A stretch of DNA of 64,000 nucleotides from Nitrosopumilaceae archaeon (GTDB taxonomy: Archaea > Thermoproteota > Nitrososphaeria > Nitrososphaerales > Nitrosopumilaceae). A program made the position numbers and the translations under genes. Below, one piece after another: positions 1-64,000 of the stretch. Each line of letters starts with the position of its first letter. Positions within the stretch are counted from its first letter, which is position 1. Below the pieces are notes generated by a model. That model did not search any database, was not told the DNA's origin, and saw only the letters and a program-made list of their open reading frames with translations. Where the stretch lies: contig OZ242365.1 in the NCBI GenBank assembly GCA_965208905.1, positions 2,048,001-2,112,000 of the forward strand, read 5' to 3'.

Positions 1-1293
1 AACCTTGGATGGATCAAAGGCAGGGCAGGTCATTGTGGTACTGGACAGAAATTTGTCCATCATGTGTATGACAGGAAGCTGATACACATCCGAGTAATTA
101 AAGCAGGAACACGTATCATAGAACGACTCTTCAATATCGCCAGACGCATACACTATTCGTGGAAACTCACCATGACCAGCAAAGACAGCAAAGAGTAGAT
201 CATCTTGACCATGCCGGGTAGGCAGGCCTGTGGACGGGCCGCTCCTCTGGTATAATGTCAGTACAACAGGAACCTCGTTTATTCCCGCCCAGCCCAAGGC
301 CTCGGCCATAAGCGAAAAGCCGGGTCCGGATGTGGATGTGGATGACCGAACGCCAGTAAGAGCTGCGCCGATCATCATCCCGATGGCAGATATCTCGTCT
401 TCGGTTTGAACTACAACTACCGCATCAGATTGGCCCGTATCGTTCGGCAGTGTGCCATTGGCTTCAAGGTAGACGCTCTCATCAGAAGCAGGTGTGATGG
501 GATAGTACGATTGGAATCTGCATCCTGCTGCCAGCTTTCCCAGTGACGTTCCCAGGTGTCCCTGTACCAGCATCAGATTGGGCGTCTTCTCTATTGCATG
601 TAGTGTGAAGGGGGTCGAGGTCATCGTATTAGATGCCACATTATACGAGTGTGTTGCCGCATCTGCGTTCAGATCAGCGATAACCCTCTTTTTGGCAAAG
701 ACGCCTCTTACTGTATCGATTAAAAGTTCTTTGGGAAGTTGTATCAGTCCTGCTGCCAGCGAGACGCCCATAACGTTATACATGCGTTTCATGACTCGTA
801 GTTTTGGATTGTTGTGACTCTCTGCCATATCTGCAAGCAGTTCTTTGAATGATACCGGGTAGGCGACTACATCGTTGTCTGCGACTTTACGCAGTACGTC
901 TTCAACTGTGGGGTGGTCATTGTCCAAGTCGGCGCACATTCGCTTAAAGTAGTACTTGTCCAGCGTACTTACATCTTCAGCCTTTATGTGATTTAGATCC
1001 GAATCATAGATTATAGCTCCACCTTTTGTTATTGTAGAGTAGTGTCGAAATATTGTCTCAGCATCATAAGAGACCATCAGCGACACACCACTGGAGCTGG
1101 ATCGTATCATCTTGTCCGATAGTCTTACGGCAAAGTAGCTATGCTCGCCTTTGATATTTGAGTGAAACTCCCGTTTTCCAAATACAAAGTATCCCGCCTT
1201 TGCGCATATCTGAGAGAATATTACGGCGGCGGACTCTACCCCACTTCCTTGTGGACCGCCTATCAACCATGTAAAGTCAGTCACACTATCCAC
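1..1293 (-). CDS. korA: 2-oxoacid:ferredoxin oxidoreductase alpha subunit, 3' part runs off the window
   Basis: Manual translation: MDSVTDFTWLIGGPQGSGVESAA...GKREFHSNIKGEHSY...YYPITPASDES...VQTEDEISA...STSTSGPGFSLMAE. Absent from the ORF track because it is truncated; start is GTG 1293 or 1284. Confidence 0.92.
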   Translation of the reverse strand, partial: MDSVTDFTWLIGGPQGSGVESAAVIFSQICAKAGYFVFGKREFHSNIKGEHSYFAVRLSDKMIRSSSSGVSLMVSYDAETIFRHYSTITKGGAIIYDSDLNHIKAEDVSTLDKYYFKRMCADLDNDHPTVEDVLRKVADNDVVAYPVSFKELLADMAESHNNPKLRVMKRMYNVMGVSLAAGLIQLPKELLIDTVRGVFAKKRVIADLNADAATHSYNVASNTMTSTPFTLHAIEKTPNLMLVQGHLGTSLGKLAAGCRFQSYYPITPASDESVYLEANGTLPNDTGQSDAVVVVQTEDEISAIGMMIGAALTGVRSSTSTSGPGFSLMAEALGWAGINEVPVVLTLYQRSGPSTGLPTRHGQDDLLFAVFAGHGEFPRIVYASGDIEESFYDTCSCFNYSDVYQLPVIHMMDKFLSSTTMTCPAFDPSKV

Positions 1294-1423
1294 CACCGGT
1301 TGCAGAATCAAACAGTGCACATTCACACTTGTCACGCTCTCCACAGTATGGACAGACGCATTCACACTTCTCTATTGAAAGCCCACAATTGATACAAATT
1401 GCAAATGCATCATCATCATCCAT
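1286..1423 (-). CDS. 45-aa cysteine-rich microprotein (8 Cys), putative metal-binding
   Basis: MDDDDAFAICINCGLSIEKCECVCPYCGERDKCECALFDSATGGG*; stop abuts/overlaps the korA start; TTTATA box about 21 nt upstream on the minus strand. Confidence 0.75.
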   Translation of the reverse strand: MDDDDAFAICINCGLSIEKCECVCPYCGERDKCECALFDSATGGG

Positions 1424-1468
1424 ATATCATTATGGGCATTACCGTATAAATACGATACATAATTGGGT

Positions 1469-3107
1469 GGGAATTATATACAAAAGTACAGCAGTCTTAA
1501 CCGCCTACTTTTCGTTGGCTTTCACCATTCAGGGTGCGTGTGTTTGGCATGCGCTTTGGAAGCGCGGTCTTGACTACCTGCCAGTCTCCTACAACCGGTG
1601 GTGGCGTGCGGTTGCGTAGGCTTATTCGGTCCCTCAAGTCCGTCCCGGACTTGATGCATAAACGACTTGCCTTTTGGGCGCGTCTTGAGTTTGGTTTTAT
1701 GTAATCATAATTGTTGTTATAGTTGTTGTCTGGACTGTACATGATGTTGAATGCGCCGTTATAGTCGGCATGACATACAGTGCCGCAGTTCCGACACTTG
1801 AACTTTCTATCATGGTTCCACCTCTCATGTACAATTTCATTATTGTGCCAAATCTTGAATCCACCGTAGCGTTCGGTGTCCTTACTACAACATGCGCCAC
1901 ACCGTTTGGACGTATTGTAGGGTTTAACCTCTCTGATTTCCGTATTATGCTCAGGGGCTTTCTTTGTACACCAATCACGGACTTCACCGGCCTTACTCTC
2001 TTTTAGTGTGCGGTTCTTGCCTTTGGCGCAGTTGCCCCCCTTGCGGGTAAGATTCACCAAGTTGAGGTTCTCAAATTTTACCAAATCGCAGTCCACGCAC
2101 AGTTCCTTGCAAAAGTGTCTGTACTTATTCAACTGCCAGTTGTATAGCGTTTTGCGCTGCCGTTTCATGCTGTCATTTATCTTATTCCATCTGTTGCTGT
2201 TATGTGTACATCTGTCACGTTCGGACTGGAGTTTTCTAATGTGCTTGCCTATTTCATCATTGTACAATTTAAGAAGGCGTGTAGTACCGTCCGACAGTGC
2301 CACATATGCTGTCAACTTGCCTATGTCAACACCCGCCGTCAACCCTGTTATCTTCCTGTCCGGGATGTACTTTTGTATTGTAAGGTGTAACTCAAACTGG
2401 CGGTGACCGCGCCGTCTATCCGCATCACTCGTTATGTCAACAATCTTGTGTGACACTACGGTTTTGATGTTGGGTAGCCGCCCCTTCGTGATGCTGAACT
2501 GTGTGTCTGACTTGGGAAATGTGACCGTGTTGTGTTTGATTCGCTTTGGTGCACCAAGGAAGAATATCGGATATGTTTTACCGTCTTTGAGATGCGTACA
2601 GTCCTTCATTTCAATACCTGCCAGGATTGCACCGCGAATTAAGTGTAGTGGTGCGCATTCCTTGGGGTCGGTATTATCCCATTCTGCCATCATGCTTTTG
2701 GCAACCGTAACGCATGTCAATGCGCTTCGGGGATACGGACTAGGACTACTGCTGGCAGTGAACTGCACGTTCAAGTTACGACACATAACACCTAGTTCAA
2801 CCCACATACGGCTTTCGGCCTCCAGACTTTCAACATATGAGGTGATTATACTATTTGTCTTTAGGCGGTATTTGCGGGTTCTATAGATTATACTCTTCTT
2901 GGTCTGCATATCACATATTATGATATTTCAGATATAAAGTTACATACCTCATATTTACTATATGATATGTATAGTACAGTCCCGACCACATGCCAGTCTG
3001 TCAAATTACGGCGCTGTTATACGGCATGCCAAACACACGCACCCTGAATGGCGAAAACCAACGAAAAATAGGCGGTTAAGCCTACTGTACTTTTGTAAGT
3101 AATTCCC
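1469..3107 (-). mobile_element. TIR-bounded non-autonomous element 1 carrying tnpB (84-bp imperfect TIRs)
   Basis: 1469-1552 and the reverse complement of 3024-3107 match at 77/84 nt, both starting GGGAATTA; no TSD seen. Confidence 0.85.
1497..2909 (-). CDS. tnpB: TnpB-family RNA-guided endonuclease, 470 aa
   Basis: RuvC-I GVDIG, RuvC-II FENL, zinc finger CGAC...CRNC, RuvC-III HADYNGA; about 80-aa C-terminal tail. Confidence 0.9.
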   Translation of the reverse strand: MQTKKSIIYRTRKYRLKTNSIITSYVESLEAESRMWVELGVMCRNLNVQFTASSSPSPYPRSALTCVTVAKSMMAEWDNTDPKECAPLHLIRGAILAGIEMKDCTHLKDGKTYPIFFLGAPKRIKHNTVTFPKSDTQFSITKGRLPNIKTVVSHKIVDITSDADRRRGHRQFELHLTIQKYIPDRKITGLTAGVDIGKLTAYVALSDGTTRLLKLYNDEIGKHIRKLQSERDRCTHNSNRWNKINDSMKRQRKTLYNWQLNKYRHFCKELCVDCDLVKFENLNLVNLTRKGGNCAKGKNRTLKESKAGEVRDWCTKKAPEHNTEIREVKPYNTSKRCGACCSKDTERYGGFKIWHNNEIVHERWNHDRKFKCRNCGTVCHADYNGAFNIMYSPDNNYNNNYDYIKPNSRRAQKASRLCIKSGTDLRDRISLRNRTPPPVVGDWQVVKTALPKRMPNTRTLNGESQRKVGG

Positions 3108-3155
3108 TAATTTCCCTATGAGAGATTTATTACACATTGTTTGTTTGTAAGTTAC

Positions 3156-3554
3156 ATGATATTCAAAAAAAAGGAGATAAAACGACATGTTACCATAAAA
3201 AGAAAGGCCATGGACGGCATCATATCATACTGCAAAATCAATCATCCTAACGAGGCCATACTGATACTCAAGGGCAAATCTAAAAGGGGAGCGATACTAG
3301 TTGAAGATCTGGTCATTCCTCCGTTCAGTCATTCAGGCCCAACATTTGCTGGATTTCCCCACTCTTTCCTGCCTTTTGATTTGAGTTACGTGGGAACCGT
3401 TCATTCACACCCGGGAGGTTCTGCAGAACCGTCTGTCACTGATTTGAATAATTTTTTTGGTCTTGTATCGGTGATAATAAAATGGCCATACAACGACGAA
3501 GATATATTTGCATGGGATAGTAAAGGCGGTTCAATAGAGTTAACCATCGAGTAA
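3156..3554 (+). CDS. JAB/MPN (JAMM) metalloprotease
   Basis: HPNE...VHSHPGGSAEPSVTD JAMM motif; ATG 3156 preferred over TTG 3141. Confidence 0.88.
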   Translation: MIFKKKEIKRHVTIKRKAMDGIISYCKINHPNEAILILKGKSKRGAILVEDLVIPPFSHSGPTFAGFPHSFLPFDLSYVGTVHSHPGGSAEPSVTDLNNFFGLVSVIIKWPYNDEDIFAWDSKGGSIELTIE

Positions 3555-4018
3555 TGTAATGCGTGCGCATCAACGCCAGCTGTTTAGCTGGCGGCGTGTA
3601 CAGGACCCGATCAGAGGCCGCCCTGGAGCAAATGGGCGGTGGATGTAATGCTGTACTGCTAGTCAAAATAGGGATGGCCAAACACAAAAAGCACCAGATG
3701 GAGAGGGCCGGGTACAACAGCAGGTGAATTGTAGAAATAGTGATATCTTTGCTTCAGAGGCTGCTGAGCGAGGCGCTCCGGGCGGTAAAGCCTGAGTGTA
3801 TAATAATGGAAATTGCTACAAAAATAGCCATGTATAATAAAACCCGGGACGTTATGCGCAAGGCCAGAGGGTGAGGCGTATGTGATACCGCCCCGGGATT
3901 CATATGGCGGCCGGACTGTCCAGATTACGTTAGGTCACAAATTATGAAACGCTGTCTGTGCCAATCCCAGATGTAGTTGGAGTGGACCCCGTTCTTTAGA
4001 ACCGATTTTCGCAACATT

Positions 4019-4876
4019 TTATTCACACTTTTTACCTCCTGCATATATGCTATCCCTTGAGTTCTGCCAATATTGTTCGGCGAACTCAGAAGGTGCCAAG
4101 TACTGTATAGAAGAGTGAATTCTGTTATGATTGTAATCTTCAAATGCAGCGAGTATTGTCTCTTTGGCTTCCTGAATGTTCGCAAACTCACGGGGCCAGA
4201 CGTACTCCTTTTTGAGTGTCTTGTGGAAGGATTCGATATGTCCGTTTTGTTCGGGAGTGTTGATGTAGATGTATTCAAGAGTAATTCCCAACGCTGCCAT
4301 TGATGATCTAAATTCCCGACTAGTGTATTGAGTTCCATTATCGACTCTCAAAGTCAATCCCGGTAATGTTGGATTGGAGTCGGCTACGGCATTATTTACG
4401 GCCATGATAGCCTCGTGTCGTGTGGCACGACTCTCCAATACAAATGCCAACCATTGCCTGGTAAAGACGTCGATTACATTAAAACAGTAACCCCATCCGT
4501 CTCTACCGCACCAGATGTATGACATGTCCGATTCCCAGAACTGATTTGGAGCCTTTGGTTTTGGAATCTTTTTATTGGTACGTATTATCTCACGCTTGGT
4601 ACGTGATGGTTTACTCCATCCCAGTGCTTTGAATATACGTTTTATTGCCTTGCGGTTGATGGGACGATTCAACTCTCGTGAGGCTTGGGCAGCCATACGT
4701 CTTGTCCCATATGTCGGTCTTTTAGGTGCAATCTTTTGTACAATCTCTAGTACTTCGGGGTCCGATGACACGTTTCTGGGTGTAGGAGCATAATACCATG
4801 CAGTTTTGGAGACTCCGCAAAGAGCGAGTGACCTATTGAGGCCCAACACGTCATGTATGATACGTGCGGCGTTCAT
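4019..4876 (-). CDS. IS3 OrfB (DDE integrase core)
   Basis: YGTRRM, WESDMSY, RVDNGTQY, NGHIESFHKTLKKE; slippery TTTAAAAAAAG near 4897-4907 for -1 frameshifting. Confidence 0.92.
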   Translation of the reverse strand: MNAARIIHDVLGLNRSLALCGVSKTAWYYAPTPRNVSSDPEVLEIVQKIAPKRPTYGTRRMAAQASRELNRPINRKAIKRIFKALGWSKPSRTKREIIRTNKKIPKPKAPNQFWESDMSYIWCGRDGWGYCFNVIDVFTRQWLAFVLESRATRHEAIMAVNNAVADSNPTLPGLTLRVDNGTQYTSREFRSSMAALGITLEYIYINTPEQNGHIESFHKTLKKEYVWPREFANIQEAKETILAAFEDYNHNRIHSSIQYLAPSEFAEQYWQNSRDSIYAGGKKCE

Positions 4877-5187
4877 TCTACCTCGCCCTCCAGCGCTTTT
4901 TTTAAAGCATCATTAGCCACGGCATACTCTCCGATGATTCTCTTAAGTGATGTAATCTCCTTTTTGTGCTTCTTGGCCTGTTTGGAAGCGTTAGAACCCT
5001 CAAACGAGCTGCGTCCGCCATCTGGAAACTTTTCTTTCCAATCGTATACGGTTCGTGGGGCCAAGTTGTGTTCGCGGCATATCTCGGCCATACTGGTCCT
5101 GGGATTGAATGTCTGGAGTACTATGTGGATCTTTTCATCTGTACTCAACTTTGATTTTTTATTTGTCATATGGTGTGTGCCCCCCAA
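4873..5187 (-). CDS. IS3 OrfA (HTH)
   Basis: KIHIVL...AEICREHNLAPRTVYDWK HTH followed by a coiled coil. Confidence 0.9.
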   Translation of the reverse strand: MGGTHHMTNKKSKLSTDEKIHIVLQTFNPRTSMAEICREHNLAPRTVYDWKEKFPDGGRSSFEGSNASKQAKKHKKEITSLKRIIGEYAVANDALKKALEGEVE

Positions 5188-5330
5188 TTGCTAAAGTGTG
5201 CATCGACGATCGGTCTTATTCTAGCGGGGTCCGCGCCAGTAGTCGTGCATCAGTAGAGTTACATGCATTTATCGTTTTTACCGTATGGTGCAGCGATACC
5301 TTATAACGGGGGATGTTTTTGGTTTAAAAC

Positions 5331-6671
5331 ATGAGACAAGTTATGAGCATACGTCAAACTTTAGATGATCAAGTCGATGATTTGAAAGGTAGTCTCTGGC
5401 GTGATTTTGTGCATACGCGCTCCCGAACACTACGACTAGTTGCGAATCTAGAGATGGATGACTTTGTGGTTCAGACAGCCACATATATGAGTCCACCAAA
5501 GTGGCACATTGGGCATGTCTCTTGGCTGTATGAGGTCATAATGAGTAGAGTGGACAAAGAGTACCAGTTTTACTCAAAAGAGTTCTCGGAATACTTGAAC
5601 TCATACTACAATCAATTCGGGGAGCCACACCAAAAAGGAAGGCGAGGAACTGTATCAAGACCCACATTAAATCAAATATTAGACTACTATATGGAGATAA
5701 ATAGTAGGGTTCAGACATTCTTGTCTGAATACGATACAGGTGATAAAGACGTAAAAAGCCTCTTTGAAATGGGCCTAAATCATGAATGTCAACACCAAGA
5801 GTTATTGGTGTATGATCTGCAACATCTGCTGGCAGATGTATATGTACCATTAAAGAAGGTAAGTCCTCCCAGAAGGGCGACTGCAACCCCCTCCATGATA
5901 CCTGTAAGGGGCGGCATGTATAGTCTGGGATATGGCGGTGATCAGTTTTGTTACGATATCGAGTTGCCTGAGCACATTACATATATGGATAATTATTCAT
6001 TGGGAAAATTTCCAGTGACCAATGCAGAGTACATGCAGTTTATGAAAGATGGCGGGTACTCGAAGTTTGAGAATTGGTTGTCAGATGGGTGGAAGGTGGT
6101 TCAAGAGAATGGATGGACCTCGCCAATGTATTGGGAAGAGATAGATGACCAATGGTGTATAGTAGACTTTAGGGGGCGGAGACCCATAAACCCCGCCGAA
6201 CCTGTAGTACACGTGAGTTTTTACGAGGCAGATGCATATGCTAGATGGGCCGGAAAGCGCTTGCCTACAGAAGCAGAATGGGAGAAGGCTGCCTGTTACG
6301 ATCCCACAAGTGATACTAAGAGCATATACCCTTGGGGAGATGAGCCTCCAGATTATACAAAGTGTAATCTGTTGGAGTCAAACATTTGGGGGTGCACCGA
6401 GATAGGCAGCTACCCAGAGGGGGTCAGTCCATACGGGTGTGAGCAGATGATTGGTGATGTTTGGGAGTGGACCTCTTCGGAATTTGTTGGATATAGGGGG
6501 TTTAAGTCTACCTTTCGCGAGTATAACGATAAGTGGTTCACTGGTCAAAAGGTGCTACGAGGAGGCTCATACGGTACCCCCTCCATGTCTATAAGGGGGA
6601 GTTACAGGAATTTCTTCAGATTAGATGAGAGATGGATGTTTGCTGGATTTCGTCTAGCCTCAGATATTTGA
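5331..6671 (+). CDS. egtB: Ergothioneine biosynthesis sulfoxide synthase (DinB_2 plus FGE-sulfatase domains)
   Basis: SPPKWHIGH, HECQHQEL, RLPTEAEWEKAA, GDVWEWTSS, VLRGGS; convergent with egtD. Confidence 0.9.
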   Translation: MRQVMSIRQTLDDQVDDLKGSLWRDFVHTRSRTLRLVANLEMDDFVVQTATYMSPPKWHIGHVSWLYEVIMSRVDKEYQFYSKEFSEYLNSYYNQFGEPHQKGRRGTVSRPTLNQILDYYMEINSRVQTFLSEYDTGDKDVKSLFEMGLNHECQHQELLVYDLQHLLADVYVPLKKVSPPRRATATPSMIPVRGGMYSLGYGGDQFCYDIELPEHITYMDNYSLGKFPVTNAEYMQFMKDGGYSKFENWLSDGWKVVQENGWTSPMYWEEIDDQWCIVDFRGRRPINPAEPVVHVSFYEADAYARWAGKRLPTEAEWEKAACYDPTSDTKSIYPWGDEPPDYTKCNLLESNIWGCTEIGSYPEGVSPYGCEQMIGDVWEWTSSEFVGYRGFKSTFREYNDKWFTGQKVLRGGSYGTPSMSIRGSYRNFFRLDERWMFAGFRLASDI

Positions 6672-6703
6672 TAATATAGTTACATTGAAGTGATATGCAG
6701 CAT

Positions 6704-7708
6704 TTATGTGGACATTAAAGTTACTGAAAATTTTTTGGTAGCATCATGCCAAATCCGTTTAATCTTTAGATTGACACTGTCTGCCATTGTCTGTATATGT
6801 GGTATGGTATATTTTTGTGAGTTTTCAGTATGGATTAACTCGTCTTTTTTTAAATATAATGTGGTATTGGCCCCGGGTATGTCTACACTCTGATCCTTCT
6901 CGGACTTTAGATACATCTCTATTCTTTTTTCACTTTTATTGTATGGGGCGTAGTGTGAAAATTTTGAAACATTAAAATTAGCATTTAATTCACGATTAAG
7001 TCTATGTAATATATTGAGATTAAACCTGGCAGTTACTCCTTGAGTATCGTTGTATGCCGCCTCAAGCGTTGCGACATCTTTGTCCAGGTCCAGACCAAGT
7101 AATAACAGGTCGCCATCTTTCATGGATACTCGTATGGTTCTCAAAAACGAGATGGATTCAGACGCGGACATGTTTCCCAAACTCGAACCTAAAAATATGA
7201 TCAAATTGGGCGAATTAGTCATATGGCGTACTATGGATAGTCCGTGCTCATATGTATCCACAATGCCTGTTATACGCAACTTTGGATAATCATCTAGTAG
7301 GGATCCGGCACCACTCTCCAAGGCATCGGATATGTCAATTGGCACATACTCTGAACCCGCTCCCGCATCTTGCAGTGAATCTAAGACACATCGTGTCTTT
7401 ACAGATGACCCGCTGCCAAGCTCAACCAGACGAAACTGCTCATGTAAATATCTGGATAACTCGTATCGTATGGCGCGCAGAATTGCGGTCTCGGTACGAG
7501 TTTGATAATATTCGGGTAATGAACATATCTCTTCAAATAACTGTGAACCTACATGATCATAAAAGAACATTGGGGGTATGGAGCGAGGCGCATTGCGCAG
7601 TTTTTTTTGCACCGCCTCAGCTAAACTATCTTGCTTAAGGTTGTTTGCTAACCTTGTGTATCTAAAGCGCTCTGATACAATACACTGTAGGTGGTTCAAT
7701 AACACCAA
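6704..7708 (-). CDS. egtD: L-histidine N-alpha-trimethyltransferase
   Basis: FFYDHVGSQLFEEICSLPEYYQTRTE, ELGSGSSVKT, AAYNDTQGVTARFNLN, IHTENSQKY. Confidence 0.92.
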   Translation of the reverse strand: MVLLNHLQCIVSERFRYTRLANNLKQDSLAEAVQKKLRNAPRSIPPMFFYDHVGSQLFEEICSLPEYYQTRTETAILRAIRYELSRYLHEQFRLVELGSGSSVKTRCVLDSLQDAGAGSEYVPIDISDALESGAGSLLDDYPKLRITGIVDTYEHGLSIVRHMTNSPNLIIFLGSSLGNMSASESISFLRTIRVSMKDGDLLLLGLDLDKDVATLEAAYNDTQGVTARFNLNILHRLNRELNANFNVSKFSHYAPYNKSEKRIEMYLKSEKDQSVDIPGANTTLYLKKDELIHTENSQKYTIPHIQTMADSVNLKIKRIWHDATKKFSVTLMST

Positions 7709-8109
7709 AACAATATGAGCGCAATAAATCTCTTAAGACATAATTTTGAGCATCTAACGCAGAGACTTCTCTGATAGAGTACAAGAATTTGCATAATGGA
7801 CCTCGTCCCAGAAAAATTATTAAAAAATATCTGTCTGGCCAAACTCAATCTGATGACAGTTACAAGTTTGACTATGTATGAGGTATAACTTTCCGCACTA
7901 TAACCCAGATGGTGACATGTGAGGCATTTTACATTTGAGTACCCATATGCAAGAACCAAAAATATTCGCCAAATGTGATTCTAATTTTTAGGCAGATACA
8001 AATATTATCTGCTAATTTTGATTAATTTTTAAAGTATTTTAGAGATTCTTTGATCTTGCCAAAAAAAATCAACTTAAATAATTATAAACAAAAGATTTCG
8101 AGTTATTTT

Positions 8110-9264
8110 TTACTCGTAATAGTCTGGACCTATGAGAAACGTTACCAAAACCGTCGCAGATAAATCCTCATCAGGCGTAAATATTGGAGTGGCAATTGAG
8201 GCAAATGCATCAAAGAGGTTGGCAGATATGCGTTCTAGTGGGGCTCCAGAACTGGGATCGACCGTAACATCTTCAACTCCAATTATAGTATGCTGCAATG
8301 GTTTCAACGCAAGATATGCTTGATGTTTGGCGTTTAATACCGCAGTCTCTATTAAACTTTCTTGAATCCTAATTTTGGTATCATCAGACACTGTAAATTG
8401 AACAGACTCTACATTGTTAACACCTGCCTGCACAGCCGTATCCAATATGGCAGCAGTCATATTAATTTGGTCGGTATTTACCATTATGATGTTACGTACA
8501 TTATATCCGGCAAAGGTTTGCCTGTGTTGGCCATCAACATCATAGTGGGTGTCATACTCTGGATGGATGGTGATACGTGATGTGGCAATGTCATCAATTG
8601 GTATACCCAAAGATACAACAGAGTTTACTGCCATGTCTAGCAATTCGGAATTCTCGGCTAAAGCTGCACTGGCAGTAGGCCTGACAGTCTCAACTCCCAT
8701 GGTTATTACGACCCTTTCAGGTTCTACACTGGCTGTTGCCGTGCCAGCCACTGTTATTGTACCGGGCGTAGCATGACCTCCCATGAACGGCATGTCGAAC
8801 ATCATCATATCATAACCGCTCATGAACGGCATGTCGAACATCATCATGTGATCTTTCATGAATGACATCATACCATAGCAGTCTTTGTGCTCGTAGTCTC
8901 CATGCTCGTAGTCTCCATGCTCGTAGTCTCCATGCTCGTAGTCTCCATGCTCGTAGTCTCCATGCTCGTAGTCTCCATCGTCGGTGCGGTTGTAGTTATC
9001 ATACGAATAGTCGGACATTCTGTTCTTGTCTTTATACCCGTACTCTCCAAAGTTATGGTGATATTCAAAACAGTCCTTGAACATCTTGTGCATATTATCA
9101 AATTCGTAATCTTCTGACTCTTCATAAGAGTCATGTTTTTTTGTTTCAGAGTAGTTGTAAGAGTCAACATATCCGGGAAATGCCATTGCAGAGCCAGTGG
9201 CTGCACCAAGTAATACGGCAAGTCCAGTTGTCAATAGAAACGTGGTCAAAAGCAAATTATTCAT
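8110..9264 (-). CDS. Secreted SIMPL (DUF541) domain protein with His/Met-rich repeat N-terminus
   Basis: Signal peptide MNNLLLTT...; (GDYEH)x6; C-terminal SIMPL pattern ITVAGTATASVEPE...AILDTAVQAGVN...AVLNAKHQA. Confidence 0.82.
   Translation of the reverse strand: MNNLLLTTFLLTTGLAVLLGAATGSAMAFPGYVDSYNYSETKKHDSYEESEDYEFDNMHKMFKDCFEYHHNFGEYGYKDKNRMSDYSYDNYNRTDDGDYEHGDYEHGDYEHGDYEHGDYEHGDYEHKDCYGMMSFMKDHMMMFDMPFMSGYDMMMFDMPFMGGHATPGTITVAGTATASVEPERVVITMGVETVRPTASAALAENSELLDMAVNSVVSLGIPIDDIATSRITIHPEYDTHYDVDGQHRQTFAGYNVRNIIMVNTDQINMTAAILDTAVQAGVNNVESVQFTVSDDTKIRIQESLIETAVLNAKHQAYLALKPLQHTIIGVEDVTVDPSSGAPLERISANLFDAFASIATPIFTPDEDLSATVLVTFLIGPDYYE
8782..8847 (+). repeat. 27-bp direct repeat x2 (39-bp period) encoding MMMFDMPFM
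   Basis: CATGAACGGCATGTCGAACATCATCAT at 8782 and 8821. Confidence 0.9.
8888..8977 (+). repeat. 15-bp tandem repeat x6 (TGCTCGTAGTCTCCA), coding GDYEH
   Basis: Six perfect copies read directly. Confidence 0.97.
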
Positions 9265-9399
9265 TGTATAATTATGTTTCAGGCCGCAATTATATCTTGT
9301 GTGTGTGAACGTTACATGAAAAAATATCATGCCTGTAGATACTCATATGCACTTTTAATACACAGTCTGGCCAAATACTCTAGTTTAATCTGATGGGCG

Positions 9400-10263
9400 C
9401 TATGGATTTGTAGGGATTGTGATAAATGGAGTAGCGCCTTCACCCACCACTAGTGGCAGCTTACCATCCCATGCTTGTGTCTTTAGCCACTCCAAATAGT
9501 TTGGATTTTGCGCCAAAGCATCATTTATAATTCGGATTGCTTCTGCTTCACCGTTAGCTTTTGCAATATTTGCACTGGCCTCACCCTGAGCTTGTTGTTC
9601 TATCTGACGTGCCTCTACCTCTATACGAATTAAGTCATTTTCAGCCTTTAGCGCTTTTTGTTCAGCTTCTACTTTTGCTTCTATGGCAGCTGCAAAGAGG
9701 TTAGAGAATTGAAAGTCGGTTATGGATATGACCTCTGTAATTATGTTAAAGTCGTTAAGACGATTTGTAATTTCACGTTCGATGTCGGACTTTACATCTG
9801 GCCGTTTAGTGATGAGTTCTTCAGCATTATAGTTGGCAGTAACTTGTTTGACTACCTCCTCTACTGCAGGTTGTATTATACGATCCTCATAATCTAGTCC
9901 CACGGATTGATATAGTCTATGTACGCTGTTTGGTGCAGGGTGATAGTTAACAGTCACTGTAGTGGAGACAGTTTGGAGGTCTTTTGATGCAGATGTAGTG
10001 GACTTTACATATTTCAAAGTTCTAATCTCCATCTGTACGACACTATCCGCAAACGGCGTTACAAAATGCAACCCCTCATCTAATGGCGGTACTGTGGTAT
10101 CTACGGCGTTCCAGTGTAACAACACACCTCTATGTCCAGCATCAACTATTTGAACAGCAGAGTAAGCTACAACACCTATGACCAACAAAGCTATGATCCC
10201 AATGGCCACACCGCGTGCAGCTCCACGATTTACAGAGACACCAGGCGATTGATACCGTGACAT
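9400..10263 (-). CDS. Prohibitin/SPFH (band 7) family protein
   Basis: N-terminal TM helix, IVDAGHRGV, ASKDLQTV, AAIEAKVEAEQ, WDGKLP. Confidence 0.92.
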   Translation of the reverse strand: MSRYQSPGVSVNRGAARGVAIGIIALLVIGVVAYSAVQIVDAGHRGVLLHWNAVDTTVPPLDEGLHFVTPFADSVVQMEIRTLKYVKSTTSASKDLQTVSTTVTVNYHPAPNSVHRLYQSVGLDYEDRIIQPAVEEVVKQVTANYNAEELITKRPDVKSDIEREITNRLNDFNIITEVISITDFQFSNLFAAAIEAKVEAEQKALKAENDLIRIEVEARQIEQQAQGEASANIAKANGEAEAIRIINDALAQNPNYLEWLKTQAWDGKLPLVVGEGATPFITIPTNP

Positions 10264-10713
10264 GCAATATATTATACATTACTATTATAAATATGCTTAA
10301 ATTTCAAATCTTCAAAAAGTGCATTATAGATATCAACAAATCGATAAAATTTCAACCAAAAAAGTACACGATTATACAGATCATATAATCTATTGCAAGT
10401 GTTTTTTGAGAATCTGATAATACGACACATATGAATTCACATGGAGCTAAACAGATTGCATCCATAAAATCGAGTGATTATCTCAACCCATCTAAACTGT
10501 ACAGCGCGGACAACTAGAACCGACATATACAAAAAGTTTTGACCAATCTAAAAGTCCATTGTGTGTGATACAATTTCGTACTACCCATACAAGATTGCTA
10601 GAACAGCTGGGCGGACAGACTATCTTACAGATAGTGATGTATAATCATCCAAATCTGTTTGGGAGGAGTCTGGCTTAACCATACCTTTTTAATTCCGCAT
10701 CATACACTAGCGA

Positions 10714-11703
10714 TTGTTGAATAGTCTGGATGATTTTGACAAGGACCTGTTAAACGAGATACAGCAACAATTTCCTTTGGATGTACGCCCGTATCACAAA
10801 CTAGCATCCGTATTAAACGCCAAGCCTGAACTTGTTATGAGTCGCATTAAGGCGCTTAAAGAGTCTGGAATAATACGACAGCTAAGCGCCATATTTGACA
10901 CACGAAAACTAGGATACAAGAGTTCATTGGTAGCCATGGAAGTGGACCCAGACAGACTTGTAGAGGTTGCCGACACCATAAACCGCCACCCCGGTGTCAG
11001 TCACAATTATGAACGAAACCACAAGCTCAACTTATGGTTTACTATAGCCGTCCCCCCAAAACAGAGCATACAGGATGAAGTGAATCGCTTCTCTAAACTA
11101 GAGGGTGTCAAAGCAACACGCATGCTACCCACACTGCGTATGTTCAAGATTGGCGTAAAATTAGATATGAATGAGAAAAAGAAACGAGAGGTAAGACCAT
11201 CTGAGATAAAAAAAGAGATACGACAGGAACCATTTAGAGGTACTGAAGAGGATAAAGTGTTCATCAGAGAGTTACAGAAGGACCTGCCAGTTATCGAACG
11301 ACCATTCTTGGAGATGGCAGAGAATCTTAAAATGTCTGAAGACGATGTATTCTCACAGCTAAAAAATTATGAAGAGATAGGCGTAATGCGGCGCTATGCT
11401 GCCATACTGCGCCATCGTGATGCGGGATTTTTAGCTAACGGCATGATTGTATGGGAGGTACCAGATGAACTTATAGAAGATATAGGAGCGCAATTAGGCT
11501 CATTTCCCCAGGTTAGTCATTGTTATCAGCGTCCCGCATATCCAGATTGGCCATATACAGTATTCTCTATGATACACTGTCGTACACGGGACGAGGCCTC
11601 AGATATAGCAAGAATAATACAGTCTCATATCGGCATAAAACAGTATCGCATACTGTTCAGCGAACGCGAATTTAAAAAGAGTCGCGTAGAATACTTTGTA
11701 TAA
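10714..11703 (+). CDS. Siroheme decarboxylase AhbA/AhbB-type fusion (Lrp/AsnC-like, two repeats)
   Basis: Two homologous halves with PGVSHNYER and PQVSHCYQR; RPY/RPF HTH motifs; haem gene neighbourhood. Confidence 0.85.
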   Translation: MLNSLDDFDKDLLNEIQQQFPLDVRPYHKLASVLNAKPELVMSRIKALKESGIIRQLSAIFDTRKLGYKSSLVAMEVDPDRLVEVADTINRHPGVSHNYERNHKLNLWFTIAVPPKQSIQDEVNRFSKLEGVKATRMLPTLRMFKIGVKLDMNEKKKREVRPSEIKKEIRQEPFRGTEEDKVFIRELQKDLPVIERPFLEMAENLKMSEDDVFSQLKNYEEIGVMRRYAAILRHRDAGFLANGMIVWEVPDELIEDIGAQLGSFPQVSHCYQRPAYPDWPYTVFSMIHCRTRDEASDIARIIQSHIGIKQYRILFSEREFKKSRVEYFV

Positions 11704-11706
11704 CGC

Positions 11707-12699
11707 TCAAGCTATGGATGACTTTAATTTGTATGATGGCCAACTTGAATATATCTGTGATATCTCCGCCATGTCACTCTGCGATAGATATTTACCGTCG
11801 GATATCTCCGAGAACGTCTCGATCTCCGTTGAATCCACGACTGTGGGTAATACGGCGCCCACTGCATTCTGAGACAGTATAAATTTGATGGCCAACTCGG
11901 TTATGTTCCATCCATTTTCATCGGCGATGGGGCGTAACTGTTCTACTTTTTTTAGGGCAGCCATACGCCATTCGATTTTACGATCACGTCGATGATCATT
12001 CTTGGGTATCTTTGTGTCGGCAGTTATTTTACCAGTTAGTATTCCCGACGCATCTGGAACTCGAACTAGAATGCTTGAGCCCCTCTTCTCAGCCTCAGAT
12101 AAAAGTTCATTTCCTGGAGTCTGCTCCAGTATATTGTATACGGTCTGTATGGCACCAACATTTTTGTTCACCATGGCAGCCATTCCTTCATCCAGCCATC
12201 CTATGGCTGGCCCCAATGCAACTTGTAGCGTCTGTATGGTACCATCATGTATGAGTTTACTCAAGTAGTTGAATGGTTCATCACCACATATGTGATTCAT
12301 CTTGGGATTGTGTAATCCATACATCTCTATTCTGTCTGTCCGTAGTCTCTCCAAAGAGGACCTGAGAGCCTTTTTGGTAAACTCCACATCAAACCGTTGT
12401 GGTAACTCTGCATGCCCAATCTGCTCAACGCTGGAAAAATAATATCCGTATTTGGTGGATATTACAACATCATCCCGTACGCCCTCCAGAGCCTCGCCTA
12501 ACAACCTCTCACTCTTTCCTTTCCCATACATGTCGGCCGTCTCAAAGAAGTTTATTCCACAGTCGTATGCTTTTTTAATCATTCTTTTTGCTTCTGACTC
12601 GTCTATCTTTTTACCCCACCAATCCAGAGCAATAGTCCAGGCACCAAACCCTATCTCTGATATCTGTATGTCAGTGTTACCCAATCGCCTATATTTCAT
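11707..12699 (-). CDS. Aldo/keto reductase
   Basis: MKYRRLGNTD..SEIGFG, ETADMYG, ISTKYG, SLERLRTD. Confidence 0.9.
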   Translation of the reverse strand: MKYRRLGNTDIQISEIGFGAWTIALDWWGKKIDESEAKRMIKKAYDCGINFFETADMYGKGKSERLLGEALEGVRDDVVISTKYGYYFSSVEQIGHAELPQRFDVEFTKKALRSSLERLRTDRIEMYGLHNPKMNHICGDEPFNYLSKLIHDGTIQTLQVALGPAIGWLDEGMAAMVNKNVGAIQTVYNILEQTPGNELLSEAEKRGSSILVRVPDASGILTGKITADTKIPKNDHRRDRKIEWRMAALKKVEQLRPIADENGWNITELAIKFILSQNAVGAVLPTVVDSTEIETFSEISDGKYLSQSDMAEISQIYSSWPSYKLKSSIA

Positions 12700-13229
12700 G
12701 ATACTATACTCTGAAACCTATCCAGTTGCAGTTTTATTTGTTTATCATTTAGTACGGGCTGGCCACCATCACATGTAGTATCCGAGTCCAGCCAGGATTT
12801 ACACCCAGAGTACTCGCTTAGTATTGGTATGGTTATTGGGTCAATCTTGAACACCTTCAAAAAGACTGCCCTCATTGGCCTTTGAGGTTGCCATGCGTGT
12901 CGGCTCATAATATACTCTCTACTCCAGATATGAAAATCCTCTAATTGTTCTATTGTATCATCCGAGTCGACATCACATTCGTATAGTACCTGGGCATATG
13001 AGGTTATTGTATTCATATCTGGTGGCGGCCTCTTACGTTGCATATGATACAAGAATGGTTTCCTTATGTTTTGTTCAGTCTGATGCTCCCATGTGGGGTA
13101 TAGTAAAAATTTATGGGATTCAAGCAGAAAACCAGAAGCCGTCTCCATTATGCCACCTTTGCGCAGTATGGCCAACTGCTCTCCGGCCTCCAAGGCACCT
13201 ACCACAGTGGACCACTCTTTGAGCATCAT
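12696..13229 (-). CDS. DUF1802 family protein
   Basis: LKEW..VVGALEAGEQ..ILRKGGI, FLLYPTWEHQ, YSGCKSW. Confidence 0.8.
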   Translation of the reverse strand: MMLKEWSTVVGALEAGEQLAILRKGGIMETASGFLLESHKFLLYPTWEHQTEQNIRKPFLYHMQRKRPPPDMNTITSYAQVLYECDVDSDDTIEQLEDFHIWSREYIMSRHAWQPQRPMRAVFLKVFKIDPITIPILSEYSGCKSWLDSDTTCDGGQPVLNDKQIKLQLDRFQSIVS

Positions 13230-13236
13230 TGTACCA

Positions 13237-13905
13237 TCATCCTAAACTTTCCACCAGGGGAACAATATCCTGTTTAACACATACCATCATGGGTGTGTCT
13301 GACTGTACATATTTAGAGATTGCAGTTGCGCGTAAATCCATGATCAGATCCTGAAAATCAGACAGATCATCTGTCTCGAATGCCAGCATAAAGTCTTGAT
13401 CATCAAGCCCAAATGAGTATGTGGTGTTCAAGATAATGTCTGGATGTCTTCTACTAACTGCTATGTGCTCGTTCATCATGTGTTGTCTTGACTCTGATGG
13501 CAGTAGATACCACTCTCTGGTCTTTGTAAACGGATATACTACAGCATACTTTTTTGGAGTGGCATCAGTCAGAAATGACACTGTAGTGTTTCCACTACTA
13601 TATATCGACTGTCTAGTACAAGAGAGATAGTTTCGGGATGGTTCTATGTACTTCCCAAATACAGTCGAAAATAGTCTTGTGGGGACTTTTTGCAGATCCG
13701 TAACAGATTTTGCACCCACCCACAGTAAAAGATCAGACTCGGCTCTAATTCCCAGTGTGGAGTATGCCCTATACCTGACACCAGAAAGTTTCAATGCTTG
13801 TTCCACTTCTTTGGCCGATTCAGATTTTCCCATGTCGGCTATCCATCTCCATTTGGGATCTACATGATAAAACATAAATCCAAAATAATACCTTTCATCG
13901 GTCAT
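13237..13905 (-). CDS. Chlorite dismutase/coproheme decarboxylase family protein
   Basis: VYPFTKTREWYLLP...MMNEHI...TTYSFGLDDQDF. Confidence 0.88.
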   Translation of the reverse strand: MTDERYYFGFMFYHVDPKWRWIADMGKSESAKEVEQALKLSGVRYRAYSTLGIRAESDLLLWVGAKSVTDLQKVPTRLFSTVFGKYIEPSRNYLSCTRQSIYSSGNTTVSFLTDATPKKYAVVYPFTKTREWYLLPSESRQHMMNEHIAVSRRHPDIILNTTYSFGLDDQDFMLAFETDDLSDFQDLIMDLRATAISKYVQSDTPMMVCVKQDIVPLVESLG

Positions 13906-14128
13906 ACTTTTTAGCAGTCAATTTGGGTGATATATGTGATTATGGCTTTGAGAAACAAGCCGGCCTTTTGTGGCTTGGTATGTTACATGGCCATCTGCCT
14001 GGACAAGATAGATGCCGAACTAGGTGGTACGATCCCACCCTAGATGTCACCATGACAAAGACCAGATTCGTAACTGCCAAATTCATATGAAAATCGTGAC
14101 TCTCATAGCATCATTTTGATTTCGCATA

Positions 14129-14428
14129 CTAATTGTCAGTGTGGCGCTCACGTAGAGCATCATACATCTCCAAAAATTGATCCGGATCCGTCTGCCTATA
14201 CATCTTTTCAAGCGTGCGTACCTTCTGCTCTGATATCTTTTCGCCGCGAATAATCTCATGAAACTCACGTATTATCTGTGCAGGCGTCTTGTTGATATCA
14301 TAGCTGCTCAGTATACGATTTACCGAACTTTTGCACATGGCATCATATATGACATAGCGATACAGCAGATATCCGCCCAGACCAGCAGCGGCTGCCAAAA
14401 TTATTGGTATGATGAATGCGGTCGCCAT
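14129..14428 (-). CDS. Small membrane-anchored hypothetical protein
   Basis: N-terminal TM helix, 99-aa clean ORF. Confidence 0.7.
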   Translation of the reverse strand: MATAFIIPIILAAAAGLGGYLLYRYVIYDAMCKSSVNRILSSYDINKTPAQIIREFHEIIRGEKISEQKVRTLEKMYRQTDPDQFLEMYDALRERHTDN

Positions 14429-14477
14429 TATACACTTGAAAACACTCTCGATATTTCATTGTTGTCTATAATTTGTC

Positions 14478-15897
14478 GGGAATTATATACCTGGGTAGAC
14501 AAGGCTAGTTCTGGAGGGTACATGTTTATAAAGTATTATGATGTATAAAACTACATGTATCGATCTTATGGCTTCCGCGTAAACCTGACGCGCTCTCAGG
14601 CGCGTCACATATCCAAAATACGGGACTCACAGCGGTTCGTGTACAACTGGGCCGTGGAGCGGCTGCTTACTAACCCCACACTCACTACATATGACCTCTC
14701 CAGAGAGTTCACCAAGGTGAGGCGTTCCGTATCGTGGCTGCAAACAGTGGAGCGCATATACCAAAATACGGCCATCCATCAGGCCCGCACTGCTGCGGAT
14801 GTCTCGAACAAATACGGCAACGGCGAGCTGAGTTTCCGCGCCAGAAAGCGCGATAATAAAAAGGCAGTATCATGTGATGTACAGCCGCGATTTGTGGACA
14901 ACAGGCACGCGTCATTGCCGGGCCTTGGTGTTGTTGAGTTGCCTGAGGAGCAGCCATATCAATTTCCACACAACTGGCTGTATGGCTCAAGGTCTTTCCA
15001 TTTGGTGCAGGTTACACCAAAGTCGTGGGGGCACGTCAAGTCATGTGACCATATCTATCGGCTGCACATAACATATGACGTACCAGTACCCGAACGGCGC
15101 GCCAAGACCGGTGTTGTTGCCGGCATAGACAGGGGGATAACAAATCCAACGGTTGTCTGTAAGACAGACCACAACACTTCGTGTATAATATCGTATGACA
15201 CGGCAACCGCATTCCGCACGAACCGTACATGGAATGATGGTGTGCGCCGTACCATATCACACCACAACAAGCATTCTCATACAACACACAAGATGAAACG
15301 CAAACGAGAAAAGTACAATCGTGGTAATGCGAATGACCGCGAGTATGCGGAGTGGCTTCTAGCCAAGAAGATATGCGAGGGCGTGGATGTAATATATGTC
15401 GAACAGCTCAACCTTGAGGCCATGAGCAGGCGCGGTGGTAGGCACAAGAAAGGTCTGAACAGGGGAATGAGGTTTATTCGGCATTATGCAATATTGCGAA
15501 AGATCCGCACCATCGCAGAGCGGCTGGGCATCCGTGTAGTAGAGGTAAGTCCAAAGCACACAAGCCAGGAGTGCAGTGTGTGCGGCTACACAAACAAGGA
15601 GAACCGAGACGGGGAGACATTCAAGTGTCTCAAATGTGACCACGTGGCAAACGCCGACGGCAATGCGTCGGTGAATATGATTCAACGGGGGACCGGTATG
15701 AAGGTTCCCGCGGGGGAAGGAATGGCCCTCGAAAGGCGTGAAATGGGCCGGACCCGGAAGCCACCTGTTTGTGCAGTTCCGGACGCCAGACGGCGGCGTG
15801 AGAATCAAGCGTGCAATCGACCCAAAACATCAAGCGTCATGAAGCACCTGGGAATGTACGCGTATGTTACGCGTGCATACCCAGGTATATAATTCCC
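14478..15897 (+). mobile_element. TIR-bounded non-autonomous element 2 carrying tnpB; perfect 20-bp TIR, 8-bp TSD
   Basis: GGGAATTATATACCTGGGTA (14478-14497) and its exact reverse complement (15878-15897); AATTTGTC at 14470-14477 and 15898-15905. Confidence 0.95.
14555..15892 (+). CDS. tnpB: TnpB-family RNA-guided endonuclease, 445 aa
   Basis: RFVYNWA, GIDRG, YVEQL, TSQECSVCG...FKCLKC, NADGNAS; TTTATAAA box at 14525; stop codon lies inside the right TIR. Confidence 0.93.
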   Translation: MYRSYGFRVNLTRSQARHISKIRDSQRFVYNWAVERLLTNPTLTTYDLSREFTKVRRSVSWLQTVERIYQNTAIHQARTAADVSNKYGNGELSFRARKRDNKKAVSCDVQPRFVDNRHASLPGLGVVELPEEQPYQFPHNWLYGSRSFHLVQVTPKSWGHVKSCDHIYRLHITYDVPVPERRAKTGVVAGIDRGITNPTVVCKTDHNTSCIISYDTATAFRTNRTWNDGVRRTISHHNKHSHTTHKMKRKREKYNRGNANDREYAEWLLAKKICEGVDVIYVEQLNLEAMSRRGGRHKKGLNRGMRFIRHYAILRKIRTIAERLGIRVVEVSPKHTSQECSVCGYTNKENRDGETFKCLKCDHVANADGNASVNMIQRGTGMKVPAGEGMALERREMGRTRKPPVCAVPDARRRRENQACNRPKTSSVMKHLGMYAYVTRAYPGI

Positions 15898-16116
15898 AAT
15901 TTGTCTGACTTGACTCTGTCCTACACGCACAAGTCATGGGAAAACGTATTGTACCACCCTAAAAATGAGTTTGTAATGTGTCTTGGTTAATACATTTGAT
16001 AATTTGGCGCTCAAAGCATATGAGCAGCAGAGCGTACAAGATTGTGGCCTGCAGGTATTGGGATTATAGCATTGCAGATACACATGGAAAAACCAAACCT
16101 CTGTATCAATATATAA

Positions 16117-16644
16117 ATGCAAAACAACAAGATTTCATTAATGATTGTAGATTTGCACATAAACTCAAAAAATGTACTGGTGATAGGTGGCGGAGAGCAG
16201 GCAACAAAGCGAATATCCTCCATAATGGATGAGGACTGTGCAATAACTGTAGTGTCGCCAAAATTCTCTACAAGTATAATGGATATGGCAGGGGATGGTA
16301 ACATAACAATACATCAGAGGGAGGCCGATATAGCAACACTACAGGAGATGAACCCGGATATTGTAATTGTCGCCACAGACAATCACACATTGAATAGTGA
16401 TATAATGCGGGTGGCAAAAGAGATGGGAATCATGCGGTATAGTGTCAGCGATCCTCAGTGCAGCGACTATGCGCATCTGGCCATTGTAAAGTTTAGAGAT
16501 TTGGTACAGATAGCTGTATCCACCAACGGCAAGAGCCCGACCATGGCCAAACGTATTAGAAACAACATAAAAGACAACATCTCCGATATAGTAACTTTGG
16601 ATATAATAGATGGCATACGCGCCGGGAGGCTTCATACACATTGA
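16117..16644 (+). CDS. Precorrin-2 dehydrogenase/sirohydrochlorin ferrochelatase (SirC/CysG-N family)
   Basis: VLVIGGGEQA, IAVSTNGKSP; start may be 16141. Confidence 0.85.
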   Translation: MQNNKISLMIVDLHINSKNVLVIGGGEQATKRISSIMDEDCAITVVSPKFSTSIMDMAGDGNITIHQREADIATLQEMNPDIVIVATDNHTLNSDIMRVAKEMGIMRYSVSDPQCSDYAHLAIVKFRDLVQIAVSTNGKSPTMAKRIRNNIKDNISDIVTLDIIDGIRAGRLHTH

Positions 16645-17894
16645 CCCACATACTCAATGCCCGAGTAACATTCCGCACAATGCCCTTGCACATATTGGAG
16701 AGATATATCATCAAAGATCAAATGGCGGCATATACTACATTTCAGAAGTGTGGTGTAGATGAGTGTGTCATTGTACAGACATGCAACAGGGTGGAGCTCT
16801 TCTGTAAATCTTCAGAGTCAGACTACGCAAGGATAACAGAGGCGTGGGCAAAGGTTACGGATCTAAAAGAAGAAGATTTCAAAGATATCCAAACCGCCGA
16901 GGATGCAGCTGCCATGCATCATCTACTCAAACTAACTGTCGGACTAGACTCGATGGTAGTTGGTGAGGAGCAGATATTGGGTCAGATAAAAGAGTCCATA
17001 TCACATGCTCGGACTGCAAAAGCATCAGGAATTCATCTCAATACATTGTTTGACAAGGCTGCACGATTGGGTACACGAATTAGAAACTCTACGGGTATAG
17101 GAAAAGGTGGCGTGTCAGTGGGGTCTGTGGCAGTAAAACTAGCAGAAGAGAGCATTAATAATTTAAAAAATAAAAAGATACTCATAATAGGTACTGGCGA
17201 GGTGGCCACATTAGTGGCAAAGTCGTTGGTACGACGTGGGTATGACTTTTTTGCCGCTAGTCGCACATTACGAAGGGCCACAGCGTTCTGCAACAAGATG
17301 GGCGGAACTCCTGTTGAGTTTCATGGAGTGTTAAAGAACTTTAACATGTATGATGTGTTGTTTGTAGCAACCACAGCACCATTCTTTTTAGTTGCATATG
17401 ATGCTGTGACCAATCTGCCCCACAAGGATGGCGGCATGATGATACTTGATTTGTCAAACCCAAGAGCCGTAGATGAACGCATAGCACACATATCCGGAAT
17501 TAAAATGATGAATCTAGATCAAATCGGCGAGATGGTTGAACGTAACATAAGAGATCGAAATAACAAGATAAAAGACATAGAGAGAGTCATAAGCGAGGAG
17601 GTGCCATCCCTTGAAGCATCGATGCATCGCTTGGAGGCAGAACCACTAGTAAATGAGGCTTTTCGAAACATGGGGGATGTCTGTGATCGTGAACTGGCCC
17701 GGGCCCTACAGATGTTGGGAGAGGCCGATGAGCGTACCACCCGTATAATGTCAGATATGAGCAGGGCCATTCTAGAGGGCGTCGCATCAACCCCCATGAA
17801 CAACATACGCCGAGCATCCGAGCAGGGTGACAAGGAGATGTTAGAGGCAGCATCAAAGATATTCGACTATTCGGGCAGTCCCATATCTGACTGA
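16641..17894 (+). CDS. hemA: Glutamyl-tRNA reductase
   Basis: QTCNRVE, GLDSMVVGEEQILGQ, IGTGE, DLSNPR. Confidence 0.95.
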   Translation: MTHILNARVTFRTMPLHILERYIIKDQMAAYTTFQKCGVDECVIVQTCNRVELFCKSSESDYARITEAWAKVTDLKEEDFKDIQTAEDAAAMHHLLKLTVGLDSMVVGEEQILGQIKESISHARTAKASGIHLNTLFDKAARLGTRIRNSTGIGKGGVSVGSVAVKLAEESINNLKNKKILIIGTGEVATLVAKSLVRRGYDFFAASRTLRRATAFCNKMGGTPVEFHGVLKNFNMYDVLFVATTAPFFLVAYDAVTNLPHKDGGMMILDLSNPRAVDERIAHISGIKMMNLDQIGEMVERNIRDRNNKIKDIERVISEEVPSLEASMHRLEAEPLVNEAFRNMGDVCDRELARALQMLGEADERTTRIMSDMSRAILEGVASTPMNNIRRASEQGDKEMLEAASKIFDYSGSPISD

Positions 17895-18035
17895 TACGAT
17901 AATCTGATTACATACAATACTAGGTTTAACACCACCGATGTAGGCTATTATATAGATGGGATGTCTCACGCCAGAGTCTCTAGAATAACCCCTTGAAATG
18001 TCAGGGTTTTATAGACCCAACTTATACAACTACAC

Positions 18036-18962
18036 ATGATACCAATAGGTGATGTCGTTCAAGATATTACAATAGACTCACAGTCGTCTGTCCGAGACGT
18101 TATAAAACAGATGGAGAATGCAGGAGGCTTCGAGTCGGTAAATGTAGTAGATGGTCTAAACATCATGGATTCTATGATTCAAGATAAAGAGTGTCTGCGA
18201 TTTTTATCATTTGTCGGGGCTACAGTATCAACTGGACTGCGAGGAATAATACGCTCCATGATACAGAGAGGGTGGTTTGATGTTGTGATAACTACATGCG
18301 GTGCACTAGACCATGATATAGCAAGGCATTTTGCTGCATACAACCAAGGCTCCTTTACCATGGATGATGCGCAGTTGGTCAAGCAAGACATACATAGATT
18401 AGGCAATGTGCTGGTGCCCATGGACAGTTATGGCCCACTCATAGAGGAGAAGATGCAGTCATTCCTGCAGGACGAGTATGACAAGGGCGTGCGCAAGATG
18501 ACTACGGCAGATGTCTGTCGTATGATTGGCAGAAATACTGGCGAGTCGTCGTTTCTATACTGGGCAGATAAGACAGATACGACAGTAATTGTCCCGGGTA
18601 TAGTGGACGGTTCGGTGGGTAGTCAGTTGTGGATGTTTGCCGAGAGTCACCCTGACTTTCAGTTGGACATAATTGGAGATTCCAAGATACTGTCATCACG
18701 TATATTCAAGGCCAAAAAGTCGGGAGCCCTAATGGTGGGCGGAGGCATATCCAAGCACCACACATTATGGTGGAACCAATATCGGGGCGGACTCGACTAT
18801 GCGTTATATATAACAACGGCCAATGAGTTTGATGGGAGTCTGAGTGGAGCGCATGTGCGTGAAGCCATATCCTGGGGCAAAGTTACAAACAACGCGCGCC
18901 AGGCGACGCTACATGCAGAAGCCACCATAATACTTCCGTTTTTGTATGCGGCACTCATTTAG
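18036..18962 (+). CDS. dys: Deoxyhypusine synthase
   Basis: GGGISKHH, DGSLSGAHVREAISWGK. Confidence 0.95.
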   Translation: MIPIGDVVQDITIDSQSSVRDVIKQMENAGGFESVNVVDGLNIMDSMIQDKECLRFLSFVGATVSTGLRGIIRSMIQRGWFDVVITTCGALDHDIARHFAAYNQGSFTMDDAQLVKQDIHRLGNVLVPMDSYGPLIEEKMQSFLQDEYDKGVRKMTTADVCRMIGRNTGESSFLYWADKTDTTVIVPGIVDGSVGSQLWMFAESHPDFQLDIIGDSKILSSRIFKAKKSGALMVGGGISKHHTLWWNQYRGGLDYALYITTANEFDGSLSGAHVREAISWGKVTNNARQATLHAEATIILPFLYAALI

Positions 18963-19192
18963 CCGCAGTCTAGTATCTCTAGTGCGCCACCACACTGAAC
19001 ATTATACGTATCTATACGTTCCAGTAATATCTCACATGTTTCAGGGTCTGTATCCAGTAGATACTGCTCAATGTCGTATAATAACGCTTGATGGTCTACC
19101 CAACATGAGGGCATCAGTACAACAACACTAATGGCTATGGTGGCCACCAATGCCAATATTAGTCCCCTATGAACTGGCTTTTTGGATGTCAA
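18959..19192 (-). CDS. Small membrane-anchored hypothetical protein
   Basis: TM helix plus 4 Cys; overlaps the 3' end of alba. Confidence 0.6.
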   Translation of the reverse strand: MTSKKPVHRGLILALVATIAISVVVLMPSCWVDHQALLYDIEQYLLDTDPETCEILLERIDTYNVQCGGALEILDCG

Positions 19193-19544
19193 TTTCTATA
19201 GTGGATATACTGCGGTTTTTGCCATCTGACGACTCCATGGAGTTGGACGATATACGAACGTCATCTATAGAGTATCCGACGGCATTCAATCTTTTAGATA
19301 TGGTAAGGGCCACATCAACGGCCTGTTTTATCCGGTGACCTCTGGCTTTTAGTGTTACAACAGGTGTTGACTTTATCTGTGTCAGTGTGGCGTTTACATA
19401 GGTCATAATGGGCTTGCCACCCACAAATATGGTGTCGTGTTCTTGTTTTGTATCATCTTCAGAGGCATCTAACTGTATATCCTCATCAGTCTCCACATAG
19501 GACTCAACCACAGTCTCTTCAGTCATCAAGTATCTATTCTGCAA
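19167..19544 (-). CDS. albA: Alba DNA/RNA-binding protein with acidic N-terminal extension
   Basis: IFVGGKPIMTYV, LKARG..IKQAVDVA, ISTIEI. Confidence 0.88.
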   Translation of the reverse strand: MQNRYLMTEETVVESYVETDEDIQLDASEDDTKQEHDTIFVGGKPIMTYVNATLTQIKSTPVVTLKARGHRIKQAVDVALTISKRLNAVGYSIDDVRISSNSMESSDGKNRSISTIEIDIQKASS

Positions 19545-19852
19545 TGGCTTATTAAATTATGGTGATAAATTCTGTCCTGCAAGTTTGGGTGATGGGTGGT
19601 ACGATACATTATGAATTACTATACATAATGAATGGGGTTGGATATGACCTAATACTGTATTGTATCAGAGAGGAATAGTAGAGCAATAACACGCTCACAC
19701 TGATGCATGTATAATCATGTCGCAATGTGCATTGGAGGGGGTTGAGTATACACCCAACAACACATTCTTTCTTATATATCATGTCCTGTAATCATCATTA
19801 TGATGATATTCTGGGAACATTCTGCTGTATTGACCATCCTTAGGGGTGACTC

Positions 19853-20614
19853 ATGAAGGAGAACGAACCATTTGATGCATCAGATATGATATTGGCTAAA
19901 CCTGGCACAGTTGTGGATTCGGACACTCTACTACGAAATACACAGACCCGCATATGGGCATCATTAAAGAAGGACTATCAATATGCAGGAGTTCCGGATA
20001 ACTCTACTAAATTCCTTCGGCAGAATGTCTTTAAAAAGTTCAATGCAGTGGTGTTGTATGTAGATTTGGTGGGTTCCACAGATATGGTGCTTGGTCTATC
20101 CTTTGAAAAGTTGGCCATCATAATGGAGGCCTTTGCGCAGGAGATGGCAGATACAGTGGTTAAACATGGTGGTTTGGTGTTAAAGTTCATAGGAGATGCT
20201 GTGATAGGTTATTTTGTACACTCGGACAGGGCACACTTTACTGCAGATCATGCTGTAAGGTGCGCAAAGTCTATGCGGTTTGTCATACGTGAAGGAATAA
20301 ACCCCATACTGTCCCAGTATGACTATCCTGAACTACACGTTCGTATAGGTATAGACTATGGTACCAACATAGTGGTCAGATATGGCAGAGATCCCAAACT
20401 GTCACATGTAGATTTGATGGGACGCGCCATGAACATGGCATCAAAGATACAGTCTGTTGCAGATCCAGACCAGATACTGATAGGCGAGGATGTCTATAAC
20501 ATGCTTCATCCAAATTTACAAAATGACTTTAGAATTGTTGTCTGGAAGGATGTAAACTGGAAGTATCGGTCATTGGATACCGGAGACCTCTATCAAGTCT
20601 ATGCGCACAAGTGA
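19853..20614 (+). CDS. Class III adenylate/guanylate cyclase
   Basis: LYVDLVGST, KFIGDAV, RIGIDYG, MNMASKIQ. Confidence 0.9.
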   Translation: MKENEPFDASDMILAKPGTVVDSDTLLRNTQTRIWASLKKDYQYAGVPDNSTKFLRQNVFKKFNAVVLYVDLVGSTDMVLGLSFEKLAIIMEAFAQEMADTVVKHGGLVLKFIGDAVIGYFVHSDRAHFTADHAVRCAKSMRFVIREGINPILSQYDYPELHVRIGIDYGTNIVVRYGRDPKLSHVDLMGRAMNMASKIQSVADPDQILIGEDVYNMLHPNLQNDFRIVVWKDVNWKYRSLDTGDLYQVYAHK

Positions 20615-20770
20615 GCACATACTACTCACAAAATGCAAAATTGGAATCAATACATTCGTTCTGAATTTGATACTGGTTAGATCTTGTGTTAGTAAAATTA
20701 GATTACAAGATAAATACGAGCTACAACTCGTTTAGTAATTAAAAATGAAAAAAAGAAATTATGCTAATAT

Positions 20771-21490
20771 CTAATTACCTTCCCAGTAGTAAGCTGGTAT
20801 GATCGTAATAGGCTCAGTTGTACCTGTTACATCATTAATACATACGGCTGCTATATCGGTTACACTGGTTTCGCCATCTGCATTCACTGGGTCGATTGTA
20901 AAGTATACAATGCTGCCCACTTCCATGTCGGAGTTAAAGCTAATGTTGTCGCCAGAGAGGCTGTGTGTGCCAGCAAAGTAGTATGGAGTATCCTCCATCA
21001 CTACAATTTTACCAGATACACTAACATCGCCAGGCTCTTGGAATGAGATGTCTTTGACCTCAAGTCCTGGGCATTTTGCATCATCCTCCAAGTCATGTAG
21101 GGTCACATAGTGGTTGTGGAATGATGCATCATCTGCATCAACCTGTGCTATGCTATCATAGACACCTGCGTGTGTGGTTGTCACTATTATTGCTTCAAGT
21201 TCTGCACCAGATATGACACCATATCCGAACGCACCGCCGGATCCGTCGGTGGGAACTTCTATACCTGTGTAAATTCGTACCTTCTCAAGTTCAGAGCTGT
21301 CCGTTATTACTGCGGATTTGGCTATGTATGAGGTACTCATCATGGCTTCTTCCATCATGGCCTCACCCATCATGTTTTCACCCATCATCTCTTCCTCAGC
21401 AATGGCGCTAGTTGCACCGTTTATCGCAAGGACACCAAAGGTAGCTGCAAACATTATGCCTAAACTCATGATAAGAACTTTCTTATTCAT
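20771..21490 (-). CDS. Secreted hypothetical protein
   Basis: Signal peptide, Met/Glu-rich linker, TTHAGVYDS...FHNHYV. Confidence 0.75.
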   Translation of the reverse strand: MNKKVLIMSLGIMFAATFGVLAINGATSAIAEEEMMGENMMGEAMMEEAMMSTSYIAKSAVITDSSELEKVRIYTGIEVPTDGSGGAFGYGVISGAELEAIIVTTTHAGVYDSIAQVDADDASFHNHYVTLHDLEDDAKCPGLEVKDISFQEPGDVSVSGKIVVMEDTPYYFAGTHSLSGDNISFNSDMEVGSIVYFTIDPVNADGETSVTDIAAVCINDVTGTTEPITIIPAYYWEGN

Positions 21491-21491
21491 T

Positions 21492-22716
21492 AACTCTGTG
21501 TCATAATTCTATTCGCATGTAAATCGGACTCTGCTCATGTAGAGTTACACGTTACACTTCGACTCCCGGGCTAACGATTCATCCCGCCATCTGTTGTATA
21601 GAGATACCTTGAGCTGTATCTCATGTACGATATTCTCCCATTTGAGGGCGAGAACATGTTCACCAAACACGCGTTTAAATATAGAAAATACACCCTCCAC
21701 AACCCATCTCCTGCGGTATCCAATCTTGGCCTTCCAGTACACCTGATTCTCCCTCTTCTCTTCTTGGCTTAACAGATCTAGCCGTGTAGCCTTGGTACTG
21801 CCTCCCAGTTGGTCCCTTACAGATATGCCCCATGCAGCGCCAGACCCCCTACTGCGCGGCGTAACATTGATCTTGTGCAGTATGCCTGGAACTACCCCTG
21901 CACGCGCACATGCAGCAATGTTGGCCCTTGAGCCGTACGCGGCATCTCCATATATGATAGTGGGCATCTCTGAACCATCATCTGAACAGTCCGATGTGGT
22001 ATCTGCAAGAGGTGGCATGCCCGATACGAGTAGATTTTTGTATCTGGGCATATCAGATGAGATTTCTTGCTCTCCAGACTGGTACGACATCTCAGATGCG
22101 CAGTCTGCATCAACACTCTGTCCTAACAGTGATTGGAATTTAGTAATATCGCCTACTGACTCGTCTGTAATGGATATGGCGGTTATCTTCATGGTCTGCG
22201 TGTCAACCATCGCGTGCATCTTTACAAAACCACGTTTTACCTTCCACTTTTTGCTCATCCACTCTCCCCTATTGTGTTGCTTGAGCCCTGTTGCATCGAC
22301 TGCCAGTATACGAGAATGTTTTTTGTTTGACACTGTTATCATTTCATTCTGATTTATATTCACATCAAGCATGCCTATCCGCTTGCGTATATGGCTAAAG
22401 GAAGGTGTGTTGGATTCTCCAATCATCTTTCCGATTATGCCCTCAAGTTGCCTGTACCGGACTCCAATCCCGACCCTGAGGGCAGCGGTTAGCATAATCA
22501 ATGTCTCCGAATATTGGTACGGAGCACCCACCTTTCCCTTGTTGGCATGGTTGACCTCACGCTTCCACTCGGGGTTATACTCTATGAACATGTCTGCCCC
22601 ACGCTTGACGTACTTTTCGTTGTCAGTTTTTACCATAAAATAGATGGCTTAATGATGGGAGCTATATGTGTTTTGATCAATGTGGCGGTATTCAAGAATA
22701 GTTATGACACAAAGTT
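21492..22716 (-). mobile_element. IS5-family (IS903-like) element with TIRs and 8-10 bp TSD
   Basis: TIRs AACTCTGTGTCATAA and AACTTTGTGTCATAA; flanking direct repeat (T)TATTCATT(A). Confidence 0.88.
21545..22636 (-). CDS. IS5-family DDE transposase
   Basis: LAVDATGLK..NRGEW, VKMHAMVD, YGDAAY, GYRRRWVVEGVFSIFKR. Confidence 0.92.
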   Translation of the reverse strand: MVKTDNEKYVKRGADMFIEYNPEWKREVNHANKGKVGAPYQYSETLIMLTAALRVGIGVRYRQLEGIIGKMIGESNTPSFSHIRKRIGMLDVNINQNEMITVSNKKHSRILAVDATGLKQHNRGEWMSKKWKVKRGFVKMHAMVDTQTMKITAISITDESVGDITKFQSLLGQSVDADCASEMSYQSGEQEISSDMPRYKNLLVSGMPPLADTTSDCSDDGSEMPTIIYGDAAYGSRANIAACARAGVVPGILHKINVTPRSRGSGAAWGISVRDQLGGSTKATRLDLLSQEEKRENQVYWKAKIGYRRRWVVEGVFSIFKRVFGEHVLALKWENIVHEIQLKVSLYNRWRDESLARESKCNV

Positions 22717-22821
22717 TATTCATTATAGATTAGAAGGCTTGGTGGTTTAATAATTGTTGGTGCGTAATTCCATCTGATCTTGTCTTCGCATGTGTCCCGC
22801 TGTAGTTTCACGGCGGAGCAT

Positions 22822-23176
22822 CTAGATCTGTACGGTCACACGTACGATGCCGTGCCGTAGGATGGTACATCTACACCACGTATCCGGGCTATATCTGAGT
22901 CGGTTCAGCACCTTGATGTTCCAGGTGATGGTCCGGATCTTGTCGAATCGGCGTACCAATACCAGCACATCGGCCTTGTTAAAGAAACCCATCTTTCGTG
23001 TGGTTTGAGCACATAAATTCTTCATTGCATGTATGTCGTATCCCATTACGCGCAACCAGCCTTGGGACCACCTACTATTCCTGTATTTTGTAAATTGTAA
23101 CACTATTTAGTATTCATTTCTAAAACCACTACTGACTCCTTTGGCCATTACCTGAGTACTGTAAAGTTCGCTTCAT
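22822..23176 (-). pseudogene. Decayed HinP1I-like type II restriction endonuclease
   Basis: MAKGVSSGFRNEY*IVLQFTKYRNSRWSQGWLRVMGYD...NKADVLVLV resembles the HinP1I N-terminus as I recall it; in-frame stop and probable frameshift; ATGA overlap with the MTase stop. Confidence 0.55.
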
Positions 23177-24105
23177 TGGGACTTTGGGTAGTTTGTTATA
23201 ATGAATTCCTGACTATTTTTTTGTGTAAAATATTGTAGAGAACGGTTAAGCTTTATGCTGTATGTGTTATAGTGGCTGGGAAGTTTTAGCGATTCTGGGT
23301 GATTCTGCTCGGATATCATGATCAGATTATTAACACCCACTGTACGCACAAAATCAACAAAATCTGCAGTCTTTGGCACAGAGTTGTAATGCCAGTTGGG
23401 GTTATTCATGTAGGGAGGATCCATGTATAGAAATGCGTCAGATACATTACGATATGACTCGTACATTTCATTTCTTATCTCCATGTTTTGTATAATTTTA
23501 CTTGTATTCATGAATAACTCTCTATCTATATTTGGGCAACGGGAGTTTTTGCGCATAGGCGCGTTGAATTTATTGAGGCGATTAAATCTAATCTTTCCTG
23601 AAAATGCATTCTTTGCTAGATATAGGAATCGTCCGGCCCCTGCAACTCCCGTCTCTAGATTATCTTTTTGACGTATTGTGTAGTAGTATTTTTCAGATGA
23701 TAACTCTCTATGTTTTTCATACTCGTCTAGTAACTCTACTGTATGATCACGTACAGATTTTATAAAGTTGGTAATAACGGGGTTGTTGTCGTTGTATGTT
23801 ACATTTTCAGAGCCAAATTTATAGCAGCAGTATACACTAAATGAACCACCACCACCAAACAGGTCATATATTCTACGTCCAGTTACATCGGGCATTAAAA
23901 CATCAAATATGTCTGCAAAACCAGACTTGTTGCCTATGTATGGTATCAGATGATATCTGTTACGGGTGTTGGTAACTATAAAGTCACTCGTAGTCATATT
24001 TTTGGCATTGTTGCTTTCCAACATGTATTGTCGAGTCTCGGATGCATGATTCATTACTAGAACAGTATACACAAGCACTACATAATTCTGTTTTGGCAAT
24101 GTCAC
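23173..24105 (-). CDS. Dam-like (D12 class) N6-adenine DNA methyltransferase
   Basis: IPYIGNKS, DLFGGGGS, YNDNN, YMDPPY; true start probably downstream of 24105. Confidence 0.9.
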   Translation of the reverse strand: MTLPKQNYVVLVYTVLVMNHASETRQYMLESNNAKNMTTSDFIVTNTRNRYHLIPYIGNKSGFADIFDVLMPDVTGRRIYDLFGGGGSFSVYCCYKFGSENVTYNDNNPVITNFIKSVRDHTVELLDEYEKHRELSSEKYYYTIRQKDNLETGVAGAGRFLYLAKNAFSGKIRFNRLNKFNAPMRKNSRCPNIDRELFMNTSKIIQNMEIRNEMYESYRNVSDAFLYMDPPYMNNPNWHYNSVPKTADFVDFVRTVGVNNLIMISEQNHPESLKLPSHYNTYSIKLNRSLQYFTQKNSQEFIITNYPKSQ

Positions 24106-24167
24106 CTATTCAGAGTTTTTATACTGCTAATTTGCGCACATTATCAATAATCATATTATTATGCAAA

Positions 24168-24354
24168 AGTATCGTTGCAAATTCGACTGATGAGATATAA
24201 CATAATATCTTCGTTTTTGAGACGTTGTGTGCTACAAATACAGGTATTGGCGTACTCAAAACAGCCATACCCATGCTTAAGGTGAGATGAAAAATCGTTG
24301 TTCTAAAGATGTAACATGAAGCATAATGCCAACAGTCGGATTTACAACAATGCC
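24168..24354. mobile_element. Degenerate IS6-type MITE
   Basis: Ends AGTATCGTTGCAAATTCGACTGATG and (reverse complement) GGCATTGTTGTAAATCCGACTGTTG, similar to the IS26-type TIR GGCACTGTTGCAAA; no TSD. Confidence 0.6.
24287..24350 (+). repeat. 64-bp direct repeat, copy 1 (copy 2 at 26124-26187)
   Basis: 56/64 identity by manual alignment. Confidence 0.9.
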
Positions 24355-24483
24355 CGAATATGCCCAAACAGAAAACATACTATTACAAGATTATTTGAGT
24401 TGGCAAAGGATTGCTGTATATGCTGTCTGGCATCTGCGCAAGGTCGCCTGGATGATTTTTCATTCTGTTACGGACGGGACCCG

Positions 24484-25929
24484 CTACGCATCAGCGTACA
24501 TCGATACTTCCCACGCCGTGGGGGTCTGAGCAAAGGCCGAGTACTCTTTGTGTTTGAGCTCCGAATATTTGTCCAGAAAGTCAGATGTGAAGACATCCCT
24601 GAGGAAACGATTGTCACTCTGCAGCTCATTGAGGGCGCCGCGCAACGAGAGCGGCAGCGACCCTATCCCGTACTCATGCCTCTTCGCAACCGAGAGCTTG
24701 TAGACGTTCTCTTCTACCGGATCTCCGGGATCCATCTTCCTTCTTATACCGTCAAGACCCGCAAGGAGCAGGGCGGCTTCGAGCAGGTAGATGTTGGCGG
24801 TGGGGTCTGGCACGCGGTACTCGATCCTCTTGCTTTTTTGCTGGTTCCGGTAGTACATGGGTACGCGGACGGTGGCAGAACGGTTGCCCATGCCCCAGCA
24901 GATACCGGTCGGCGCTTCAAAGCCCGGTACCAATCGCTTGTACGAGTTGGTGGTTGGGTTGGATATGGCGCACAGAGCCCTGGCATGATCCAGTATTCCA
25001 CCTATGTAGTATCTTCCGGTCTGGCTCAACTGAGCCACCGAGTCTTCGGGGTCGTACATTACATTGTTCTTGTCTGCCCACAGGCTCTGGTGTACGTGCA
25101 TCGCCGAGGCATTGTCACCGTATATGGGCTTTGGCATAAAGGTGGCCACCTTGCCGCTGCGCTTTGCCTTGACCTTGACTACGTTCTTGACCGTTACCAC
25201 GTTGTCTGCCATGGCGATGATCTCGTCATAGGCAAGGTTTATCTCACACTGGCCGGAGGTTGCCACCTCGTGGTGCTCGGCCTCTATCTTTATACCGAAG
25301 TAGCGGTGGAGATCGTCGCAGACATCCTTCCTGAAGGTCTCGAGCGTATCCTTGGGCTGCGATGGATAGTAGCCTTCCTTGAGGTCTATGGCAGTGCTGA
25401 TATTCCCCTTGGCCCACGGCGACTCCTTTGATTCTATGGAGTAGCCGGAACCACCGTACGAGTGGGTGGCGGCATACGGCGACGGATAGACCGTTATGGC
25501 ATCAAAGACAAAGAACTCCACCTCGGGACCCCAGTTTGTATGCGTAATGCCCGTTCCCTCGAGCTTGGCAGTCGCCTTCTTTGCTATCCCGCGCGAATCA
25601 CGGTTGTACCGTGACTTAGCCGCGGTGTTGCCCTCGTAGAGGTCGCAGATGAATCTGGCATTCTTCCTGTGGCCGTTATCGTATCCGGGCGGCAGGATGC
25701 GGAAGGTGTCGGGGTCGGGCTTGAGAATCATATCTGACTTGTTCACTGACTTGAAACCGAGTATTGAGCTGGCATCAAGTTTTTCAAGGCCATGCTTGAA
25801 GCTGTTCTCGTCTACCGCATAGCTTGGCATGCCCATACGCTTCAACTCACCAAATATGTCGACAAACCAAAAATCAAGAAATGTGATACCCTCAACCTGA
25901 ATTTTCTCCAGTACCGCATCCACGTCCAT
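24484..25929 (-). CDS. glnA: Glutamine synthetase type I
   Basis: GPEVEFF, EAEHHEVATSGQCEI, ATFMPKP, TTNSYKRLVPGFEAP, RIEYRVPDP; start at MDVDAV preferred. Confidence 0.95.
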   Translation of the reverse strand: MDVDAVLEKIQVEGITFLDFWFVDIFGELKRMGMPSYAVDENSFKHGLEKLDASSILGFKSVNKSDMILKPDPDTFRILPPGYDNGHRKNARFICDLYEGNTAAKSRYNRDSRGIAKKATAKLEGTGITHTNWGPEVEFFVFDAITVYPSPYAATHSYGGSGYSIESKESPWAKGNISTAIDLKEGYYPSQPKDTLETFRKDVCDDLHRYFGIKIEAEHHEVATSGQCEINLAYDEIIAMADNVVTVKNVVKVKAKRSGKVATFMPKPIYGDNASAMHVHQSLWADKNNVMYDPEDSVAQLSQTGRYYIGGILDHARALCAISNPTTNSYKRLVPGFEAPTGICWGMGNRSATVRVPMYYRNQQKSKRIEYRVPDPTANIYLLEAALLLAGLDGIRRKMDPGDPVEENVYKLSVAKRHEYGIGSLPLSLRGALNELQSDNRFLRDVFTSDFLDKYSELKHKEYSAFAQTPTAWEVSMYADA

Positions 25930-26123
25930 AATGCCGGCGCCAAACGCACCCTTTACTAATGTTACTATCCCCCGGGGCTGTTCAAAAGGTAACCGTTTAA
26001 CCAGCCTGGGAATGGTCCGAGCGACCCTGCCTACGTCGCATGCGGATTTGCCCGGACCGCTGATCAGTTTTGTTATGTGTGCAGCTGCATCGGCGGCGCC
26101 ATCATGCATATACTTAATACAAA

Positions 26124-26191
26124 ATGAAAAATTGTTGTTTTACCGCTGTAACATGAAGCATAATACCATCAGTCGGATTTGCAACAACACC
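26124..26191 (+). repeat. 64-bp direct repeat, copy 2, ending in an IS6-type TIR
   Basis: Reverse complement of the end reads GGTGTTGTTGCAAATCCGACTGATG. Confidence 0.85.
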
Positions 26192-26236
26192 TCACATACA
26201 AAAGATTAATTTTTAGCATTTTTCAGGTTTCATAAC

Positions 26237-27430
26237 ATGGCAAAGGCAGTACTGGCGTTCTCGGGAGGATTGGATACATCCGTAGTCGTAAAGTACCTTC
26301 AGACCGAACATGGTTTAGACGTTGTTACAGTTACAGTGGATGTGGGACAAGGTGATGATTATGATGCAATACGTACCAAGTCTAAAAGACTGGGGGCCGT
26401 GTCTCACTATACCATAGATGCAAGACAAGAGTTTGTAGAAGGTTACGTCTATCCTGCAATACAGGCCAATGCGCTATACCAAGACAAATACTGTCTGGCG
26501 ACCGCTCTGGCTAGACCATTGATTGCACAGAAGGTAGTTGAGGTGGCTAAAAAGGAGGGTGCAGAGGCGCTGGCACACGGTTGTTCAGGTAAGGGCAATG
26601 ATCAAGTACGTTTTGATTTGGCGTTTATGTCCAGCTCAAATCTACCCATACTGGCACCCATCCGTGACAAAAACCTTGATCGAGAAGCAGAGATAAAGTA
26701 CGCCGAAGAGAGGGGCGTTCAAATAGAGACTGTGGCCAAAAAGTTCAGCATAGACCAGAATCTATGGGGACGCGCCATCGAAGGAGGAGTCTTGGAAGAC
26801 CCGTACGCAGAACCCCCTGATGATGCATTCATCTGGACACGTGTCAACAACCTGTCTGCAGAGCCAACGTACGTAACTATATCATTTGATTCTGGTATAC
26901 CTGTGGCTGTAAACGACACGCCCATGAAACCAGTACAACTAATTACACACTTGAATAAGGTTGCTGGCGAAGCCGGCGTGGGGGTTGTAGATCATATAGA
27001 AGACCGTACGGTAGGCCTCAAGTCCAGAGAGGTATATGAAACACCAGGGGCAACATGTCTTATAGAGGCGCACTCTGATCTGGAGAAGATGGTTCATACA
27101 ATACACCAGAACAGACTAAAACGTGTAATGGATGATGAGTGGGCCAGACTGGCATACCTTGGACTCTGGGATGAGCCCCTCCGTAGAGATGTTGATGCGT
27201 TCATACGGAGAACCCAGAGTGTTGTAACTGGTATAGTACGACTAAAGATGCAGGGTGGCTCTGTACGTGTTGTGGGGCGCAAGTCAAAGTACTCCCTATA
27301 TAATGCAAAGTCGGCCACATATGGTGCTGATTCCACCTTTGATCAGAGACGAGCGGCCGGATTTGTAGAGTTGTGGGGCGCTCAGTCTGCTGAAGCGAAT
27401 AAATTACAAGGGTATACGATAAAAGAATGA
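26237..27430 (+). CDS. argG: Argininosuccinate synthase
   Basis: LAFSGGLDTS, AHGCSGKGNDQVRF, KSREVYETPG. Confidence 0.96.
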   Translation: MAKAVLAFSGGLDTSVVVKYLQTEHGLDVVTVTVDVGQGDDYDAIRTKSKRLGAVSHYTIDARQEFVEGYVYPAIQANALYQDKYCLATALARPLIAQKVVEVAKKEGAEALAHGCSGKGNDQVRFDLAFMSSSNLPILAPIRDKNLDREAEIKYAEERGVQIETVAKKFSIDQNLWGRAIEGGVLEDPYAEPPDDAFIWTRVNNLSAEPTYVTISFDSGIPVAVNDTPMKPVQLITHLNKVAGEAGVGVVDHIEDRTVGLKSREVYETPGATCLIEAHSDLEKMVHTIHQNRLKRVMDDEWARLAYLGLWDEPLRRDVDAFIRRTQSVVTGIVRLKMQGGSVRVVGRKSKYSLYNAKSATYGADSTFDQRRAAGFVELWGAQSAEANKLQGYTIKE

Positions 27431-27458
27431 TGCCCATAATTGGTGGTGTGTATTAACA

Positions 27459-28307
27459 ATGGTCACAGTAGGTATAGCATATGACCGCCTGCGTCTTGAG
27501 GAGAAGATGTTGGCAAAGGCTGCGCAATCTTTGGGATATGACGCCATATTGTACGATGTAAAACAGGCCAAGACCAGTACTGATGATGACAATATCGATG
27601 TCGGGGATGTCGTCCTAGAGCGATGTGTCAGCTACTATCGGGGCCTACACTTTACATCATATTTGGAGTTCTTAGATATACCCACAATCAACAGGTTCAA
27701 AGTTGCCAGTACGTGCGGAAACAAGATGTTTGTCACATTATTACTAAAGAAGCACAACATACCCACACCCACAACACACTTTGCATACTCTGCTGAGTCT
27801 GTTACATCCATGATGGAGCAGATAGGTTACCCCAAGGTGATAAAGCCAGTGGTGGGTAGCTGGGGACGGGGCATAATACCATTAAGGGATCGTGATGCTG
27901 TTGATGCTGTAATCGAGATACGCAAAGTCACCGATGCACCGCTAGACCGAGTATACTACCTGCAAGACGTCATAGACAGACCTCCTCGGGACATTCGTGT
28001 CATAACTGTGGATGATACGCCCATTGCTGCCATGTATAGAACTTCAGAAGGGTTTCGTACTAATGTCTCAATGGGTGGAGACCCACAACCCTGCAGTCAT
28101 ACCGGTGAGATTGGGGAGTTGGCGGCACGCGCATCCAAAGCCGTTGGCGGCGGCATTCTGGGAGTAGATATGATGGAAGATAAAGACCAGGGTATAACAG
28201 TACATGAGGTGAATAACACAGTAGAGTTCCGAGGCATATCTAGAGTATCTGATACTGATATAGCCAATGAAATGATACAATATGCAGTATCACAACTCAG
28301 GAAATAA
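27459..28307 (+). CDS. lysX: LysX/ArgX ATP-grasp LysW ligase
   Basis: VIKPVVGSWGRG, RDIRV, FRTNVSMGG, HEVNNTVEF. Confidence 0.88.
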   Translation: MVTVGIAYDRLRLEEKMLAKAAQSLGYDAILYDVKQAKTSTDDDNIDVGDVVLERCVSYYRGLHFTSYLEFLDIPTINRFKVASTCGNKMFVTLLLKKHNIPTPTTHFAYSAESVTSMMEQIGYPKVIKPVVGSWGRGIIPLRDRDAVDAVIEIRKVTDAPLDRVYYLQDVIDRPPRDIRVITVDDTPIAAMYRTSEGFRTNVSMGGDPQPCSHTGEIGELAARASKAVGGGILGVDMMEDKDQGITVHEVNNTVEFRGISRVSDTDIANEMIQYAVSQLRK

Positions 28308-28333
28308 ATTATAGTAAATATATCACAACAATC

Positions 28334-29380
28334 ATGAGAGTAGGCGTTATTGGCGCATCCGGCTATGTGGGGGGCGAAGTACTTCGACTATTAGTGAATC
28401 ACCCCGATGTGGAGATAACTGCGGTCACATCCAGAAAGCATGCTGGACAGTATCTGCACCGCATACAGCCTAGCCTGAAGGGATTTACGGATTTGACATT
28501 CTCTGAGCTGGATTATGACAAACTCTCTGACAAGTGCGATCTCATAATAACGGCGGTTCCCCATGGCAATGCTACTGAGATAGTAAAGGCATTCTATGAC
28601 AGAGGCATACGAATCATAGATTTGAGTGCGGACTACAGATTACATAACCCCGATGACTACACAAAATGGTACGGTTGGGACCATCCACATCCGGACTATT
28701 TGGAAAAATCAGTCTTTGGAGTTCCTGAACTACACCGGGACAAGATAAAGAATGCCCAACTAGTGTCCTGTCCTGGTTGTATGGCAGTTACATCGACACT
28801 AGCATTAGCGCCTCTAATATCAAACGATATAATAGACACAAAATACATAGTAGTGGACTCTAAGATAGGTTCGTCCGGAGCAGGCGCAGGGGCTGGAACT
28901 GCCCATGCCATGCGCGCCGGAGTAATACGCCCTTACAAGCCAAGTAAGCACCGTCACACCGGTGAGATAGAACAAGAGCTGAGTGCCCTAGCAGGCTCCT
29001 CAATACGCGTATCCATGAGTCCTCATGCTGTGGATGTTGTTCGGGGAATATTATGTACAAACCACACATTTCTAAAGAAGGATGTCACATCCAAGGAGTT
29101 GTGGCGCATATACCGGGAAGCATACAGCAAGGAGAAGTTTGTCCGCTTGATTAGGGACCAACAGGGTCTGTACAAGTTTCCCGACCCCAAGTTTCTGGTG
29201 GGTTCCAACTTTTGTGATATTGGCTTTGATATAGACCCGGACAATAATCGCCTAATAGCAATATCGGCCTCGGACAATCTGATGAAGGGTGCTGCAGGCT
29301 CGGCAGTTCAGAACCTCAACGTAATGCATGGACTTGATGAGATGGTGGGCCTGCGATACACGCCATTGACGCCGGTATGA
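28334..29380 (+). CDS. argC: N-acetyl-gamma-glutamyl-phosphate reductase / LysY
   Basis: GASGYVGGE, DLSADYR, SCPGC, DNLMKGAAG. Confidence 0.92.
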   Translation: MRVGVIGASGYVGGEVLRLLVNHPDVEITAVTSRKHAGQYLHRIQPSLKGFTDLTFSELDYDKLSDKCDLIITAVPHGNATEIVKAFYDRGIRIIDLSADYRLHNPDDYTKWYGWDHPHPDYLEKSVFGVPELHRDKIKNAQLVSCPGCMAVTSTLALAPLISNDIIDTKYIVVDSKIGSSGAGAGAGTAHAMRAGVIRPYKPSKHRHTGEIEQELSALAGSSIRVSMSPHAVDVVRGILCTNHTFLKKDVTSKELWRIYREAYSKEKFVRLIRDQQGLYKFPDPKFLVGSNFCDIGFDIDPDNNRLIAISASDNLMKGAAGSAVQNLNVMHGLDEMVGLRYTPLTPV

Positions 29381-30177
29381 TCACCATTAAAATTGGTGGC
29401 AGTATTGTGGATGGCCTGCATCCAACATTTGTATCTGATATTGCGTCCCTGCGCCAGGATGGCGTAGTGATAGTTCATGGGGGTGGCAAAGAAGTAACCA
29501 AGGTATGCTCTCAGATGGGCATTCAGCCACGATTTGTGACATCGCCTAGCGGCATTCGCAGCAGATATACTGATGCAGATACGATGAGTGTGTTTGCGAT
29601 GGTGATGGCTGGTCGCATAAATCAAGGAATAGTACAAATGTTGCAGAAGAATGGCATCCCTGCCGTGGGACTGGCAGGTGCGGATGCTCGCATACTTGAG
29701 GCCGCAAGAAAGAAGAGACTGTTAATAATAAATGATAAAGGTCGCAAGCAGGCAATAGATGGAGGATACACCGGAAAGATAACATCCGTAAATCATGTAT
29801 TTTTAAAGAGACTACTTGATGATGGATTTATTCCGGTCATATCCCCGATAGCACTTAGCGAGGAGCATGAACCACTAAACGTGGATGGTGATCGAGCCGC
29901 CGCCAATGTGGCCGGAGCCATAAAGTCAGATAGTGTGATATTTGTTACGGACGTAGATGGATTACTCATGGATGATAGTCTGGTACCAAGACTGACACTG
30001 CAGGAAGCCCGGGATGTTCGCTCCAGAGTCGGGCCGGGTATGGAGAAGAAGATACTTGCATCCACTGAAGCTTTGGAGATGGGAGTGAAACATGCCATAA
30101 TCGCGTGCGGTCAGAGGAGCAACCCTATAACTCGGGCCATAATGCAAGAGAATTGTACGGTGATTGATGATGGGTGA
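29377..30177 (+). CDS. argB: Acetylglutamate/[LysW]-aminoadipate kinase (ArgB/LysZ)
   Basis: IKIGGS, VHGGG, NVDGDRAA, TDVDG. Confidence 0.9.
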   Translation: MITIKIGGSIVDGLHPTFVSDIASLRQDGVVIVHGGGKEVTKVCSQMGIQPRFVTSPSGIRSRYTDADTMSVFAMVMAGRINQGIVQMLQKNGIPAVGLAGADARILEAARKKRLLIINDKGRKQAIDGGYTGKITSVNHVFLKRLLDDGFIPVISPIALSEEHEPLNVDGDRAAANVAGAIKSDSVIFVTDVDGLLMDDSLVPRLTLQEARDVRSRVGPGMEKKILASTEALEMGVKHAIIACGQRSNPITRAIMQENCTVIDDG

Positions 30178-31348
30178 GGATGACTACACAGGAAACCTAT
30201 ACCAAAAGTTTCCTGTAACTGTAAGGCGCGGTCAGGGAGCCGTCATCTGGGATGAGAATGACACTGAATATATAGACATGATGGGAGGTTACGGAGTTGC
30301 AATAGTCGGACACTGCAATGAGCGTGTTGTAAAGGCCATAAAAGAACAAGTAGATAACATAATTACAGTACACAGCTCATTATATAACAAAAGTCGCGAA
30401 AAGTTCCTAGATCTGTTATCGTCTGTAGCTCCTGATGGTCTGTCGGGCATACACCTGAACAACAGTGGTGCCGAATCCATAGAGGCAGCTATAAAGTTTG
30501 CGCGCAAGTTCACATCAAAGAGAGGTGTAGTTGCCATGCGCGGCTCGTATCATGGCAAGTCCATGGGAGCACTATCATTAACATTCAATCCGAAATACCG
30601 AAGACCCTTTGCACCCCTACTGTCTGATGTATCCTTTGCTAAATTTGGCGATACAGAGTCATTGGACGATTCAATAACTGATGACACTGGCATGGTGATA
30701 GTAGAACCCGTACAGGGTGAGAGTGGTATACATGTGGCTCCTGATGGGTTTTTACAGCATATGCGCCGCATATGTGATGAAAGAGATATACTGTTGGTCT
30801 TTGATGAGGTGCAGGCGGGCCTGGGCCGTACCGGTAGGATGTGGGCGGGCTCTCATTGGGATGTGGTTCCAGATATAATGTGTGTGGCAAAGGGTATGGC
30901 CGGAGGCGTTCCCATGGGCGCCACACTAACAAGACCCGACATACTATCATGCATATCAAAGGGGGAGCACTCATCCACATTTGGAGGAAACCCACTGTCT
31001 TGCGCCGCTGGCGAGGCCACATTCAACGCCCTGCTCAAGGATGGTCTTGTGCAGAATGCATCTAGTGTGGGACTACACATACGAGAGTCTTTAAACAGAA
31101 TGCAAAAGAGCCACCCACTGATTCGTGATGTTCGTGGCCTTGGCCTCATGATTGGTGTCGAGTTGCGCTTTGAGGTACGCGACATACTACATGAACTAAT
31201 AAAAGAAGGCGTACTGATGCTGTACTCTGGCCGAAACGTCTTGCGCATGCTGCCTCCTCTGGTACTCACAAAAGAGCAGGCAGATACTGTCTTGTATAAA
31301 CTTGAAAAGGCAATACAAAATGAAGAGAGAAAGAGGGGGTTGATGTAA
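30164..31348 (+). CDS. argD: Acetylornithine/[LysW]-semialdehyde aminotransferase (ArgD/LysJ)
   Basis: NSGAESIE, FDEVQAGLGRTG, AKGMAGG, STFGGNPL. Confidence 0.92.
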   Translation: MMMGEDDYTGNLYQKFPVTVRRGQGAVIWDENDTEYIDMMGGYGVAIVGHCNERVVKAIKEQVDNIITVHSSLYNKSREKFLDLLSSVAPDGLSGIHLNNSGAESIEAAIKFARKFTSKRGVVAMRGSYHGKSMGALSLTFNPKYRRPFAPLLSDVSFAKFGDTESLDDSITDDTGMVIVEPVQGESGIHVAPDGFLQHMRRICDERDILLVFDEVQAGLGRTGRMWAGSHWDVVPDIMCVAKGMAGGVPMGATLTRPDILSCISKGEHSSTFGGNPLSCAAGEATFNALLKDGLVQNASSVGLHIRESLNRMQKSHPLIRDVRGLGLMIGVELRFEVRDILHELIKEGVLMLYSGRNVLRMLPPLVLTKEQADTVLYKLEKAIQNEERKRGLM

Positions 31349-31350
31349 GG

Positions 31351-31767
31351 TTGCCAGACTACAATCCTGACGAGACCGACTGCATAATACTAAACATACT
31401 AGAGGAGAATGGTCGTGAATCATTGGCCAATATTGCCAAAGATGCAGGAATGTCGACTGCGGCAGTTGGCCGGCGAATACGAAAGATGGTGGACTCGGGT
31501 GTAATTCGCAAGTTTACTATAGAACGAAATGAGGCGGGAGCCATAGTACTGGTATCGGTGGATGCCGAGCACGATACTGCCCAAATATCTGAAATGTTGT
31601 CACAGTCATTAGGCATAAAGACAGTATACGAGATAACTGGCCAGTATGATATCGCTTGTATAATACGTGCTGCAGCCATACCTGAGATAAACGATCGTAT
31701 AGATGAGTTGCGCCGAACCCCAGGTGTAGCCGACACCAACACTGTAATAATACTACGTCGTGTCTGA
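31351..31767 (+). CDS. Lrp/AsnC regulator (LysM-like)
   Basis: HTH followed by YEITGQYD; last gene of the arg/lys operon. Confidence 0.88.
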   Translation: MPDYNPDETDCIILNILEENGRESLANIAKDAGMSTAAVGRRIRKMVDSGVIRKFTIERNEAGAIVLVSVDAEHDTAQISEMLSQSLGIKTVYEITGQYDIACIIRAAAIPEINDRIDELRRTPGVADTNTVIILRRV

Positions 31768-31851
31768 GGCGTATGTCGTCTGCACTATCTGAATTTCACA
31801 TACCTGTAAATTTTGTATGTGATTTTCAGGTTTGATACAATTACAGCATGA

Positions 31852-32520
31852 TTACTTTAATACTTCTCCTGTACCTACTGCCTTGTCAAGTTTTTCAGTG
31901 ATGTGTACTATGTCATTTTTTATCTTTTCATATTCGGGAAAACCTTTTCCTACACCGCTTGCCGGTTTTATCTTTTCAAAACGTGTCATAAATGACTGAA
32001 TCTCTGCTATAAATAGTGGGTCTAGCACGTCCACCGAAGACCCTATCGTATTGTGGGTACGACTCAAGACAGGTTGCAGCGAGCGATAGTTTTCACGTAT
32101 ATTCTGTGGTACATCCTCATACACCTTGGCTTTGTTCAACGCCATGTTCATCAAACCCATATTCATGAGCATGACACTAAAGTTGTTCTTTAGTAGTTGG
32201 GAGTTGAATACTAGTAGTCGTCTTTTGGACTCTTCACTTCGTTTTAGTATCTTGTCTATACGTTCAGAGTTCTGAACTAGACGCTTGTAGCTTTTGGATC
32301 CTAGATAGTGAAGAAATATTCCCAGCGCTATGGCAATCACGACATCGCCCAGTATGAAGGCCATCCAGCCCGAAGGACTACAGTGAGGATCAAAATATGT
32401 AAGAGAGCACGTATGTGTCTCCTCAGTAATGTCGTCCTGAGAGAATGCGACAATTGAGGTTACCGTCACATTGAGCACAAAGAACAAGGCTACAAAGAGA
32501 ACTATGATCTTGGCATCCAT
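31852..32520 (-). CDS. Membrane hypothetical protein
   Basis: Two hydrophobic helices then a helical domain. Confidence 0.7.
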   Translation of the reverse strand: MDAKIIVLFVALFFVLNVTVTSIVAFSQDDITEETHTCSLTYFDPHCSPSGWMAFILGDVVIAIALGIFLHYLGSKSYKRLVQNSERIDKILKRSEESKRRLLVFNSQLLKNNFSVMLMNMGLMNMALNKAKVYEDVPQNIRENYRSLQPVLSRTHNTIGSSVDVLDPLFIAEIQSFMTRFEKIKPASGVGKGFPEYEKIKNDIVHITEKLDKAVGTGEVLK

Positions 32521-32820
32521 ATTTGTGGTTACAAATCAGTGTGTATTATATTATTTGGTCTGTTTTTTGGATTTTGCGTGTGAAATGCTGAACGTAATGT
32601 GTTGACTTATTCATGGCATGTATGGACTAAGCATAGCCAGGCCATTCTAGATCCACATTTTTATTTTTAATTCAGCGTATCTTATTATAATTACGAAATA
32701 AAATTAAACGAAACATAATGCATTTTTCAGATCAAATGTATAAGGCAAGCACCAAGGTTCTCGTTGTATTAGAAATTACACATAATGGCAGTTCAAAATA
32801 TTTAAAAAAACCCAACAAAG

Positions 32821-34152
32821 ATGTTCATCATGGCAAAGTTTCTTATTGTCGGGTCCGGGGCTCGGGAAGCATCATTTGCGCTACAATTAATGAAGGACAC
32901 GCAGCTGTATGGTGTTATAGGACACAAGAACCCTCTGATAATAGACTGTATTCACCAATCTGGAGGGGAGTACATTGTGGATGATGCCGATGATCCAGAT
33001 ACAGTACTGAAGTTTGCCAAACAACACAAGATAGATTATGCTTTTGTTAATGCTGATCAACCTCTGGCCAACGGCGTTGTTGATGTTCTATTGGAGCACG
33101 GCATCAAAGCTATTGGTGGAACACAGGCTGCAACCCGTATAGAGTGGGACAAGGTATACGCCATGGAGATGATGCAGAAGAGGTGTCCTGAATTTACTCC
33201 ATTTTATATTGTGGTATCTGATAAAAGATCACTATCCCAAGCACTATCCGAATTCAAATCCCGTAATCTTGAGGTTGTAGTAAAGCCTCAGGGCCTTACT
33301 GGGGGGAAAGGTGTCAAAGTAATGCCAATACACCTACCCACATATGATGACTGCTATAACTATGCCATGTCGTTATTTGATGGACGGCCCAATGAGAGTG
33401 TATTATTGGTGGAAAGATTGCAGGGGATAGAGTTCACCATAATGGGAATTACTGATGGCAAGAATCTAGTTATGGCCCCTGCCAGTTACGACTATCCGTT
33501 CCGGTATGAGGGTGATGTGGGGCCTGGAACTGGTGGTATGGGATGCTTCACTGCAGCAGAGAAGAAACTTCCATTCATGACAGATGAGAACCTGACAGAC
33601 TGTAAGACCATAATGCAACGTATAATTGATGAGATGCGACATACAGGTCTACGTTTTAGCGGAGTTCTAAATGGTGGATTCTTTAAGACCACAAGGGGCA
33701 TAAAATTTATGGAGTTTAATGGGCGCTTTGGTGATCCTGAAGGGTTGAACGTCCTAAGTGTTCTGGATGGTTCACTGGCATCTGTTCTAGTTCACATCTG
33801 GAATGGAACCATATCTGATGATGTGATTACATTTGCCAAAAAGGCTAGTGTCACTAAATATCTGGTTGCAAAGGAGTATCCGGAACACAGCGGCACAGCA
33901 ACTGAATTCACCATAGATGTAAAGTCCATTGCAGAGATGGGCATAAAGACGTACTTTGCCTCCTGTATACAGGTGGGCGATACAAGATATAGGACACTTA
34001 AAAAGTCACGGGTCGTTGCCTTGGGTGCCGTAGCCGATACAATACAAGAGGCATCTCATATAGTAAATATAGCCATAGACAGACACATACAAGGCAATCT
34101 AGAGTATAGGTCCGATATAGGTTCTGCTGAAAGTCTGCAAAGACTCCATTGA
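32821..34152 (+). CDS. purD: Phosphoribosylamine-glycine ligase
   Basis: VGSGARE, GGKGV, GPGTGGMG, EFNGRFGDPE. Confidence 0.93.
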   Translation: MFIMAKFLIVGSGAREASFALQLMKDTQLYGVIGHKNPLIIDCIHQSGGEYIVDDADDPDTVLKFAKQHKIDYAFVNADQPLANGVVDVLLEHGIKAIGGTQAATRIEWDKVYAMEMMQKRCPEFTPFYIVVSDKRSLSQALSEFKSRNLEVVVKPQGLTGGKGVKVMPIHLPTYDDCYNYAMSLFDGRPNESVLLVERLQGIEFTIMGITDGKNLVMAPASYDYPFRYEGDVGPGTGGMGCFTAAEKKLPFMTDENLTDCKTIMQRIIDEMRHTGLRFSGVLNGGFFKTTRGIKFMEFNGRFGDPEGLNVLSVLDGSLASVLVHIWNGTISDDVITFAKKASVTKYLVAKEYPEHSGTATEFTIDVKSIAEMGIKTYFASCIQVGDTRYRTLKKSRVVALGAVADTIQEASHIVNIAIDRHIQGNLEYRSDIGSAESLQRLH

Positions 34153-34394
34153 TGCTTTTTAAAGTGTACTGTATGTAGACTCCTACAATTTTGATGTAAA
34201 AGACACACATGTAGCGTAATCCATACTGGTGCTGAGATGTAATACATTACATAATGACCATTCATACCAAGATCTTGTGACAGTGTCGGTATACTGCATT
34301 CTGCCATTGTATATACATCAAAAGTGCAGTATTTGATGGTCAGATTATATCAGACTGTTCATCTGTTGTCTTTACGTGTGAGCCCACAGAAGAC

Positions 34395-34496
34395 TTATAA
34401 AAGACCACATTTCACCATACATCATGATGACAACCGCAACCCAAACGTTGTTGGTATTGTCCTAGCGCGTTAAACTACGCGCATTTGAGGTGTGTT
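34395..34496 (+). promoter_or_regulatory. ilv/leu leader: TATA box, leader ORF 34424-34465 (MMTTATQTLLVLS*), hairpin 34465-34482, SD GAGGTG
   Basis: TTATAAAA at 34395; GCGCGT-TAAACT-ACGCGC stem; ATG of ilvB at 34497. Confidence 0.65.
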
Positions 34497-36197
34497 ATGT
34501 CTAGTAATATCAAAACAATGAGTGGAGCTCAAGCATTAATGGAGGCCATGGAACGTGAGGGAGTCAAGGAGGTGTTTGGACTGCCTGGAGGCGCCAACCT
34601 TCCCATGTATGATGAATTCAACCGGTGTGACATTCGCCACATTCTGGTACGCCATGAGCAGTCTGCATCGCACATGGCAGATGGATATGGCCGTGTCAGC
34701 CGCAGGCCGGGAGTCTGCTTTGCCACATCCGGACCTGGTGCTACAAATATACTGACAGGCATAGCCACTGCGCAGGCGGACTCGGCTCCAATGATTGCAG
34801 TTACCGGTCAGGTACCCGTCAATATGATTGGCAAGGATGCTTTTCAGGAGAGTGACATAATGGGGATGGCAAATCCGGTAGTAAAGTATGCATTTCAACC
34901 CCGGACACCTCAAGAGGTACCAGTAGCAGTTCAAAAGGGCTTTTATATTGCATCAACAGGAAGACCAGGACCTGTTCTTATCGACATCCCCAAGGATGTA
35001 CAAACTGATAAGGCAGAGATGTGTTATGTAGAAAACTTCAAGATTCGTGGTTATCACCCGTGGGTGGAGCCGGATGTAACCAGTATCGGGCGCGCCATCG
35101 ATACTGTGATTCGCGCAGACAGGCCCATAATACTGGCTGGTGGCGGAACCATAATATCATCTGCATTTGCCGAACTTCAGGCACTAGCAGAGTTTCTATC
35201 CATACCCGTAGTAACCACATTCAAGGGTAAGGGTGCATTTCCTGAAAATCATGCACTCTCACTAGGGCCGATAGGCATGCATGGCCATGCTGAAGCCAAC
35301 AAGGTGATATCCGAAGCAGATTGCGTACTGGCAGTAGGTACTCGCTTCTCTGATCGTTCTGTGGGAACATTTGATGACTTTGAGAGTCGTAGAAGTATCA
35401 TACACATGGATATCGACCCCGCCGAGATAGGTAAAAATCAGACTACCAATGTTGCGGTGATAGGGGATGTAAAGGTCACACTACGCATGATGCTGGCCAT
35501 GCTACAAGAGCGACGTATACAAATAACAGAAGGCGGGGAGTGGGTACGGCACGCACAAGAGATGCACAAATACTGGCAGGAGAACTTAAAGATTCATCCT
35601 GGAGAGCTGAGCGCCGCCCGCATACTGCGCAAACTACGTGAGGTATTACCATCCGAATCCATAGTTACTACAGAAGTGGGACAGCACCAGATGTGGGCAT
35701 CACTCTTCTTTGATGTTATATCGCCGGGTACCTTCTTTAGCTCGACTGGCCTTGGTACTATGGGATGGGGATTTCCCGCCGCCATAGGGGCTAAAGTGGC
35801 CAAGCCAGATGTACCTGTCGTGGATATTGCAGGTGATGGCAGCTTCAACATGACAGAGAACTCTCTGGCGACATCGGTACTAGAGAACATTCCGGTCATT
35901 GTCTTTTTAGTGAATAATTATAGTCTGGGTATGGTGGCCCAATGGCAGAGGACGTTCTTTAAGCGCCGAATGGTGGGTGTGGATCAGGGCCAGTGTCCAG
36001 ACTATGTAAAACTAGCCGAGTCATACGGCGCGCAGGGCATACGGGCTCATACCATAGATGAGCTGGATGCCGCCATACGGGCTGCCCTCAAAAGTGATAT
36101 TGCTACAGTTATAGACATACCAATTGATCCTGAAGAAGACGTGCTGCCCTTTGTAGCTCCGGGAACACCACTCACCAAAATGATACTGCCGTCGTGA
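34497..36197 (+). CDS. ilvB: Acetolactate synthase large subunit
   Basis: FGLPGGA, RHEQ, TSGPGATN, GDGSFNM...NN. Confidence 0.95.
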   Translation: MSSNIKTMSGAQALMEAMEREGVKEVFGLPGGANLPMYDEFNRCDIRHILVRHEQSASHMADGYGRVSRRPGVCFATSGPGATNILTGIATAQADSAPMIAVTGQVPVNMIGKDAFQESDIMGMANPVVKYAFQPRTPQEVPVAVQKGFYIASTGRPGPVLIDIPKDVQTDKAEMCYVENFKIRGYHPWVEPDVTSIGRAIDTVIRADRPIILAGGGTIISSAFAELQALAEFLSIPVVTTFKGKGAFPENHALSLGPIGMHGHAEANKVISEADCVLAVGTRFSDRSVGTFDDFESRRSIIHMDIDPAEIGKNQTTNVAVIGDVKVTLRMMLAMLQERRIQITEGGEWVRHAQEMHKYWQENLKIHPGELSAARILRKLREVLPSESIVTTEVGQHQMWASLFFDVISPGTFFSSTGLGTMGWGFPAAIGAKVAKPDVPVVDIAGDGSFNMTENSLATSVLENIPVIVFLVNNYSLGMVAQWQRTFFKRRMVGVDQGQCPDYVKLAESYGAQGIRAHTIDELDAAIRAALKSDIATVIDIPIDPEEDVLPFVAPGTPLTKMILPS

Positions 36198-36204
36198 TGA
36201 TAAT

Positions 36205-36690
36205 ATGGTGTGGGCGATATTCTCAATTCTAGTGGAAAACAAACTAGGAATACTCTTTGCTGTAACACATCTATTTAGGGCCAGAAACTTCAACATTGAC
36301 AGTATAGCGGTGGGGGTTACTGAGAACCCTACATACTCTAGAATGACAATTACGACATTTGGTGATGAGCGACAACTGGAACAGATTCGAAAACAACTGG
36401 ACAAGATGATAGACACTGTAGATGTACGCCGTCTAGACGATCACAAGACCGTATATAGGGAACTTGCCATTTTCAAGATAAAGATAGCCAGCGCAGAAGA
36501 CAGTATGGAAGTGAACAAACTGATAAATGCATTTGGTGCAAAGGCTCATGACTCCCGCAAAGAGTCCATAATGGCGGAGCTGACAACCACACCGGATCAG
36601 ATACGCGCATTTCAAGAACTGGCAGATCGGTTTGGCATCATAGAGATGGTACGTACGGGAATAGCCGCACTACAGAGAAGTGGATCATGA
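36205..36690 (+). CDS. ilvN: Acetolactate synthase small subunit
   Basis: ACT domain VENKLGIL...RNFNIDSI, EMVRTG. Confidence 0.92.
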   Translation: MVWAIFSILVENKLGILFAVTHLFRARNFNIDSIAVGVTENPTYSRMTITTFGDERQLEQIRKQLDKMIDTVDVRRLDDHKTVYRELAIFKIKIASAEDSMEVNKLINAFGAKAHDSRKESIMAELTTTPDQIRAFQELADRFGIIEMVRTGIAALQRSGS

Positions 36691-38195
36691 AGATACGACT
36701 CTTTGATACTACACTGCGCGACGGCGAGCAGACACCCGGAGTCTCACTATCCCCACCACAAAAGGTGATCATTGCAAAGAGATTGGATGAGTTAGGGGTG
36801 GATGTCATTGAAGCTGGATTTCCCGTAATATCTGCTGGAGAGGCTCAGGCAGTTCGACTCATATCTGATGAGAACCTAAGCTGTGAGATATGCGCGCTTG
36901 CACGCGCAAACAGCAAAGATATCGATGCAGTGTCTAATGCAAACCTATCGTATGTACACACATTCATTGCAACATCTGACATACACCTAAAGTACAAACT
37001 AAAGATGACCAGAGAAGAGGCTCTGATAAAAGCCATAGATGCCGTCACCTATGCCAAATCTTTGGGACTAAAGGTAGAGTTCTCTGCCGAGGATGCCACC
37101 CGGACCGATAGGGAGTTTTTGAATAGGGTGTTCTCCGAGGTGGCCCGGGCAGGTGCTGACCGTATAGACATACCCGATACAGTGGGTTACTCCACACCTC
37201 AATACATGGCAGATATAACGTCTGATGCAATACAATCATCGGGACTTCCCGTATCTGTACACTGCCACAACGACTTTGGGCTGGCGGTGGCAAACGCACT
37301 GGCAGGCATTCAGGCAGGAGCTGTCTGCGCACATGTCACAATAAATGGTATTGGTGAGCGTGCAGGCAATGCATCACTAGAAGAGCTGAACATGGCATTA
37401 CAATGCCTTCAACACGACACCAAATATGAGACCAACATAAACTCTGAGATGATATACGAGACATCTAGATTTATCTCAAGCATGGTAGGCATAACAGTCC
37501 AGCCAAACAAGGCCATAGTTGGCGATAACGCCTTTGGACATGAGTCGGGTATACATACACATGGCATACTGAACAATCCATTGACATATGAGCCCATAAG
37601 TCCGGAACTTGTGGGACGGAAACGGTGGCTCAAGGTGGGCAAGCATGCAGGAATGCATGGAACCAATGCCATGCTTGCCGAGTACGGCATACATCCTACT
37701 GATGAGCAGTCACAACTCATACTATCTCGGGTGAAGGATATGGGTGACAGGGGCAAACTGGTAACCGAGGTCGAACTACTATCTATAGCCAATGATGTGA
37801 TGGATGATGATAGCATCAAGGATCTGGTAAAGTTGGATGGTTTCTCTGTATCCACGGGCATAGGTACTATGCCTTATGCCTTTGTCCGACTGAACATAAA
37901 CGGCAAAGAGTACTCAGAGACTGACTTTGGTGTGGGTCCTGTCGACGCAGCATTTAATGCAATACAAAAGATAACCGGCTCTACTTCTGAGCTCCTCATC
38001 AAAGATTATGGTTTAGCATCAATATCTGGTGGTTCTCAAGCTCTCTGCGAGGTTACCGTACATGTGGCGGATACTTCGGGAAATACAATATCCTCCAAAA
38101 CAATAGGCAAGGATATTGTTACCACCAGCGTAAGGGCTGTAATCAGTGGAGCCAACCGTTTAATGCTTAAAAAGATGACTACACAAGAAGAGTAA
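36687..38195 (+). CDS. leuA: 2-isopropylmalate (or citramalate) synthase
   Basis: DTTLRDGEQ, HCHNDFG, GERAGNA, C-terminal regulatory domain GVGPVDA. Confidence 0.88.
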   Translation: MKIRLFDTTLRDGEQTPGVSLSPPQKVIIAKRLDELGVDVIEAGFPVISAGEAQAVRLISDENLSCEICALARANSKDIDAVSNANLSYVHTFIATSDIHLKYKLKMTREEALIKAIDAVTYAKSLGLKVEFSAEDATRTDREFLNRVFSEVARAGADRIDIPDTVGYSTPQYMADITSDAIQSSGLPVSVHCHNDFGLAVANALAGIQAGAVCAHVTINGIGERAGNASLEELNMALQCLQHDTKYETNINSEMIYETSRFISSMVGITVQPNKAIVGDNAFGHESGIHTHGILNNPLTYEPISPELVGRKRWLKVGKHAGMHGTNAMLAEYGIHPTDEQSQLILSRVKDMGDRGKLVTEVELLSIANDVMDDDSIKDLVKLDGFSVSTGIGTMPYAFVRLNINGKEYSETDFGVGPVDAAFNAIQKITGSTSELLIKDYGLASISGGSQALCEVTVHVADTSGNTISSKTIGKDIVTTSVRAVISGANRLMLKKMTTQEE

Positions 38196-39244
38196 TGTAT
38201 GGAATATCACTGATAACTGGTGATGGTGTGGGACCCGAGCTGGCGGACTCCGGTGTTGCCATATTGGATACAATATCCGACTGTACGGATGTAAAATTTG
38301 ATATAACACAGCTAGTCGCAGGAGATACGGCCCTCAAAGATATGGGTACTGCACTGCCTGCCGACACATTAGACAACATAAAAAAATCGGACGCGTGTCT
38401 CAAAGCGCCCGTGGGAGAGTCTGCCGCGGATGTGATTGTGCATCTACGACGGGTGCTGGATTTGTACGCAAATATACGACCTGCCCGCTCTTATCCGGGA
38501 GTGGCTTGTCTGCGAGAGGATATAGACATGGTGATAGTTCGAGAGAATACCGAAGATCTGTATACGGGTATGGAGTTTCAGATTGATGATGCTGCCATTG
38601 CACTGCGAATAATATCAAAGTCTGCATCACATAGAATAGCAAAGAAGGCATTTGAGATGGCTAAGCAACGGGACATGATGAAGAAGGTCACCTGCGTACA
38701 CAAATCGAACGTTATGCGAGTAAGTGATGGTCTGTTTCGTCGTACATGTGATGAGGTTGCTAAACAGTATGCTGATGTCATACTTGAGCATATGTATGTA
38801 GATGCATGCGCAATGAATCTAATACGACAGCCAGAGCAGTTTGATGTAATATTGACTACAAATCTATTTGGAGACATACTGTCAGATGAGTCTTCACAGG
38901 TGGTGGGCGGACTAGGGATTGCTCCGGCCGCAAACATTGGCGATAACTTTGCGCTCTTTGAACCGGTACATGGGGCCGCCTTTGATATTGCAGGTCGAAA
39001 TATGGTTAATCCCGTCTCATTCATACTATCTATACGCATGATGCTCGAATGGTTGGGCATGACAAAGTCTGATACCAGATGTATACGTATAGCAAATATA
39101 CTTGAGGGAGTCATTGCAGATACCATACAGAGTGGCAATGTAACCCATGATTTGGGTGGCAATCAAGGTACAAAAGAGTTTACAAATGTTATAGTAAATA
39201 CGTTCAAAGACTATTATCCCTCTGATGTAACAGATGTAACATGA
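38195..39244 (+). CDS. leuB: 3-isopropylmalate dehydrogenase family
   Basis: GDGVGPE, RENTE, NLFGDILSD, FEPVHG. Confidence 0.88.
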   Translation: MYGISLITGDGVGPELADSGVAILDTISDCTDVKFDITQLVAGDTALKDMGTALPADTLDNIKKSDACLKAPVGESAADVIVHLRRVLDLYANIRPARSYPGVACLREDIDMVIVRENTEDLYTGMEFQIDDAAIALRIISKSASHRIAKKAFEMAKQRDMMKKVTCVHKSNVMRVSDGLFRRTCDEVAKQYADVILEHMYVDACAMNLIRQPEQFDVILTTNLFGDILSDESSQVVGGLGIAPAANIGDNFALFEPVHGAAFDIAGRNMVNPVSFILSIRMMLEWLGMTKSDTRCIRIANILEGVIADTIQSGNVTHDLGGNQGTKEFTNVIVNTFKDYYPSDVTDVT

Positions 39245-39369
39245 TGTGTGTAATATGTAAGGAGAACAAGGGTACACAGCGTATACGAGATGGCAATCCC
39301 GCATACAAAGGAAAGCCTGTGTGTGCATTGTGTAACAAGGCTCGTAAGTTGTTGCTAGAGACCAAATAG
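39241..39369 (+). CDS. 42-aa zinc-finger microprotein
   Basis: MMCVICKENKGTQRIRDGNPAYKGKPVCALCNKARKLLLETK*; ATGA overlap with the leuB stop. Confidence 0.68.
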   Translation: MMCVICKENKGTQRIRDGNPAYKGKPVCALCNKARKLLLETK

Positions 39370-39370
39370 A

Positions 39371-40675
39371 TTAAGGCAGCAGTCTGTCTGTATCCCGGGG
39401 ATACAACACGACTTCACGAACATTGTCTGTTCCAGTCAGTATTGTCATGAGACGATCTAATCCCATACCCCAACCAGAGTGAGGTGGCATCCCCCAGCCG
39501 AACACCTCAAGGTGGTCGGCAAACTGCTCTGGATTCAGTCCCTGCTGTATGAGTCTGCCCCTTATGGTGGATGCGTCATGCAGGCGAGTGCCGCCTGATG
39601 ACAACTCCAGATAGCCATACTGCAAGTCAAAGGATTTGGATATGTCTGGATTATCATCCCTTCCCATTATATAGAAGGGCTTGAGACTCATTGGCCAGTC
39701 TGTCAGAAAGTAAAAGCCTGGATGGTTCTTGCCTACTATTCGCAGGTGGGCATCCTGCAAGTCATCACCAAAGCTCAAGTCATGCCCCTCCTCTTGAAGT
39801 TCATCTAAGGCATCCTGATATGTAATAACCTCAAATGGTGCAGACGGTACTGCAAGCTCATGCGCAAGGTTTGCCAGCGGTACAGTACATAAATCGGATA
39901 TGTCTTTAAAGACTCTACATATCATGGACTCAAGGGTTGTCATTACATCCGTATAGTCCATAAAGGCTGCCTCAATGTCGACACTGGTAAACTCGGTGAG
40001 GTGTCGTCCTGTATGTGAGTTTTCGGCCCTGTAAAAGTTCGAGACCTCAAATACGCGCTCGAGCCCCATCGTCATCTGCTCTTTGTATAACTGTGGACTT
40101 TGTGCCAGATATGCTGTCCTGCCAAAGTATTCCAATGAAAACAGATTTGCTCCACCCTCACTAGCACTACCTATTATCTTGGGGGTGGTTATCTCAGTGA
40201 ATCGGTCTGCCAAATGACTTCGTATGGATTGTAGTGCTACATGGCGTATATGAAATATGGAACTGGTTCTCTGATTTCTCATGTCCAGCGCCCGATGGTT
40301 CAGTCTTGTGTCGATATTGCTCTGTACACGCCCTATTGGGTCCACAGGTAGAGGATGTATGGCAGCTGTAAGCAGTTGTATATGGTTGGCTTTAATCTCA
40401 AAGTCAAAGTCCCGGGCCCGCGTTTCCTGTATTGTACCCTGTACTCGTATTACACTCTGCCGGGTCATCTTTGATACATCCTCGCCAGCCTGATCCTTTG
40501 CAATTATTTGACAACGGCCCGAAGCGTCTCGCAGTGTTACAAACACCATCTTGCCCATCTTGCGCAGGTCTTCTATCCAGCCACCTAGCACAATCTGCTC
40601 TCCAATCATCGACTTTTTCAAGTCGCCCACATCATGACTCTTTGTGAACTCCACAAGTATTGCTGGATATTTCAC
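39371..40675 (-). CDS. aspS: Aspartyl-tRNA synthetase (archaeal type)
   Basis: OB fold, SASEGGA, YLAQSPQLYK, YRAE, GMPPHSGWGMGLDR. Confidence 0.95.
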   Translation of the reverse strand: MKYPAILVEFTKSHDVGDLKKSMIGEQIVLGGWIEDLRKMGKMVFVTLRDASGRCQIIAKDQAGEDVSKMTRQSVIRVQGTIQETRARDFDFEIKANHIQLLTAAIHPLPVDPIGRVQSNIDTRLNHRALDMRNQRTSSIFHIRHVALQSIRSHLADRFTEITTPKIIGSASEGGANLFSLEYFGRTAYLAQSPQLYKEQMTMGLERVFEVSNFYRAENSHTGRHLTEFTSVDIEAAFMDYTDVMTTLESMICRVFKDISDLCTVPLANLAHELAVPSAPFEVITYQDALDELQEEGHDLSFGDDLQDAHLRIVGKNHPGFYFLTDWPMSLKPFYIMGRDDNPDISKSFDLQYGYLELSSGGTRLHDASTIRGRLIQQGLNPEQFADHLEVFGWGMPPHSGWGMGLDRLMTILTGTDNVREVVLYPRDTDRLLP

Positions 40676-40736
40676 CTAAATATGTCATCGTATTATGCCT
40701 AAAATGTTAAATCAGGTCTCTTATTGTATAGATATT

Positions 40737-40857
40737 GGAGGAGTAATCAAGCCTGGCCAAAGAGAGCTGAATAGTTCTTGGAAATGCAGGACTTAAGATC
40801 AAAGAATGGGTGATCCTGTCTTTAAGGAGTTCGCGGGTTCAAATCCCGCCTCCTCCA
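40737..40857 (+). tRNA. tRNA-Leu(TAA) with two introns (40763-40783 in the D-arm; 40798-40812 at position 37/38)
   Basis: Acceptor GGAGGAG/CTCCTCC-A, anticodon stem CAGGA/TCCTG, anticodon TAA 40794-40796, T-arm GCGGG-TTCAAAT-CCCGC, long variable arm; 85-nt mature product. Confidence 0.9.
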
Positions 40858-40879
40858 TAAAAATATAAAAAAAATAGTG

Positions 40880-41254
40880 TTAAAGAGATCCCTTCTTCTT
40901 CATAATTGTATAAACTTCGGGCATGGCATAGCAGAAACCGGCGTGTATGCAGTTTTCTTCCTCGCACAGCTCACAGTACAGTGTGTTGTTTTTTACTACT
41001 ACCTCTGCTATACGATTTATCTTTTTATCACGTAGTATGATGCGGTCATCGTCTATACCTATCTTCTTTAACATTGGTGCATTCTTTGCAAACACTTCAT
41101 CTTTCATCATGCGTTCTTCGAGCATGAACGAGACATATTTGGAGAGGCTATAAGCGCCCATCTCATTCTTTACTCCGTCAGTATCTTTGTATGTCTTGAA
41201 TTTGTCGTATATCTGCTCAGGTATTGTTATTGATTTGTAACCAGGTTTTGGCAT
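40880..41254 (-). CDS. Putative RHH-like DNA-binding protein with C-terminal Cys/His metal motif
   Basis: MPKPGYKSITI.. and CELC....CIH. Confidence 0.75.
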   Translation of the reverse strand: MPKPGYKSITIPEQIYDKFKTYKDTDGVKNEMGAYSLSKYVSFMLEERMMKDEVFAKNAPMLKKIGIDDDRIILRDKKINRIAEVVVKNNTLYCELCEEENCIHAGFCYAMPEVYTIMKKKGSL

Positions 41255-41300
41255 ATTACTTCATTATAATGTAGGGTATAGTACATATTTAAGGGTTTAA

Positions 41301-41843
41301 CTATTGTTTGAGGGAATTATATACAAAAGTACACAGCCTCGGCTGTACACTCATGCCTTTTCTGACGACTTCGTTGTATGGAGTGGAGCATAGAAGGTGT
41401 TGGCTTGTAGTCCTCCTTGTGCCCCGGCCGTCTTTGCGGCGGTATGGCGCATGGTTAGAGTTGTCATCCATGACCCTTCTACATGCGACGGAGGCATCCT
41501 GTATGGCGCCCCTGCCAAACACCATAGGTAAGTCAGATACCCAATCCGACTCGGCGCGCCATACAGTCAACTTTTTGTACATGCCGTACTTTAATGCCCT
41601 CTTTGATGGCCCAAAATCATATGTATGGTAGTCATCATCCAGCATACCTGATGTAAAACTCAGCTTGCCCGGCAGTTTGAAGGGCTGCAGGATGTCCACT
41701 ACCACCCTCTCCATATATTCTCCACCAAACAAATACTCTGATACGGCGCGGTTATACACATATCTTGACGCATGATTCGTGCGGTGCGCCCACTCCACGA
41801 ACCGCACATCCCTCCGTAGCGGTACCTTGACTATCCGTATCAT
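41301..41843 (-). pseudogene. TnpB N-terminal fragment, RuvC domain lost
   Basis: MIRIVKVPL...SRYVYNRAV...LTVWRAESDW...AIQDA...PYRRK; no RuvC motifs. Confidence 0.72.
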
Positions 41844-41952
41844 GATATGTAATACGGTATGCTGGTATTTAAGGGGAGTTGCTGTGGACGCGATCCGTGG
41901 TTCAGGCATTAACTCTCAGAATCGGGGTTGTGTACTTTTGTATATAATTCTC
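41312..41952 (-). mobile_element. TIR-bounded element 4 carrying an internally deleted tnpB
   Basis: TIRs GGGAATTATATACAAAAGTACACA and GAGAATTATATACAAAAGTACACA; flanks TTGTTTGA / TTGTGTAA (6/8, possibly a decayed TSD). Confidence 0.85.
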
Positions 41953-42019
41953 TTGTGTAACTATTGACTTACCATCGTATGAAATAATTATATAAGAATT
42001 TCATGTTGCAACTCTTCCC

Positions 42020-43063
42020 TGTATTATGTCGAAATTATTTCGCCTAGTCATCGGTGTCCCTCTCCATCCATTCTAAGTCACTCTTCCTGACATCATCTGG
42101 TACTTTTTTGTTGTGAAATGCCTGTAGCGGGGTCTCGCCATTGTTTATGTCTAAAGACCAGTGCAGTCGCACCTCGTTGTAGTACGCGACAAACTCCGCT
42201 AGGCTGCCAAAATGACATAGTTCTTCTTCCAAGGTGCGGTGGAACCGTTCAAGCTTGCCGTTTGTTTGTGGGTGGTAGGGGCGGGTGTTGATCAACTCAA
42301 TACCCCGGTCAAGCAGCTCTGCCTCAAATATAGTGGGGGTCCATGATTTTGCAGGAATCTTTCTTCTCACACCCACAAAGCACGATCCGTTGTCGGAGAG
42401 TATGGTGGCCGGGGTTCCAAACTCAACAATGCTATTTTGCAGGACTGTTACCGCGTTCTCGGATGTGGCCCCCTTGAATATCATGGCTCCAACCACACAT
42501 CTTGACGCATCATCAAGATATGTGATTAATTGGTAGCCTTGAAAACGTGGATCTTTCATCGCATGCCAGTCCGTATGCCACATCGCATTGGAGTATCTGC
42601 GCTCATAGCGTATCCATTTACGCCTGCGCGATTTTGCTGCAGATAGAGTGACCATATTGTTTTCTTTCATGATTGTGTATACCGTTTTTTCACTTATTTG
42701 TATGCCCTTGTGATTTAAGTACTTGGTGATCCTTGTGACGCCTGCTGGCATTATACGATGTGCTGCTAGTACGACGTTGGTTTGCTCCTCGGTGGGAGGA
42801 ATCTTGGGTCTGCCTGGCATTTGTAGTGTGGGAATCTTGCCCGTTGCACGATACATTGCCCAGAGTTGTTGTACGCGTCTCTGGCTAATCTTCATCTCTG
42901 TAGCAATGTGTGATGTACTACTACCTTTCCTGCATTGTCGAATGATATAATCTATCTGCTTCTGTGTCAGATTGACTCTCATGGGTTTGCGTGATCTATA
43001 TAGACTAAAATATTCTTTGGTTGGCAGTCTAAAGTTAGGGCGAACTAATTTCCGCACAATAGA
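42020..43063 (-). mobile_element. IS481-family element with 16-bp direct repeat
   Basis: 25-bp TIRs (20/25 match); TGTTGCAACTCTTCCC at 42004-42019 and 43064-43079. Confidence 0.92.
42044..42982 (-). CDS. IS481-family transposase
   Basis: HTH, WHTDWH, YLDDASR, LSDNGS, PQTNGKLERFH. Confidence 0.92.
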   Translation of the reverse strand: MRVNLTQKQIDYIIRQCRKGSSTSHIATEMKISQRRVQQLWAMYRATGKIPTLQMPGRPKIPPTEEQTNVVLAAHRIMPAGVTRITKYLNHKGIQISEKTVYTIMKENNMVTLSAAKSRRRKWIRYERRYSNAMWHTDWHAMKDPRFQGYQLITYLDDASRCVVGAMIFKGATSENAVTVLQNSIVEFGTPATILSDNGSCFVGVRRKIPAKSWTPTIFEAELLDRGIELINTRPYHPQTNGKLERFHRTLEEELCHFGSLAEFVAYYNEVRLHWSLDINNGETPLQAFHNKKVPDDVRKSDLEWMERDTDD

Positions 43064-43307
43064 TGTTGCAACTCTTCCCACAAGTTTGGATGATTAACAA
43101 GTAATATTAATGATCTTGAACATTAACGACAATTATAGTGGGTGTAAGGTATAACAAGTCACGAAAACCAAGGACAAGTAAGAGTGTACGTACATCAAAA
43201 CCACAAACAGATACCGTATACTGTTGTTTTCACTCCACGCACCTAATGTATGATGCCCACACTCCATCCTGTAAGTATCGTTAATGGAACATCGCATATG
43301 GTGCAAC

Positions 43308-44321
43308 TCAACAAAAGTTTTGTGTTGCATACATCTTTCCATCTTCACTAAACGCCACACCAACACCCGTCCTATCATAAGCGGGCTCTAGTATGTTTGC
43401 GCGATGACCAGGACTGCTCATCCAGCTGGTAACCACGTCCCAGGCTATGTCCCGAGTAGTCTCATTATGTTCAATACCACTAACCCAAGATATATTCTCA
43501 GCAAGCCCGTAGGTGTAGTAGGAACCATGGTCTCTGGTGCAGTCATAGCCGGCACGCATCACCCGGTCTGTTGGGTCAAGGCCTTCGGGGGTGACATGTC
43601 TGAAATATTCCCGGTCAGCCATATCTTGACTATGCTCTTTAGCAATCTCTTCCACCAAAGCAATGCGCTGAAGTTTATCTACTCCCATCGACTCGCGCTC
43701 TGTATTTGTGAACAGGTATATGTATAATTCAATATCCTTAACAAACTCTTCTTCATCTGGCGATATCATTGGGCCGACTATGTAATCATCTATCGATGAT
43801 ATATCGAATTCGATATCGTCTGAATCGTTCTGCATCAACTCTTCATCTGTGTTCGCTCTGTCCGGTGTTGGGGGGCTCTCATCTATAGGACGTATGTATG
43901 GTCCAAATGCATCTGGTAGTAGGGTATAGACTGCGTCGGTGACAGTTCCAGGAACCTCTATTACATCCGCAAACGTCTCAACCACAGTATCAGTTACAGC
44001 CCCCGGAACTTCGACCACATCCGCAAACGTCTCAACTACAGTATCAGTTACAGCCCCCGGAACTTCGACCACATCCGCAAACGTCTCAACTACAGTATCA
44101 GTTACAGATCCGGCCATCTCTTCTGTATCTGATACAACATCTGTTATTGTCCCAGTTATGGCATCTGTGGCGTCCTCTGTAACATTGGTGGCCACACTGG
44201 ATGCGGTTCTGACGCCTGAAATTATCTCGGGTACTGCATATGTAAAAAATGACCACAACCCAACACCTATAACGCCTACAATTACGGCTAAAATTATTGG
44301 CTTCTTGGGCATATAATACAT
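43308..44321 (-). CDS. Membrane-anchored CAP/SCP domain protein with repeat stalk
   Basis: TNTER, HSQDMADREYFRH, AENI, WMSSPGHRANIL, GVGV...ATQNFC. Confidence 0.9.
   Translation of the reverse strand: MYYMPKKPIILAVIVGVIGVGLWSFFTYAVPEIISGVRTASSVATNVTEDATDAITGTITDVVSDTEEMAGSVTDTVVETFADVVEVPGAVTDTVVETFADVVEVPGAVTDTVVETFADVIEVPGTVTDAVYTLLPDAFGPYIRPIDESPPTPDRANTDEELMQNDSDDIEFDISSIDDYIVGPMISPDEEEFVKDIELYIYLFTNTERESMGVDKLQRIALVEEIAKEHSQDMADREYFRHVTPEGLDPTDRVMRAGYDCTRDHGSYYTYGLAENISWVSGIEHNETTRDIAWDVVTSWMSSPGHRANILEPAYDRTGVGVAFSEDGKMYATQNFC
43939..44107 (+). repeat. 54-bp tandem repeat, about 3 copies (PGAVTDTVVETFADVVEV)
   Basis: ACATCCGCAAACGTCTCAAC at 43963, 44017 and 44071. Confidence 0.93.
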
Positions 44322-44472
44322 TATATGTCATGCTCTATTTGTTTTACCCATGCCGGTTTCTTGTAAACCCGGTTGATGGTGATTTCTGCATGATGCTAAG
44401 CTAGCATACGATATCATACTAGATATATCTGCGATATTTGCACTTAAACCACTACCTTTCAAGCCTGCTAAT

Positions 44473-46830
44473 CTAGTTGCTACGACATTGCTGGCACGTC
44501 TCGGGTAGCGCCTGACCGCCGTCTTGGCAGAGTTGTATCAGCACATCATCGGGACACTCAAATCCAAATACTTTTTTTATTTCAGTGGGAGTGTTGCCTG
44601 TAATGCCACAGGCTGAGCACGTATGTGAGATATCGACTTCTTCCTCTTCTTCCTCTTCAATCTCTTCCTCTTGGTCTTTCCACACCTTCCAGTACTCTCG
44701 GTATAATCTCCAACCCATGGAGGCACTGAGGGGAGCATACTTTGAATGGTTCAGCTGAAAGTTGTCGTCTATATCTACAATAAGCATATCTTCTGTACCA
44801 CCAATCTTTGTGCCTCTCATGCCTCTACCTACCATCTGTGTGTACAAAAGGGCACTTTTAACCGGCCTGCCTACAAAGACACAGTCCACACCCGGAGCAT
44901 CAAAACCTGTGGTAAGTACGCCAAAGTTACAGAGTACCTCAACGTCACCCTCTCGAAACTCGTGTATAGCGGTTATTCTAGAATCCATATCCATGGCAGA
45001 ATCAATATATCTTGTATTGGTGTTGTACATTGCCTTGAGAGCTATGGCAATCTTACGGGAATGCTCCACACTACATCCAAAGAAGAGTATCTTCTTTCGG
45101 CCTATCTCTCTTAATTGGTTTATGGTCTTTAGGATTAGTGTATTACGATCAAAATTAGATCCAATCTGGTTGAGCGTCTTTGCTTGAAATTCACCATACA
45201 TCTCAATATCAGAGATATCCTTCATGGTGAGATCTATAGCTTCATGAGATACCACCACCTTGTGGTATACATCACAAAGTATTTCCCGCTGTATCAGTTT
45301 CCCGTATAGGTCTTTTTGCCCCTCTTTTGGGTTAATTGTTCTGGGGTCTACTCGCCCATATATGTCGATTAATGAAACAGCCACGCCCACATTACCATCG
45401 TTGTCGGTAACAGTCAACTCTATCTCGTATCTTCCGGGCTTTGTGAATTGGTGAAATACGTTCTGTCCTGTATATGTCCACTCCTTGTTGTCGTCCGAGT
45501 GTATCATCCAATTGTACTTTGTGATGAAACCTTCAAAGTCGTATGATTTAGATCCCAATATTCTAATTACATCGTCTGTATATGCCGCCGACGGGCAGTC
45601 TATAAGTGCATGTGGTTTGATATTAGCAGAAGATTTCAAGTATGATATGGAAGGAAAGTGTACTCCGTTGTACCATCGATGCAGACGTTGAGTCTCGGTA
45701 TCTCCGCCCCCCCGAAATGGTGTCGCTGTCAGACCCAGCAGTATTATGCCCTTTTCAGAGATCTCTTTTTTACGATTGTCCCAGTTGAAACCCATCTTTC
45801 TTAGCACTGCTGAGTATGAGGGCGCTATTGAGTGGTGCGCCTCATCCACAATTATACATGATACAGAGTTGCCAAGATTTTCCAGCTCCCGAGGTTTGTT
45901 CAGATTGGCGCTATACAAAGACTGTATTGATGCCACAATGATGCCCCGCTCATCTAACAGGTCCTCTATATCTAGTGTTGGAAGGGCGTTATCTCTACCC
46001 CAAAACTTGTAAAGTCGCATGACCGTACCCTGGGCCCCCATTGATTTGAAGACATCCTTGAATGTACTGCGCGCCTGCTCGCAGAGCTCGTGCGACTGCG
46101 CAATCCATAGTATAAATCGAGAGTCGCGCTGCTGTGAGTTCTTTGAGGGTTTGCCATCGTTAAGCCATTCAATCAAAGTTTCGGTGATCATGCGAGTCTT
46201 TCCAGAACCGGTAGGTACTGCTATCAGTTTTCTTTTGACCTCTCTCTTCTGTTCGCCCTCAAGCTCTGTACCTTCCAGTATGTTACGCACGTACCTTCCT
46301 GTCGAGTATTGATAGTCGTATAATGGATTGATTTGAATGTGCGGTTCCACCGTCTCTATGGATGGCGGCTCTTCGGCGCGCTCCTTTTCAGCCACAGATG
46401 CAGGGAGATCAAATATCTCGGCTAACTTTAAACACCATTTGTGTATGGGGCGCATATTGATGACATCGTTCATGTATTTGATGGAACCCTTGGGAGCGAC
46501 GTCTGATACTGCCTTTAGTAAGCTATCTTCAGTAAACAGGCCTTTGTTTATGCCCGTAACTATGATTAATGTAAGAAATGTACGACGTGTCTCTGGATCA
46601 TTTCCAATGGTTCTTAGAAATCTGGGCCCGACCAAGTCATACAGTACTTCGGCCATACTATCTTGGGTCACCTCAAGTTCTCCACCCTTTTGTATCTGGA
46701 GAAGTACATCTAAGCCCATGCTCAGCTCGGATATGACCTCTACTATCTCCTCTAACGTCCACCACATCTTGAATTTTTCGATACATGCAGTCTTTGCGGT
46801 TCGTGCCGCTAACGTTCTTGTCTCTTCCAA
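44473..46830 (-). CDS. SF2 (ResIII-like) DEAH helicase with inserted PKD domain and C-terminal zinc ribbon
   Basis: PTGSGKT, DEAHH, LTATP, LTTGFDAP, QMVGRGMR; PKD-like segment; CSAC...CQQC. Confidence 0.88.
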   Translation of the reverse strand: MEETRTLAARTAKTACIEKFKMWWTLEEIVEVISELSMGLDVLLQIQKGGELEVTQDSMAEVLYDLVGPRFLRTIGNDPETRRTFLTLIIVTGINKGLFTEDSLLKAVSDVAPKGSIKYMNDVINMRPIHKWCLKLAEIFDLPASVAEKERAEEPPSIETVEPHIQINPLYDYQYSTGRYVRNILEGTELEGEQKREVKRKLIAVPTGSGKTRMITETLIEWLNDGKPSKNSQQRDSRFILWIAQSHELCEQARSTFKDVFKSMGAQGTVMRLYKFWGRDNALPTLDIEDLLDERGIIVASIQSLYSANLNKPRELENLGNSVSCIIVDEAHHSIAPSYSAVLRKMGFNWDNRKKEISEKGIILLGLTATPFRGGGDTETQRLHRWYNGVHFPSISYLKSSANIKPHALIDCPSAAYTDDVIRILGSKSYDFEGFITKYNWMIHSDDNKEWTYTGQNVFHQFTKPGRYEIELTVTDNDGNVGVAVSLIDIYGRVDPRTINPKEGQKDLYGKLIQREILCDVYHKVVVSHEAIDLTMKDISDIEMYGEFQAKTLNQIGSNFDRNTLILKTINQLREIGRKKILFFGCSVEHSRKIAIALKAMYNTNTRYIDSAMDMDSRITAIHEFREGDVEVLCNFGVLTTGFDAPGVDCVFVGRPVKSALLYTQMVGRGMRGTKIGGTEDMLIVDIDDNFQLNHSKYAPLSASMGWRLYREYWKVWKDQEEEIEEEEEEEVDISHTCSACGITGNTPTEIKKVFGFECPDDVLIQLCQDGGQALPETCQQCRSN

Positions 46831-46868
46831 TTTGCAGATTATATTAATCTGTATCTTATAGGCTTATC

Positions 46869-47826
46869 GGGAAATTGGAACTGTTAAGTTATAGGTACCT
46901 TAGACCTAGACCTAAACCAGCCTGCCGTACGGCAGATGTTGGCGAATTGCCATTCAGAGGAGTTCCTGAAAGATGTACTTTGTTGGTTGGGCAAAGCAGC
47001 CCTACCTTTGGACAACCTGTACCGGCCATCACGTCGTTAACACTTGGGGGAGGTATGCAAGTGCCAAGATGTATCCTTCCTCTCAAGACCATTCCGGCCT
47101 TGTTGTACAGCGCGTAAACGGCTTGCGCGCGTTTAGACCACCGTACAGTACGAAATGTGAAAAGTATGTTGAACGCGGCATTGACATCCGCATGCATCAG
47201 AACACCGCACTCATGACACCTGAACTGACTGCTTTTGCGCCATGTGTTTGTGCTGCCGTATACACAGCACCGCTGTGATGTATATTTCTGGTCTATTTCC
47301 ATGTACTCTGTATTGTGTTGCAAAGCCTGTTGCGCCAGCAAGGCCCGCGCCTCACCACACTTGCTTTGTCGCATCTTCCTATTCTTGGCTTTCTGACCGG
47401 GGCCCTTAGTCGTCATTGTACGGAGGTTCATTCCCTCCATGATGATTTTGTCGCACTGCACGAACAGCTTTTTGGCAAACTTGCGCAGTTTGTCTTTCTG
47501 CCTATTTCCCACCTTTTTGTATATACTTTGCAGTTGCGCATGCAATGTACACCACTTGTGGGAGTGGAGTTTGCAGTGAGACATCTTCTTTTGAATCCGC
47601 GCGATGTTCCGTATGGTGTCCTGCTCGCGCAGTGTAAGCATATCAATTGTACCGTCCGATTTTCCAACAACAAGCGTTGCTTGCCGCCCATGTCAATTCC
47701 CGCATGTATGCCGGTTGCTACACGGTCCGGGACATCCTCGCGTATTGTGACGTGTAGTTCAAACTGCCTCTCTTTATCTGTGTTGTTTGACAGGTTCTGG
47801 GAAATCAACGGGACATGACATGTAGT
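46869..47826 (-). pseudogene. Frameshifted, 5'-truncated tnpB (element 3) keeping one GGGAAATT end
   Basis: RQFELHVTI..GIDMG (47428-47808 frame), then IMEGM..TSQRC..HADVNAA (46889-47641 frame); homologous to element 1 TnpB; GGGAAATTGG at 46869. Confidence 0.85.
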
Positions 47827-47855
47827 GGGAAATTAGGGACATAAAAAATGAGGGA

Positions 47856-49109
47856 TTAAGATGTTGATTCTGCGGCTGCTCGAATGAGGGTTAGGTACTT
47901 GTTATTACCCTCGATAGTGATACCTGCGGCCTCGGCAGGCGTAATTTTGTCTGGGAGTCCTTCATGTGGTTTGACAAAGTTATGATAGAGTCGTAATCCA
48001 GTAATGATGCCAGAGTCCTCACGCTTAAGCCCTCTGGTTACTTTCTCTCTATGGCGTAGGGTTGCTCCGTTGAAGGATTCCATTTGGTTGTTATGATGTA
48101 TGCCGTCAAACGCCACATCATGAATGTGTTCTGTATCTTTGTGCAGGAAGTTCTTTGCCTTGTATTGTTGTTTCCATGCATTGTGGAAGTTTGCCGCCTT
48201 GTCACTGATTAATGTGGTTGGGACTTTACCGGCCACACGTTTAGCCTCTTTAAACATTGGAGCCACATCATCATTGCCTTTGTGGGTGGCTACCATTTTG
48301 GCTATCCAAAAGCGGGTCTCACTGTCCAGCATGGCAAATAGATATTTGCGGTTACCTTTGATTTTTAGATATAGTTCGTCAGTGCGCCAAGCCTCTCCGA
48401 CCTGTGGCTTAATGGTGTCAGCGAACCGTTCCATTATCTCAGCATATTCTTTACCCCAATTCTGGACGGTCTTGTAGGTGATCTTGAACCCTGTCATCTC
48501 AAGGCTCTTGGCAACCTTCCTGCTAGACAAACCACTAAACAGTAAATCTACGGCCTGCGTAATCTGTTCGGGGGTTGCGTGCTTTCTCTCAAAGCCTAGG
48601 TTGTGCGTGAACCTCTTGTTGCAGTCCTTACATTTGTAGCCTTGGACCGGTCCTCGTTTAAGTCTGCGTATGCCTTGTTTGACAACATTAGAGGATTTAC
48701 ATCGTTTGCACTTGGTGAGATCCACTTGTTTGATAATGGTCTTGGGCACTTCTTCTTGTACTGCCTCACGCATTCTCTTGGATATTTCGATTGCGTGTGC
48801 GTGTTTGCAACATACACCACGGTACATTGAATCGGGACAGGAACAAACCCATCCCGATTCTGTCTGTATCACCTCATAGACCTTATTGGAAGACTGAGAT
48901 CTTACAGTATAGGTTGTATCATCAACTCTTGTTATCTGATTTGATTTACTCGCTATTTGCGCACCCCGTGTGATTCTAGCCTTTTGGCCGGGGCTATGAT
49001 TCTTATGTGATGGTATAACAATAGGCTCAGAGTGCAAGTTGCTCTTCATTGGGATGGTCACGATCCCTCTGACTTTCTTTTCATCATCGCCATACTTTGT
49101 TGTTATCAT
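47856..49109 (-). CDS. IS6-family (IS240-like) DDE transposase with SWIM and zinc-ribbon N-terminus
   Basis: CSCPD...CKH SWIM; CKRC...CKDC; WRTDELY, LISDKA, NNQMESFN; putative element end GGGAAATTAGGG at 47827. Confidence 0.88.
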   Translation of the reverse strand: MITTKYGDDEKKVRGIVTIPMKSNLHSEPIVIPSHKNHSPGQKARITRGAQIASKSNQITRVDDTTYTVRSQSSNKVYEVIQTESGWVCSCPDSMYRGVCCKHAHAIEISKRMREAVQEEVPKTIIKQVDLTKCKRCKSSNVVKQGIRRLKRGPVQGYKCKDCNKRFTHNLGFERKHATPEQITQAVDLLFSGLSSRKVAKSLEMTGFKITYKTVQNWGKEYAEIMERFADTIKPQVGEAWRTDELYLKIKGNRKYLFAMLDSETRFWIAKMVATHKGNDDVAPMFKEAKRVAGKVPTTLISDKAANFHNAWKQQYKAKNFLHKDTEHIHDVAFDGIHHNNQMESFNGATLRHREKVTRGLKREDSGIITGLRLYHNFVKPHEGLPDKITPAEAAGITIEGNNKYLTLIRAAAESTS

Positions 49110-49112
49110 TAC

Positions 49113-49162
49113 TAACTGTGCAGTTAATCGATAATATATACTTTGTGAAAAACTGCGCAGTT
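49113..49162. promoter_or_regulatory. Paired palindromic operator-like sites in a divergent promoter
   Basis: TAACTGTGCAGTTA (49113-49126) and AACTGCGCAGTT (49151-49162). Confidence 0.6.
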
Positions 49163-49194
49163 AACTATTTATAATAAAGTAACGTACCAATAAC

Positions 49195-49398
49195 ATGACG
49201 CGCTGGAAGAAAGATACGACTGAATTTGATATGAGGCTTAGTTACAGTCGTAATAAGGACGGGTCGAAGACTATGGCCTGCCGTGTGCCTCGACAAATAT
49301 TCGAGTTTTTGGGTGAGCCAAAATTACTTCGATTTTGTATAAATGACGGCAAAGTTAGCGTGGAGGGCATTAGAGATGACAGAAACAAAACCAAATGA
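49195..49398 (+). CDS. Small AbrB/MazE-like DNA-binding protein
   Basis: CRVPRQIFEFLG...LRFCINDGKVSV pattern; divergent from the transposase. Confidence 0.65.
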   Translation: MTRWKKDTTEFDMRLSYSRNKDGSKTMACRVPRQIFEFLGEPKLLRFCINDGKVSVEGIRDDRNKTK

Positions 49399-50731
49399 AC
49401 TTTTTGGCTCAAACAATACGGTTGTATTTAACATGGACGCCCTCACGGGTTTGGGAAAACTCTCCAGTACAACGGTTGATGTTGTGGTTACGTCTCCGCC
49501 ATATTGGGGTCAAAGAGATTATACATGTGGGGACGAGTTAGGCAAGGAATCCACATCAAAAGATTACATTACATCAATGCATGAGATTGGTAATGAGATA
49601 AGGCGTGTACTAAAGGATTCTGGGGTTTACTTTCTCAACATTGGTGACAAGTACAGAAAAAAAGGATTAGAAATGATACCCGAAAGATTGGCATTCAAGA
49701 TGTGTGAGAGTGGTTGGATGGTACGAAATAAGATAATCTGGCATAAGACCAACCCGAACCCATGCCCTGTCACTGACAGATTCACCAATGCCTATGAAGT
49801 TATTTTCATGTTTGTGAAGGATACAAACAACTACCTTCCACCCGAATATTATTTTGATTTGGATCCTGTCCGTGTAGAGCATAAAAGCAAAGAGAGTAAT
49901 GGAAAGAATGGGCATTTGCCAAAAACAATAGATGTGTCTGAGTATGAAAAGTATACCAACCTAATAAAAAATACTACATATGAGGGTAAGTTTAAAGGCC
50001 AAGAATCAATAAACATTGGAGCATCTGCGGGTGGCCGTGTGGGCACAAATGGCGAATACTATTCTCTACAAAGAAAGGCAAACATCACACCAGCCTTGAA
50101 AATAGAAATCATTGAATTTTTGCGTAAGGCTAGAAAAGATAAGGGTTTGTCCATACCAGAAATTGACGAAATGATGGGAACTACATATAGTGCGGGGCAT
50201 TGGTTCAGAGTTGACAGGGGTGGACGGGCTTTACCCTCACCTGAACACTGGGAACATCTGAAAAGAATACTAGACCTGCAAGACACAAAGTATGACAAAA
50301 TAATGACTGAATATCATTATGTGCTGCAAACAGTACGGCATCACGAAAAGGGCAAGAACCCTAGTGATGTGTGGCCAATGGCCACATCCAACATAAAGGA
50401 GAAACATTTTGCACCATTCCCTGAAAAGTTACCCGAAATGTGTATCAAATCATGCTGCCCCATAGATGGAGTAGTCTTGGATCCGTTTGTGGGTGCAGGT
50501 ACTACATTGAAGGTGGCGTCACGGCTAAAACGGTACAGTATAGGCATTGAGATAAATCACACATATCTTGATATTATCAAAAGAGTAGTGGGTGATGATA
50601 TAACAATCATCCCACCCCCCCCCAATAACCTCCATTTCTATTTTCCGATTGTCGGTATGGAGTATTTTGTATCGTTTGTAAGGCTCTTTGATCAATCGGA
50701 ATGTTTGGCCACGATAGCGGTATCTAATTGA
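49376..50731 (+). CDS. Beta-class N4-C/N6-A DNA methyltransferase with internal XRE-like HTH
   Basis: VTSPPY, HFAPFPEKL, VLDPFVGAGTT; start 49376 or 49343. Confidence 0.9.
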   Translation: MTETKPNELFGSNNTVVFNMDALTGLGKLSSTTVDVVVTSPPYWGQRDYTCGDELGKESTSKDYITSMHEIGNEIRRVLKDSGVYFLNIGDKYRKKGLEMIPERLAFKMCESGWMVRNKIIWHKTNPNPCPVTDRFTNAYEVIFMFVKDTNNYLPPEYYFDLDPVRVEHKSKESNGKNGHLPKTIDVSEYEKYTNLIKNTTYEGKFKGQESINIGASAGGRVGTNGEYYSLQRKANITPALKIEIIEFLRKARKDKGLSIPEIDEMMGTTYSAGHWFRVDRGGRALPSPEHWEHLKRILDLQDTKYDKIMTEYHYVLQTVRHHEKGKNPSDVWPMATSNIKEKHFAPFPEKLPEMCIKSCCPIDGVVLDPFVGAGTTLKVASRLKRYSIGIEINHTYLDIIKRVVGDDITIIPPPPNNLHFYFPIVGMEYFVSFVRLFDQSECLATIAVSN

Positions 50732-50868
50732 TTTACCTTTTGACTTTCCAGCATCCATAATGTCATTACCATATACTTCTTTCAGTTTTCCGTTTGGTAC
50801 ACAAATAAGAATGACACATAGTATTTTGTCGGAAGACTCATCATATATGATTTGTATAATATAGGTAA
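50525..50868 (-). pseudogene. 3' remnant of a gene convergent on the MTase (possible cognate REase), cut by IS3
   Basis: Open frame runs up to the IS3 end at 50869; position is typical of an RM partner; no diagnostic motif. Confidence 0.4.
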
Positions 50869-50925
50869 TGGAGTGGACCCCATAGAATGTTACTGTTTTC
50901 GGCATGATTTTACATACATCTTCCA

Positions 50926-51780
50926 TCATTTATTTGTCATCTCCAACTGTTCGGCAAATTCTACTGGTGTCATGTATCCGATAGAGGAATGAATCCTCTC
51001 GGTGTTGTAATCTACAAAGGCCTTTGCAATGATCGTCTCTGCCTCCTGATAGTTCGCAAACTCGTGCGGCCAGATGTATTCCTTTTTCAGCGTCTTGTGA
51101 AATGATTCGACATGTCCGTTCTGCTCCGGCGTATTCTTGTAGATGAATTCATGTTTGCCGATGCCAAGGGCCTGAACCGCATGTCTAAAGTCGCGGCTCG
51201 TATACTGGTTGCCGTTGTCCGTACGCAATCGTAATTGTGAGCAGTCAGGTTTCTCTGCGGCAACCGCGTTGGTGATTGAGGTGATTGCAATGTCTCGTGT
51301 GGCATTGACATCAAACGCGTAGGCGATCCACTTGCGCGTAAAGCAGTCAATTACGTTGAAGCAGTAGCACCAGCCGTCTATACCGCACCAGATGTATGTG
51401 ATGTCCGTCTCCCACAACTGGTGTGGGGCTTTGGGTTTGAAGAGCTTTTGACCCGCTCGAATGATGTCGTTTTTGGTATTTTGTGGCTGGATGTAGCCCA
51501 TTTTGCGATATATCCGCTGTATCTGCTTGCGGTTCACCACAATTCCCGTATCGCGCGTTATCTGGGCCGCCATGCGCCGTGTGCCGTACGTGGGCCTCTT
51601 TCTGCTCGTATCTAGCACAGTGCTCAATATATCCGGATTCAATCCCATGTCTCTGGGCTTGGGTTTGTAGTACCATTGGCGCCTGGATACGCCCGCATAC
51701 CCTAGCGACTTGCGCAGGCTCAAATGTTGTTCCTGCATGATTTTTACCGCGTTCAATCGTTGCTTGCCTCCAAGGTTTTT
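50926..51780 (-). CDS. IS3 OrfB (expressed by -1 frameshift)
   Basis: YGTRRM, WETDITY, RTDNGNQY, NGHVESFHKTLKKE; slippery TTTAAAAAAAA near 51776-51786. Confidence 0.88.
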   Translation of the reverse strand, partial: KNLGGKQRLNAVKIMQEQHLSLRKSLGYAGVSRRQWYYKPKPRDMGLNPDILSTVLDTSRKRPTYGTRRMAAQITRDTGIVVNRKQIQRIYRKMGYIQPQNTKNDIIRAGQKLFKPKAPHQLWETDITYIWCGIDGWCYCFNVIDCFTRKWIAYAFDVNATRDIAITSITNAVAAEKPDCSQLRLRTDNGNQYTSRDFRHAVQALGIGKHEFIYKNTPEQNGHVESFHKTLKKEYIWPHEFANYQEAETIIAKAFVDYNTERIHSSIGYMTPVEFAEQLEMTNK

Positions 51781-52043
51781 TTTAAAGCGTCGTTTGCGAT
51801 TGTCAGATCCCCTATGATTCGCTTTAGGTCGCCGTTCTCCTTTTTGATGGCCTTTATCGGATCCTTCTTTCCGTGATGGGTCAGTCCGGACTTGCCTGCG
51901 TCCATGAACTTTTGCCGCCAGGCTTGAAACGTTTGGGGATGAACGTTGTGCTTGCGGCACAGCTCGGCCGTGCCAATATTGGTCTTGATTGATTCCAAAA
52001 CGATCTGGATCTTTTGGTCTGGAGTAAACTTTGTTCTTACCAT
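51753..52043 (-). CDS. IS3 OrfA
   Basis: FTPDQKIQIVLE...AELCRKHNVHPQTFQAWR. Confidence 0.9.
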   Translation of the reverse strand: MVRTKFTPDQKIQIVLESIKTNIGTAELCRKHNVHPQTFQAWRQKFMDAGKSGLTHHGKKDPIKAIKKENGDLKRIIGDLTIANDALKKTLEASND

Positions 52044-52212
52044 GGCATCATCCCTCCCATTACGACTTTAAGCTGTATGAACGTGAGTGTTCTCATTCTA
52101 GCGGGGTCCCCACCACTCACATGGGAACCGTAAATTGTTACCATGTGGTGATGGTTCTCACCGGGCCCATTACTTTTTGGTAACTTTAATCGGATTCTAC
52201 CGTACAACAACC

Positions 52213-52655
52213 ATGAAGTTGACCGAGGAGGAGATCATCAGGTCGGATGACGTGTCCCCACTGAGACTGTTTGAGCAGGGCATACCCGCCGAGATCACGC
52301 GCAGCAAGTACACCGCAACCCGCGCCGGATAATGTACGAGATGTTAGAGGACATACTGGAGGGTGACTTTGAGGAGCGGGCGGCCCAGTTTGTCAGGCAT
52401 GCCAGGGAAGACCAGGACTGGACGCGCGACGTCATGTTGTCCCTGTACTGGAAGCTCCGCAAGCGGACCGATCTGCCCAAGGATGATTCAAACTACCTCC
52501 ACCCAACATCCATCAAGACGTACTTCAAGCCATTGCGCAAGTTGCTGGAGATGAACAACGTGGCCATACCATGGGGGTGGATACAGGCGACCTACCCTGA
52601 GCGGAACAACATACTGGGTAGTACTCGCCAAAAAGAATGGAAAAACTCAGAATAA
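52213..52655 (+). pseudogene. Frameshifted N-terminal fragment of a tyrosine integrase-like gene
   Basis: LFEQGI.AEITRSKY / ILEGDFEERAAQFV...HPTSIKTYFKPLRKLLEMNNVAIPW resembles thaumarchaeal integrase N-domains as I recall them; catalytic half absent. Confidence 0.6.
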
Positions 52656-52766
52656 ATCGATAGATATTACCGCCTTATCGCCTGTAGAGAGATGGTTGTG
52701 GAAGACGAACAAGCCTAAAGACATTGTTATTTGTAAAGAATAGTAATACGGGCAGGTCGCTTCTGT

Positions 52767-53876
52767 CCCCGTGATAGTTCCAAGATATGTCGGGCCGCTA
52801 TGGTACCAGCAGCCAGTCAAATATTTTGACTATTGGTATCTCACCGTTGCGTGTAATCTGCCTTATAGTATCCCGCATACTGTCCAGACCATCAAAGATG
52901 TCGGCGATGGCCACCCTTATTTCCCTCCACTCTATTAGATGGGGTTGAGCTGCGGGGTGTGGGGCGGCAGGTGTAGTATCTCTATGTCATCACACGCGTC
53001 GTCTAGGCACTTTCGCATGGTTACGCCGGTGAGGGCGCTGGCGTTGTCCGCTATCATTTCCACCTTCCCATAACGTCGGTGCAGGTGTTTGATTAGCTCG
53101 ACATAACTGGCGGCTGTCAGGTTGTCATGAAACTGCAAATCCAGAGTATCATCCCCAGGGCACCGATCATATGGATGGACCGCTTGATTGGGACCGTCTC
53201 CTTTCCTCCCCGGCGCTTTATTCCCCTGCGAGATACAGGTGAATCGCGCAGGGTGGCTGCGTCAACTACCACTACCACGCGACCCTACGCCCCCCACCTG
53301 GATGTAGTTGCCCGTCCTTTCTTGATGAACTCCCTCTGCTCTTCTGGTGTGGCGCTGTTGTACGGGGTAGGCCGTAGTTTTCTGACCGAGAATCCCAGCC
53401 GGTGCGCCAGCCGGATGGCCGACCTACTGCTGTACTGTACGCCGAACCGTTCCAGTATGTGTCTGGCAAGTATCTTGGCATTCCAACTGCCACGCACAAA
53501 GCCGCACTTGCGCGGTGTTCCGTCGAGATCCCCCTCGATGGTACGCTCCTGTTCTGGGCTCAGCAGCCGTGGCCTGCCCGGACTCTTAGTATCGTGCCAA
53601 CCCTCGGGGCATTTGCGCTCCATTCTGTATAGCCACCGGTGAACGGTGCTGATCCCCCGCCCTATAGTGCGGGCTATCTCAGCATCATGCCGCGCTTTCT
53701 GAGCACGGCGGCCTGTAGCCTGTCCCTGGACTTGCCGAGGTGTTCGCGCCTGTACGTCTCTTCCAGCTCGGATAACTGCACGCCGGGCAGATATTCTTCT
53801 CTCTTTACCAATGTCTCCTTTGGCATAGGGGTCTAGGAACAGCAGGACGATCTATGTGTTTTGATTCGTCACGGGG
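52767..53876 (-). mobile_element. Decayed IS630-family element
   Basis: Fragments: EEYLPGV..KSRDRL, DTKSPGRPR..RLGFSVRKLRP, IADNAS..LPPHTPQLNPI*; short inverted ends CCCCGTGA; boundaries approximate. Confidence 0.8.
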
Positions 53877-54303
53877 TTTTCCATTCTTTTTGGCGAGTAC
53901 TATGCAGTTGTAGCGCGGCTACCTCATCCAAATCGATATCTGGATTCTCCGTGAGTGTGATGAAGTTGATGCCGGTCATCGACAACCGATCTGACAGTTG
54001 GTCAACTCGGCTATCCGTAGATATAGACAGGAACGTACGTATCCACTGGATACGATCATCCGCGATATCACGCGTTTCATAGTGCTCTACCCACTTCTCA
54101 CCAATCCTATCTATCAGGTAATCATTCGGTATCTTGCCCGCCGCCACCGTGTTTGCACGCGTCTCGGCTAGTGTGTTGTCGTCATTACCATCACTGGCGT
54201 CGATGTTCATCGGTATTTCTGATGATACGCCGACCATCACCTGACTGATGACCACTGCGACCAATATCACAGAGATAACAGCTATTGTTGTTTTTTTATT
54301 CAT
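53869..54303 (-). CDS. Secreted hypothetical protein, possibly truncated by IS630
   Basis: Signal peptide; stop codon lies in the putative IS end. Confidence 0.6.
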   Translation of the reverse strand: MNKKTTIAVISVILVAVVISQVMVGVSSEIPMNIDASDGNDDNTLAETRANTVAAGKIPNDYLIDRIGEKWVEHYETRDIADDRIQWIRTFLSISTDSRVDQLSDRLSMTGINFITLTENPDIDLDEVAALQLHSTRQKEWKTP

Positions 54304-54409
54304 TGGTAGACTGGGGGATGTTTATCTACATAACAATAGAAAGTGGCCAGTGCAGCTCCCGTGATGTTACAGCCGAGGACGGACCCGGTTGGAACGTGTG
54401 ACCGCCGAT

Positions 54410-54916
54410 TTATCCGAAGAAGATGGTGCCGGTTCCCGGGCGCACCACGTTGGCGACGTATCTGTTGACGGCGGGATACAACCTGCTGTCCCTGAGGAAG
54501 TCGCAGTCGGTCGTACAGAACCCGTAAAAGGAATTCTGTAGACCTATCTGTCCTGGGATGTCGTAATACGTCAGATCCACGTTCAGCTTGCCCAAGGTAG
54601 TCCCGCGCGAGGCATCAGTGCCGGGCTGCCTGACGTTCTTGGTCAGAAAGTTGTGGCGGCCCAAATCCCGTATACTGCGGGCAAGCCTTGAGAATTCGGA
54701 CCAGTTATCGGTAGGCATGTCCACCAGAAACGGGTTGTCATCCAAGACAAGCACTCGGAAGTCGGTGAACTCACGCTGGTAGTCTATGGTGAGCAGCCAT
54801 ATGTTGCACATGCCGTAAGCAGTGCCGGCCGCATATATATAGTTGGGATCAAAAGTAACCCCGCATTTCATAAAGAATAAATGATCGCAATTCCTACCCA
54901 GCGCATGGACGACCAA
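54410..54916 (-). CDS. Hypothetical protein or 3' fragment
   Basis: 168-aa ORF whose 5' end overlaps the IS630 fragment. Confidence 0.4.
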   Translation of the reverse strand: MVVHALGRNCDHLFFMKCGVTFDPNYIYAAGTAYGMCNIWLLTIDYQREFTDFRVLVLDDNPFLVDMPTDNWSEFSRLARSIRDLGRHNFLTKNVRQPGTDASRGTTLGKLNVDLTYYDIPGQIGLQNSFYGFCTTDCDFLRDSRLYPAVNRYVANVVRPGTGTIFFG

Positions 54917-55321
54917 ACCGAAGCTGAAAAAATAAAGGCGACCCTAAGACAAACCCGGAGTACGCGCGAGTACACCCGTGTCGTGGCCGTGAACATGGTG
55001 CGCGTCAACAGGCAGAGCCCCACATTTGCGGCGAAGATGCTTGGCGTCGACCGAGGCACTGTCCGCGACTGGCTCGACGCTTACGCCCACAACGGCCTGA
55101 ATGGTCTCGCCGATGACGCGAGGCCGGGCCGTCCCCCTTTCGTCCCGCGCGCCAATCTGGAGAAGATAGTCGGTGGCGCCAAACGGTTTACCGCCTACGA
55201 GTTCGTCGAATTGGTAGAGAAAAAGACCGGTGTGGAGCACAGTGAACAGCACGCGCGCCGCCTGTTGAGGTCGTTGGGTTTCGCGGTCAAGAAGACTCCT
55301 CGAATATCCCTCACTATTTAG
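54881..55321 (+). pseudogene. IS630-family transposase N-terminal HTH fragment
   Basis: AAKMLGVDRGTVRDWL...GLADDARPGRP...RLLRSLGF; no DDE part. Confidence 0.82.
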
Positions 55322-55405
55322 CCTTCATGACAAGGTCATGTAGTAAATGCACATTGGCAGCAACTAGACAACTGACTGTGTACTTGCAGATGCTGCGCGC
55401 CACAA

Positions 55406-55894
55406 TCATTCCCATTGGTCACAGTCAAAAGAGATGCGTATGTTCTCAACGTTCTCATGTCGTTTGTCAGATTTGTACTCAAATGACATGTTGCACACAT
55501 CAATGACCGGCTGAACAAAATCAAAGTCGGCTGGTTCTGTGATGAACAGGTGGTCTTCACCCCCCATATTGTCACTTTGGGAGATGTGTATAGATCCGCC
55601 CTCCTCGTGTTCGCATATGAGCGACATGTTCACCACCACTGGCTGCTCAGACATGTTATATTTGGAGATGTTTATCGTACAGTTTTTGGCCAGTGACCTG
55701 TAATTGGCCTCGTCTTGACCGTTATCCCAAGTCCATACTGTCCACCCATCAGGGATGTTCTCCAGGGTATTGGGCTGGTTGTTTGTGGTAGCGGTCATCA
55801 GCGGTATTATGAAGGCGGCAACGTATACTGCTATTCCCAAACCCACCACGCCAGCCAGTCCTATGGTGATGTACTTGTAGCTGTTTCGCACCAC
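55406..55894 (-). CDS. Membrane-anchored hypothetical protein with 4-Cys domain
   Basis: N-terminal TM helix; shares a motif with 59619-60617. Confidence 0.7.
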   Translation of the reverse strand: MVRNSYKYITIGLAGVVGLGIAVYVAAFIIPLMTATTNNQPNTLENIPDGWTVWTWDNGQDEANYRSLAKNCTINISKYNMSEQPVVVNMSLICEHEEGGSIHISQSDNMGGEDHLFITEPADFDFVQPVIDVCNMSFEYKSDKRHENVENIRISFDCDQWE

Positions 55895-56341
55895 GCCTTA
55901 CCATAGACATTTTGCCAATATATCATTTAGTGCTTAAATGGGTATTGTCCATCCATACGCCAACGAATTACTGCCATGTTGTTCTGGAGTCTTACATTTG
56001 TAAGCGATAACTTTGATCATCACAGGTACGGTAGCATCATGTCTAGGGTATTATTGTCTGGAAGTAAAAATCTACCAATATCATAATGCATTAAACACTG
56101 CCATTCTCTTATATTGGAAATATGTTACCCACGCAGATGTTACATCTACGGTAAGAAGGTGTCATGACATGGCGACTTCGACAAAAAAGTGACCTAGACT
56201 GACATGGTCAGAGCCACTACCGGAATATGTGTATAGGTTTGGAATACCTGATATGGTCTTTAGACACACGTAGTATGCTTACTTCAATGGGGCCTGGGGC
56301 TTCCGCCCCCCTAGCAGTACTGGATTGGAATTGGAGATGAC

Positions 56342-56570
56342 TGCATCTGCTGTGGTACAGTTTGCATAGATCATGATGTAAACGCAGCCGAGAATATACG
56401 GCGAAGCGCCGTATCCCGTTACGGTCAGAGGGTTCATGGGGAAGAGTACCTGCCCAACGTGAAGCTATCAGAACTGAAAGAGATGTACAGGCGCGAGCAT
56501 CCCGGCAAGTCAAGGGTCAGGCTTTAAACAGCAGTGCTCAGAAAGCAGGACAGGACGCTCAAGAATATGC
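56342..56570 (+). pseudogene. Chimeric relic: TnpB C-terminus joined to IS630 N-terminus
   Basis: CICCGTVCIDHDVNAAENI... then EEYLPNVKLSELKEMYRREHPGKSRVRL*TAVLRK, matching the 53826 IS630 start. Confidence 0.7.
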
Positions 56571-56638
56571 CTTCCGTAAAATACGTTACCTGACAGGAGC
56601 GCCTGCTGCCTAAAAGGGAACATAGCGGAAGGAAAAAA

Positions 56639-59260
56639 CTACTGTGCGGGCGTCTCCCACCATCTGTCTATTAGTTCTTCGGGGATAAGGTCGAGAGTCT
56701 TTTGTAGGATTGAGCCCAGTATGGGGTTGTCCCGTTGGTAGGCCACGTGCAGGCCGGAGACCGCACCGGTGGTACCGGAGTTGTGGATGGTGATGTTAAG
56801 GTTCTGCGCCTCTGCCAAGATGGGTAGCCAATTTCCGGCCAGTGTGTCACCGGTATTGTTCTGTAGCATCAGGAGACCATCTCGGATGCTGGGCACCGAT
56901 GTGTACTGTAGGTCGGGTTTGTTTACGTCCAGCCAATCCTCAATAAAGTAGCCAGTTGGCGTCAGCACGCGTAAACCAGGATCATCTATCGTTATAGGTT
57001 GGCCGGTAACAGTAGCCAGACTGGGCTGTAACATGAAGTGTGGTTTGGTGAACCCCAGATACTCCTGGCGCTGCGGAGTCTCTCCCATCATAAAGGAGAC
57101 ATCGGCAGTGCCGTTCTGGAGTAGTTGCAACGATTCAGACCAGTTGGATGTATGCACCGGTTGAAAGTCCACACCAATGAGGGATTCAAACCGTTCCAGG
57201 TACAGCGTCGTCACGCCTGCGAGGTTGCCCTGTTCATCAGTATACTCTATGGGGAACCATCCAGGATCATACGCAACGGTGATGGTACGGTTGTCGTTGC
57301 GCCAGGCGCATTCTTCGGCGGTCAAGGGCAGTACCGGCGCGGGCGGTGCTGGTCGTATACCGGCGTCTACGTACCAATCGTCAATCGTGTCATCAGGAAT
57401 GGCATCAACAATCTTCTGAAGGACCGACCCGAGAGTGGTGTTGTTCTTGCTGTATCCAACATGCGACGCGTCCCCCTCCCCTATGGTACCGACGTTGTAA
57501 ACGGTAATATCCAATTCCTGGGCGCGGGTATTGGACACATGCCATGGTTGGGCGAAGGCGGTACCGCCTCCATCATCAAGCAGCATCAGCGCCTCGTCCA
57601 GTGTGGGTACCGATACGTAGTCTATATCTGGGTGATTCGCGTCCAACCACTCTTCTATGTAAAAGCCAGTTATGGTTATCAGTTTGAGGTCGGAGTCTTC
57701 CACGGTCGTATAGCAGTCGACTGTAGATATTAGGTTGGACGGATCGGCCCTACTCGTCTCAACAAACCCCATGTACTCGGAACGCTCGACGGTGGGGACA
57801 AGATGAAACACCATGTTGACATTACCGGCGCGTGTATCATCTAAAAGATCATTGAACAATTCGTATCCCGCCAACTCAAAGTCTAACCCACTCAATCTAG
57901 TAAACTCATCCAAGAACGTAAAGGTGAGCCCCGCCGGGGAGCCTTGTTTGGAGACATACTCGTAGGGTGGCCAGTTCTCGTCATAGCCCACCCGTACTAC
58001 CGGATTGGTATCCAGCCATGCCCGCTCTTCTGGACTCCAGTCTATCTCATCCGCCTGTAAGGGCTCAACTGGCACCGGATCCGTGCTGACCTGTGTCCAT
58101 CGATCACCGACAGCTGCAACTATCTGGTGTCCGGAGGGCAACAGGTCGCCGGCCTCATTAAGGCTATCGTACCGGTAGGCCCCGTCGAACCCGGCCACCA
58201 CCTCTGGGAACACCTCGCCCACATCGGAGCCGTCCGCGCTGTCCGCAAGAATGACGGCCAAGCCAGCCATCCAGACAGCGTCATAGGCTGTGAACGCCAG
58301 CAAAGACGGTTCCCGGCCGAGCTGGTCGTACATGTTAGAGCTGACATGGTCGTAGGATGAGCCATGCTCAAAGTCGACGACGGCCAAGGTCATGTTGACC
58401 CGGTCGGCGAATGCGGCCGCCACAGGGTTCTCCGACAGGACAAAGTCTAGTATCACCGACTCGGAGGCAAACCAGCGTATATCATCCAAGACAGGGTAGT
58501 AGCCGGCCAGCTCAGAGATGGTAATAGATTCCTCGAACGATATCATCAGGACTGCTACCTGATAGGCGCCGTGGACGGCGACGGCCTCGCTCACATACTT
58601 TGACAACAGGTCGACCTCGGAGGTCATTGTCTTGGTGGTGGTCGGATACCTGATGCCGCCATGTACTGCAATACCCATCTCCTCCAAGTTAGACATTGTT
58701 GCCTGCATCAGCCCGTCCCCGTAGGCATCGCCTCTCCAGATGGGGACGACCGAGGCTATCCCGGCCTCGGACAGCATCCTGCCCACGGCTGCCGCCTGGG
58801 TCAGATCGTCGGGTACCAGCCGGAACACGTAATCTCCGGCCACGGCCAACCCTGGAGCCGACGAGCCCGGGCTTATGGAAGTTATCTTGTGTTGTGTGGC
58901 ATAGTCGATGATTGCCCTGACGTTGTTGCTAGCTACTGGTCCTAACACCGTGGTGATTCCCATGTTATGCAACTGGGCGATGCTGTTTGCGGCAACAGTT
59001 GGGTCCGAGGACCCGGCCGCTTGCTGGATGGCCAGTCGCCACTCGATGCCGCGCTCATCCAGATAACCGTTAAAGTCGGAGACCGCCAGCTGATACGCCA
59101 ACCCCGCGTCCTCCCCGTATGCTCCCTGCTCAAGGTTTAACGGGTAGATTGCCCCGATGGTGACTGTCCCGTCGTCCGGGAGGTCTGCATGGGCAGCCCC
59201 AGTTGTAGCAACCAAGACCGCCAAGATAAGCGGGCAGCCAACCATACCTCGCGTCATCAT
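56639..59260 (-). CDS. Secreted multi-domain solute-binding protein (type I LivJ-like plus two family-3 domains)
   Basis: TIGAIYPL..VFRLVPDD..RGDAYG; two copies of E..W.....V.YD..W.P.EY. Confidence 0.85.
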   Translation of the reverse strand: MMTRGMVGCPLILAVLVATTGAAHADLPDDGTVTIGAIYPLNLEQGAYGEDAGLAYQLAVSDFNGYLDERGIEWRLAIQQAAGSSDPTVAANSIAQLHNMGITTVLGPVASNNVRAIIDYATQHKITSISPGSSAPGLAVAGDYVFRLVPDDLTQAAAVGRMLSEAGIASVVPIWRGDAYGDGLMQATMSNLEEMGIAVHGGIRYPTTTKTMTSEVDLLSKYVSEAVAVHGAYQVAVLMISFEESITISELAGYYPVLDDIRWFASESVILDFVLSENPVAAAFADRVNMTLAVVDFEHGSSYDHVSSNMYDQLGREPSLLAFTAYDAVWMAGLAVILADSADGSDVGEVFPEVVAGFDGAYRYDSLNEAGDLLPSGHQIVAAVGDRWTQVSTDPVPVEPLQADEIDWSPEERAWLDTNPVVRVGYDENWPPYEYVSKQGSPAGLTFTFLDEFTRLSGLDFELAGYELFNDLLDDTRAGNVNMVFHLVPTVERSEYMGFVETSRADPSNLISTVDCYTTVEDSDLKLITITGFYIEEWLDANHPDIDYVSVPTLDEALMLLDDGGGTAFAQPWHVSNTRAQELDITVYNVGTIGEGDASHVGYSKNNTTLGSVLQKIVDAIPDDTIDDWYVDAGIRPAPPAPVLPLTAEECAWRNDNRTITVAYDPGWFPIEYTDEQGNLAGVTTLYLERFESLIGVDFQPVHTSNWSESLQLLQNGTADVSFMMGETPQRQEYLGFTKPHFMLQPSLATVTGQPITIDDPGLRVLTPTGYFIEDWLDVNKPDLQYTSVPSIRDGLLMLQNNTGDTLAGNWLPILAEAQNLNITIHNSGTTGAVSGLHVAYQRDNPILGSILQKTLDLIPEELIDRWWETPAQ

Positions 59261-59618
59261 CGTAACCTATGAGATCATAATATAAAGCATTATACTCCGG
59301 TAACTTTTGTCAAGTTGGTGTGTGATGAATCGCCAGGCTATTGTGCTCAGAAAACATAACATGATGGTGTAAATCCATCACATACTACAGAACGTCCAAG
59401 GAGAGCGGACTGGTCATACCATCCGATACAACGTCGCGAAAGCGTAAGTGGGTGTGATACGAGCGTAAACACTCCAACTCCATGTGGCATATCAACTGGC
59501 ACGTCATGAGGGGTTCGCGTGTGAGGGGGGCTTCGCAGGTATGGGTGGATGATGCATGGATGGCTTGGAGTCTGCGGCCGGCAGAATTTTCGGTTACGTC
59601 AACTTTCCAGTCCCAAAT

Positions 59619-60617
59619 CTAGGGCTCAGGAAGTTCGTCCTGGACAATCCCATCAGCCAAAACTGCCTTGATTATCGCCTTCAACTCGTCAAATGTGGTG
59701 GTTCTATCCGGGTCTTCGTTGATTGCCAGGTCTGAACCGAGGATGGTATACTTGCCGTTTTGCAGTCCTGCCACGTAATAGTTGTCCCCATAAATGCTGT
59801 CCGGATCCTTGTCATCTACGAATACCAGGACCGTCTCGCCCATCTCGAACATCGGGACACCCTCCACGGTTGACCGATACTCGTCTGTCTCACCTCCCTG
59901 CACCCGTACCACCATGAACGCCTCGTCGTAGACACCCTTCAAATCCTCAAAGACCGCAATACGGACATGAGTGAACACGCTGGGGATGCCAGCCTCGTCA
60001 AATTCAACCGGTTGTGACTCTATCCCGGTCACTATCCCGTGGATGGCATGGCGGGTGTGGTTTGCCAGAAACTCCAGGGTGACGGGCGGTACCTCGGCAA
60101 CAGCGTCCAACTCTATCTTTTCATCCTCCTGCCACCAGCAGTTCATTACGATGGTCATGGTGTTGGGCGCATCATAATTGTTCACCCATACTTGATTCTG
60201 TGCGTGGAAGGAACACGACTGCATTCCTGATATCTCCCAGTCCAGATAATCGCGGGGTTGGTGATCCCAACTATCCCGGTTGTACAGGCTTAAATGCTCC
60301 ATGCCATCAAAGTCACCGCCGCCTGCCCCGCCGCCATAACGCTCGCCGCAACTCATCATTACCGTGGTGGTAGTGTTGGCAAAGTTAAACTCGTCGTACA
60401 CTATGTTCAGTGTACAGTCGCCATACTGGCCGTCCCGGTGGCTACTGGTGAGACGCGGCTGACTCATGTACTCCTGCATTAGCAGTTCTTGTGCTGCTTC
60501 TACCGGATCTACCTCTTCCATGGTGGTGATGTTGCCCTCTTCAGATACGGCCAAACCCACAACTAACCCGGATAACATGATAGCCGGCACCAACGCGAGC
60601 AACCAGTAGCGGTTCAT
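59619..60617 (-). CDS. Secreted hypothetical protein
   Basis: Signal peptide; 4-Cys domain; beta-rich C-domain AIHGIVTGI..VRVQGG..FEMGETVLVF. Confidence 0.75.
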   Translation of the reverse strand: MNRYWLLALVPAIMLSGLVVGLAVSEEGNITTMEEVDPVEAAQELLMQEYMSQPRLTSSHRDGQYGDCTLNIVYDEFNFANTTTTVMMSCGERYGGGAGGGDFDGMEHLSLYNRDSWDHQPRDYLDWEISGMQSCSFHAQNQVWVNNYDAPNTMTIVMNCWWQEDEKIELDAVAEVPPVTLEFLANHTRHAIHGIVTGIESQPVEFDEAGIPSVFTHVRIAVFEDLKGVYDEAFMVVRVQGGETDEYRSTVEGVPMFEMGETVLVFVDDKDPDSIYGDNYYVAGLQNGKYTILGSDLAINEDPDRTTTFDELKAIIKAVLADGIVQDELPEP

Positions 60618-60679
60618 GGTGTACGACAGTATCGTGTCTATATAAGAGATTATCGTGAGTTTGGGTTAGTGTTGGGATT

Positions 60680-60760
60680 CCAGGCAGGCCAAGTACTGGG
60701 AATGGGGCACAGCCACGACGAAAAGCACTTGATGTATGGCACGGCAAACCTGACACCCGA
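60680..60760 (+). pseudogene. Matrixin (M10) metalloprotease relic
   Basis: GQVLGMGHSHDEKHLMYG resembles HExGHxLGLxHS...LMY but lacks the HE and the second His. Confidence 0.45.
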
Positions 60761-61055
60761 CAAGACGTTTGCCGATTTGGGTTATACAGTTCCGTGTTTG
60801 TCAATCAGTAACTGTGAGAACATTGGGAGCGATTATAAGACCAGAGAGGCGTGCGATACCGCATAGTGCAGGGCGAGACACACATGTCAGAGTCATGGCG
60901 GGGCTTCACGGCATGACGGCTCCGCCCAACAGGGAGAAGCATCTCCATGCAGGGCGGAAATCCCTGGGCCAACCAAAACTTAAAAATTGTTCAGGGGTGT
61001 AAGATAGCAGTATTGGACGGGTGTAAACGACCTTTGGGGCAGTACAGGTGACAGA

Positions 61056-62696
61056 GTGGTGTTGTGGCCAAAAATATTTTTGGTGGTTGTAGTAATGATG
61101 GGTGCGGTGTTTGTCGGAGAGGCGCATGCCCAGATACCAGATGTGGTCAAGATAGCCATACTGCTTCCCCTTAGCGGAGAGTTATCCTCGTTTGGTACGC
61201 AGCTAAACTATGCGGCCGAGCTGGCAATAGCCGACTTTAACTCATATCTGAAAGAAAATGGTATTGTATGGCGCCTTGAAGCCGTGCACGAAGATACAGA
61301 GACCAATCCCGTCAGAGCCTTGGAGAAGGTACAAATCCTACATGCCCACGGAATAGACATTATCGTGGGTCCGGTTGGTTCAGCACAACTCTCCAACATG
61401 CTTCCATATATGAACGACAACAACATGATGGCTATCTCGCCCAGCAGCACCGCATCAGCCTTAGCCATAGCGGGTGATGCGGCATTTCGCACGGTTCCTA
61501 ACGACATAAACCAAGCACGGGCCATTGGAGCCACGCTAAAACACTGGGGAATCGAAGTTATCGTGCCCATGTGGAGGGGAGAGGTGTATGGGGATGGTTT
61601 AACAGATACCGTTGTATCGGACTTTGAGTCGCGGGGAGGCATCATACATGACGGTGTCAGGTATAATCCCGAGTCCAATGACTTCTCCGTGAGTGTGTCG
61701 GAGTTGGCAGATTTGGTCTCCGAGGCGGCAGATAGGTACGGTGCAGACCGTACTGCAGTACTGCTGGTGGCCTTTGATGAAGCCGTCCCCATACTCCAGA
61801 CCGCTTCTATATATGGCATACTGGATGATGTGCGTTGGATTGGTGGCGAGGGCTTTGCCAAGTCCACGGTTGTCTCCTCTGACCCAATAGCTGCACAGTT
61901 TGCCACTGATACAAGACTGCACACAATCCAACTCCTTCTGAATCTTGGCGGGCGAGCCAACTCGATAAGCGACTACGTCTATGAACGGCTGGGCAGCGAG
62001 TCTATCTTTCACATATATACAATGTATGATGCAGTTTGGCTAGCCGGACTGAGCATATTGGAGGCGAACAGTTCGAACCCCGCCGATGTCCGTAAAGTTG
62101 TACGCGATGTGGCCGTATCGCATTCGGATGGAGCTCTGAGCTCCGTCGAACTTAATGCGGCAGGAGATCTTATGCTTGGCAGCTACGAGCTGTGGAGGTT
62201 GGGCGAGAACGGTTGGGTCAGAAGCCTAGTGTATGATGGTCAGAGCGACAGCATTAGGCAGACCATGGTGGATGGTACTATATTTGCGCCAGATTATGTT
62301 ATTCAGGGAGGTTCAGTTCTGAATATGTATACCAACCCACAAGAGGCTGCGCTGATAGTAGAGATCATGGCGGATGTGGACGGAATGCTGGATATTACGC
62401 TGCCTCGAGGTCTGGTGGATTCGCAGACCGGCGAGGGGGCCGACTCTGGATTCTTTGTGCTGATAAATGGAGAGGAGACACCATACGAGGAAACCGGAGC
62501 CGATGACGACTCGCGAACCTTGTCTATATGGTTTGCAGCCGGCACCGACAAGATAGAGATTATAGGCACTTCGGCGGCGATTCCAGAATTTGAAGAGATT
62601 GGCATGCTGGTACTGGCCGCCGGCCTGATTCTGATGGCCGCAATCTCTATAATATATCGAACAAATACAACACGCCCGCTTCTAAATATCCGGTAA
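61056..62696 (+). CDS. Type I solute-binding protein with PEFG-CTERM-like (IPEF) sorting tail
   Basis: KIAILLPLSG, FRTVPND, LDITLPR..IEIIGTS.IPEF + TM helix + basic tail. Confidence 0.88.
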   Translation: MVLWPKIFLVVVVMMGAVFVGEAHAQIPDVVKIAILLPLSGELSSFGTQLNYAAELAIADFNSYLKENGIVWRLEAVHEDTETNPVRALEKVQILHAHGIDIIVGPVGSAQLSNMLPYMNDNNMMAISPSSTASALAIAGDAAFRTVPNDINQARAIGATLKHWGIEVIVPMWRGEVYGDGLTDTVVSDFESRGGIIHDGVRYNPESNDFSVSVSELADLVSEAADRYGADRTAVLLVAFDEAVPILQTASIYGILDDVRWIGGEGFAKSTVVSSDPIAAQFATDTRLHTIQLLLNLGGRANSISDYVYERLGSESIFHIYTMYDAVWLAGLSILEANSSNPADVRKVVRDVAVSHSDGALSSVELNAAGDLMLGSYELWRLGENGWVRSLVYDGQSDSIRQTMVDGTIFAPDYVIQGGSVLNMYTNPQEAALIVEIMADVDGMLDITLPRGLVDSQTGEGADSGFFVLINGEETPYEETGADDDSRTLSIWFAAGTDKIEIIGTSAAIPEFEEIGMLVLAAGLILMAAISIIYRTNTTRPLLNIR

Positions 62697-63551
62697 TATG
62701 TATAGCCTGCAAGCGCATGACGGATGTGGTTTGGATTTTTAATATCGAGTCTGTCTTTGAAAGTCTATTCTGAGTGCCAATCCGAATTCAGATGGCAAAT
62801 TGCGACAAAAAAATACCATGATCTTGTATGTCGTTTGGGATCAGTTGTAGGTCAGGGCAGCTACACCTGATTGCCCTGCGGCTTGGACAGTATCTGACCA
62901 TATATTCCGGCGGATTGGCATCACTTATCGCACCCGTCTGCTGAGCAACTTTGCATATATGTAGGCGGCAAACTCGGCGCGGTTGCCAAGCACCATATGG
63001 TGTATAAACACAAAACACCACACGGCCCTGCTGTATAGCGGTGTACATACTAGCAGACAATAGGATCCGATAGGTTTTGGGTGCGATGACCTGAATTGAC
63101 GAATTTACCCCACATCCGAGTAGATCCGCAGTGCCGCCGACCCAAACACTAAGATCAGGTATATTCTCTCACACCTACATAGCGCGCACCAAAACTGGAG
63201 GAGAATCGGGAAAGATTCCCATCGGGGGAGTGTATACGAAAGTTAACTTTTATGGATTAATCCTCTTAAGGTTCTGTAAAAACCCGCAATCAGACGACAT
63301 CCTTATACGGATGTAGACGTGTGGATATTGGTTACTCCAAAACAGTAGCTGACATACTTCCTTTGCGGTTCTGGTAAGTTATGGGTACATGAAACAAGGT
63401 GGAAAATAGGGTATATGGAAATATGAAATTAAAGTTAAAGATTCTTTTTGATAAGAAAGAGAGTATTATGTATCTAATATCAGTAAATCGTGTATAACCA
63501 AGTTTGGGTATCAAGTGTCTTGGGAATCCATAATTCTTCTTTGGTGATACC

Positions 63552-63845
63552 CTAGTTGTTATAGTGTGTATCTATAATTCGCACCAATGCATGAGTTAGA
63601 TGAAGCATGGTTATCTTGCGGGGCGGGCGTGCTTCAAATGTACTCTTTTCCTTTTCAAGGGTACGGACTTTACATAACAGCGCCTTAAGGTATGCCATTG
63701 TCGTTTCGTCTGCCCGTACTGTTGTAACTCCCTTTGCCCTGTTGTAGGTATGTCCTTTAGCCGCCGTTACTGTCGTTATATTGTCCCGTGGGTAATCTGG
63801 CAAATTTTCTAGTATGTCTCTCTCTAATGTCATGACATAGCACAT
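63552..63845 (-). CDS. Hypothetical small protein
   Basis: 97-aa ORF with a TATA-like box upstream; no recognised motif. Confidence 0.45.
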   Translation of the reverse strand: MCYVMTLERDILENLPDYPRDNITTVTAAKGHTYNRAKGVTTVRADETTMAYLKALLCKVRTLEKEKSTFEARPPRKITMLHLTHALVRIIDTHYNN

Positions 63846-64000
63846 GAACCATGTTTTTTATAACATATTATAATCAGTATGTCTACAATGTGCTCATTTG
63901 TGTTCACTTCAAGTCTCTACAGGTTAAATTCAACAAACCTATAATACAACCACATACGCACCAATACTGCCACACGGGGCATAACTTTCGTCTCGTTAAT

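Follow-up and report, generated by a model that had tools for sequence, protein, structure and literature searches.

TnpB-only elements with inverted repeats, 8-bp target duplications and IS1595-type ends in a Nitrosopumilaceae archaeon

The window analysed here is a stretch of 64,000 nucleotides from the genome (G000) of a sponge-associated ammonia-oxidising archaeon of the Nitrosopumilaceae, available as a single contig and 99.6% complete. TnpB-domain matches number 75 in the whole genome; within the window, the TnpB domains PF07282 and PF01385 are present in the ORFs at 1497-2909(-), 14555-15892(+) and 46889-47641(-). The sequence GGGAATTATATAC occurs exactly at 1469(+), 14478(+), 15885(-) and 41312(+), and near-matches lie at 41940(-) with one mismatch and at 3095(-) with two. 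These six matches compare with 1.82 expected, a count of six being reached in 1/100 shuffles. An earlier note, made from the letters of this DNA alone, had described four tnpB genes with related termini, three of them in elements with inverted repeats at both ends. All three pairs of inverted repeats are present (20-100 nt, 86-100% identity). As for the four genes, elements 1 and 2 correspond to the description, whereas element 3 proved to be a remnant and element 4 to carry ends of another family.

Element 1 (1469..3107, minus strand, 1639 bp) belongs to family C and carries only tnpB between GGGAATTATATAC-type termini. Its inverted repeat (1469-1568 against 3008-3107) extends over 100 nt with 86% identity. 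The tnpB gene (1497..2909, minus strand) encodes 470 aa and matches PF07282 with 54.5 bits; its product scores 88 bits against NF040570, under the cut-off of 100, and keeps the RuvC D/E/D residues and the zinc finger. A second family C copy (G000:C1:1455264-1456902) is identical to element 1 at 1639/1639 positions, and the insertion sites of both copies are empty in the congener G005. Element 1 has no TSD as now placed, its flanking 8-mers agreeing at 2/8 positions, which we attribute to an exchange of flanks with the identical second copy.

Element 2 (14478..15897, plus strand, 1420 bp) is the TnpB-only representative of family B. The inverted-repeat search returned the perfect 20-nt TIR already reported for it (14478-14497 against 15878-15897, 100% identity), and the perfect 8-bp TSD was likewise verified, with AATTTGTC on either side at 14470..14477 and 15898..15905. 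Its tnpB gene (14555..15892, plus strand, 445 aa) has its stop codon inside the right TIR and matches PF07282 (64.2 bits), PF01385 and PF12323. The protein scores 124 bits against NF040570, over the cut-off of 100, and can be aligned to Cas12f/TnpB structures, including Cas12f 7l48, with D/E/D intact. A copy with 99.9% identity is located at G000:C1:352058-353477. The congener G005 has the exact empty site, ...TTGTCTAT AATTTGTC TGACTCG..., with the target present once. Furthermore, one contig in each of the DNA runs X12 and X13 lacks element 2, joining 14478 to 15907 and skipping 1428 nt, i.e. 1420 + 8. These empty sites directly show insertion with an 8-bp TSD: in G005, X12 and X13 the boundaries are exactly GGG...CCC and the 8-bp target is single.

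Element 3 (41312..41952, minus strand, 641 bp) had been listed as a further tnpB carrier. It is instead an internal-deletion remnant of family A, with ends identical to family A ends and a 202-aa ORF that matched no Pfam family. Its inverted repeat (41311-41341 against 41923-41953) spans 31 nt with 90% identity, and the adjoining 8-mers agree at 6/8 positions only. No clean empty site of element 3 is found in G005, because this congener carries a different IS at that spot. At full length, family A elements measure ~1.47 kb, carry TnpB (117 bits against NF040570, over the cut-off of 100) and are present in at least 15 copies in the host genome. As these copies are 77-98% identical to one another, most of them did not move recently. 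A search of genome contigs with family A TnpB returned four related loci, all in one Cenarchaeum MAG.

Element 4 (46878..47781, minus strand) is a TnpB element truncated at its 5' side; it falls in the GGnnCTGT-end group and has its ORF at 46889..47641 (minus strand). It had been credited with a GGGAAATT end at 46869. That GGGAAATT is flanking DNA, and the real 3' terminus is GGAACTGTTAAG at 46878, the only end left, the other having been lost by truncation. Judged by this terminus, element 4 belongs to a separate end family (GGAACTGT, IS6-like). Over window positions 46916-47781 it has 82% nucleotide identity (blastn) to the F5 copies, which bear GGAGCTGTCAAATC-type ends and have perfect 8-bp TSDs in 2/3 cases. 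The truncated end is abutted by a 108-bp repeat (47792..47900) found with 100% identity at eight other places in the genome. The neighbouring gene (47856..49109, minus strand) encodes an IS6-family-like DDE transposase of 417 aa, with 55 bits for PF13610 and 94.9 bits against NF033587, under the cut-off of 125. No clear TIR that would define the ends of its element was found for this gene. Several other TnpB families of the host would share with element 4 a second, IS6-like type of end (GG tips, CTGT motif), again with 8-bp TSDs. Members of the IS6 family make 8-bp duplications, and their terminal repeats have GG tips and contain a cTGTt motif (Varani et al. 2021, PMC7986276); tips and a motif of this kind are seen on the end of element 4 and on TnpB families F3-F6, and TSDs split between copies are another point of likeness (PMC7986276). 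Unlike IS6 members, the TnpB elements have no IS6 transposase gene, and it is only through the similarity of their ends that they are linked to this family.

The 8-bp duplication is not restricted to element 2. Among the 23 F1 TnpB end pairs of the host genome, the TSD agrees at 8/8 positions in 14, at 7/8 in two and at 6/8 in two, and five pairs, with 5/8 or less, have no TSD. Three B444 copies also have 8/8. In a family-blind scan, a perfect TSD together with a TIR of at least 11/14 was detected at 27/74 TnpB loci versus 0/74 decoy pairings. Perfect TSDs were also observed in relatives (8/12 in G015, 4/5 in G006 and 10/11 in G009, G007 and G002 together), and five other species have elements that agree with these in ends, in TSD length and in carrying TnpB.

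IS200/IS605 and IS607 elements are the usual carriers of TnpB, and proteins of the elements described here do score on the IS200_TnpB and IS607_TnpB models, far under the cut-offs. The elements might accordingly be ordinary derivatives of these groups (IS1341 type) that depend on a Y1 or serine TnpA for movement and bear repeats by coincidence. They do resemble the IS1341 group, i.e. TnpB-only IS200/IS605, in their length of ~1.4-1.6 kb, in tnpB as the only gene and in the many diverged copies per archaeal genome. However, IS1341 elements lack TIRs, do not duplicate their target, are inserted 3' of a motif of 4-5 nt and need a Y1 TnpA, and the elements tested here agree with them on none of these four points. 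The TIRs of 20-100 nt and the 8-bp TSDs are features not found in the IS200/IS605 and IS607 families as these are described in PMC13565253 and PMC6188088, the decoys gave no combination of TSD and TIR, and the exact empty site holds one target copy. That the elements encode no TnpA, as stated earlier, extends to the whole 99.6%-complete genome, in which neither Y1 (HUH) TnpA (PF01797) nor serine-recombinase TnpA (PF00239) had a single match, and there are consequently no Y1 or serine TnpA elements on which identical ends could recur. In the positive controls, PF01797 matched in 6/14 genomes and PF00239 in 12/14. We therefore regard an IS200/IS605 or IS607 origin as already contradicted and next to impossible.

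A matching DDE partner is found in the IS1595 family. The 320-323-aa ORFs in question are IS1595 transposases (138-140 bits for PF12762; 173 bits for NF033547 versus a cut-off of 75), and each of the four intact IS1595-family transposase elements in the host genome has GGGAATTATA termini and a perfect 8-bp TSD. Two of the four (G000:C1:675271-677401 and 1211856-1213986) are 100% identical and therefore moved recently. The TnpB elements have 13/13 or 12/13 terminal bases in common with two of the IS1595 elements and 10 with the other two. Sharing is limited to these bases, and subterminal sequences differ. The terminal bases are shared by the IS1595 elements of G005 too, the IS1595 ends in G005, G001 and G004 being GGGAATTAT. 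In ISfinder, the ISNwi1 subgroup of IS1595 has ends 'ggnnatTAT'. Across 31 genomes, the exact 13-mer occurs in 10 and PF12762 in 12, the latter including every one of the former. Weaker IS1595-like genes were also considered as partners and rejected, as their ends differ.

Only tnpB lies inside the window elements, PF12762 being absent within them, and no combined element with both an IS1595 transposase and tnpB was found among nine transposase or MTase elements examined; the TnpB elements are therefore non-autonomous. Dozens of them are present in the host genome, versus four intact IS1595 transposase elements. They resemble the IS1595 family as described for ISApl4, which makes A/T-rich 8-bp repeats (PMC12561309): the family has short TIRs, 8-bp and often A/T-rich duplications, an N-terminal zinc-ribbon DDE transposase and frequent passenger genes. 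The window elements differ from it in having no transposase, and their passenger is an RNA-guided nuclease gene with its stop codon in the TIR, while that of the IS1595 elements here is a DNA methylase-HNH gene. We consider it probable that elements 1-3 are non-autonomous IS1595 (DDE)-type IS with tnpB as sole cargo, most likely mobilised in trans by IS1595 transposases, and we infer this mobilisation from the shared ends. According to this model, elements 1-3 would have retained the ~13-bp terminus GGGAATTATATAC that IS1595 transposase elements in this genome, and elsewhere in the genus, also bear, would insert by the 8-bp staggered cut typical of the IS1595 family, and would be moved by IS1595 transposases acting in trans. 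Points against this model are the shortness of the shared terminus, the lack of a combined element among those examined, the small number of intact transposase copies, the divergence of most family A copies, the five F1 pairs with no TSD and the TnpB families, described next, for which no partner was found. The claim of the earlier note that TIR plus TSD marks DDE-type insertion is thus supported by the empty alleles, the TSDs, the absence of TnpA and the matching DDE partner, and it withstood the refutation checks named in that note.

For some TnpB families, no such partner was found. Families with GGTTCCTCCCGC... ends likewise make 8-bp TSDs, no transposase partner was detected among all 47 such ends, and the only non-TnpB GGTTCCTCCCGC-end pair (G000:C1:926302-927837) has no long ORF. 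Similarly, no matched transposase element was found for families F2 and F8. Some other enzyme could therefore serve all families. A different DDE enzyme would then move the TnpB elements, either one of the IS6-like transposases, with 14 PF13610 matches in the genome, or an unrecognised one, and the 13-mer shared with IS1595 would stem from convergence or from dependence on the same foreign enzyme. The 8-bp repeats and GG tips of the IS6 family (PMC7986276) would suit such a scenario, as would the IS6-like ends of other TnpB families, such as GGAGCTGTCAAATC and GGAACTGTCCCATC, which can be set against GGAACTGGTGCATC on 3602-bp IS6-like elements. However, the GGGAATTATA terminus is present on 4/4 intact IS1595 elements of the host and on those of G005, G001 and G004, it is absent from the tips of those IS6-like elements for which the ends were read, and none of the 31 genomes has the 13-mer without PF12762, for which reasons we think that a different enzyme is unlikely.

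It might also be supposed that TnpB, whose nuclease shares the RNase-H fold with DDE enzymes, moves the elements itself and that these are autonomous. TnpB is dispensable for transposition and acts as an RNA-guided nuclease (PMC13565253), although older annotations label it a transposase and mobility without an intact TnpA was described in Haloquadratum (PMC3119063). In the elements studied here, tnpB is the sole gene between the ends, near-identical copies (99.7-100% identity) indicate recent movement, and several families have no identifiable partner. Yet the same 13-nt termini are shared by three unrelated TnpB lineages with 18-28% identity, and they occur also on elements and MITEs without any tnpB, all with 8-bp TSDs, which makes TnpB a very improbable mover. 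Assuming mobilisation in trans by IS1595 transposases, the same ends on three unrelated lineages imply that these gained them by repeated capture or end-swapping.

Reviews treat prokaryotic pairings of TnpB with DDE transposases as rare. Six DDE-associated TnpB branches (DDE-1 to DDE-6) with inverted terminal repeats, together with solo TnpBs with matching ends, were described by Altae-Tran et al. (2023, PMC10691335), and a 2026 review gives ISL2, IS630 and IS1031 as DDE partners of TnpB (PMC13565253). The novelty raised in the earlier note thus does not extend to the general principle, DDE-linked TnpBs and solo copies moved in trans being on record (PMC10691335), but IS1595 and IS6 partners, 8-bp TSDs and a genome without any TnpA appear undescribed, going by the main text of that paper. 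As in DDE-1 to DDE-6, a prokaryotic TnpB lies within inverted terminal repeats with the tnpB 3' end near the element end, and the ends of solo TnpBs resemble those of transposase-bearing elements, suggesting trans mobilisation. Unlike in these branches, the putative partners are IS1595 and, for other families, IS6-like, neither of them so named in the main text of PMC10691335; transposase and tnpB are never within one element among those examined; 8-bp TSDs and empty sites are documented; and the host is a Nitrosopumilaceae archaeon in which many TnpB-domain matches go with no TnpA. Fanzor TIR/TSD transposons, including the SfAV Fanzor1 element, likewise comprise non-autonomous elements with no gene other than that of a TnpB-type nuclease, and their guide RNA should extend through the TIR and reach the TSD (PMC3627910, PMC10711439). 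The elements described here differ in their prokaryotic host and IS families, in much smaller proteins and in the lack of nuclear adaptations, and would parallel, in a prokaryote, the capture of Fanzor by eukaryotic transposons.

The catalytic D/E/D residues and the CxxC...CxxC zinc finger are kept in 13/13 aligned TnpB representatives, including elements 1 and 2. Codon identity is 0.908 at positions 1+2 versus 0.764 at position 3, a pattern indicating that the TnpBs are under purifying selection. From the intact RuvC triad and this selection, they are probably active RNA-guided nucleases. The tnpB gene always ends 5-28 nt from one TIR, so that a guide RNA read out of this tnpB-proximal end would start on the TSD and run on into flanking sequence. 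In family A, the sense 3' 220 nt, where a guide (omega) RNA would be expected, reach -44.5 kcal/mol in their consensus fold. The antisense strand gives -25.9, and the values of four internal windows are -7 to -16. Conservation at synonymous sites is also higher in these 220 nt. An Rfam scan of six element loci with E up to 1 gave no match. Parts of family B tnpB are represented in Logan contigs of a single study's metatranscriptome libraries, such contigs showing neither strand, ends nor RNA origin.

Finally, we examined the base adjoining the TSD. Towards the 5' end of tnpB, the TSD is preceded by G in 30/34 elements of families A and C and of the G015 type (three species), and C occupies the mirrored position on the opposite side in 10/34 of them. 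In TnpB lineage B, which has the same termini, G precedes the TSD in 5/17 elements, and in elements with the same termini but no tnpB on 9/26 sides (Fisher p ~1e-5). In another TnpB family, the one with GGTTCC ends, TA precedes the TSD in 11/12 elements. The G would represent a TAM-like, side-specific and TnpB-lineage-specific base. Its assignment to a 9-bp TSD or to the TIR was rejected, since the right-hand TSD copy directly abuts CCC.

By the accepted view, TnpB restores IS605 or IS607 copies that have been excised without a scar. It is not obvious that such a role extends to transposons whose movement leaves double-strand breaks and duplicates the target. Tentatively, from the base counts above and with chances that we place somewhat below even, the TnpBs may be more than passengers and constitute an RNA-guided homing or retention system fitted to a target-duplicating transposon. 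In such a system, the guide would start with the 8-bp TSD, the motif required by the nuclease (TAM) would immediately precede the TSD towards the 5' end of tnpB, and only correctly oriented, motif-adjacent insertions would persist. If true, this would be the first natural evidence of TnpB selection on DDE-type insertions in prokaryotes. With dozens of intact TnpBs in several lineages, no TnpA, defined ends, exact empty sites, recently moved copies and identifiable candidate transposases (IS1595, plus IS6-like ones for other families), the genus is a clean natural system in which to ask how an RNA-guided nuclease serves a DDE transposon. The nucleases are compact (445-470 aa), and the insertion sites reveal where their guide would start and what their candidate TAM is.

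The 13-mer GGGAATTATATAC occurs exactly at 1469(+), 14478(+), 15885(-) and 41312(+) of the window, and with one and two mismatches at 41940(-) and 3095(-), respectively. These six matches compare with 1.82 expected, and six were attained in 1 of 100 shuffles. They delimit elements 1 (1469-3107), 2 (14478-15897) and 3 (41312-41952), on which the terminal inverted repeats (TIRs) proposed in the earlier note are indeed present, with longer arms than were noted there (100 nt at 86% identity, 20 nt at 100% and 31 nt at 90%, respectively). The perfect 8-bp target-site duplication (TSD) of element 2 was also found, AATTTGTC standing on either flank. As for the four tnpB genes proposed, Pfam TnpB domains were detected in ORFs 1497-2909(-), 14555-15892(+) and 46889-47641(-), i.e. 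in elements 1, 2 and 4, but not in the 202-aa ORF of element 3, which has no Pfam match. Element 3 (641 bp) derives by deletion from a full-length element of TnpB family A. An rve-type (IS3/IS481-like) integrase-core transposase gene, 42044-43081(-), immediately adjoins it; relatives of this gene are present in many copies in the congener G005.

The genome under study (G000), in which the window occupies C1:2048001-2112000, is a single contig of 2.21 Mb (45.6% G+C, 99.6% complete). It contains 40 exact occurrences of GGGAATTATATAC, 21 forward and 19 reverse, and none of the reversed control pattern. The TnpB TNB domain gave 75 matches, while Y1 TnpA and serine recombinase gave none across the genome, in searches that produced matches in control genomes. 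Family A comprises 15 full copies of about 1.47 kb (mutual identity 77-98%) encoding TnpBs of 450-470 aa. Element 2, of family B, shares 99.9% identity with the copy at 352058-353477, and element 1, of family C, is identical over 1639/1639 positions to a second copy at G000:C1:1455264-1456902. Pairwise identity among the TnpBs of the three families is 18-28%, and the family C protein is nearest (36-38%) to TnpBs bearing quite different ends, so that the ends do not track the protein tree. One family B copy (G000:C1:1098872-1110533), with the perfect TSD TTGGCACA, has been broken up by an insertion of about 10 kb, in which an IS6-like transposase gene and a 987-aa ORF are found.

Among the 23 TnpB-bearing pairs of GGGAATTATATAC-type termini in G000, the TSD matched at 8/8 positions in 14, at 7/8 in two, at 6/8 in two (one of them element 3) and at 5/8 or fewer in five. 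The sub-lineage B444, with ends GGGACTTATCC and GGGAATTATCC, showed 8/8 matches in three copies. A family-blind scan, which required a TIR of at least 11/14 immediately bordered by a perfect 8-bp repeat, detected both features at 27/74 TnpB loci vs. 0/74 decoy pairings. In other species, perfect TSDs were present on 4/5 family-A-like elements of G006, and a pair with a perfect TSD at 10/11 family-B-like loci of G009, G007 and G002 (in a scan requiring at least 7/8). In G015, of a different genus, elements of 1.8-2.2 kb with GGGAATTATATAC encode TnpBs of 565-636 aa, and eight of the 12 elements examined had perfect TSDs, one matched at 7/8 and three at 5/8 or fewer.

Empty alleles, the check suggested in the earlier note, were found for element 2. 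G005, whose flanks are 95-98% identical to those of G000, reads ...TTGTTGTCTAT AATTTGTC TGACTCGAC... at this site, with a single target copy and no element, placing the element boundaries exactly at GGG and CCC. The same exact empty site appears in DNA runs X12 and X13 (two studies), each with a 10.4-kb contig omitting 1428 nt (1420 + 8). Element 1 as it stands has no TSD. In G005, the sequence to its left runs into the sequence to the right of the second copy across a single AATTTGGT, and the sequence to its right runs into that to the left of the second copy across a single TAATTTCC. This crosswise continuity indicates that both family C sites are empty in G005 and that the identical copies swapped flanks by recombination, implying an IS-mediated rearrangement between G000 and G005. 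The two copies lie about 594 kb apart in direct orientation, which requires more than one rearrangement event. The target TAATTTCC is itself part of another element, where it forms the last 8 bp of an inverted repeat. G005 has a different IS where element 3 lies in G000, indicating independent insertions into the same few bases in the two species; this IS (1.26 kb, within G005:C1:440500-442400) ends in GGCCTTGTCCAAAAA and shows a 9-bp duplication, ACTACTGAC. We regard the element structure and DDE-type insertion as established.

A candidate partner was found in four G000 elements, two of 2.7-2.8 kb and two identical ones of 2131 bp, encoding IS1595-family transposases of 320-323 aa (PF12762, 138-140 bits; NF033547, 173 bits, cut-off 75). 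All four carry GGGAATTATA termini, two with 13 or 12 and two with 10 of the 13 bases, and all have perfect 8-bp TSDs; A/T-rich 8-bp repeats are reported for an IS1595-family IS (PMC12561309). In G005, IS1595 elements likewise combine GGGAATTATATAC ends with perfect TSDs; in G001 and G004 their ends are GGGAATTATCG. The 13-mer GGGAATTATATAC was present in 10 of 31 genomes of the order and PF12762 in 12, including all 10 with the 13-mer; since related genomes are not independent and both features occur within the family only in genus g1 and G015, this co-occurrence represents two genera rather than 10 events. None of nine IS1595 elements examined contained tnpB. A role of IS1595 as partner of the TnpB elements is inferred, and well supported. 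Many IS1595 elements contain a DNA methylase gene; an N6/N4 methylase is the usual passenger in this genus (G000:C1:1043578-1046414 and loci L069, L071 and L072), fused to an HNH nuclease in one case and alone in the 1.8-kb element L072.

Element 4 (46878-47781) shares 82% identity with members of a family ending in GGAGCTGTCAAATC. Its terminus is GGAACTGTTAAG at 46878, and GGGAAATT at 46869, earlier taken for its end, is therefore flanking DNA. Its 5' part is missing beyond about 47781, beside a 108-bp multi-copy repeat. This repeat (47792-47900), probably a MITE, abuts the truncated element, overlaps the 3' end of an IS6-like gene and is 100% identical at eight other genome places, some of them inverted pairs about 170 bp apart. 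The group of element 4, with ends TGGGCTGTGACG, TGAGCTGGTAAC, GGAGCTGTCAAATC and GGAACTGTCCCATC, also has 8-bp TSDs, and its ends match the GG tips, cTGTt motif and 8-bp repeats given for the IS6 family in PMC7986276. The 3602-bp IS6-like elements of G000 end in GGAACTGGTGCATC; two of them (G000:C1:1337692-1341293 and 1851328-1854929) are identical, with ends of about 50 nt, and share a split TSD: GTCCGTTG lies to the left of one element and to the right of the other, a pattern that either cointegrate formation of the IS6 type or recombination would produce. Two further TnpB families, of 518-569 aa (G000:C1:239554-241169 and 11 similar; 8-bp TSDs in 8/12) and 472-498 aa (G000:C1:1677879-1679392 and six similar; TSDs in about 5/7), have ends GGTTCCTCCCGCAA(A/G)G with a small hairpin, and one pair shares 99.7% identity. 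GGTTCCTCCCGCAA ends were not found on any transposase element in G000, and no partner of these two families was detected.

The RuvC D, E and D residues and a zinc finger were present in 13/13 TnpB representatives. Codon-position identity in family A (0.908 at positions 1+2 vs. 0.764 at position 3) shows purifying selection on tnpB. The distance of the gene end from one TIR is 5 nt in families A and B, where the stop codon lies inside the TIR, and 28 nt in family C. Third-position identity rises to 0.82-0.89 across the last 70 codons of family A, and the sense 3' 220 nt have a consensus fold of -44.5 kcal/mol, vs. -25.9 antisense and -7 to -16 in four internal windows. Such folding and conservation would be compatible with a putative guide-RNA scaffold.

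When each element is read in the direction of tnpB, the 5'-side base immediately preceding the TSD is G in 30/34 elements (family A 13/15, family C 2/2, G015 11/12, G006 4/5), and the mirrored 3'-side base is C in 10/34. Among elements with the same termini, G was found in 5/17 of lineage B (0/7 in G000, 5/10 in relatives) and on 9/26 sides of tnpB-less elements (Fisher tests on the flank-base comparisons, p of about 4e-5, 1e-6 and 2e-5). In the GGTTCC-end family, TA occupies -2/-1 in 11/12 elements, with a one-base shift in the twelfth. If the TSD forms the start of the guide, the pre-TSD position in the empty site would be the location of the TAM, the motif needed by the nuclease; at the occupied junction the sequence is ...TCCC. 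Alternatively, this side-specific base might reflect an asymmetric preference of subtype-specific transposases.

IS200/IS605 and IS607 elements have neither TIRs nor TSDs according to PMC13565253 and PMC6188088, and the same is stated for haloarchaeal IS1341-type elements in PMC3119063. The principle of DDE-linked TnpB is already known: the DDE-6 TnpB branch of Altae-Tran et al. is IS630 (PMC10691335), and a 2026 review, which terms such pairings rare, lists ISL2, IS630 and IS1031 partners (PMC13565253). Fanzor elements offer a eukaryotic parallel (PMC3627910, PMC10711439). 'IS1595' is absent from the main text of PMC10691335, and no literature was found on a TnpB-IS1595 pairing (judged by title and abstract), nor on TnpB in Thaumarchaeota insertion sequences or in Nitrosopumil*; among papers matching any two of TnpB, 'IS6 family' and omegaRNA, the term 'IS6 family' was absent from the matches listed (10 of 33). 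The novelty lies in the identity of the partner families, in the replacement of TnpA-dependent carriers throughout the genome and in a flank signal resembling a TAM.

The window also encodes a 785-aa helicase (ResIII/DEAD and Helicase_C) at 44473-46830(-), whose two lobes are separated by an inserted PKD domain. ORF 8110-9330(-) contains seven tandem 15-nt units (8865-8999), and three copies of a separate 54-nt repeat are present at 43936-44107.

What the first reader, a model, noticed from the sequence alone, without database searches (positions are those of the whole stretch)
15846..15920. Conserved stem-loop plus GTATATAATTCCC tail at tnpB 3' ends: putative omegaRNA terminus inside the TIR
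Seen: element 2 has ACCTGGG-AATGT-ACGCGTA-tgt-TACGCGT-GCATA-CCCAGGT. Element 1 (minus) has AAAAGTA-G-GCGGT-taag-ACTGC-TG-TACTTTT. Element 4 (minus) has AGTGTACAGC-cgag-GCTGTGTACT. Stem sequences differ but position and tail are kept. Established: TnpB omegaRNA ends at the element end and takes its guide from flanking DNA. Inference: the guide of element 2 would start with the TSD (AATTTGTCTGACTTG...), so the left junction keeps the upstream motif plus 8 nt of seed. That self-targeting problem does not arise in IS605 elements.
Basis: partly seen in the sequence, partly recalled or inferred. Interest (0 to 1): 0.75.

Follow-up and report, generated by a model that had tools for sequence, protein, structure and literature searches.

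The report
Promoter-targeting IS1595 transposons carrying RNA-guided TnpB
In marine archaea, a family of jumping genes inserts at a fixed spot just upstream of promoters and carries a small CRISPR-ancestor nuclease whose guide RNA is built into the element's end, yet the sites lack the short DNA motif such nucleases normally need, which hints at an unusually unrestricted programmable nuclease.

Summary
The hairpin and tail are real. The tail is simply the outer terminal inverted repeat (TIR): it is at both ends and on tnpB-free IS1595 copies. The hairpin is specific to the tnpB 3' end and closes a ~210-nt covarying RNA fold (98% of cells paired, 11 compensatory pairs). That fold has the canonical TnpB pseudoknot, whose 3' strand is TIR bases -6..-2. 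Relatives in five Nitrosopumilaceae genomes have 8-bp TSDs and share ends with an IS1595-family DDE transposase; three IS1595+tnpB composites carry one TSD around the whole. TnpB is under purifying selection with its RuvC triad intact. An 8-10-nt left-junction match should not be cut. Instead, insertions sit at a fixed distance upstream of TATA-box promoters (TATA-like 31/37 vs 3/37 on the other side; start codon at +39-44 in 23/37). Best model: promoter-anchored IS1595 derivatives whose TnpB restores lost copies using a relaxed motif; the right junction is the real self-targeting risk. No RNA or cleavage data exist here.

The parts
14478..15897 (+). Element 2: non-autonomous IS1595-type element, TIR-tnpB-omegaRNA-TIR (1420 bp)
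   Evidence: 20-bp perfect TIR, perfect 8-bp TSD; same ends as IS1595 transposase elements in relatives
14470..14477 (+). Left copy of the 8-bp target-site duplication
14478..14497 (+). Left TIR (no hairpin)
   Evidence: pair I14; z -0.4
14525..14532 (+). TATA-like box 30 nt before the tnpB start (inferred tnpB promoter)
   Evidence: sequence; host genes have YTTWWAW starting at -33..-28 from ATG
14555..15892 (+). tnpB, 445 aa, RuvC D192/E283/D368 and C4 zinc finger intact; stop codon lies inside the right TIR; residues 399-445 are low-confidence in the model and overlap the RNA
   Evidence: NF040570 above cutoff; best fold match 8h1j, ISDra2 TnpB
15688..15897 (+). Predicted omegaRNA scaffold (~210 nt) overlapping the tnpB 3' end and ending at the element end
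   Evidence: covariation; four-fold-site identity 0.81-0.88 vs 0.47-0.71 in the gene body; holds between genomes
15719..15723 (+). Pseudoknot 5' strand (GGAAT) in the 9-nt loop of the stem at 15711-15731
   Evidence: 98.7% of cells paired, one compensatory lineage, one G.U
15846..15886 (+). Terminal stem-loop of the finding; its 3' arm is the inner half of the TIR
   Evidence: z -7.0; 5 of 11 counted pairs show a two-sided change in the family
15878..15897 (+). Right TIR; bases 15892-15896 (ATTCC) are the pseudoknot 3' strand
15898..15913 (+). Predicted guide: right TSD copy (15898-15905) plus flank
   Evidence: inference from pseudoknot register, by analogy with ISDra2 (PMC10097598, PMC8612924)
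14428..14465 (-). Host promoter targeted by element 2: BRE-like position 14465-14460, TATA-like 14459-14452, start codon at 14428 of a 99-aa ORF reading away from the element
1469..3107 (-). Element 1: different TnpB family (ORF 1497-2909, 470 aa), ~100-nt TIR (5' end is a degenerate inverted copy of the 3' end), no TSD, both ends next to TATA-like boxes at the standard distance
1482..1512 (-). Element 1 terminal hairpin
   Evidence: z -2.3; competes with an alternative fold in longer context
41312..41952 (-). Element 4: internally deleted tnpB element (641 bp), TSD 6 of 8; its tnpB 3' end faces a TATA-like box
41328..41351 (-). Element 4 terminal hairpin; the full-length relative in L022 has a different sequence that folds at the same place

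Best explanation
These are non-autonomous (occasionally composite) derivatives of an IS1595-family DDE transposon that carry tnpB and its omegaRNA. SHOWN from sequence: (1) TIR ends shared with IS1595 transposase elements and 8-bp TSDs of unconstrained sequence; (2) insertion at a fixed distance, with fixed orientation in the E2 family, just upstream of host TATA-box promoters; (3) a conserved RNA fold over the last ~210 nt whose pseudoknot uses TIR bases -6..-2, so the TIR doubles as the scaffold 3' end; (4) a nuclease kept intact by selection. INFERRED: the RNA is made and bound by TnpB, runs ~16-20 nt past the end, and its guide is TSD plus right flank. The transposase, alone or tethered by TBP/TFB, picks the site. 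When an element is lost and the site collapses to one TSD copy, TnpB cuts the empty allele and homologous repair copies the element back (restorative homing). Because the bases 5' of the TSD are nearly random, this TnpB must use a short or relaxed adjacent motif that at least excludes the element's own end (TTCCC). The left junction (8-10 nt match) may be bound but should not be cut.
For: TSD 8/8 in 31, 7/8 in 8, lower in 2 of 41 elements with both ends defined; 8 is the best-fitting length. The L014 transposase passes PF12762 and NF033547 cutoffs. IS1595+tnpB composites with one TSD around the whole: L014, L035, L016. Promoter anchoring: >=5 of 6 A/T at positions 12-17 on the left side in 31 of 37 sites vs 3 of 37 on the right, in all six genomes; start codon at 39-44 in 23 of 37 vs 5 of 37; host genes show the same TATA-to-start spacing. 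RNA: 98.1% of 1739 cells paired, 11 of 58 pairs with two-sided change, 0-1 of 500 shuffles as high, slid controls 31-49% paired; four-fold-site identity between genomes 0.72-0.76 in the overlap vs 0.31-0.46 in the body. Nuclease: D-E-D in 67 of 68 aligned proteins, dN/dS 0.24-0.27. No adjacent motif. Homing role of TnpB as shown for IS605 elements (PMC10055086, PMC8612924; passages).
Against: No RNA, cleavage or excision data. No empty allele was seen. Characterised TnpBs need a strict 5-nt motif (PMC10055086). A review argues that cut-and-paste DDE elements gain little from TnpB (PMC13565253 section 6.2). The pseudoknot's compensatory change is one lineage, and the structure was derived from the same alignment it was counted on; the sequences are related and also codon-constrained. 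14 of 27 right-end hairpins do not reach z<=-2 alone. The pseudoknot was not recovered convincingly in E1 or E4. No IS1595 transposase lies in the window. In E1 and E4 the tnpB 3' end faces a promoter, so orientation is not universal. Position -5 is biased (C 23, A 0 of 39), more than in host promoters, and is unexplained.
Confidence: 0.55

Rival explanations
1. Same anatomy, but TnpB's main job is not homing. The RNP binds its own junctions (8-10 nt seed at the left end, full match at the right) and regulates transposase access or the adjacent host promoter, or cuts other DNA.
For: No adjacent motif. The left junction lies 4 nt from the BRE position. TnpB can bind with little seed pairing (PMC10055086). 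In E1 and E4 the guide would cover the BRE/TATA region.
Against: Catalytic triad kept in 67 of 68, whereas binding-only TnpB derivatives lose it (PMC10691335 section read).
Confidence: 0.15
2. Fanzor-like register: the TSD is absorbed into the scaffold or skipped, and the guide starts after it.
For: Fanzor1 and Fanzor2* RNAs include TIR and TSD in the scaffold (PMC10711439, passages).
Against: The TSD here is sequence-random (information <=0.22 bit per position), so it cannot form fixed structure. The pseudoknot sits at -6..-2, the same register as ISDra2 where the guide starts at +1.
Confidence: 0.1
3. TnpB helps choose the insertion site. The AT-rich motif at -17..-12 is its adjacent motif and the TSD (positions 12-19 after it) falls where TnpB makes its staggered cut.
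For: ISDra2 TnpB cuts 15-21 bp from its motif with 5' overhangs (PMC8612924). The motif is one-sided.
Against: The guide (TSD plus right flank of the donor) has no complementarity to a new site. The motif has a start codon 30 nt beyond it on the opposite strand, as host promoters do. IS1595 left ends show the same spacing: one solo copy in L020 and the composites, though TnpB in trans is not excluded.
Confidence: 0.07
4. The hairpin is a DNA feature: an IS605-type right-end palindrome for a Y1 TnpA, or a by-product of TIR duplication, with no functional RNA.
For: The 3' arm is part of the TIR, and left and right inner TIRs co-evolve (0.73 vs 0.54 identity, 0 of 10000 permutations).
Against: Constraint and covariation extend ~210 nt with many G.U-preserving changes and a long-range pseudoknot. 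Left ends lack a hairpin. TIR and TSD are incompatible with IS605 chemistry (PMC13565253). No Y1 hit among the 42 window ORFs scanned.
Confidence: 0.05
5. tnpB is a decaying passenger with no current function.
For: Several copies are broken or interrupted (E4; L024, L039, L034, L037).
Against: dN/dS 0.24-0.27, intact triad and zinc finger; strong RNA-level constraint.
Confidence: 0.03

Closest known systems
IS200/IS605 TnpB with omegaRNA (ISDra2, ISGst2; IS1341 when solo)
   Same: TnpB fold and triad (best fold match 8h1j); RNA overlapping the ORF 3' end; pseudoknot with the last bases of the element; guide from the flank.
   Different: TIRs and 8-bp TSD instead of end palindromes without TSD; DDE rather than Y1 transposase; no shared adjacent motif between transposase target and nuclease.
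DDE-associated TnpB branches DDE-1 to DDE-6 (PMC10691335)
   Same: tnpB within inverted repeats, 3' end close to the element end, solo copies moved in trans.
   Different: The text names IS630 only; a review lists ISL2, IS630, IS1031 (PMC13565253). IS1595 appears only in a profile list of the supplement. [quoted passage not shown] 4 and the additional files were not visible, so overlap with one of these branches is not excluded.
IS1595 family, passenger-carrying members (ISNwi1-like ends; subgroup name and end consensus recalled, not from a call)
   Same: Zn-ribbon plus DDE transposase; 8-bp TSD; ends resemble those of bacterial relatives fetched here (L047, L048); extra genes between TIRs.
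   Different: The passenger is an RNA-guided nuclease whose RNA uses the TIR; insertion is promoter-anchored.
TnGBS / ISLre2 / ISKra4 Mutator-like elements (PMC3942029)
   Same: [quoted passage not shown]
   Different: Different transposase family; bacterial sigmaA rather than archaeal TATA promoters; no TnpB.
Fanzor1 / Fanzor2* in eukaryotic TIR-TSD transposons (PMC10711439, PMC10530073)
   Same: RNA-guided nuclease captured by a cut-and-paste-type element; TIR recoded into the RNA.
   Different: Fanzor1 lost the pseudoknot and absorbs the TSD into the scaffold. Here the pseudoknot is kept, the TSD is random, RuvC-II is canonical and the host is an archaeon.

Membership tests
IS1595 family | Zn-ribbon + DDE_Tnp_IS1595 transposase within or sharing the ends | tested here: met
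   L014 ORF: PF12762 123 bits (cutoff 27), NF033547 170 bits (cutoff 75); same ends; none in the window itself
IS1595 family | Terminal inverted repeats | tested here: met
   20 bp in E2; 9-39 bp in relatives
IS1595 family | 8-bp target-site duplication | tested here: met
   39 of 41 elements with >=7 of 8
IS1595 family | The IS1595 transposase moves these ends | not testable with these tools
   Indirect only: three composites with a TSD around the whole
TnpB-omegaRNA (OMEGA) system | TnpB with RuvC D-E-D and zinc finger | tested here: met
TnpB-omegaRNA (OMEGA) system | Structured RNA overlapping the 3' end with a pseudoknot to the terminal bases | tested here: met
   E2 family. Not shown for E1 or E4
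TnpB-omegaRNA (OMEGA) system | Conserved adjacent motif directly 5' of the target, equal to the insertion motif | tested here: not met
   35 distinct pentamers in 37 sites; only a bias at -5
TnpB-omegaRNA (OMEGA) system | RNA expressed, bound, and guiding DNA cleavage | not testable with these tools
   needs RNA sequencing and biochemistry
IS200/IS605 (incl. IS1341) | No TIR and no TSD; hairpins at both ends; Y1 TnpA | tested here: not met
   TIR and TSD present; left ends lack hairpins (1 of 30); definition from PMC13565253
IS607 | Serine recombinase, no TIR or TSD | tested here: not met
   TIR and TSD present; NF038280 far below cutoff (54 vs 350)
DDE-associated TnpB branches DDE-1..6 | Placement in one of the published branches | not testable with these tools
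   Table S1, Fig. 4 and additional files of PMC10691335 not held as text
Promoter-targeting p-MULT3/4 (ISLre2, TnGBS, ISKra4) | Mutator-like transposase | tested here: not met
   Transposase is IS1595; only the targeting behaviour is shared
Fanzor | Rearranged RuvC-II glutamate, eukaryotic or viral host, TSD in scaffold | tested here: not met
   Canonical E283 in 67 of 68; archaeal hosts; TSD random

The most novel reading that the evidence does not exclude
A natural, nearly motif-free TnpB. Because its IS1595 carrier inserts by docking just upstream of TBP/TFB-bound promoters rather than at a sequence, the nuclease has given up a strict adjacent motif and tells self from empty site only by rejecting, or pairing with, its own TIR. 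The element would be both an archaeal promoter-targeting transposon and a source of broadly targetable compact nucleases.
Probability: 0.2. Interest if true: 0.9.

Novelty: new variant of a known kind. Interest (0 to 1): 0.7.

Why it matters
The accepted model of TnpB rests on transposase and nuclease reading the same short motif next to the insertion site. Here selection keeps a TnpB and its RNA intact in an element whose sites have no such motif, with dozens of natural insertions as a ready test set. That makes two questions directly testable: whether restorative homing can work for TSD-making DDE elements, and how a TnpB avoids its own right junction. A relaxed-motif TnpB would matter for genome editing. 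Separately, fixed-distance insertion upstream of archaeal TATA promoters was not found in my searches; it is a possible safe-harbour strategy and could explain how IS1595 elements capture genes together with their promoters.

Tried and rejected
Rfam at gathering threshold found nothing in the window. The terminator reading was rejected: no U-run follows the hairpin, and the scan found only an unrelated minus-strand site. A general TIR+TSD scan of the window recovered element 2 and no further element with these ends. The E2-family covariance model does not significantly detect E1 or E4 ends; in 44 loci its strong hits are E2-family ends, including extra partial copies. Pseudoknot partners in E1 and E4 gave only 4-bp or wobble-rich candidates. 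A C depletion at -3/-2 as a possible motif is largely matched by host promoter composition and was not claimed. A BRE signal in 49 loosely anchored host promoters was weak, so 'BRE-like' rests on position and on PMC6640164. Four bacterial IS1595 relatives were fetched: two gave TIR and TSD, too few to test promoter targeting. A C-terminal Ile as a protein marker of the TIR is only suggestive, since 33 of 120 IS1595 transposases also end in Ile. The maximum-likelihood tree did not finish; only a FastTree tree is reported. Metagenome and viral contig collections stayed unchecked, and the single genome scan went to the E2 family, so DNA for E1 and E4 relatives is limited to one locus (L022).

Full report
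Observation. The hairpin folds at -30.1 kcal/mol, z -7.0, 0 of 200 shuffles. The hairpins of elements 1 and 4 are weaker (z -2.3 and -2.4). The tail occurs six times in the window with up to two mismatches, once at each end of three elements, so it is the outer TIR. Element 2 (14478-15897) has a perfect 20-bp TIR and a perfect 8-bp TSD; element 4 matches 6 of 8; element 1 has none. Elements 1 and 2 encode full TnpBs only 25% identical; element 4 is an internally deleted third type. Named close homologues (94%) are from Cenarchaeum; that this genus lives in sponges is recalled.

Relatives. A scan of GTDB genomes with a 68-sequence alignment returned 44 loci, all from five Nitrosopumilaceae or Thaumarchaeota genomes. 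Of these 44 plus element 2 plus a second element in L022, 41 had both ends definable; five were cut off or truncated. The TSD is 8 of 8 in 31, 7 of 8 in 8, and lower in 2. Left ends were picked with TIR and TSD match together, and two were located by hand from the TSD, so these counts lean upward; lengths 5-11 were compared and 8 stood out. In L014 and L035 the TSD encloses a transposase gene plus tnpB, and L016 is a third such composite. The L014 transposase is IS1595-family. tnpB-free IS1595 ends carry the same terminal nine bases, and two of four bacterial relatives have similar ends with an 8-bp TSD. No IS1595 gene is in the window, but a Cenarchaeum genome encodes one at 53% identity. In a FastTree tree of 112 proteins the three TnpB types fall in one 39-row branch with support 89, which is compatible with, but does not show, a single capture.

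RNA. Four-fold degenerate sites are 0.47-0.71 identical along the gene body but 0.81-0.88 from 218 to 39 nt before the end (30 intact copies). The jump holds between genomes, 0.31-0.46 against 0.72-0.76. On 31 aligned ends (30 distinct) a 58-pair structure has 98.1% of cells paired and 11 pairs with two-sided changes; 0-1 of 500 shuffles reach these values and slid controls pair 31-49%. The terminal stem accounts for five of the 11 pairs. The 9-nt loop of an upstream stem pairs with bases -6..-2 of the element (98.7% of cells; one lineage changes U-A to C-G, another has G.U). This is the register of the ISDra2 pseudoknot, where -5..-3 pair canonically, -6 and -2 non-canonically, and the guide follows (PMC10097598, passages). 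Limits: the structure came from this alignment, the sequences are related and coding, and the pseudoknot change is a single event. The hairpin is end-specific: z<=-2 in 13 of 27 right ends, 1 of 30 left ends and 2 of 11 IS1595-only ends. The E2 model does not significantly detect elements 1 and 4; for element 4, one full-length relative has a different stem sequence folding at the same place.

Protein. The triad is intact in 67 of 68 aligned homologues and dN/dS in the body is 0.24-0.27. The model's best fold match is ISDra2 TnpB, and residues 399-445, which overlap the RNA, have pLDDT under 50. By a rough alignment to an ISDra2-like chain (taking its numbering for ISDra2's is my assumption), positions matching motif-reading Y52 and F77 are variable here, while the K76 position is mostly Arg (54 of 68). 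This is weak evidence either way.

Target sites. After dropping two sites with poor TSD and two sister sites, 37 remain. The four bases before the TSD carry <=0.18 bit (39-site set) and 35 of 37 pentamers differ; only -5 is biased. The left junction matches the guide for at most 10 contiguous bases, short of the ~12 bp needed by ISDra2 TnpB. Instead there is a one-sided AT-rich block 12-17 nt from the TSD: 31 of 37 on the left against 3 of 37 on the right, in all six genomes. Read on the opposite strand it is a TATA-like box preceded by G-N-A-A, with a start codon at 39-44 in 23 of 37 sites against 5 of 37 on the right and 1-8 in other left bins. Host genes show the same TATA-to-start distance, and the layout fits the archaeal BRE-TATA promoter (PMC6640164, passages). 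In element 2 the gene starts at 14428. Fixed spacing argues for targeting rather than mere survival in intergenic DNA. The upstream-only side could come from TFB or from selection against insertions between TATA box and start. Both ends of element 1 and the 3' end of element 4 show the same spacing.

Mechanism. Shown: IS1595-type ends, TSD, promoter anchoring, RNA-level constraint with pseudoknot, selected nuclease. Inferred: the guide starts at the TSD; TnpB cuts collapsed empty sites and repair restores the element, as shown for IS605 elements (PMC10055086 and PMC8612924, passages); the adjacent motif is relaxed but excludes the element's own end. I put the anatomy near 0.9 and the full mechanism at 0.55. 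Rivals are a regulatory binding role (0.15), a guide starting after the TSD (0.10), TnpB-assisted targeting (0.07), a DNA-only hairpin (0.05) and a decaying passenger (0.03).

Known context. Six DDE-associated TnpB branches with inverted repeats are published (PMC10691335: passages, parts 3-4 of the main text, part 4 of and searches in the supplementary PDF). IS1595 is named there only in a profile list; Fig. 4, Table S1 and the additional files were not visible and may bear on novelty. A review lists ISL2, IS630 and IS1031 as partners (PMC13565253: passages and section 6.2). Fanzors in TIR elements absorb the TSD into the scaffold (PMC10711439, passages; PMC10530073, passages). Promoter-anchored insertion is known for bacterial Mutator-like elements (PMC3942029, passages). 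Searches for TnpB with IS1595, IS1595 target sites, archaeal promoter-directed insertion and TnpB with TIR, TSD or DDE terms listed no paper on this association; I judged those from listings and abstract openings, and the library lacks most subscription journals. Verdict: a new variant of a known kind, interest 0.7.

Noticed in passing
window 46869-47800 (minus): A 5'-truncated, frameshifted tnpB related to element 1 (32%) with a hairpin and a variant end resembling the TIR; it abuts an IS6-like transposase with SWIM and Zn-ribbon domains (47856-49109).
   Followed up: partly
window 1469-1568 and 3008-3107: Element 1's 5' end is a ~100-nt, 86% inverted copy of its 3' end. Both ends face TATA-like boxes and the flanking 8-mers differ, suggesting a second, end-mediated rearrangement.
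   Followed up: partly
25 distinct end pairs in L001-L043: Inner TIR positions 10-24 of left and right ends co-evolve (0.73 own vs 0.54 other; 0 of 10000 permutations), suggesting left ends are refreshed from right ends.
   Followed up: partly
L014 9953-10001; L035 9956-10001: In composites the IS1595 right end replaces the tnpB left TIR; in L014 it sits at the standard distance upstream of tnpB's own promoter (3 nt closer in L035). Promoter-anchored insertion may be how passengers are captured.
   Followed up: partly
L026 9900-14400: A second TIR about 3 kb beyond the element is followed by an inverted copy of the element's left flank, and the TSD does not match: an apparent local inversion.
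   Followed up: no
L016 2764, L023 12468, L028 19691: A further repeated end type starting with the same terminal bases, not assigned to tnpB or IS1595.
   Followed up: no
window 21492-22716: IS5/IS4-type DDE transposase (PF01609) element with 14-bp TIR and 8-bp TSD.
   Followed up: no
window 4019-5238, 50926-52115, 42044-43081: IS3/IS481-like integrase-core transposases, two of them related copies.
   Followed up: no
window 53681-53799 and 56441-56559; 52613-52667 and 53854-53908: Long imperfect inverted repeats (119 and 55 nt) around small ORFs including an HTH fragment; not examined.
   Followed up: no
window 8865-8999 and 43936-44107: Coding tandem repeats (15-nt and 54-nt units) in a SIMPL-domain and a CAP-domain protein.
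   Followed up: no
L009, L024, L038, L039: tnpB elements interrupted by other insertions (1-1.6 kb, or within the RNA region in L038) while keeping both TIRs and the TSD.
   Followed up: no

Follow-up and report, generated by a model that had tools for sequence, protein, structure and literature searches.

The window analysed here is a 64,000-nt stretch of contig OZ242365.1 from a Nitrosopumilaceae archaeon. Within it, the genes for both acetolactate synthase subunits, 2-isopropylmalate synthase and a leuB-type dehydrogenase follow one another on the forward strand, with leuA overlapping ilvN by 4 nt and the leuB-type gene overlapping leuA by 1 nt, and they are preceded by a compact leader region. 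The features of the locus are:

34395..34402, forward strand: TATA-box-like TTATAAAA, 21 nt upstream of the ATG of the leader ORF
34424..34465, forward strand: leader ORF (uORF) of 13 codons, MMTTATQTLLVLS and a stop codon, with ATG ATG at 34424-34429; probably leaderless
34429..34461, forward strand: hairpin 1, within the uORF (predicted minimum-free-energy fold)
34429-34440, forward strand: 5' arm of hairpin 1, codons Thr-Thr-Ala-Thr
34441-34446, forward strand: loop of hairpin 1
34447-34461, forward strand: 3' arm of hairpin 1, containing the Leu/Val codons
34448..34459, forward strand: TTG TTG GTA TTG, encoding Leu Leu Val Leu and presumed to be the sensing codons
34465..34482, forward strand: hairpin 2, GCGCGT / TAAACT / ACGCGC, with arms at 34465-34470 and 34477-34482
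34487..34492, forward strand: Shine-Dalgarno sequence (SD) GAGGTG of ilvB, 4 nt 3' of hairpin 2
34497..36197, forward strand: ilvB, acetolactate synthase large subunit (TIGR00118, 693.6 bits, cut-off 538)
36205..36690, forward strand: ilvN, acetolactate synthase small subunit (NF008864, 161.5 bits, cut-off 119)
36687..38195, forward strand: leuA, 2-isopropylmalate synthase (NF002085, 601.7 bits, cut-off 517)
38195..39244, forward strand: leuB-type isopropylmalate/homoisocitrate dehydrogenase (TIGR02088, 390.6 bits, slightly below the cut-off of 409.8)

The elements named in the original prediction are all found at these positions: a TATA box about 21 nt before a short ORF, the codons TTG TTG GTA TTG within that ORF, a GC hairpin at its stop, the SD directly after the hairpin, and an ilvB-ilvN-leuA-leuB operon downstream, for which all four genes have profile matches (that of the leuB-type gene just below its cut-off). 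The Leu/Val codons lie at -5 to -2 relative to the stop, and the first G of hairpin 2 is the G of the TAG stop codon. Since the operon yields valine and leucine, the composition of the uORF tail matches the pathway. The SD, which precedes the ilvB ATG at 34497, is fully complementary to CACCTC at the 3' end of the genome's own 16S rRNA (this end was located with a short motif); such a perfect SD is as expected for an internal cistron. No similar leader ORF was seen in the 260 nt before ilvC, ilvD, ilvE or three aconitase-family (leuC-like) genes of genome G000.

Conservation of the uORF was assessed in 90 genomes across the order Nitrososphaerales, representing 53 genera and 16 families, with reverse-complement regions as controls. 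ATG-initiated ORFs of 8-45 codons ending at most 130 nt before ilvB were scored by the Leu/Ile/Val content of their last 8 residues. A score of at least 5 was observed in 62/90 genomes and 3/90 controls; L001 counts as positive here because of an ORF that overlaps the true one in a different frame, the true ORF scoring 4 in L001 as in L002. By genus the figures are 35/53 and 3/53, by family 14 of 16 are positive, and a score of at least 6 is reached by 45/90 upstream regions and 1/90 controls, although these counts overstate the support because related genomes are not independent. Tails in the positive relatives contain 5-8 Leu/Ile/Val among the last 8 residues. The 28/90 genomes below threshold include 13/20 of family f15, 4/5 of family f9 and, from the family to which the window belongs, four genera; some may be false negatives, since the ilvB start is possibly misplaced in L117, L124, L130, L135, L137, L148 and L149, and in L113 a Leu/Val tail and a hairpin are present but no ATG lies within 45 codons. 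A set of named records (L031-L050, of which L048 and L050 are without a 5' end) was left out of the counts on conservation, hairpins, promoter, codons and folding so that no genome was counted twice. The record of the cultured Nitrosotalea devanaterra (LN890280.1) carries MTKVDSTSISSILLQVELVL, followed by a stop codon, upstream of ilvB, and strains of Nitrosopumilus and Nitrosarchaeum are further cultured relatives with the leader.

The background was estimated from the 862 genes of G000 with at least 150 nt of non-coding DNA upstream. The window's own uORF scores 4, a value reached by 112 of these 862 regions (13%), and 28/862 score at least 5. Two background ORFs, upstream of an unassigned protein and an OppD-like ATPase, score 6 and were taken as chance occurrences. 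Listing all upstream ORFs of G000 with an excess of a single amino acid gave 192 matches, too noisy a set for use. By itself, the uORF of the window is thus not significant; its conservation among relatives is.

Within the window's genus, the uORF is kept in all nine other genomes examined (MMTTTTQLLLVLF, MMATATPTVLLVLP, MKEPATLVSLLVLL, MMVTATPLVLLVLP and MMVPATPLLLVLP). Across the 12 columns of the Leu-Leu-Val-Leu codons in the genus alignment A1, the only variation is TTG/CTG (twice) and the third position of the Val codon (A, C, G or T), all of which is synonymous. Conserved tails across the order, in a set selected by Leu/Ile/Val content, draw on the full set of six Leu and four Val codons, with Leu at 219/456 and Val at 105/456 residues. 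The N-terminal part of the uORF is unconserved between genera and is Thr-rich only within the window's genus.

Both hairpins were examined for conserved pairing. Hairpin 1 (-10.2 kcal/mol, z -2.35) is predicted to pair the Leu/Val codons with Thr/Ala codons of the same uORF. Its topology is identical in L003, L004, L009 and L010, where the outer helix changes from GAC/GUC to GGC/GCC, and between families it covaries as well (TCGAC:GTCGA versus ACAAC:GTTGT). In the window, only 2/100 tails recoded with synonymous codons match the native sequence in folding stability. Overall, the uORF is more stable than its shuffles in 49/59 leaders (mean z -1.22), native codons beat synonymous recodings for folding in 47/59, and at most 5% of recodings are equally stable in 23/59, including all six genus leaders. 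In the predicted fold, the four Thr codons make better sense as the 5' arm of hairpin 1 than as codons with a regulatory role. The original prediction did not describe a hairpin inside the uORF.

Hairpin 2, with a predicted energy of -10.8 kcal/mol, comprises seven pairs in the genus, in which 96.8% of alignment cells are paired, compared to 6-62% in slid controls, and two pairs show compensatory changes on both sides. Its 5' arm begins at +2 from the stop in 10/10 genus loci, and its spacing of 4 nt to the SD is kept in 7/10; the spacer is longer in L005 and L007, and in L010 the SD has degenerated to GAGTAG. Across the sampled leaders, an ungapped stem scoring at least 15 is found at the stop in 35/63 leaders versus 184/1260 control positions, while the stem sequences are wholly different between families. 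In a related strain represented in RNA run X4, two loop bases are changed (34473 and 34475) and the stem is intact. An Rfam cmscan of positions 33000-36000 with E values up to 10 returned four unrelated weak matches, none of them within 34395-34497. The alignment of ilvB upstream regions proposed with the original prediction thus returned what it had anticipated, namely a conserved uORF, conserved Leu/Val codons and stem covariation.

The promoter geometry fits a leaderless start. TATA-like octamers lie 21-24 nt upstream of the uORF ATG in the genus and are present in 43/63 leaders; 38 of these 43 sit 20-29 nt before an in-frame ATG, a figure biased towards 22 nt because the script chose the TATA/ATG pair nearest that spacing. 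Metatranscriptome data from four runs consist of contigs only, without level, strand or 3' ends. One contig (X4 record 11) covers 34424-34585 and runs into ilvB, with three unaligned letters at its start. Its 5' end therefore lies at most 3 nt from the uORF ATG, a weak hint that fits a leaderless messenger and places this single RNA start not downstream of the uORF, as would have spoken against the original prediction. The region 34087-34423 is uncovered in all four runs, which proves nothing by itself. Given the positive conservation and covariation test and the RNA 5' end at the uORF, the leader-peptide element postulated in the original prediction is well supported by comparison. The original interpretation as a whole is supported in part; translation of the uORF, ribosome stalling and a response to branched-chain amino acids are its hypothetical components.

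How reading of the uORF might be converted into ilvB expression was assessed by folding. The mycobacterial model, in which the ORF tail masks the SD, was rejected as a specific feature. In free RNA this pairing is absent: its probability reaches at least 0.3 in 2/73 leaders (window, 0.06; median, 0.003). When the 5' half of the uORF is masked, tail-SD pairing reaches at least 0.5 in 23/45 leaders but is no stronger than in synonymous recodings (0.454 vs 0.442). A simulated stall leaves SD accessibility unchanged, both in the window (0.55 vs 0.55) and in the median (0.48 vs 0.47). These results, with accessibility unchanged and pairing at the level expected from composition, indicate no specific switch linking a stall to ilvB. 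The original suggestion of translational control may still hold in general form, but its simplest version, a tail that masks the SD, failed its recoding control.

The same sensor might instead act through premature termination. Archaeal termination relies on U-tracts and aCPSF1/FttA, and hairpin 2 together with the U-rich stretch after it would act as a terminator or assist one, whether intrinsic or aCPSF1/FttA-aided, so that the position of the leader ribosome decides whether polymerase reads on into ilvB. Runs of T4-T5 do follow hairpin 2 in some lineages (e.g. L151, L160, L161 and L023), a T-run of at least 4 follows the stem in 9/48 leaders versus 35/459 control stems, and bacterial relatives of the device are described as working in this way in excerpts of two reports (PMC10272879; 10.1101/834739). 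However, a bacterial-type terminator is unsupported in the genus. Hairpin 2 of the window is followed by ATTTGAGG, i.e. only T3, in line with the original remark that it lacks a long U tract, and no T-run follows it in L004, L006 or L008. A terminator scan found no site at hairpin 2 and only 7 sites over 20 kb, fewer than the mean of 12.6 for shuffled sequence, and neither arm of hairpin 2 showed an alternative, antiterminator-like pairing, with the tail or elsewhere, in free or masked folds. In several lineages with a U-tract (L023, L043), a third hairpin is predicted, formed by the U-run itself and an A-run that precedes the ilvB AUG. Moreover, in cells well supplied with amino acids a ribosome close behind the polymerase would unfold hairpin 2, giving the response the wrong sign. 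We therefore regard termination as an unlikely output.

Three further explanations were weighed. The two hairpins could be an RNA element for a protein or small ligand, or a messenger stabiliser, with the reading frame incidental to a G/U-rich helix arm. Covariation in both hairpins, the tuning of tail codon choice to hairpin 1 and the coincidence of the conserved Leu/Val codon bases in the genus with the paired bases of hairpin 1 would all agree with this, but it leaves unexplained an in-frame Leu/Val/Ile arm, an ATG at the predicted start and a stop abutting hairpin 2 (62/90 vs 3/90). Nor do loops and stems of different families share conserved unpaired bases of the kind required for a ligand pocket; loop bases differ even among strains, and no Rfam family matches at E values up to 10. 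Such an element is improbable. Slightly more improbable still is that the uORF encodes a small hydrophobic peptide that functions independently and lies before ilvB through synteny. The hydrophobic C-terminus is conserved and the uORF does resemble an independently promoted first cistron, but the peptide has only 13-14 residues in the genus, about 5-8 of them hydrophobic, and a membrane span needs about 20. The features that are kept are the Leu/Val/Ile run, its position at the stop and the hairpins alone, and conservation between genera does not extend to the N-terminal part; the uORF stays linked to ilvB in 14/16 families, and no such ORF precedes ilvC, ilvD, ilvE or the aconitase-family genes of G000. 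Finally, an ordinary small ORF and a palindrome might meet by chance in a long intergenic region, and a score of 4 is common enough (112/862 upstream regions) to allow this in one genome. The conservation counts, the stem-at-stop controls and the covariation in both hairpins contradict it to the point that it can practically be dismissed.

We consider it somewhat likely that the leader is a Leu/Val-sensing, ribosome-read element of ilvB-ilvN-leuA-leuB, with a start at the uORF AUG and a post-transcriptional output. What the analysis shows is the anatomy of the leader, its conservation, covariation in both hairpins and a promoter geometry compatible with a leaderless start; that the uORF is translated, that ribosomes stall on it, which way the operon responds and the entire output step are inferred. 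The messenger would start at, or a few bases from, the uORF AUG. In ribosome-free RNA, the Leu-Leu-Val-Leu codons would be held in hairpin 1, and hairpin 2 would extend from the stop codon. A ribosome on the leader could then gauge the charging of tRNA-Leu and tRNA-Val. When both are abundant, it would reach the stop and depart, and both hairpins would re-form. In short supply, it would dwell on the Leu/Val codons and keep hairpin 1 open and, depending on the codon, part of hairpin 2 as well. This would lead to higher operon expression, in the genus most likely by a post-transcriptional route. Either easier 30S entry at the adjacent SD or a stalled ribosome that protects the 5' end of the messenger could provide it. 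Hairpin-plus-U termination is an unlikely output in the genus.

In bacteria, ribosome-mediated attenuation is a textbook mechanism, and it needs coupled transcription and translation. Archaea also couple the two processes, with a eukaryote-like polymerase and U-tract termination that does not need hairpins. To our knowledge, whether archaea use anything like ribosome-mediated attenuation is an open question, and the archaeal amino-acid regulation known to us proceeds via transcription factors. Enterobacterial leader-peptide attenuators control ilvBN (ivbL), ilvGMEDA (ilvL) and leu (leuL). As in these, the archaeal leader has a short ORF 5' of a branched-chain operon, with many codons for the amino acids that the pathway makes and embedded in hairpins, and the presumed signal is stalling at scarce charged tRNA. 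Unlike these, it has neither a U-tract terminator nor a terminator/antiterminator alternative in the window, its regulatory codons come at the extreme 3' end of the ORF and belong to the 3' arm of hairpin 1, and the ORF is apparently leaderless behind an archaeal TATA promoter. Nor was there a match in sequence or structure to the Rfam leader and riboswitch families (Leu_leader etc.).

Further parallels come from leaders of Corynebacterium and mycobacteria, as far as excerpts of the respective reports describe them. The Corynebacterium ilvBNC leader (the uORF of the ilvB-II motif) is given as attenuating transcription by means of terminator and antiterminator stems (PMC10272879), for which a three-hairpin model has been presented (PMC11857589), and its peptide is made without a ribosome-binding site (Morbach 2000, cited in PMC11550727), which implies a leaderless start. 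On these accounts, it shares with the archaeal leader a conserved branched-chain-rich uORF before ilvB and the leaderless start that we suppose for the archaeal uORF, whereas no terminator/antiterminator pair was found in the archaeal leader. In mycobacteria, the Cys tract of leaderless poly-Cys short ORFs is described as pairing, in ribosome-free RNA, with the SD of the next gene, controlling translation and not termination (10.1101/834739). The arrangement is similar, with a leaderless first ORF, sensing codons at its 3' end and then an SD-led gene; it is found here too, the RNA start being a weak hint of the leaderless ORF. In contrast to the mycobacterial case as excerpted, the archaeal tail is predicted to pair in free RNA with the 5' half of the uORF itself and not with the SD.

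A literature search found no report of an archaeal counterpart of amino-acid leader-peptide control. There is perhaps an even chance that the Nitrososphaerales leader is a leaderless Leu/Val-sensing attenuator without a terminator, with its codons locked in a hairpin and its stop abutting a second one, and that it is the first case of amino-acid attenuation in archaea. If so, its route would differ from the bacterial terminator/antiterminator switch; the leaderless start, hairpin-held codons, hairpin at the stop and lack of a terminator likewise suggest an output step unlike the bacterial one. A leader ORF found across an entire order of globally abundant ammonia oxidisers provides a small, concrete and mutable element for testing, and it is a conserved small ORF that annotations of these archaeal genomes miss.

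The gap between purD, which ends at 34152, and ilvB is 344 nt long. The TATA box, short ORF, Leu/Val codons, hairpin and Shine-Dalgarno (SD) sequence of the original prediction are all present there as described. The following features were read from the sequence:

34395-34402, forward strand: TATA-like TTATAAAA, 21 nt before the upstream ORF (uORF)
34424-34465, forward strand: uORF MMTTATQTLLVLS with its stop, ATG ATG to TAG
34448-34459, forward strand: Leu/Val codons TTG TTG GTA TTG
34465-34482, forward strand: hairpin 2, GCGCGT/TAAACT/ACGCGC, starting on the G of the uORF stop codon
34487-34492, forward strand: SD GAGGTG, complement of CACCTC at the 16S rRNA 3' end of the same genome
34497, forward strand: ilvB start ATG

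Downstream of the leader, ilvB, ilvN, leuA and a leuB-type dehydrogenase gene follow in this order, and they are taken as one operon because they are tightly packed (one 7-nt gap, then overlaps of 4 nt and 1 nt). An Rfam search at E up to 10 over 33000-36000 returned nothing relevant.

Conservation was assessed with a single fixed detector, which accepts ATG ORFs 8-45 codons long whose end lies within 130 nt upstream of ilvB, and scores the number of Leu/Ile/Val among the last eight residues (the tail). The window's uORF carries four Leu/Val in its tail. In its own genome, where 862 genes have at least 150 nt of non-coding DNA upstream and any upstream ORF was counted, scores of at least 4, 5 and 6 occur for 112, 28 and 2 genes, respectively. 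On its own, the window's uORF is not beyond chance, and the case depends on relatives. The ilvB loci of 30 relatives were combined with 60 more; these were selected, according to family and genus, out of a search across the order in which ilvB was found in 169 of 201 genomes. Two genomes flagged as unpublished were left out. By named records, the family is Nitrosopumilaceae and the order extends to Nitrososphaeraceae. The comparison suggested in the original prediction came out positive: the uORF is conserved among these relatives, its Leu/Val tail is kept and the hairpin stems covary. Scores of at least 5 were found in 62/90 upstream regions and 3/90 reverse-complement controls, and scores of at least 6 in 45/90 and 1/90, counts that overstate the support since the relatives' genomes are not independent. 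Counted by genus, 35/53 reach 5 (controls, 3/53), and by family 14/16. One locus, L001, was counted via an overlapping ORF in a different frame; the true uORFs of L001 and L002 score 4. Among the 28 loci that score under 5 are 13 of the 20 in family f15, 4 of the 5 in f9 and four genera belonging to the window's family; some may be false negatives because the ilvB start is misplaced there. The leader element is real and conserved.

Typical predicted leader peptides of the same genus read MMATATPTVLLVLP and MKEPATLVSLLVLL, those of other genera in the family MKLGGSASISSILLLVDLML and MTKVDSTSISSILLQVELVL, and those of other families MNEHGNTTSLVELLLLVVLLD and ...KEVLLVILI. Across the sample, the C-terminal run alone is conserved. 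In 57 distinct tails, themselves selected on Leu/Ile/Val content, Leu accounts for 219/456 residues and Val for 105/456, and all six Leu and all four Val codons are used. Members of the genus differ in the 12 Leu-Leu-Val-Leu bases at synonymous sites only (TTG/CTG twice; Val third base A, C, G or T). Two Nitrososphaera-type loci (L044 and L136) carry a mini-ORF, ATG ATA GTA TTG TAA (Met-Ile-Val-Leu-stop), roughly 100 nt upstream of ilvB. It sits in a loop closed by a CGCAG/CTGCG stem and may be a minimal leader form or chance.

Throughout the genus, the uORF ATG lies 21-24 nt after the end of a TATA-like octamer, a distance at which archaeal promoter spacing places the transcript start at or beside the A of the ATG. 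Such octamers precede 43/63 leaders, 38 of the 43 at 20-29 nt before an in-frame ATG, a spacing that is consistent with this start and is not proof of it, because the script picked the pair nearest 22 nt. Sponge metatranscriptome contigs contain the locus: one, from run X4 and a strain 95-99% identical, covers 34424-34585 with 3 unaligned letters at its start, and a second spans 34440-34902. The first contig's start near the ATG speaks against a transcript start downstream of the uORF, as a weak hint only since contigs cannot prove a 5' end. No contig in any of the four runs covers 34087-34423 (337 nt, from the end of purD cover to the uORF); some runs cover the sequence on either side and, these being contigs only, this is possibly an assembly gap.

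In 10/10 genus loci, hairpin 2 begins at position +2 relative to the stop. When 9 sequences of the genus are aligned, pairing over its 7 pairs is 96.8% (slid controls, 6-62%), and two of these pairs carry changes in both partners (C-G to U-A; U-A to A-U). Over the order, the stems share no common sequence (GCGTGAT, GCTGTA, CCTGCAG, CCCACAG, GGGCTCA), and 35/63 leaders have an ungapped stem with a score of 15 or more at the stop, versus 184/1260 control positions. The X4 strain differs at loop bases 34473 (A>G) and 34475 (C>T), with stem bases intact. The spacing from hairpin 2 to the SD is 4 nt in 7/10 genus loci. This tight spacing is not universal in the genus, as L005 and L007 have a 15-nt spacer to an SD of GTGGTG or GTGGCG and a stop-to-ilvB distance of 51 nt (31-35 otherwise).

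The single hairpin of the original prediction was hairpin 2; a further one, hairpin 1, lies inside the uORF, where 34429-34440 (Thr-Thr-Ala-Thr codons) pairs with 34447-34461 (Leu/Val codons) at -10.2 kcal/mol (z -2.35). The same topology is found in L003, L004, L009 and L010, with the outer helix GAC/GUC replaced by GGC/GCC. The core switches between families, from TCGAC:GTCGA to ACAAC:GTTGT; one of its pairs is G-C in 8 of the sequences, A-U in 5 others. The uORF is more stable than its dinucleotide shuffles in 49/59 leaders (mean z -1.22). With the peptide fixed, native tail codons are more stable than synonymous recodings in 47/59, and no more than 5% of recodings are equally stable in 23/59, including all 6 genus leaders. 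From these predicted folds, the Thr codons are better explained as the complement of the Leu/Val codons than as a second signal.

The closest described systems include the enterobacterial ivbL/ilvL/leuL leaders. No description of an archaeal leader peptide or of ribosome-mediated attenuation was found in the full-text literature, with subscription journals mostly outside coverage, and the word 'archaea' occurs zero times in a 2024 review of microbial uORFs. The Corynebacterium ilvB-II uORF (PMC10272879) and mycobacterial leaderless Cys ORFs, in which the tail masks the SD (10.1101/834739), are also among the closest.

Specific masking of the SD by the tail is not seen in free RNA, in which the tail pairs within hairpin 1 and reaches a tail-SD pairing probability of at least 0.3 in 2/73 leaders. 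With the 5' half of the uORF masked, the probability is at least 0.5 in 23/45 leaders. Synonymous recodings pair equally (native 0.454, recoded 0.442), and the pairing is therefore generic for G/U-rich codons opposite a purine-rich SD; the mycobacterial model was rejected as a specific feature. A simulated stall left SD accessibility unchanged. As to a terminator, the reported lack of a long U tract holds: the window has TTT only, and a T-run is lacking in three members of its genus. A stretch of four or more T occurs 3' of the hairpin 2 stem in 9/48 leaders versus 35/459 controls. The 20 kb surrounding the locus shows no enrichment of bacterial-type terminators, with 7 against an expected 12.6, and no antiterminator pairing alternative to hairpin 2 was seen in predicted folds. 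In some U-tract lineages (L023, L041, L043), a predicted pairing of the U-run after hairpin 2 with an A-run just upstream of the ilvB AUG would create a third small hairpin whose loop contains the SD (GGAG).

The conserved geometry comprises an apparently leaderless start, sensing codons in hairpin 1, a stop abutting hairpin 2 and an SD a few bases on. Since a ribosome covers about 12-15 nt ahead of its A site, one positioned with the last Leu/Val codons in its A site would keep hairpin 1 open and extend into the 5' arm of hairpin 2. Entry of the 30S subunit might be eased beside the opened hairpin 2, or the stalled ribosome might protect the 5' end. From this geometry and reach, we infer that a post-transcriptional output is favoured. 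The element is best read as a putative Leu/Val-sensing leader peptide, with a build unlike the bacterial terminator switch.

Elsewhere in the window's genome, no Leu/Ile/Val-rich leader was seen in the 260 nt before ilvC, ilvD, ilvE or three aconitase-family genes, and a genome-wide listing of amino-acid-rich upstream ORFs was too noisy for use. The sole other cases with score-6 upstream ORFs are C1:152631-153560 (+), without an NCBIfam match (MVCNKRTFPSTVVILLFL), and C1:860011-860952 (-), an OppD-like peptide-transporter ATPase (...HILHKLILV), each with 6 Leu/Ile/Val in the last 8. In Nitrosopumilus/Nitrosarchaeum-type genomes (L011, L013-L015, L017, L018, L024, L031-L037, L152-L169), a block close to TTAACACATTAAAATTATGG is conserved some 15-40 nt upstream of ilvB, also in some genomes without a uORF (L018, L024, L037). 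The window's genus lacks it. The block may represent either a second promoter or an RNA structure at the ribosome-binding site, and part of it forms a possible 8-bp A/U hairpin, AAUUUUAA-CACA-UUAAAAUU.
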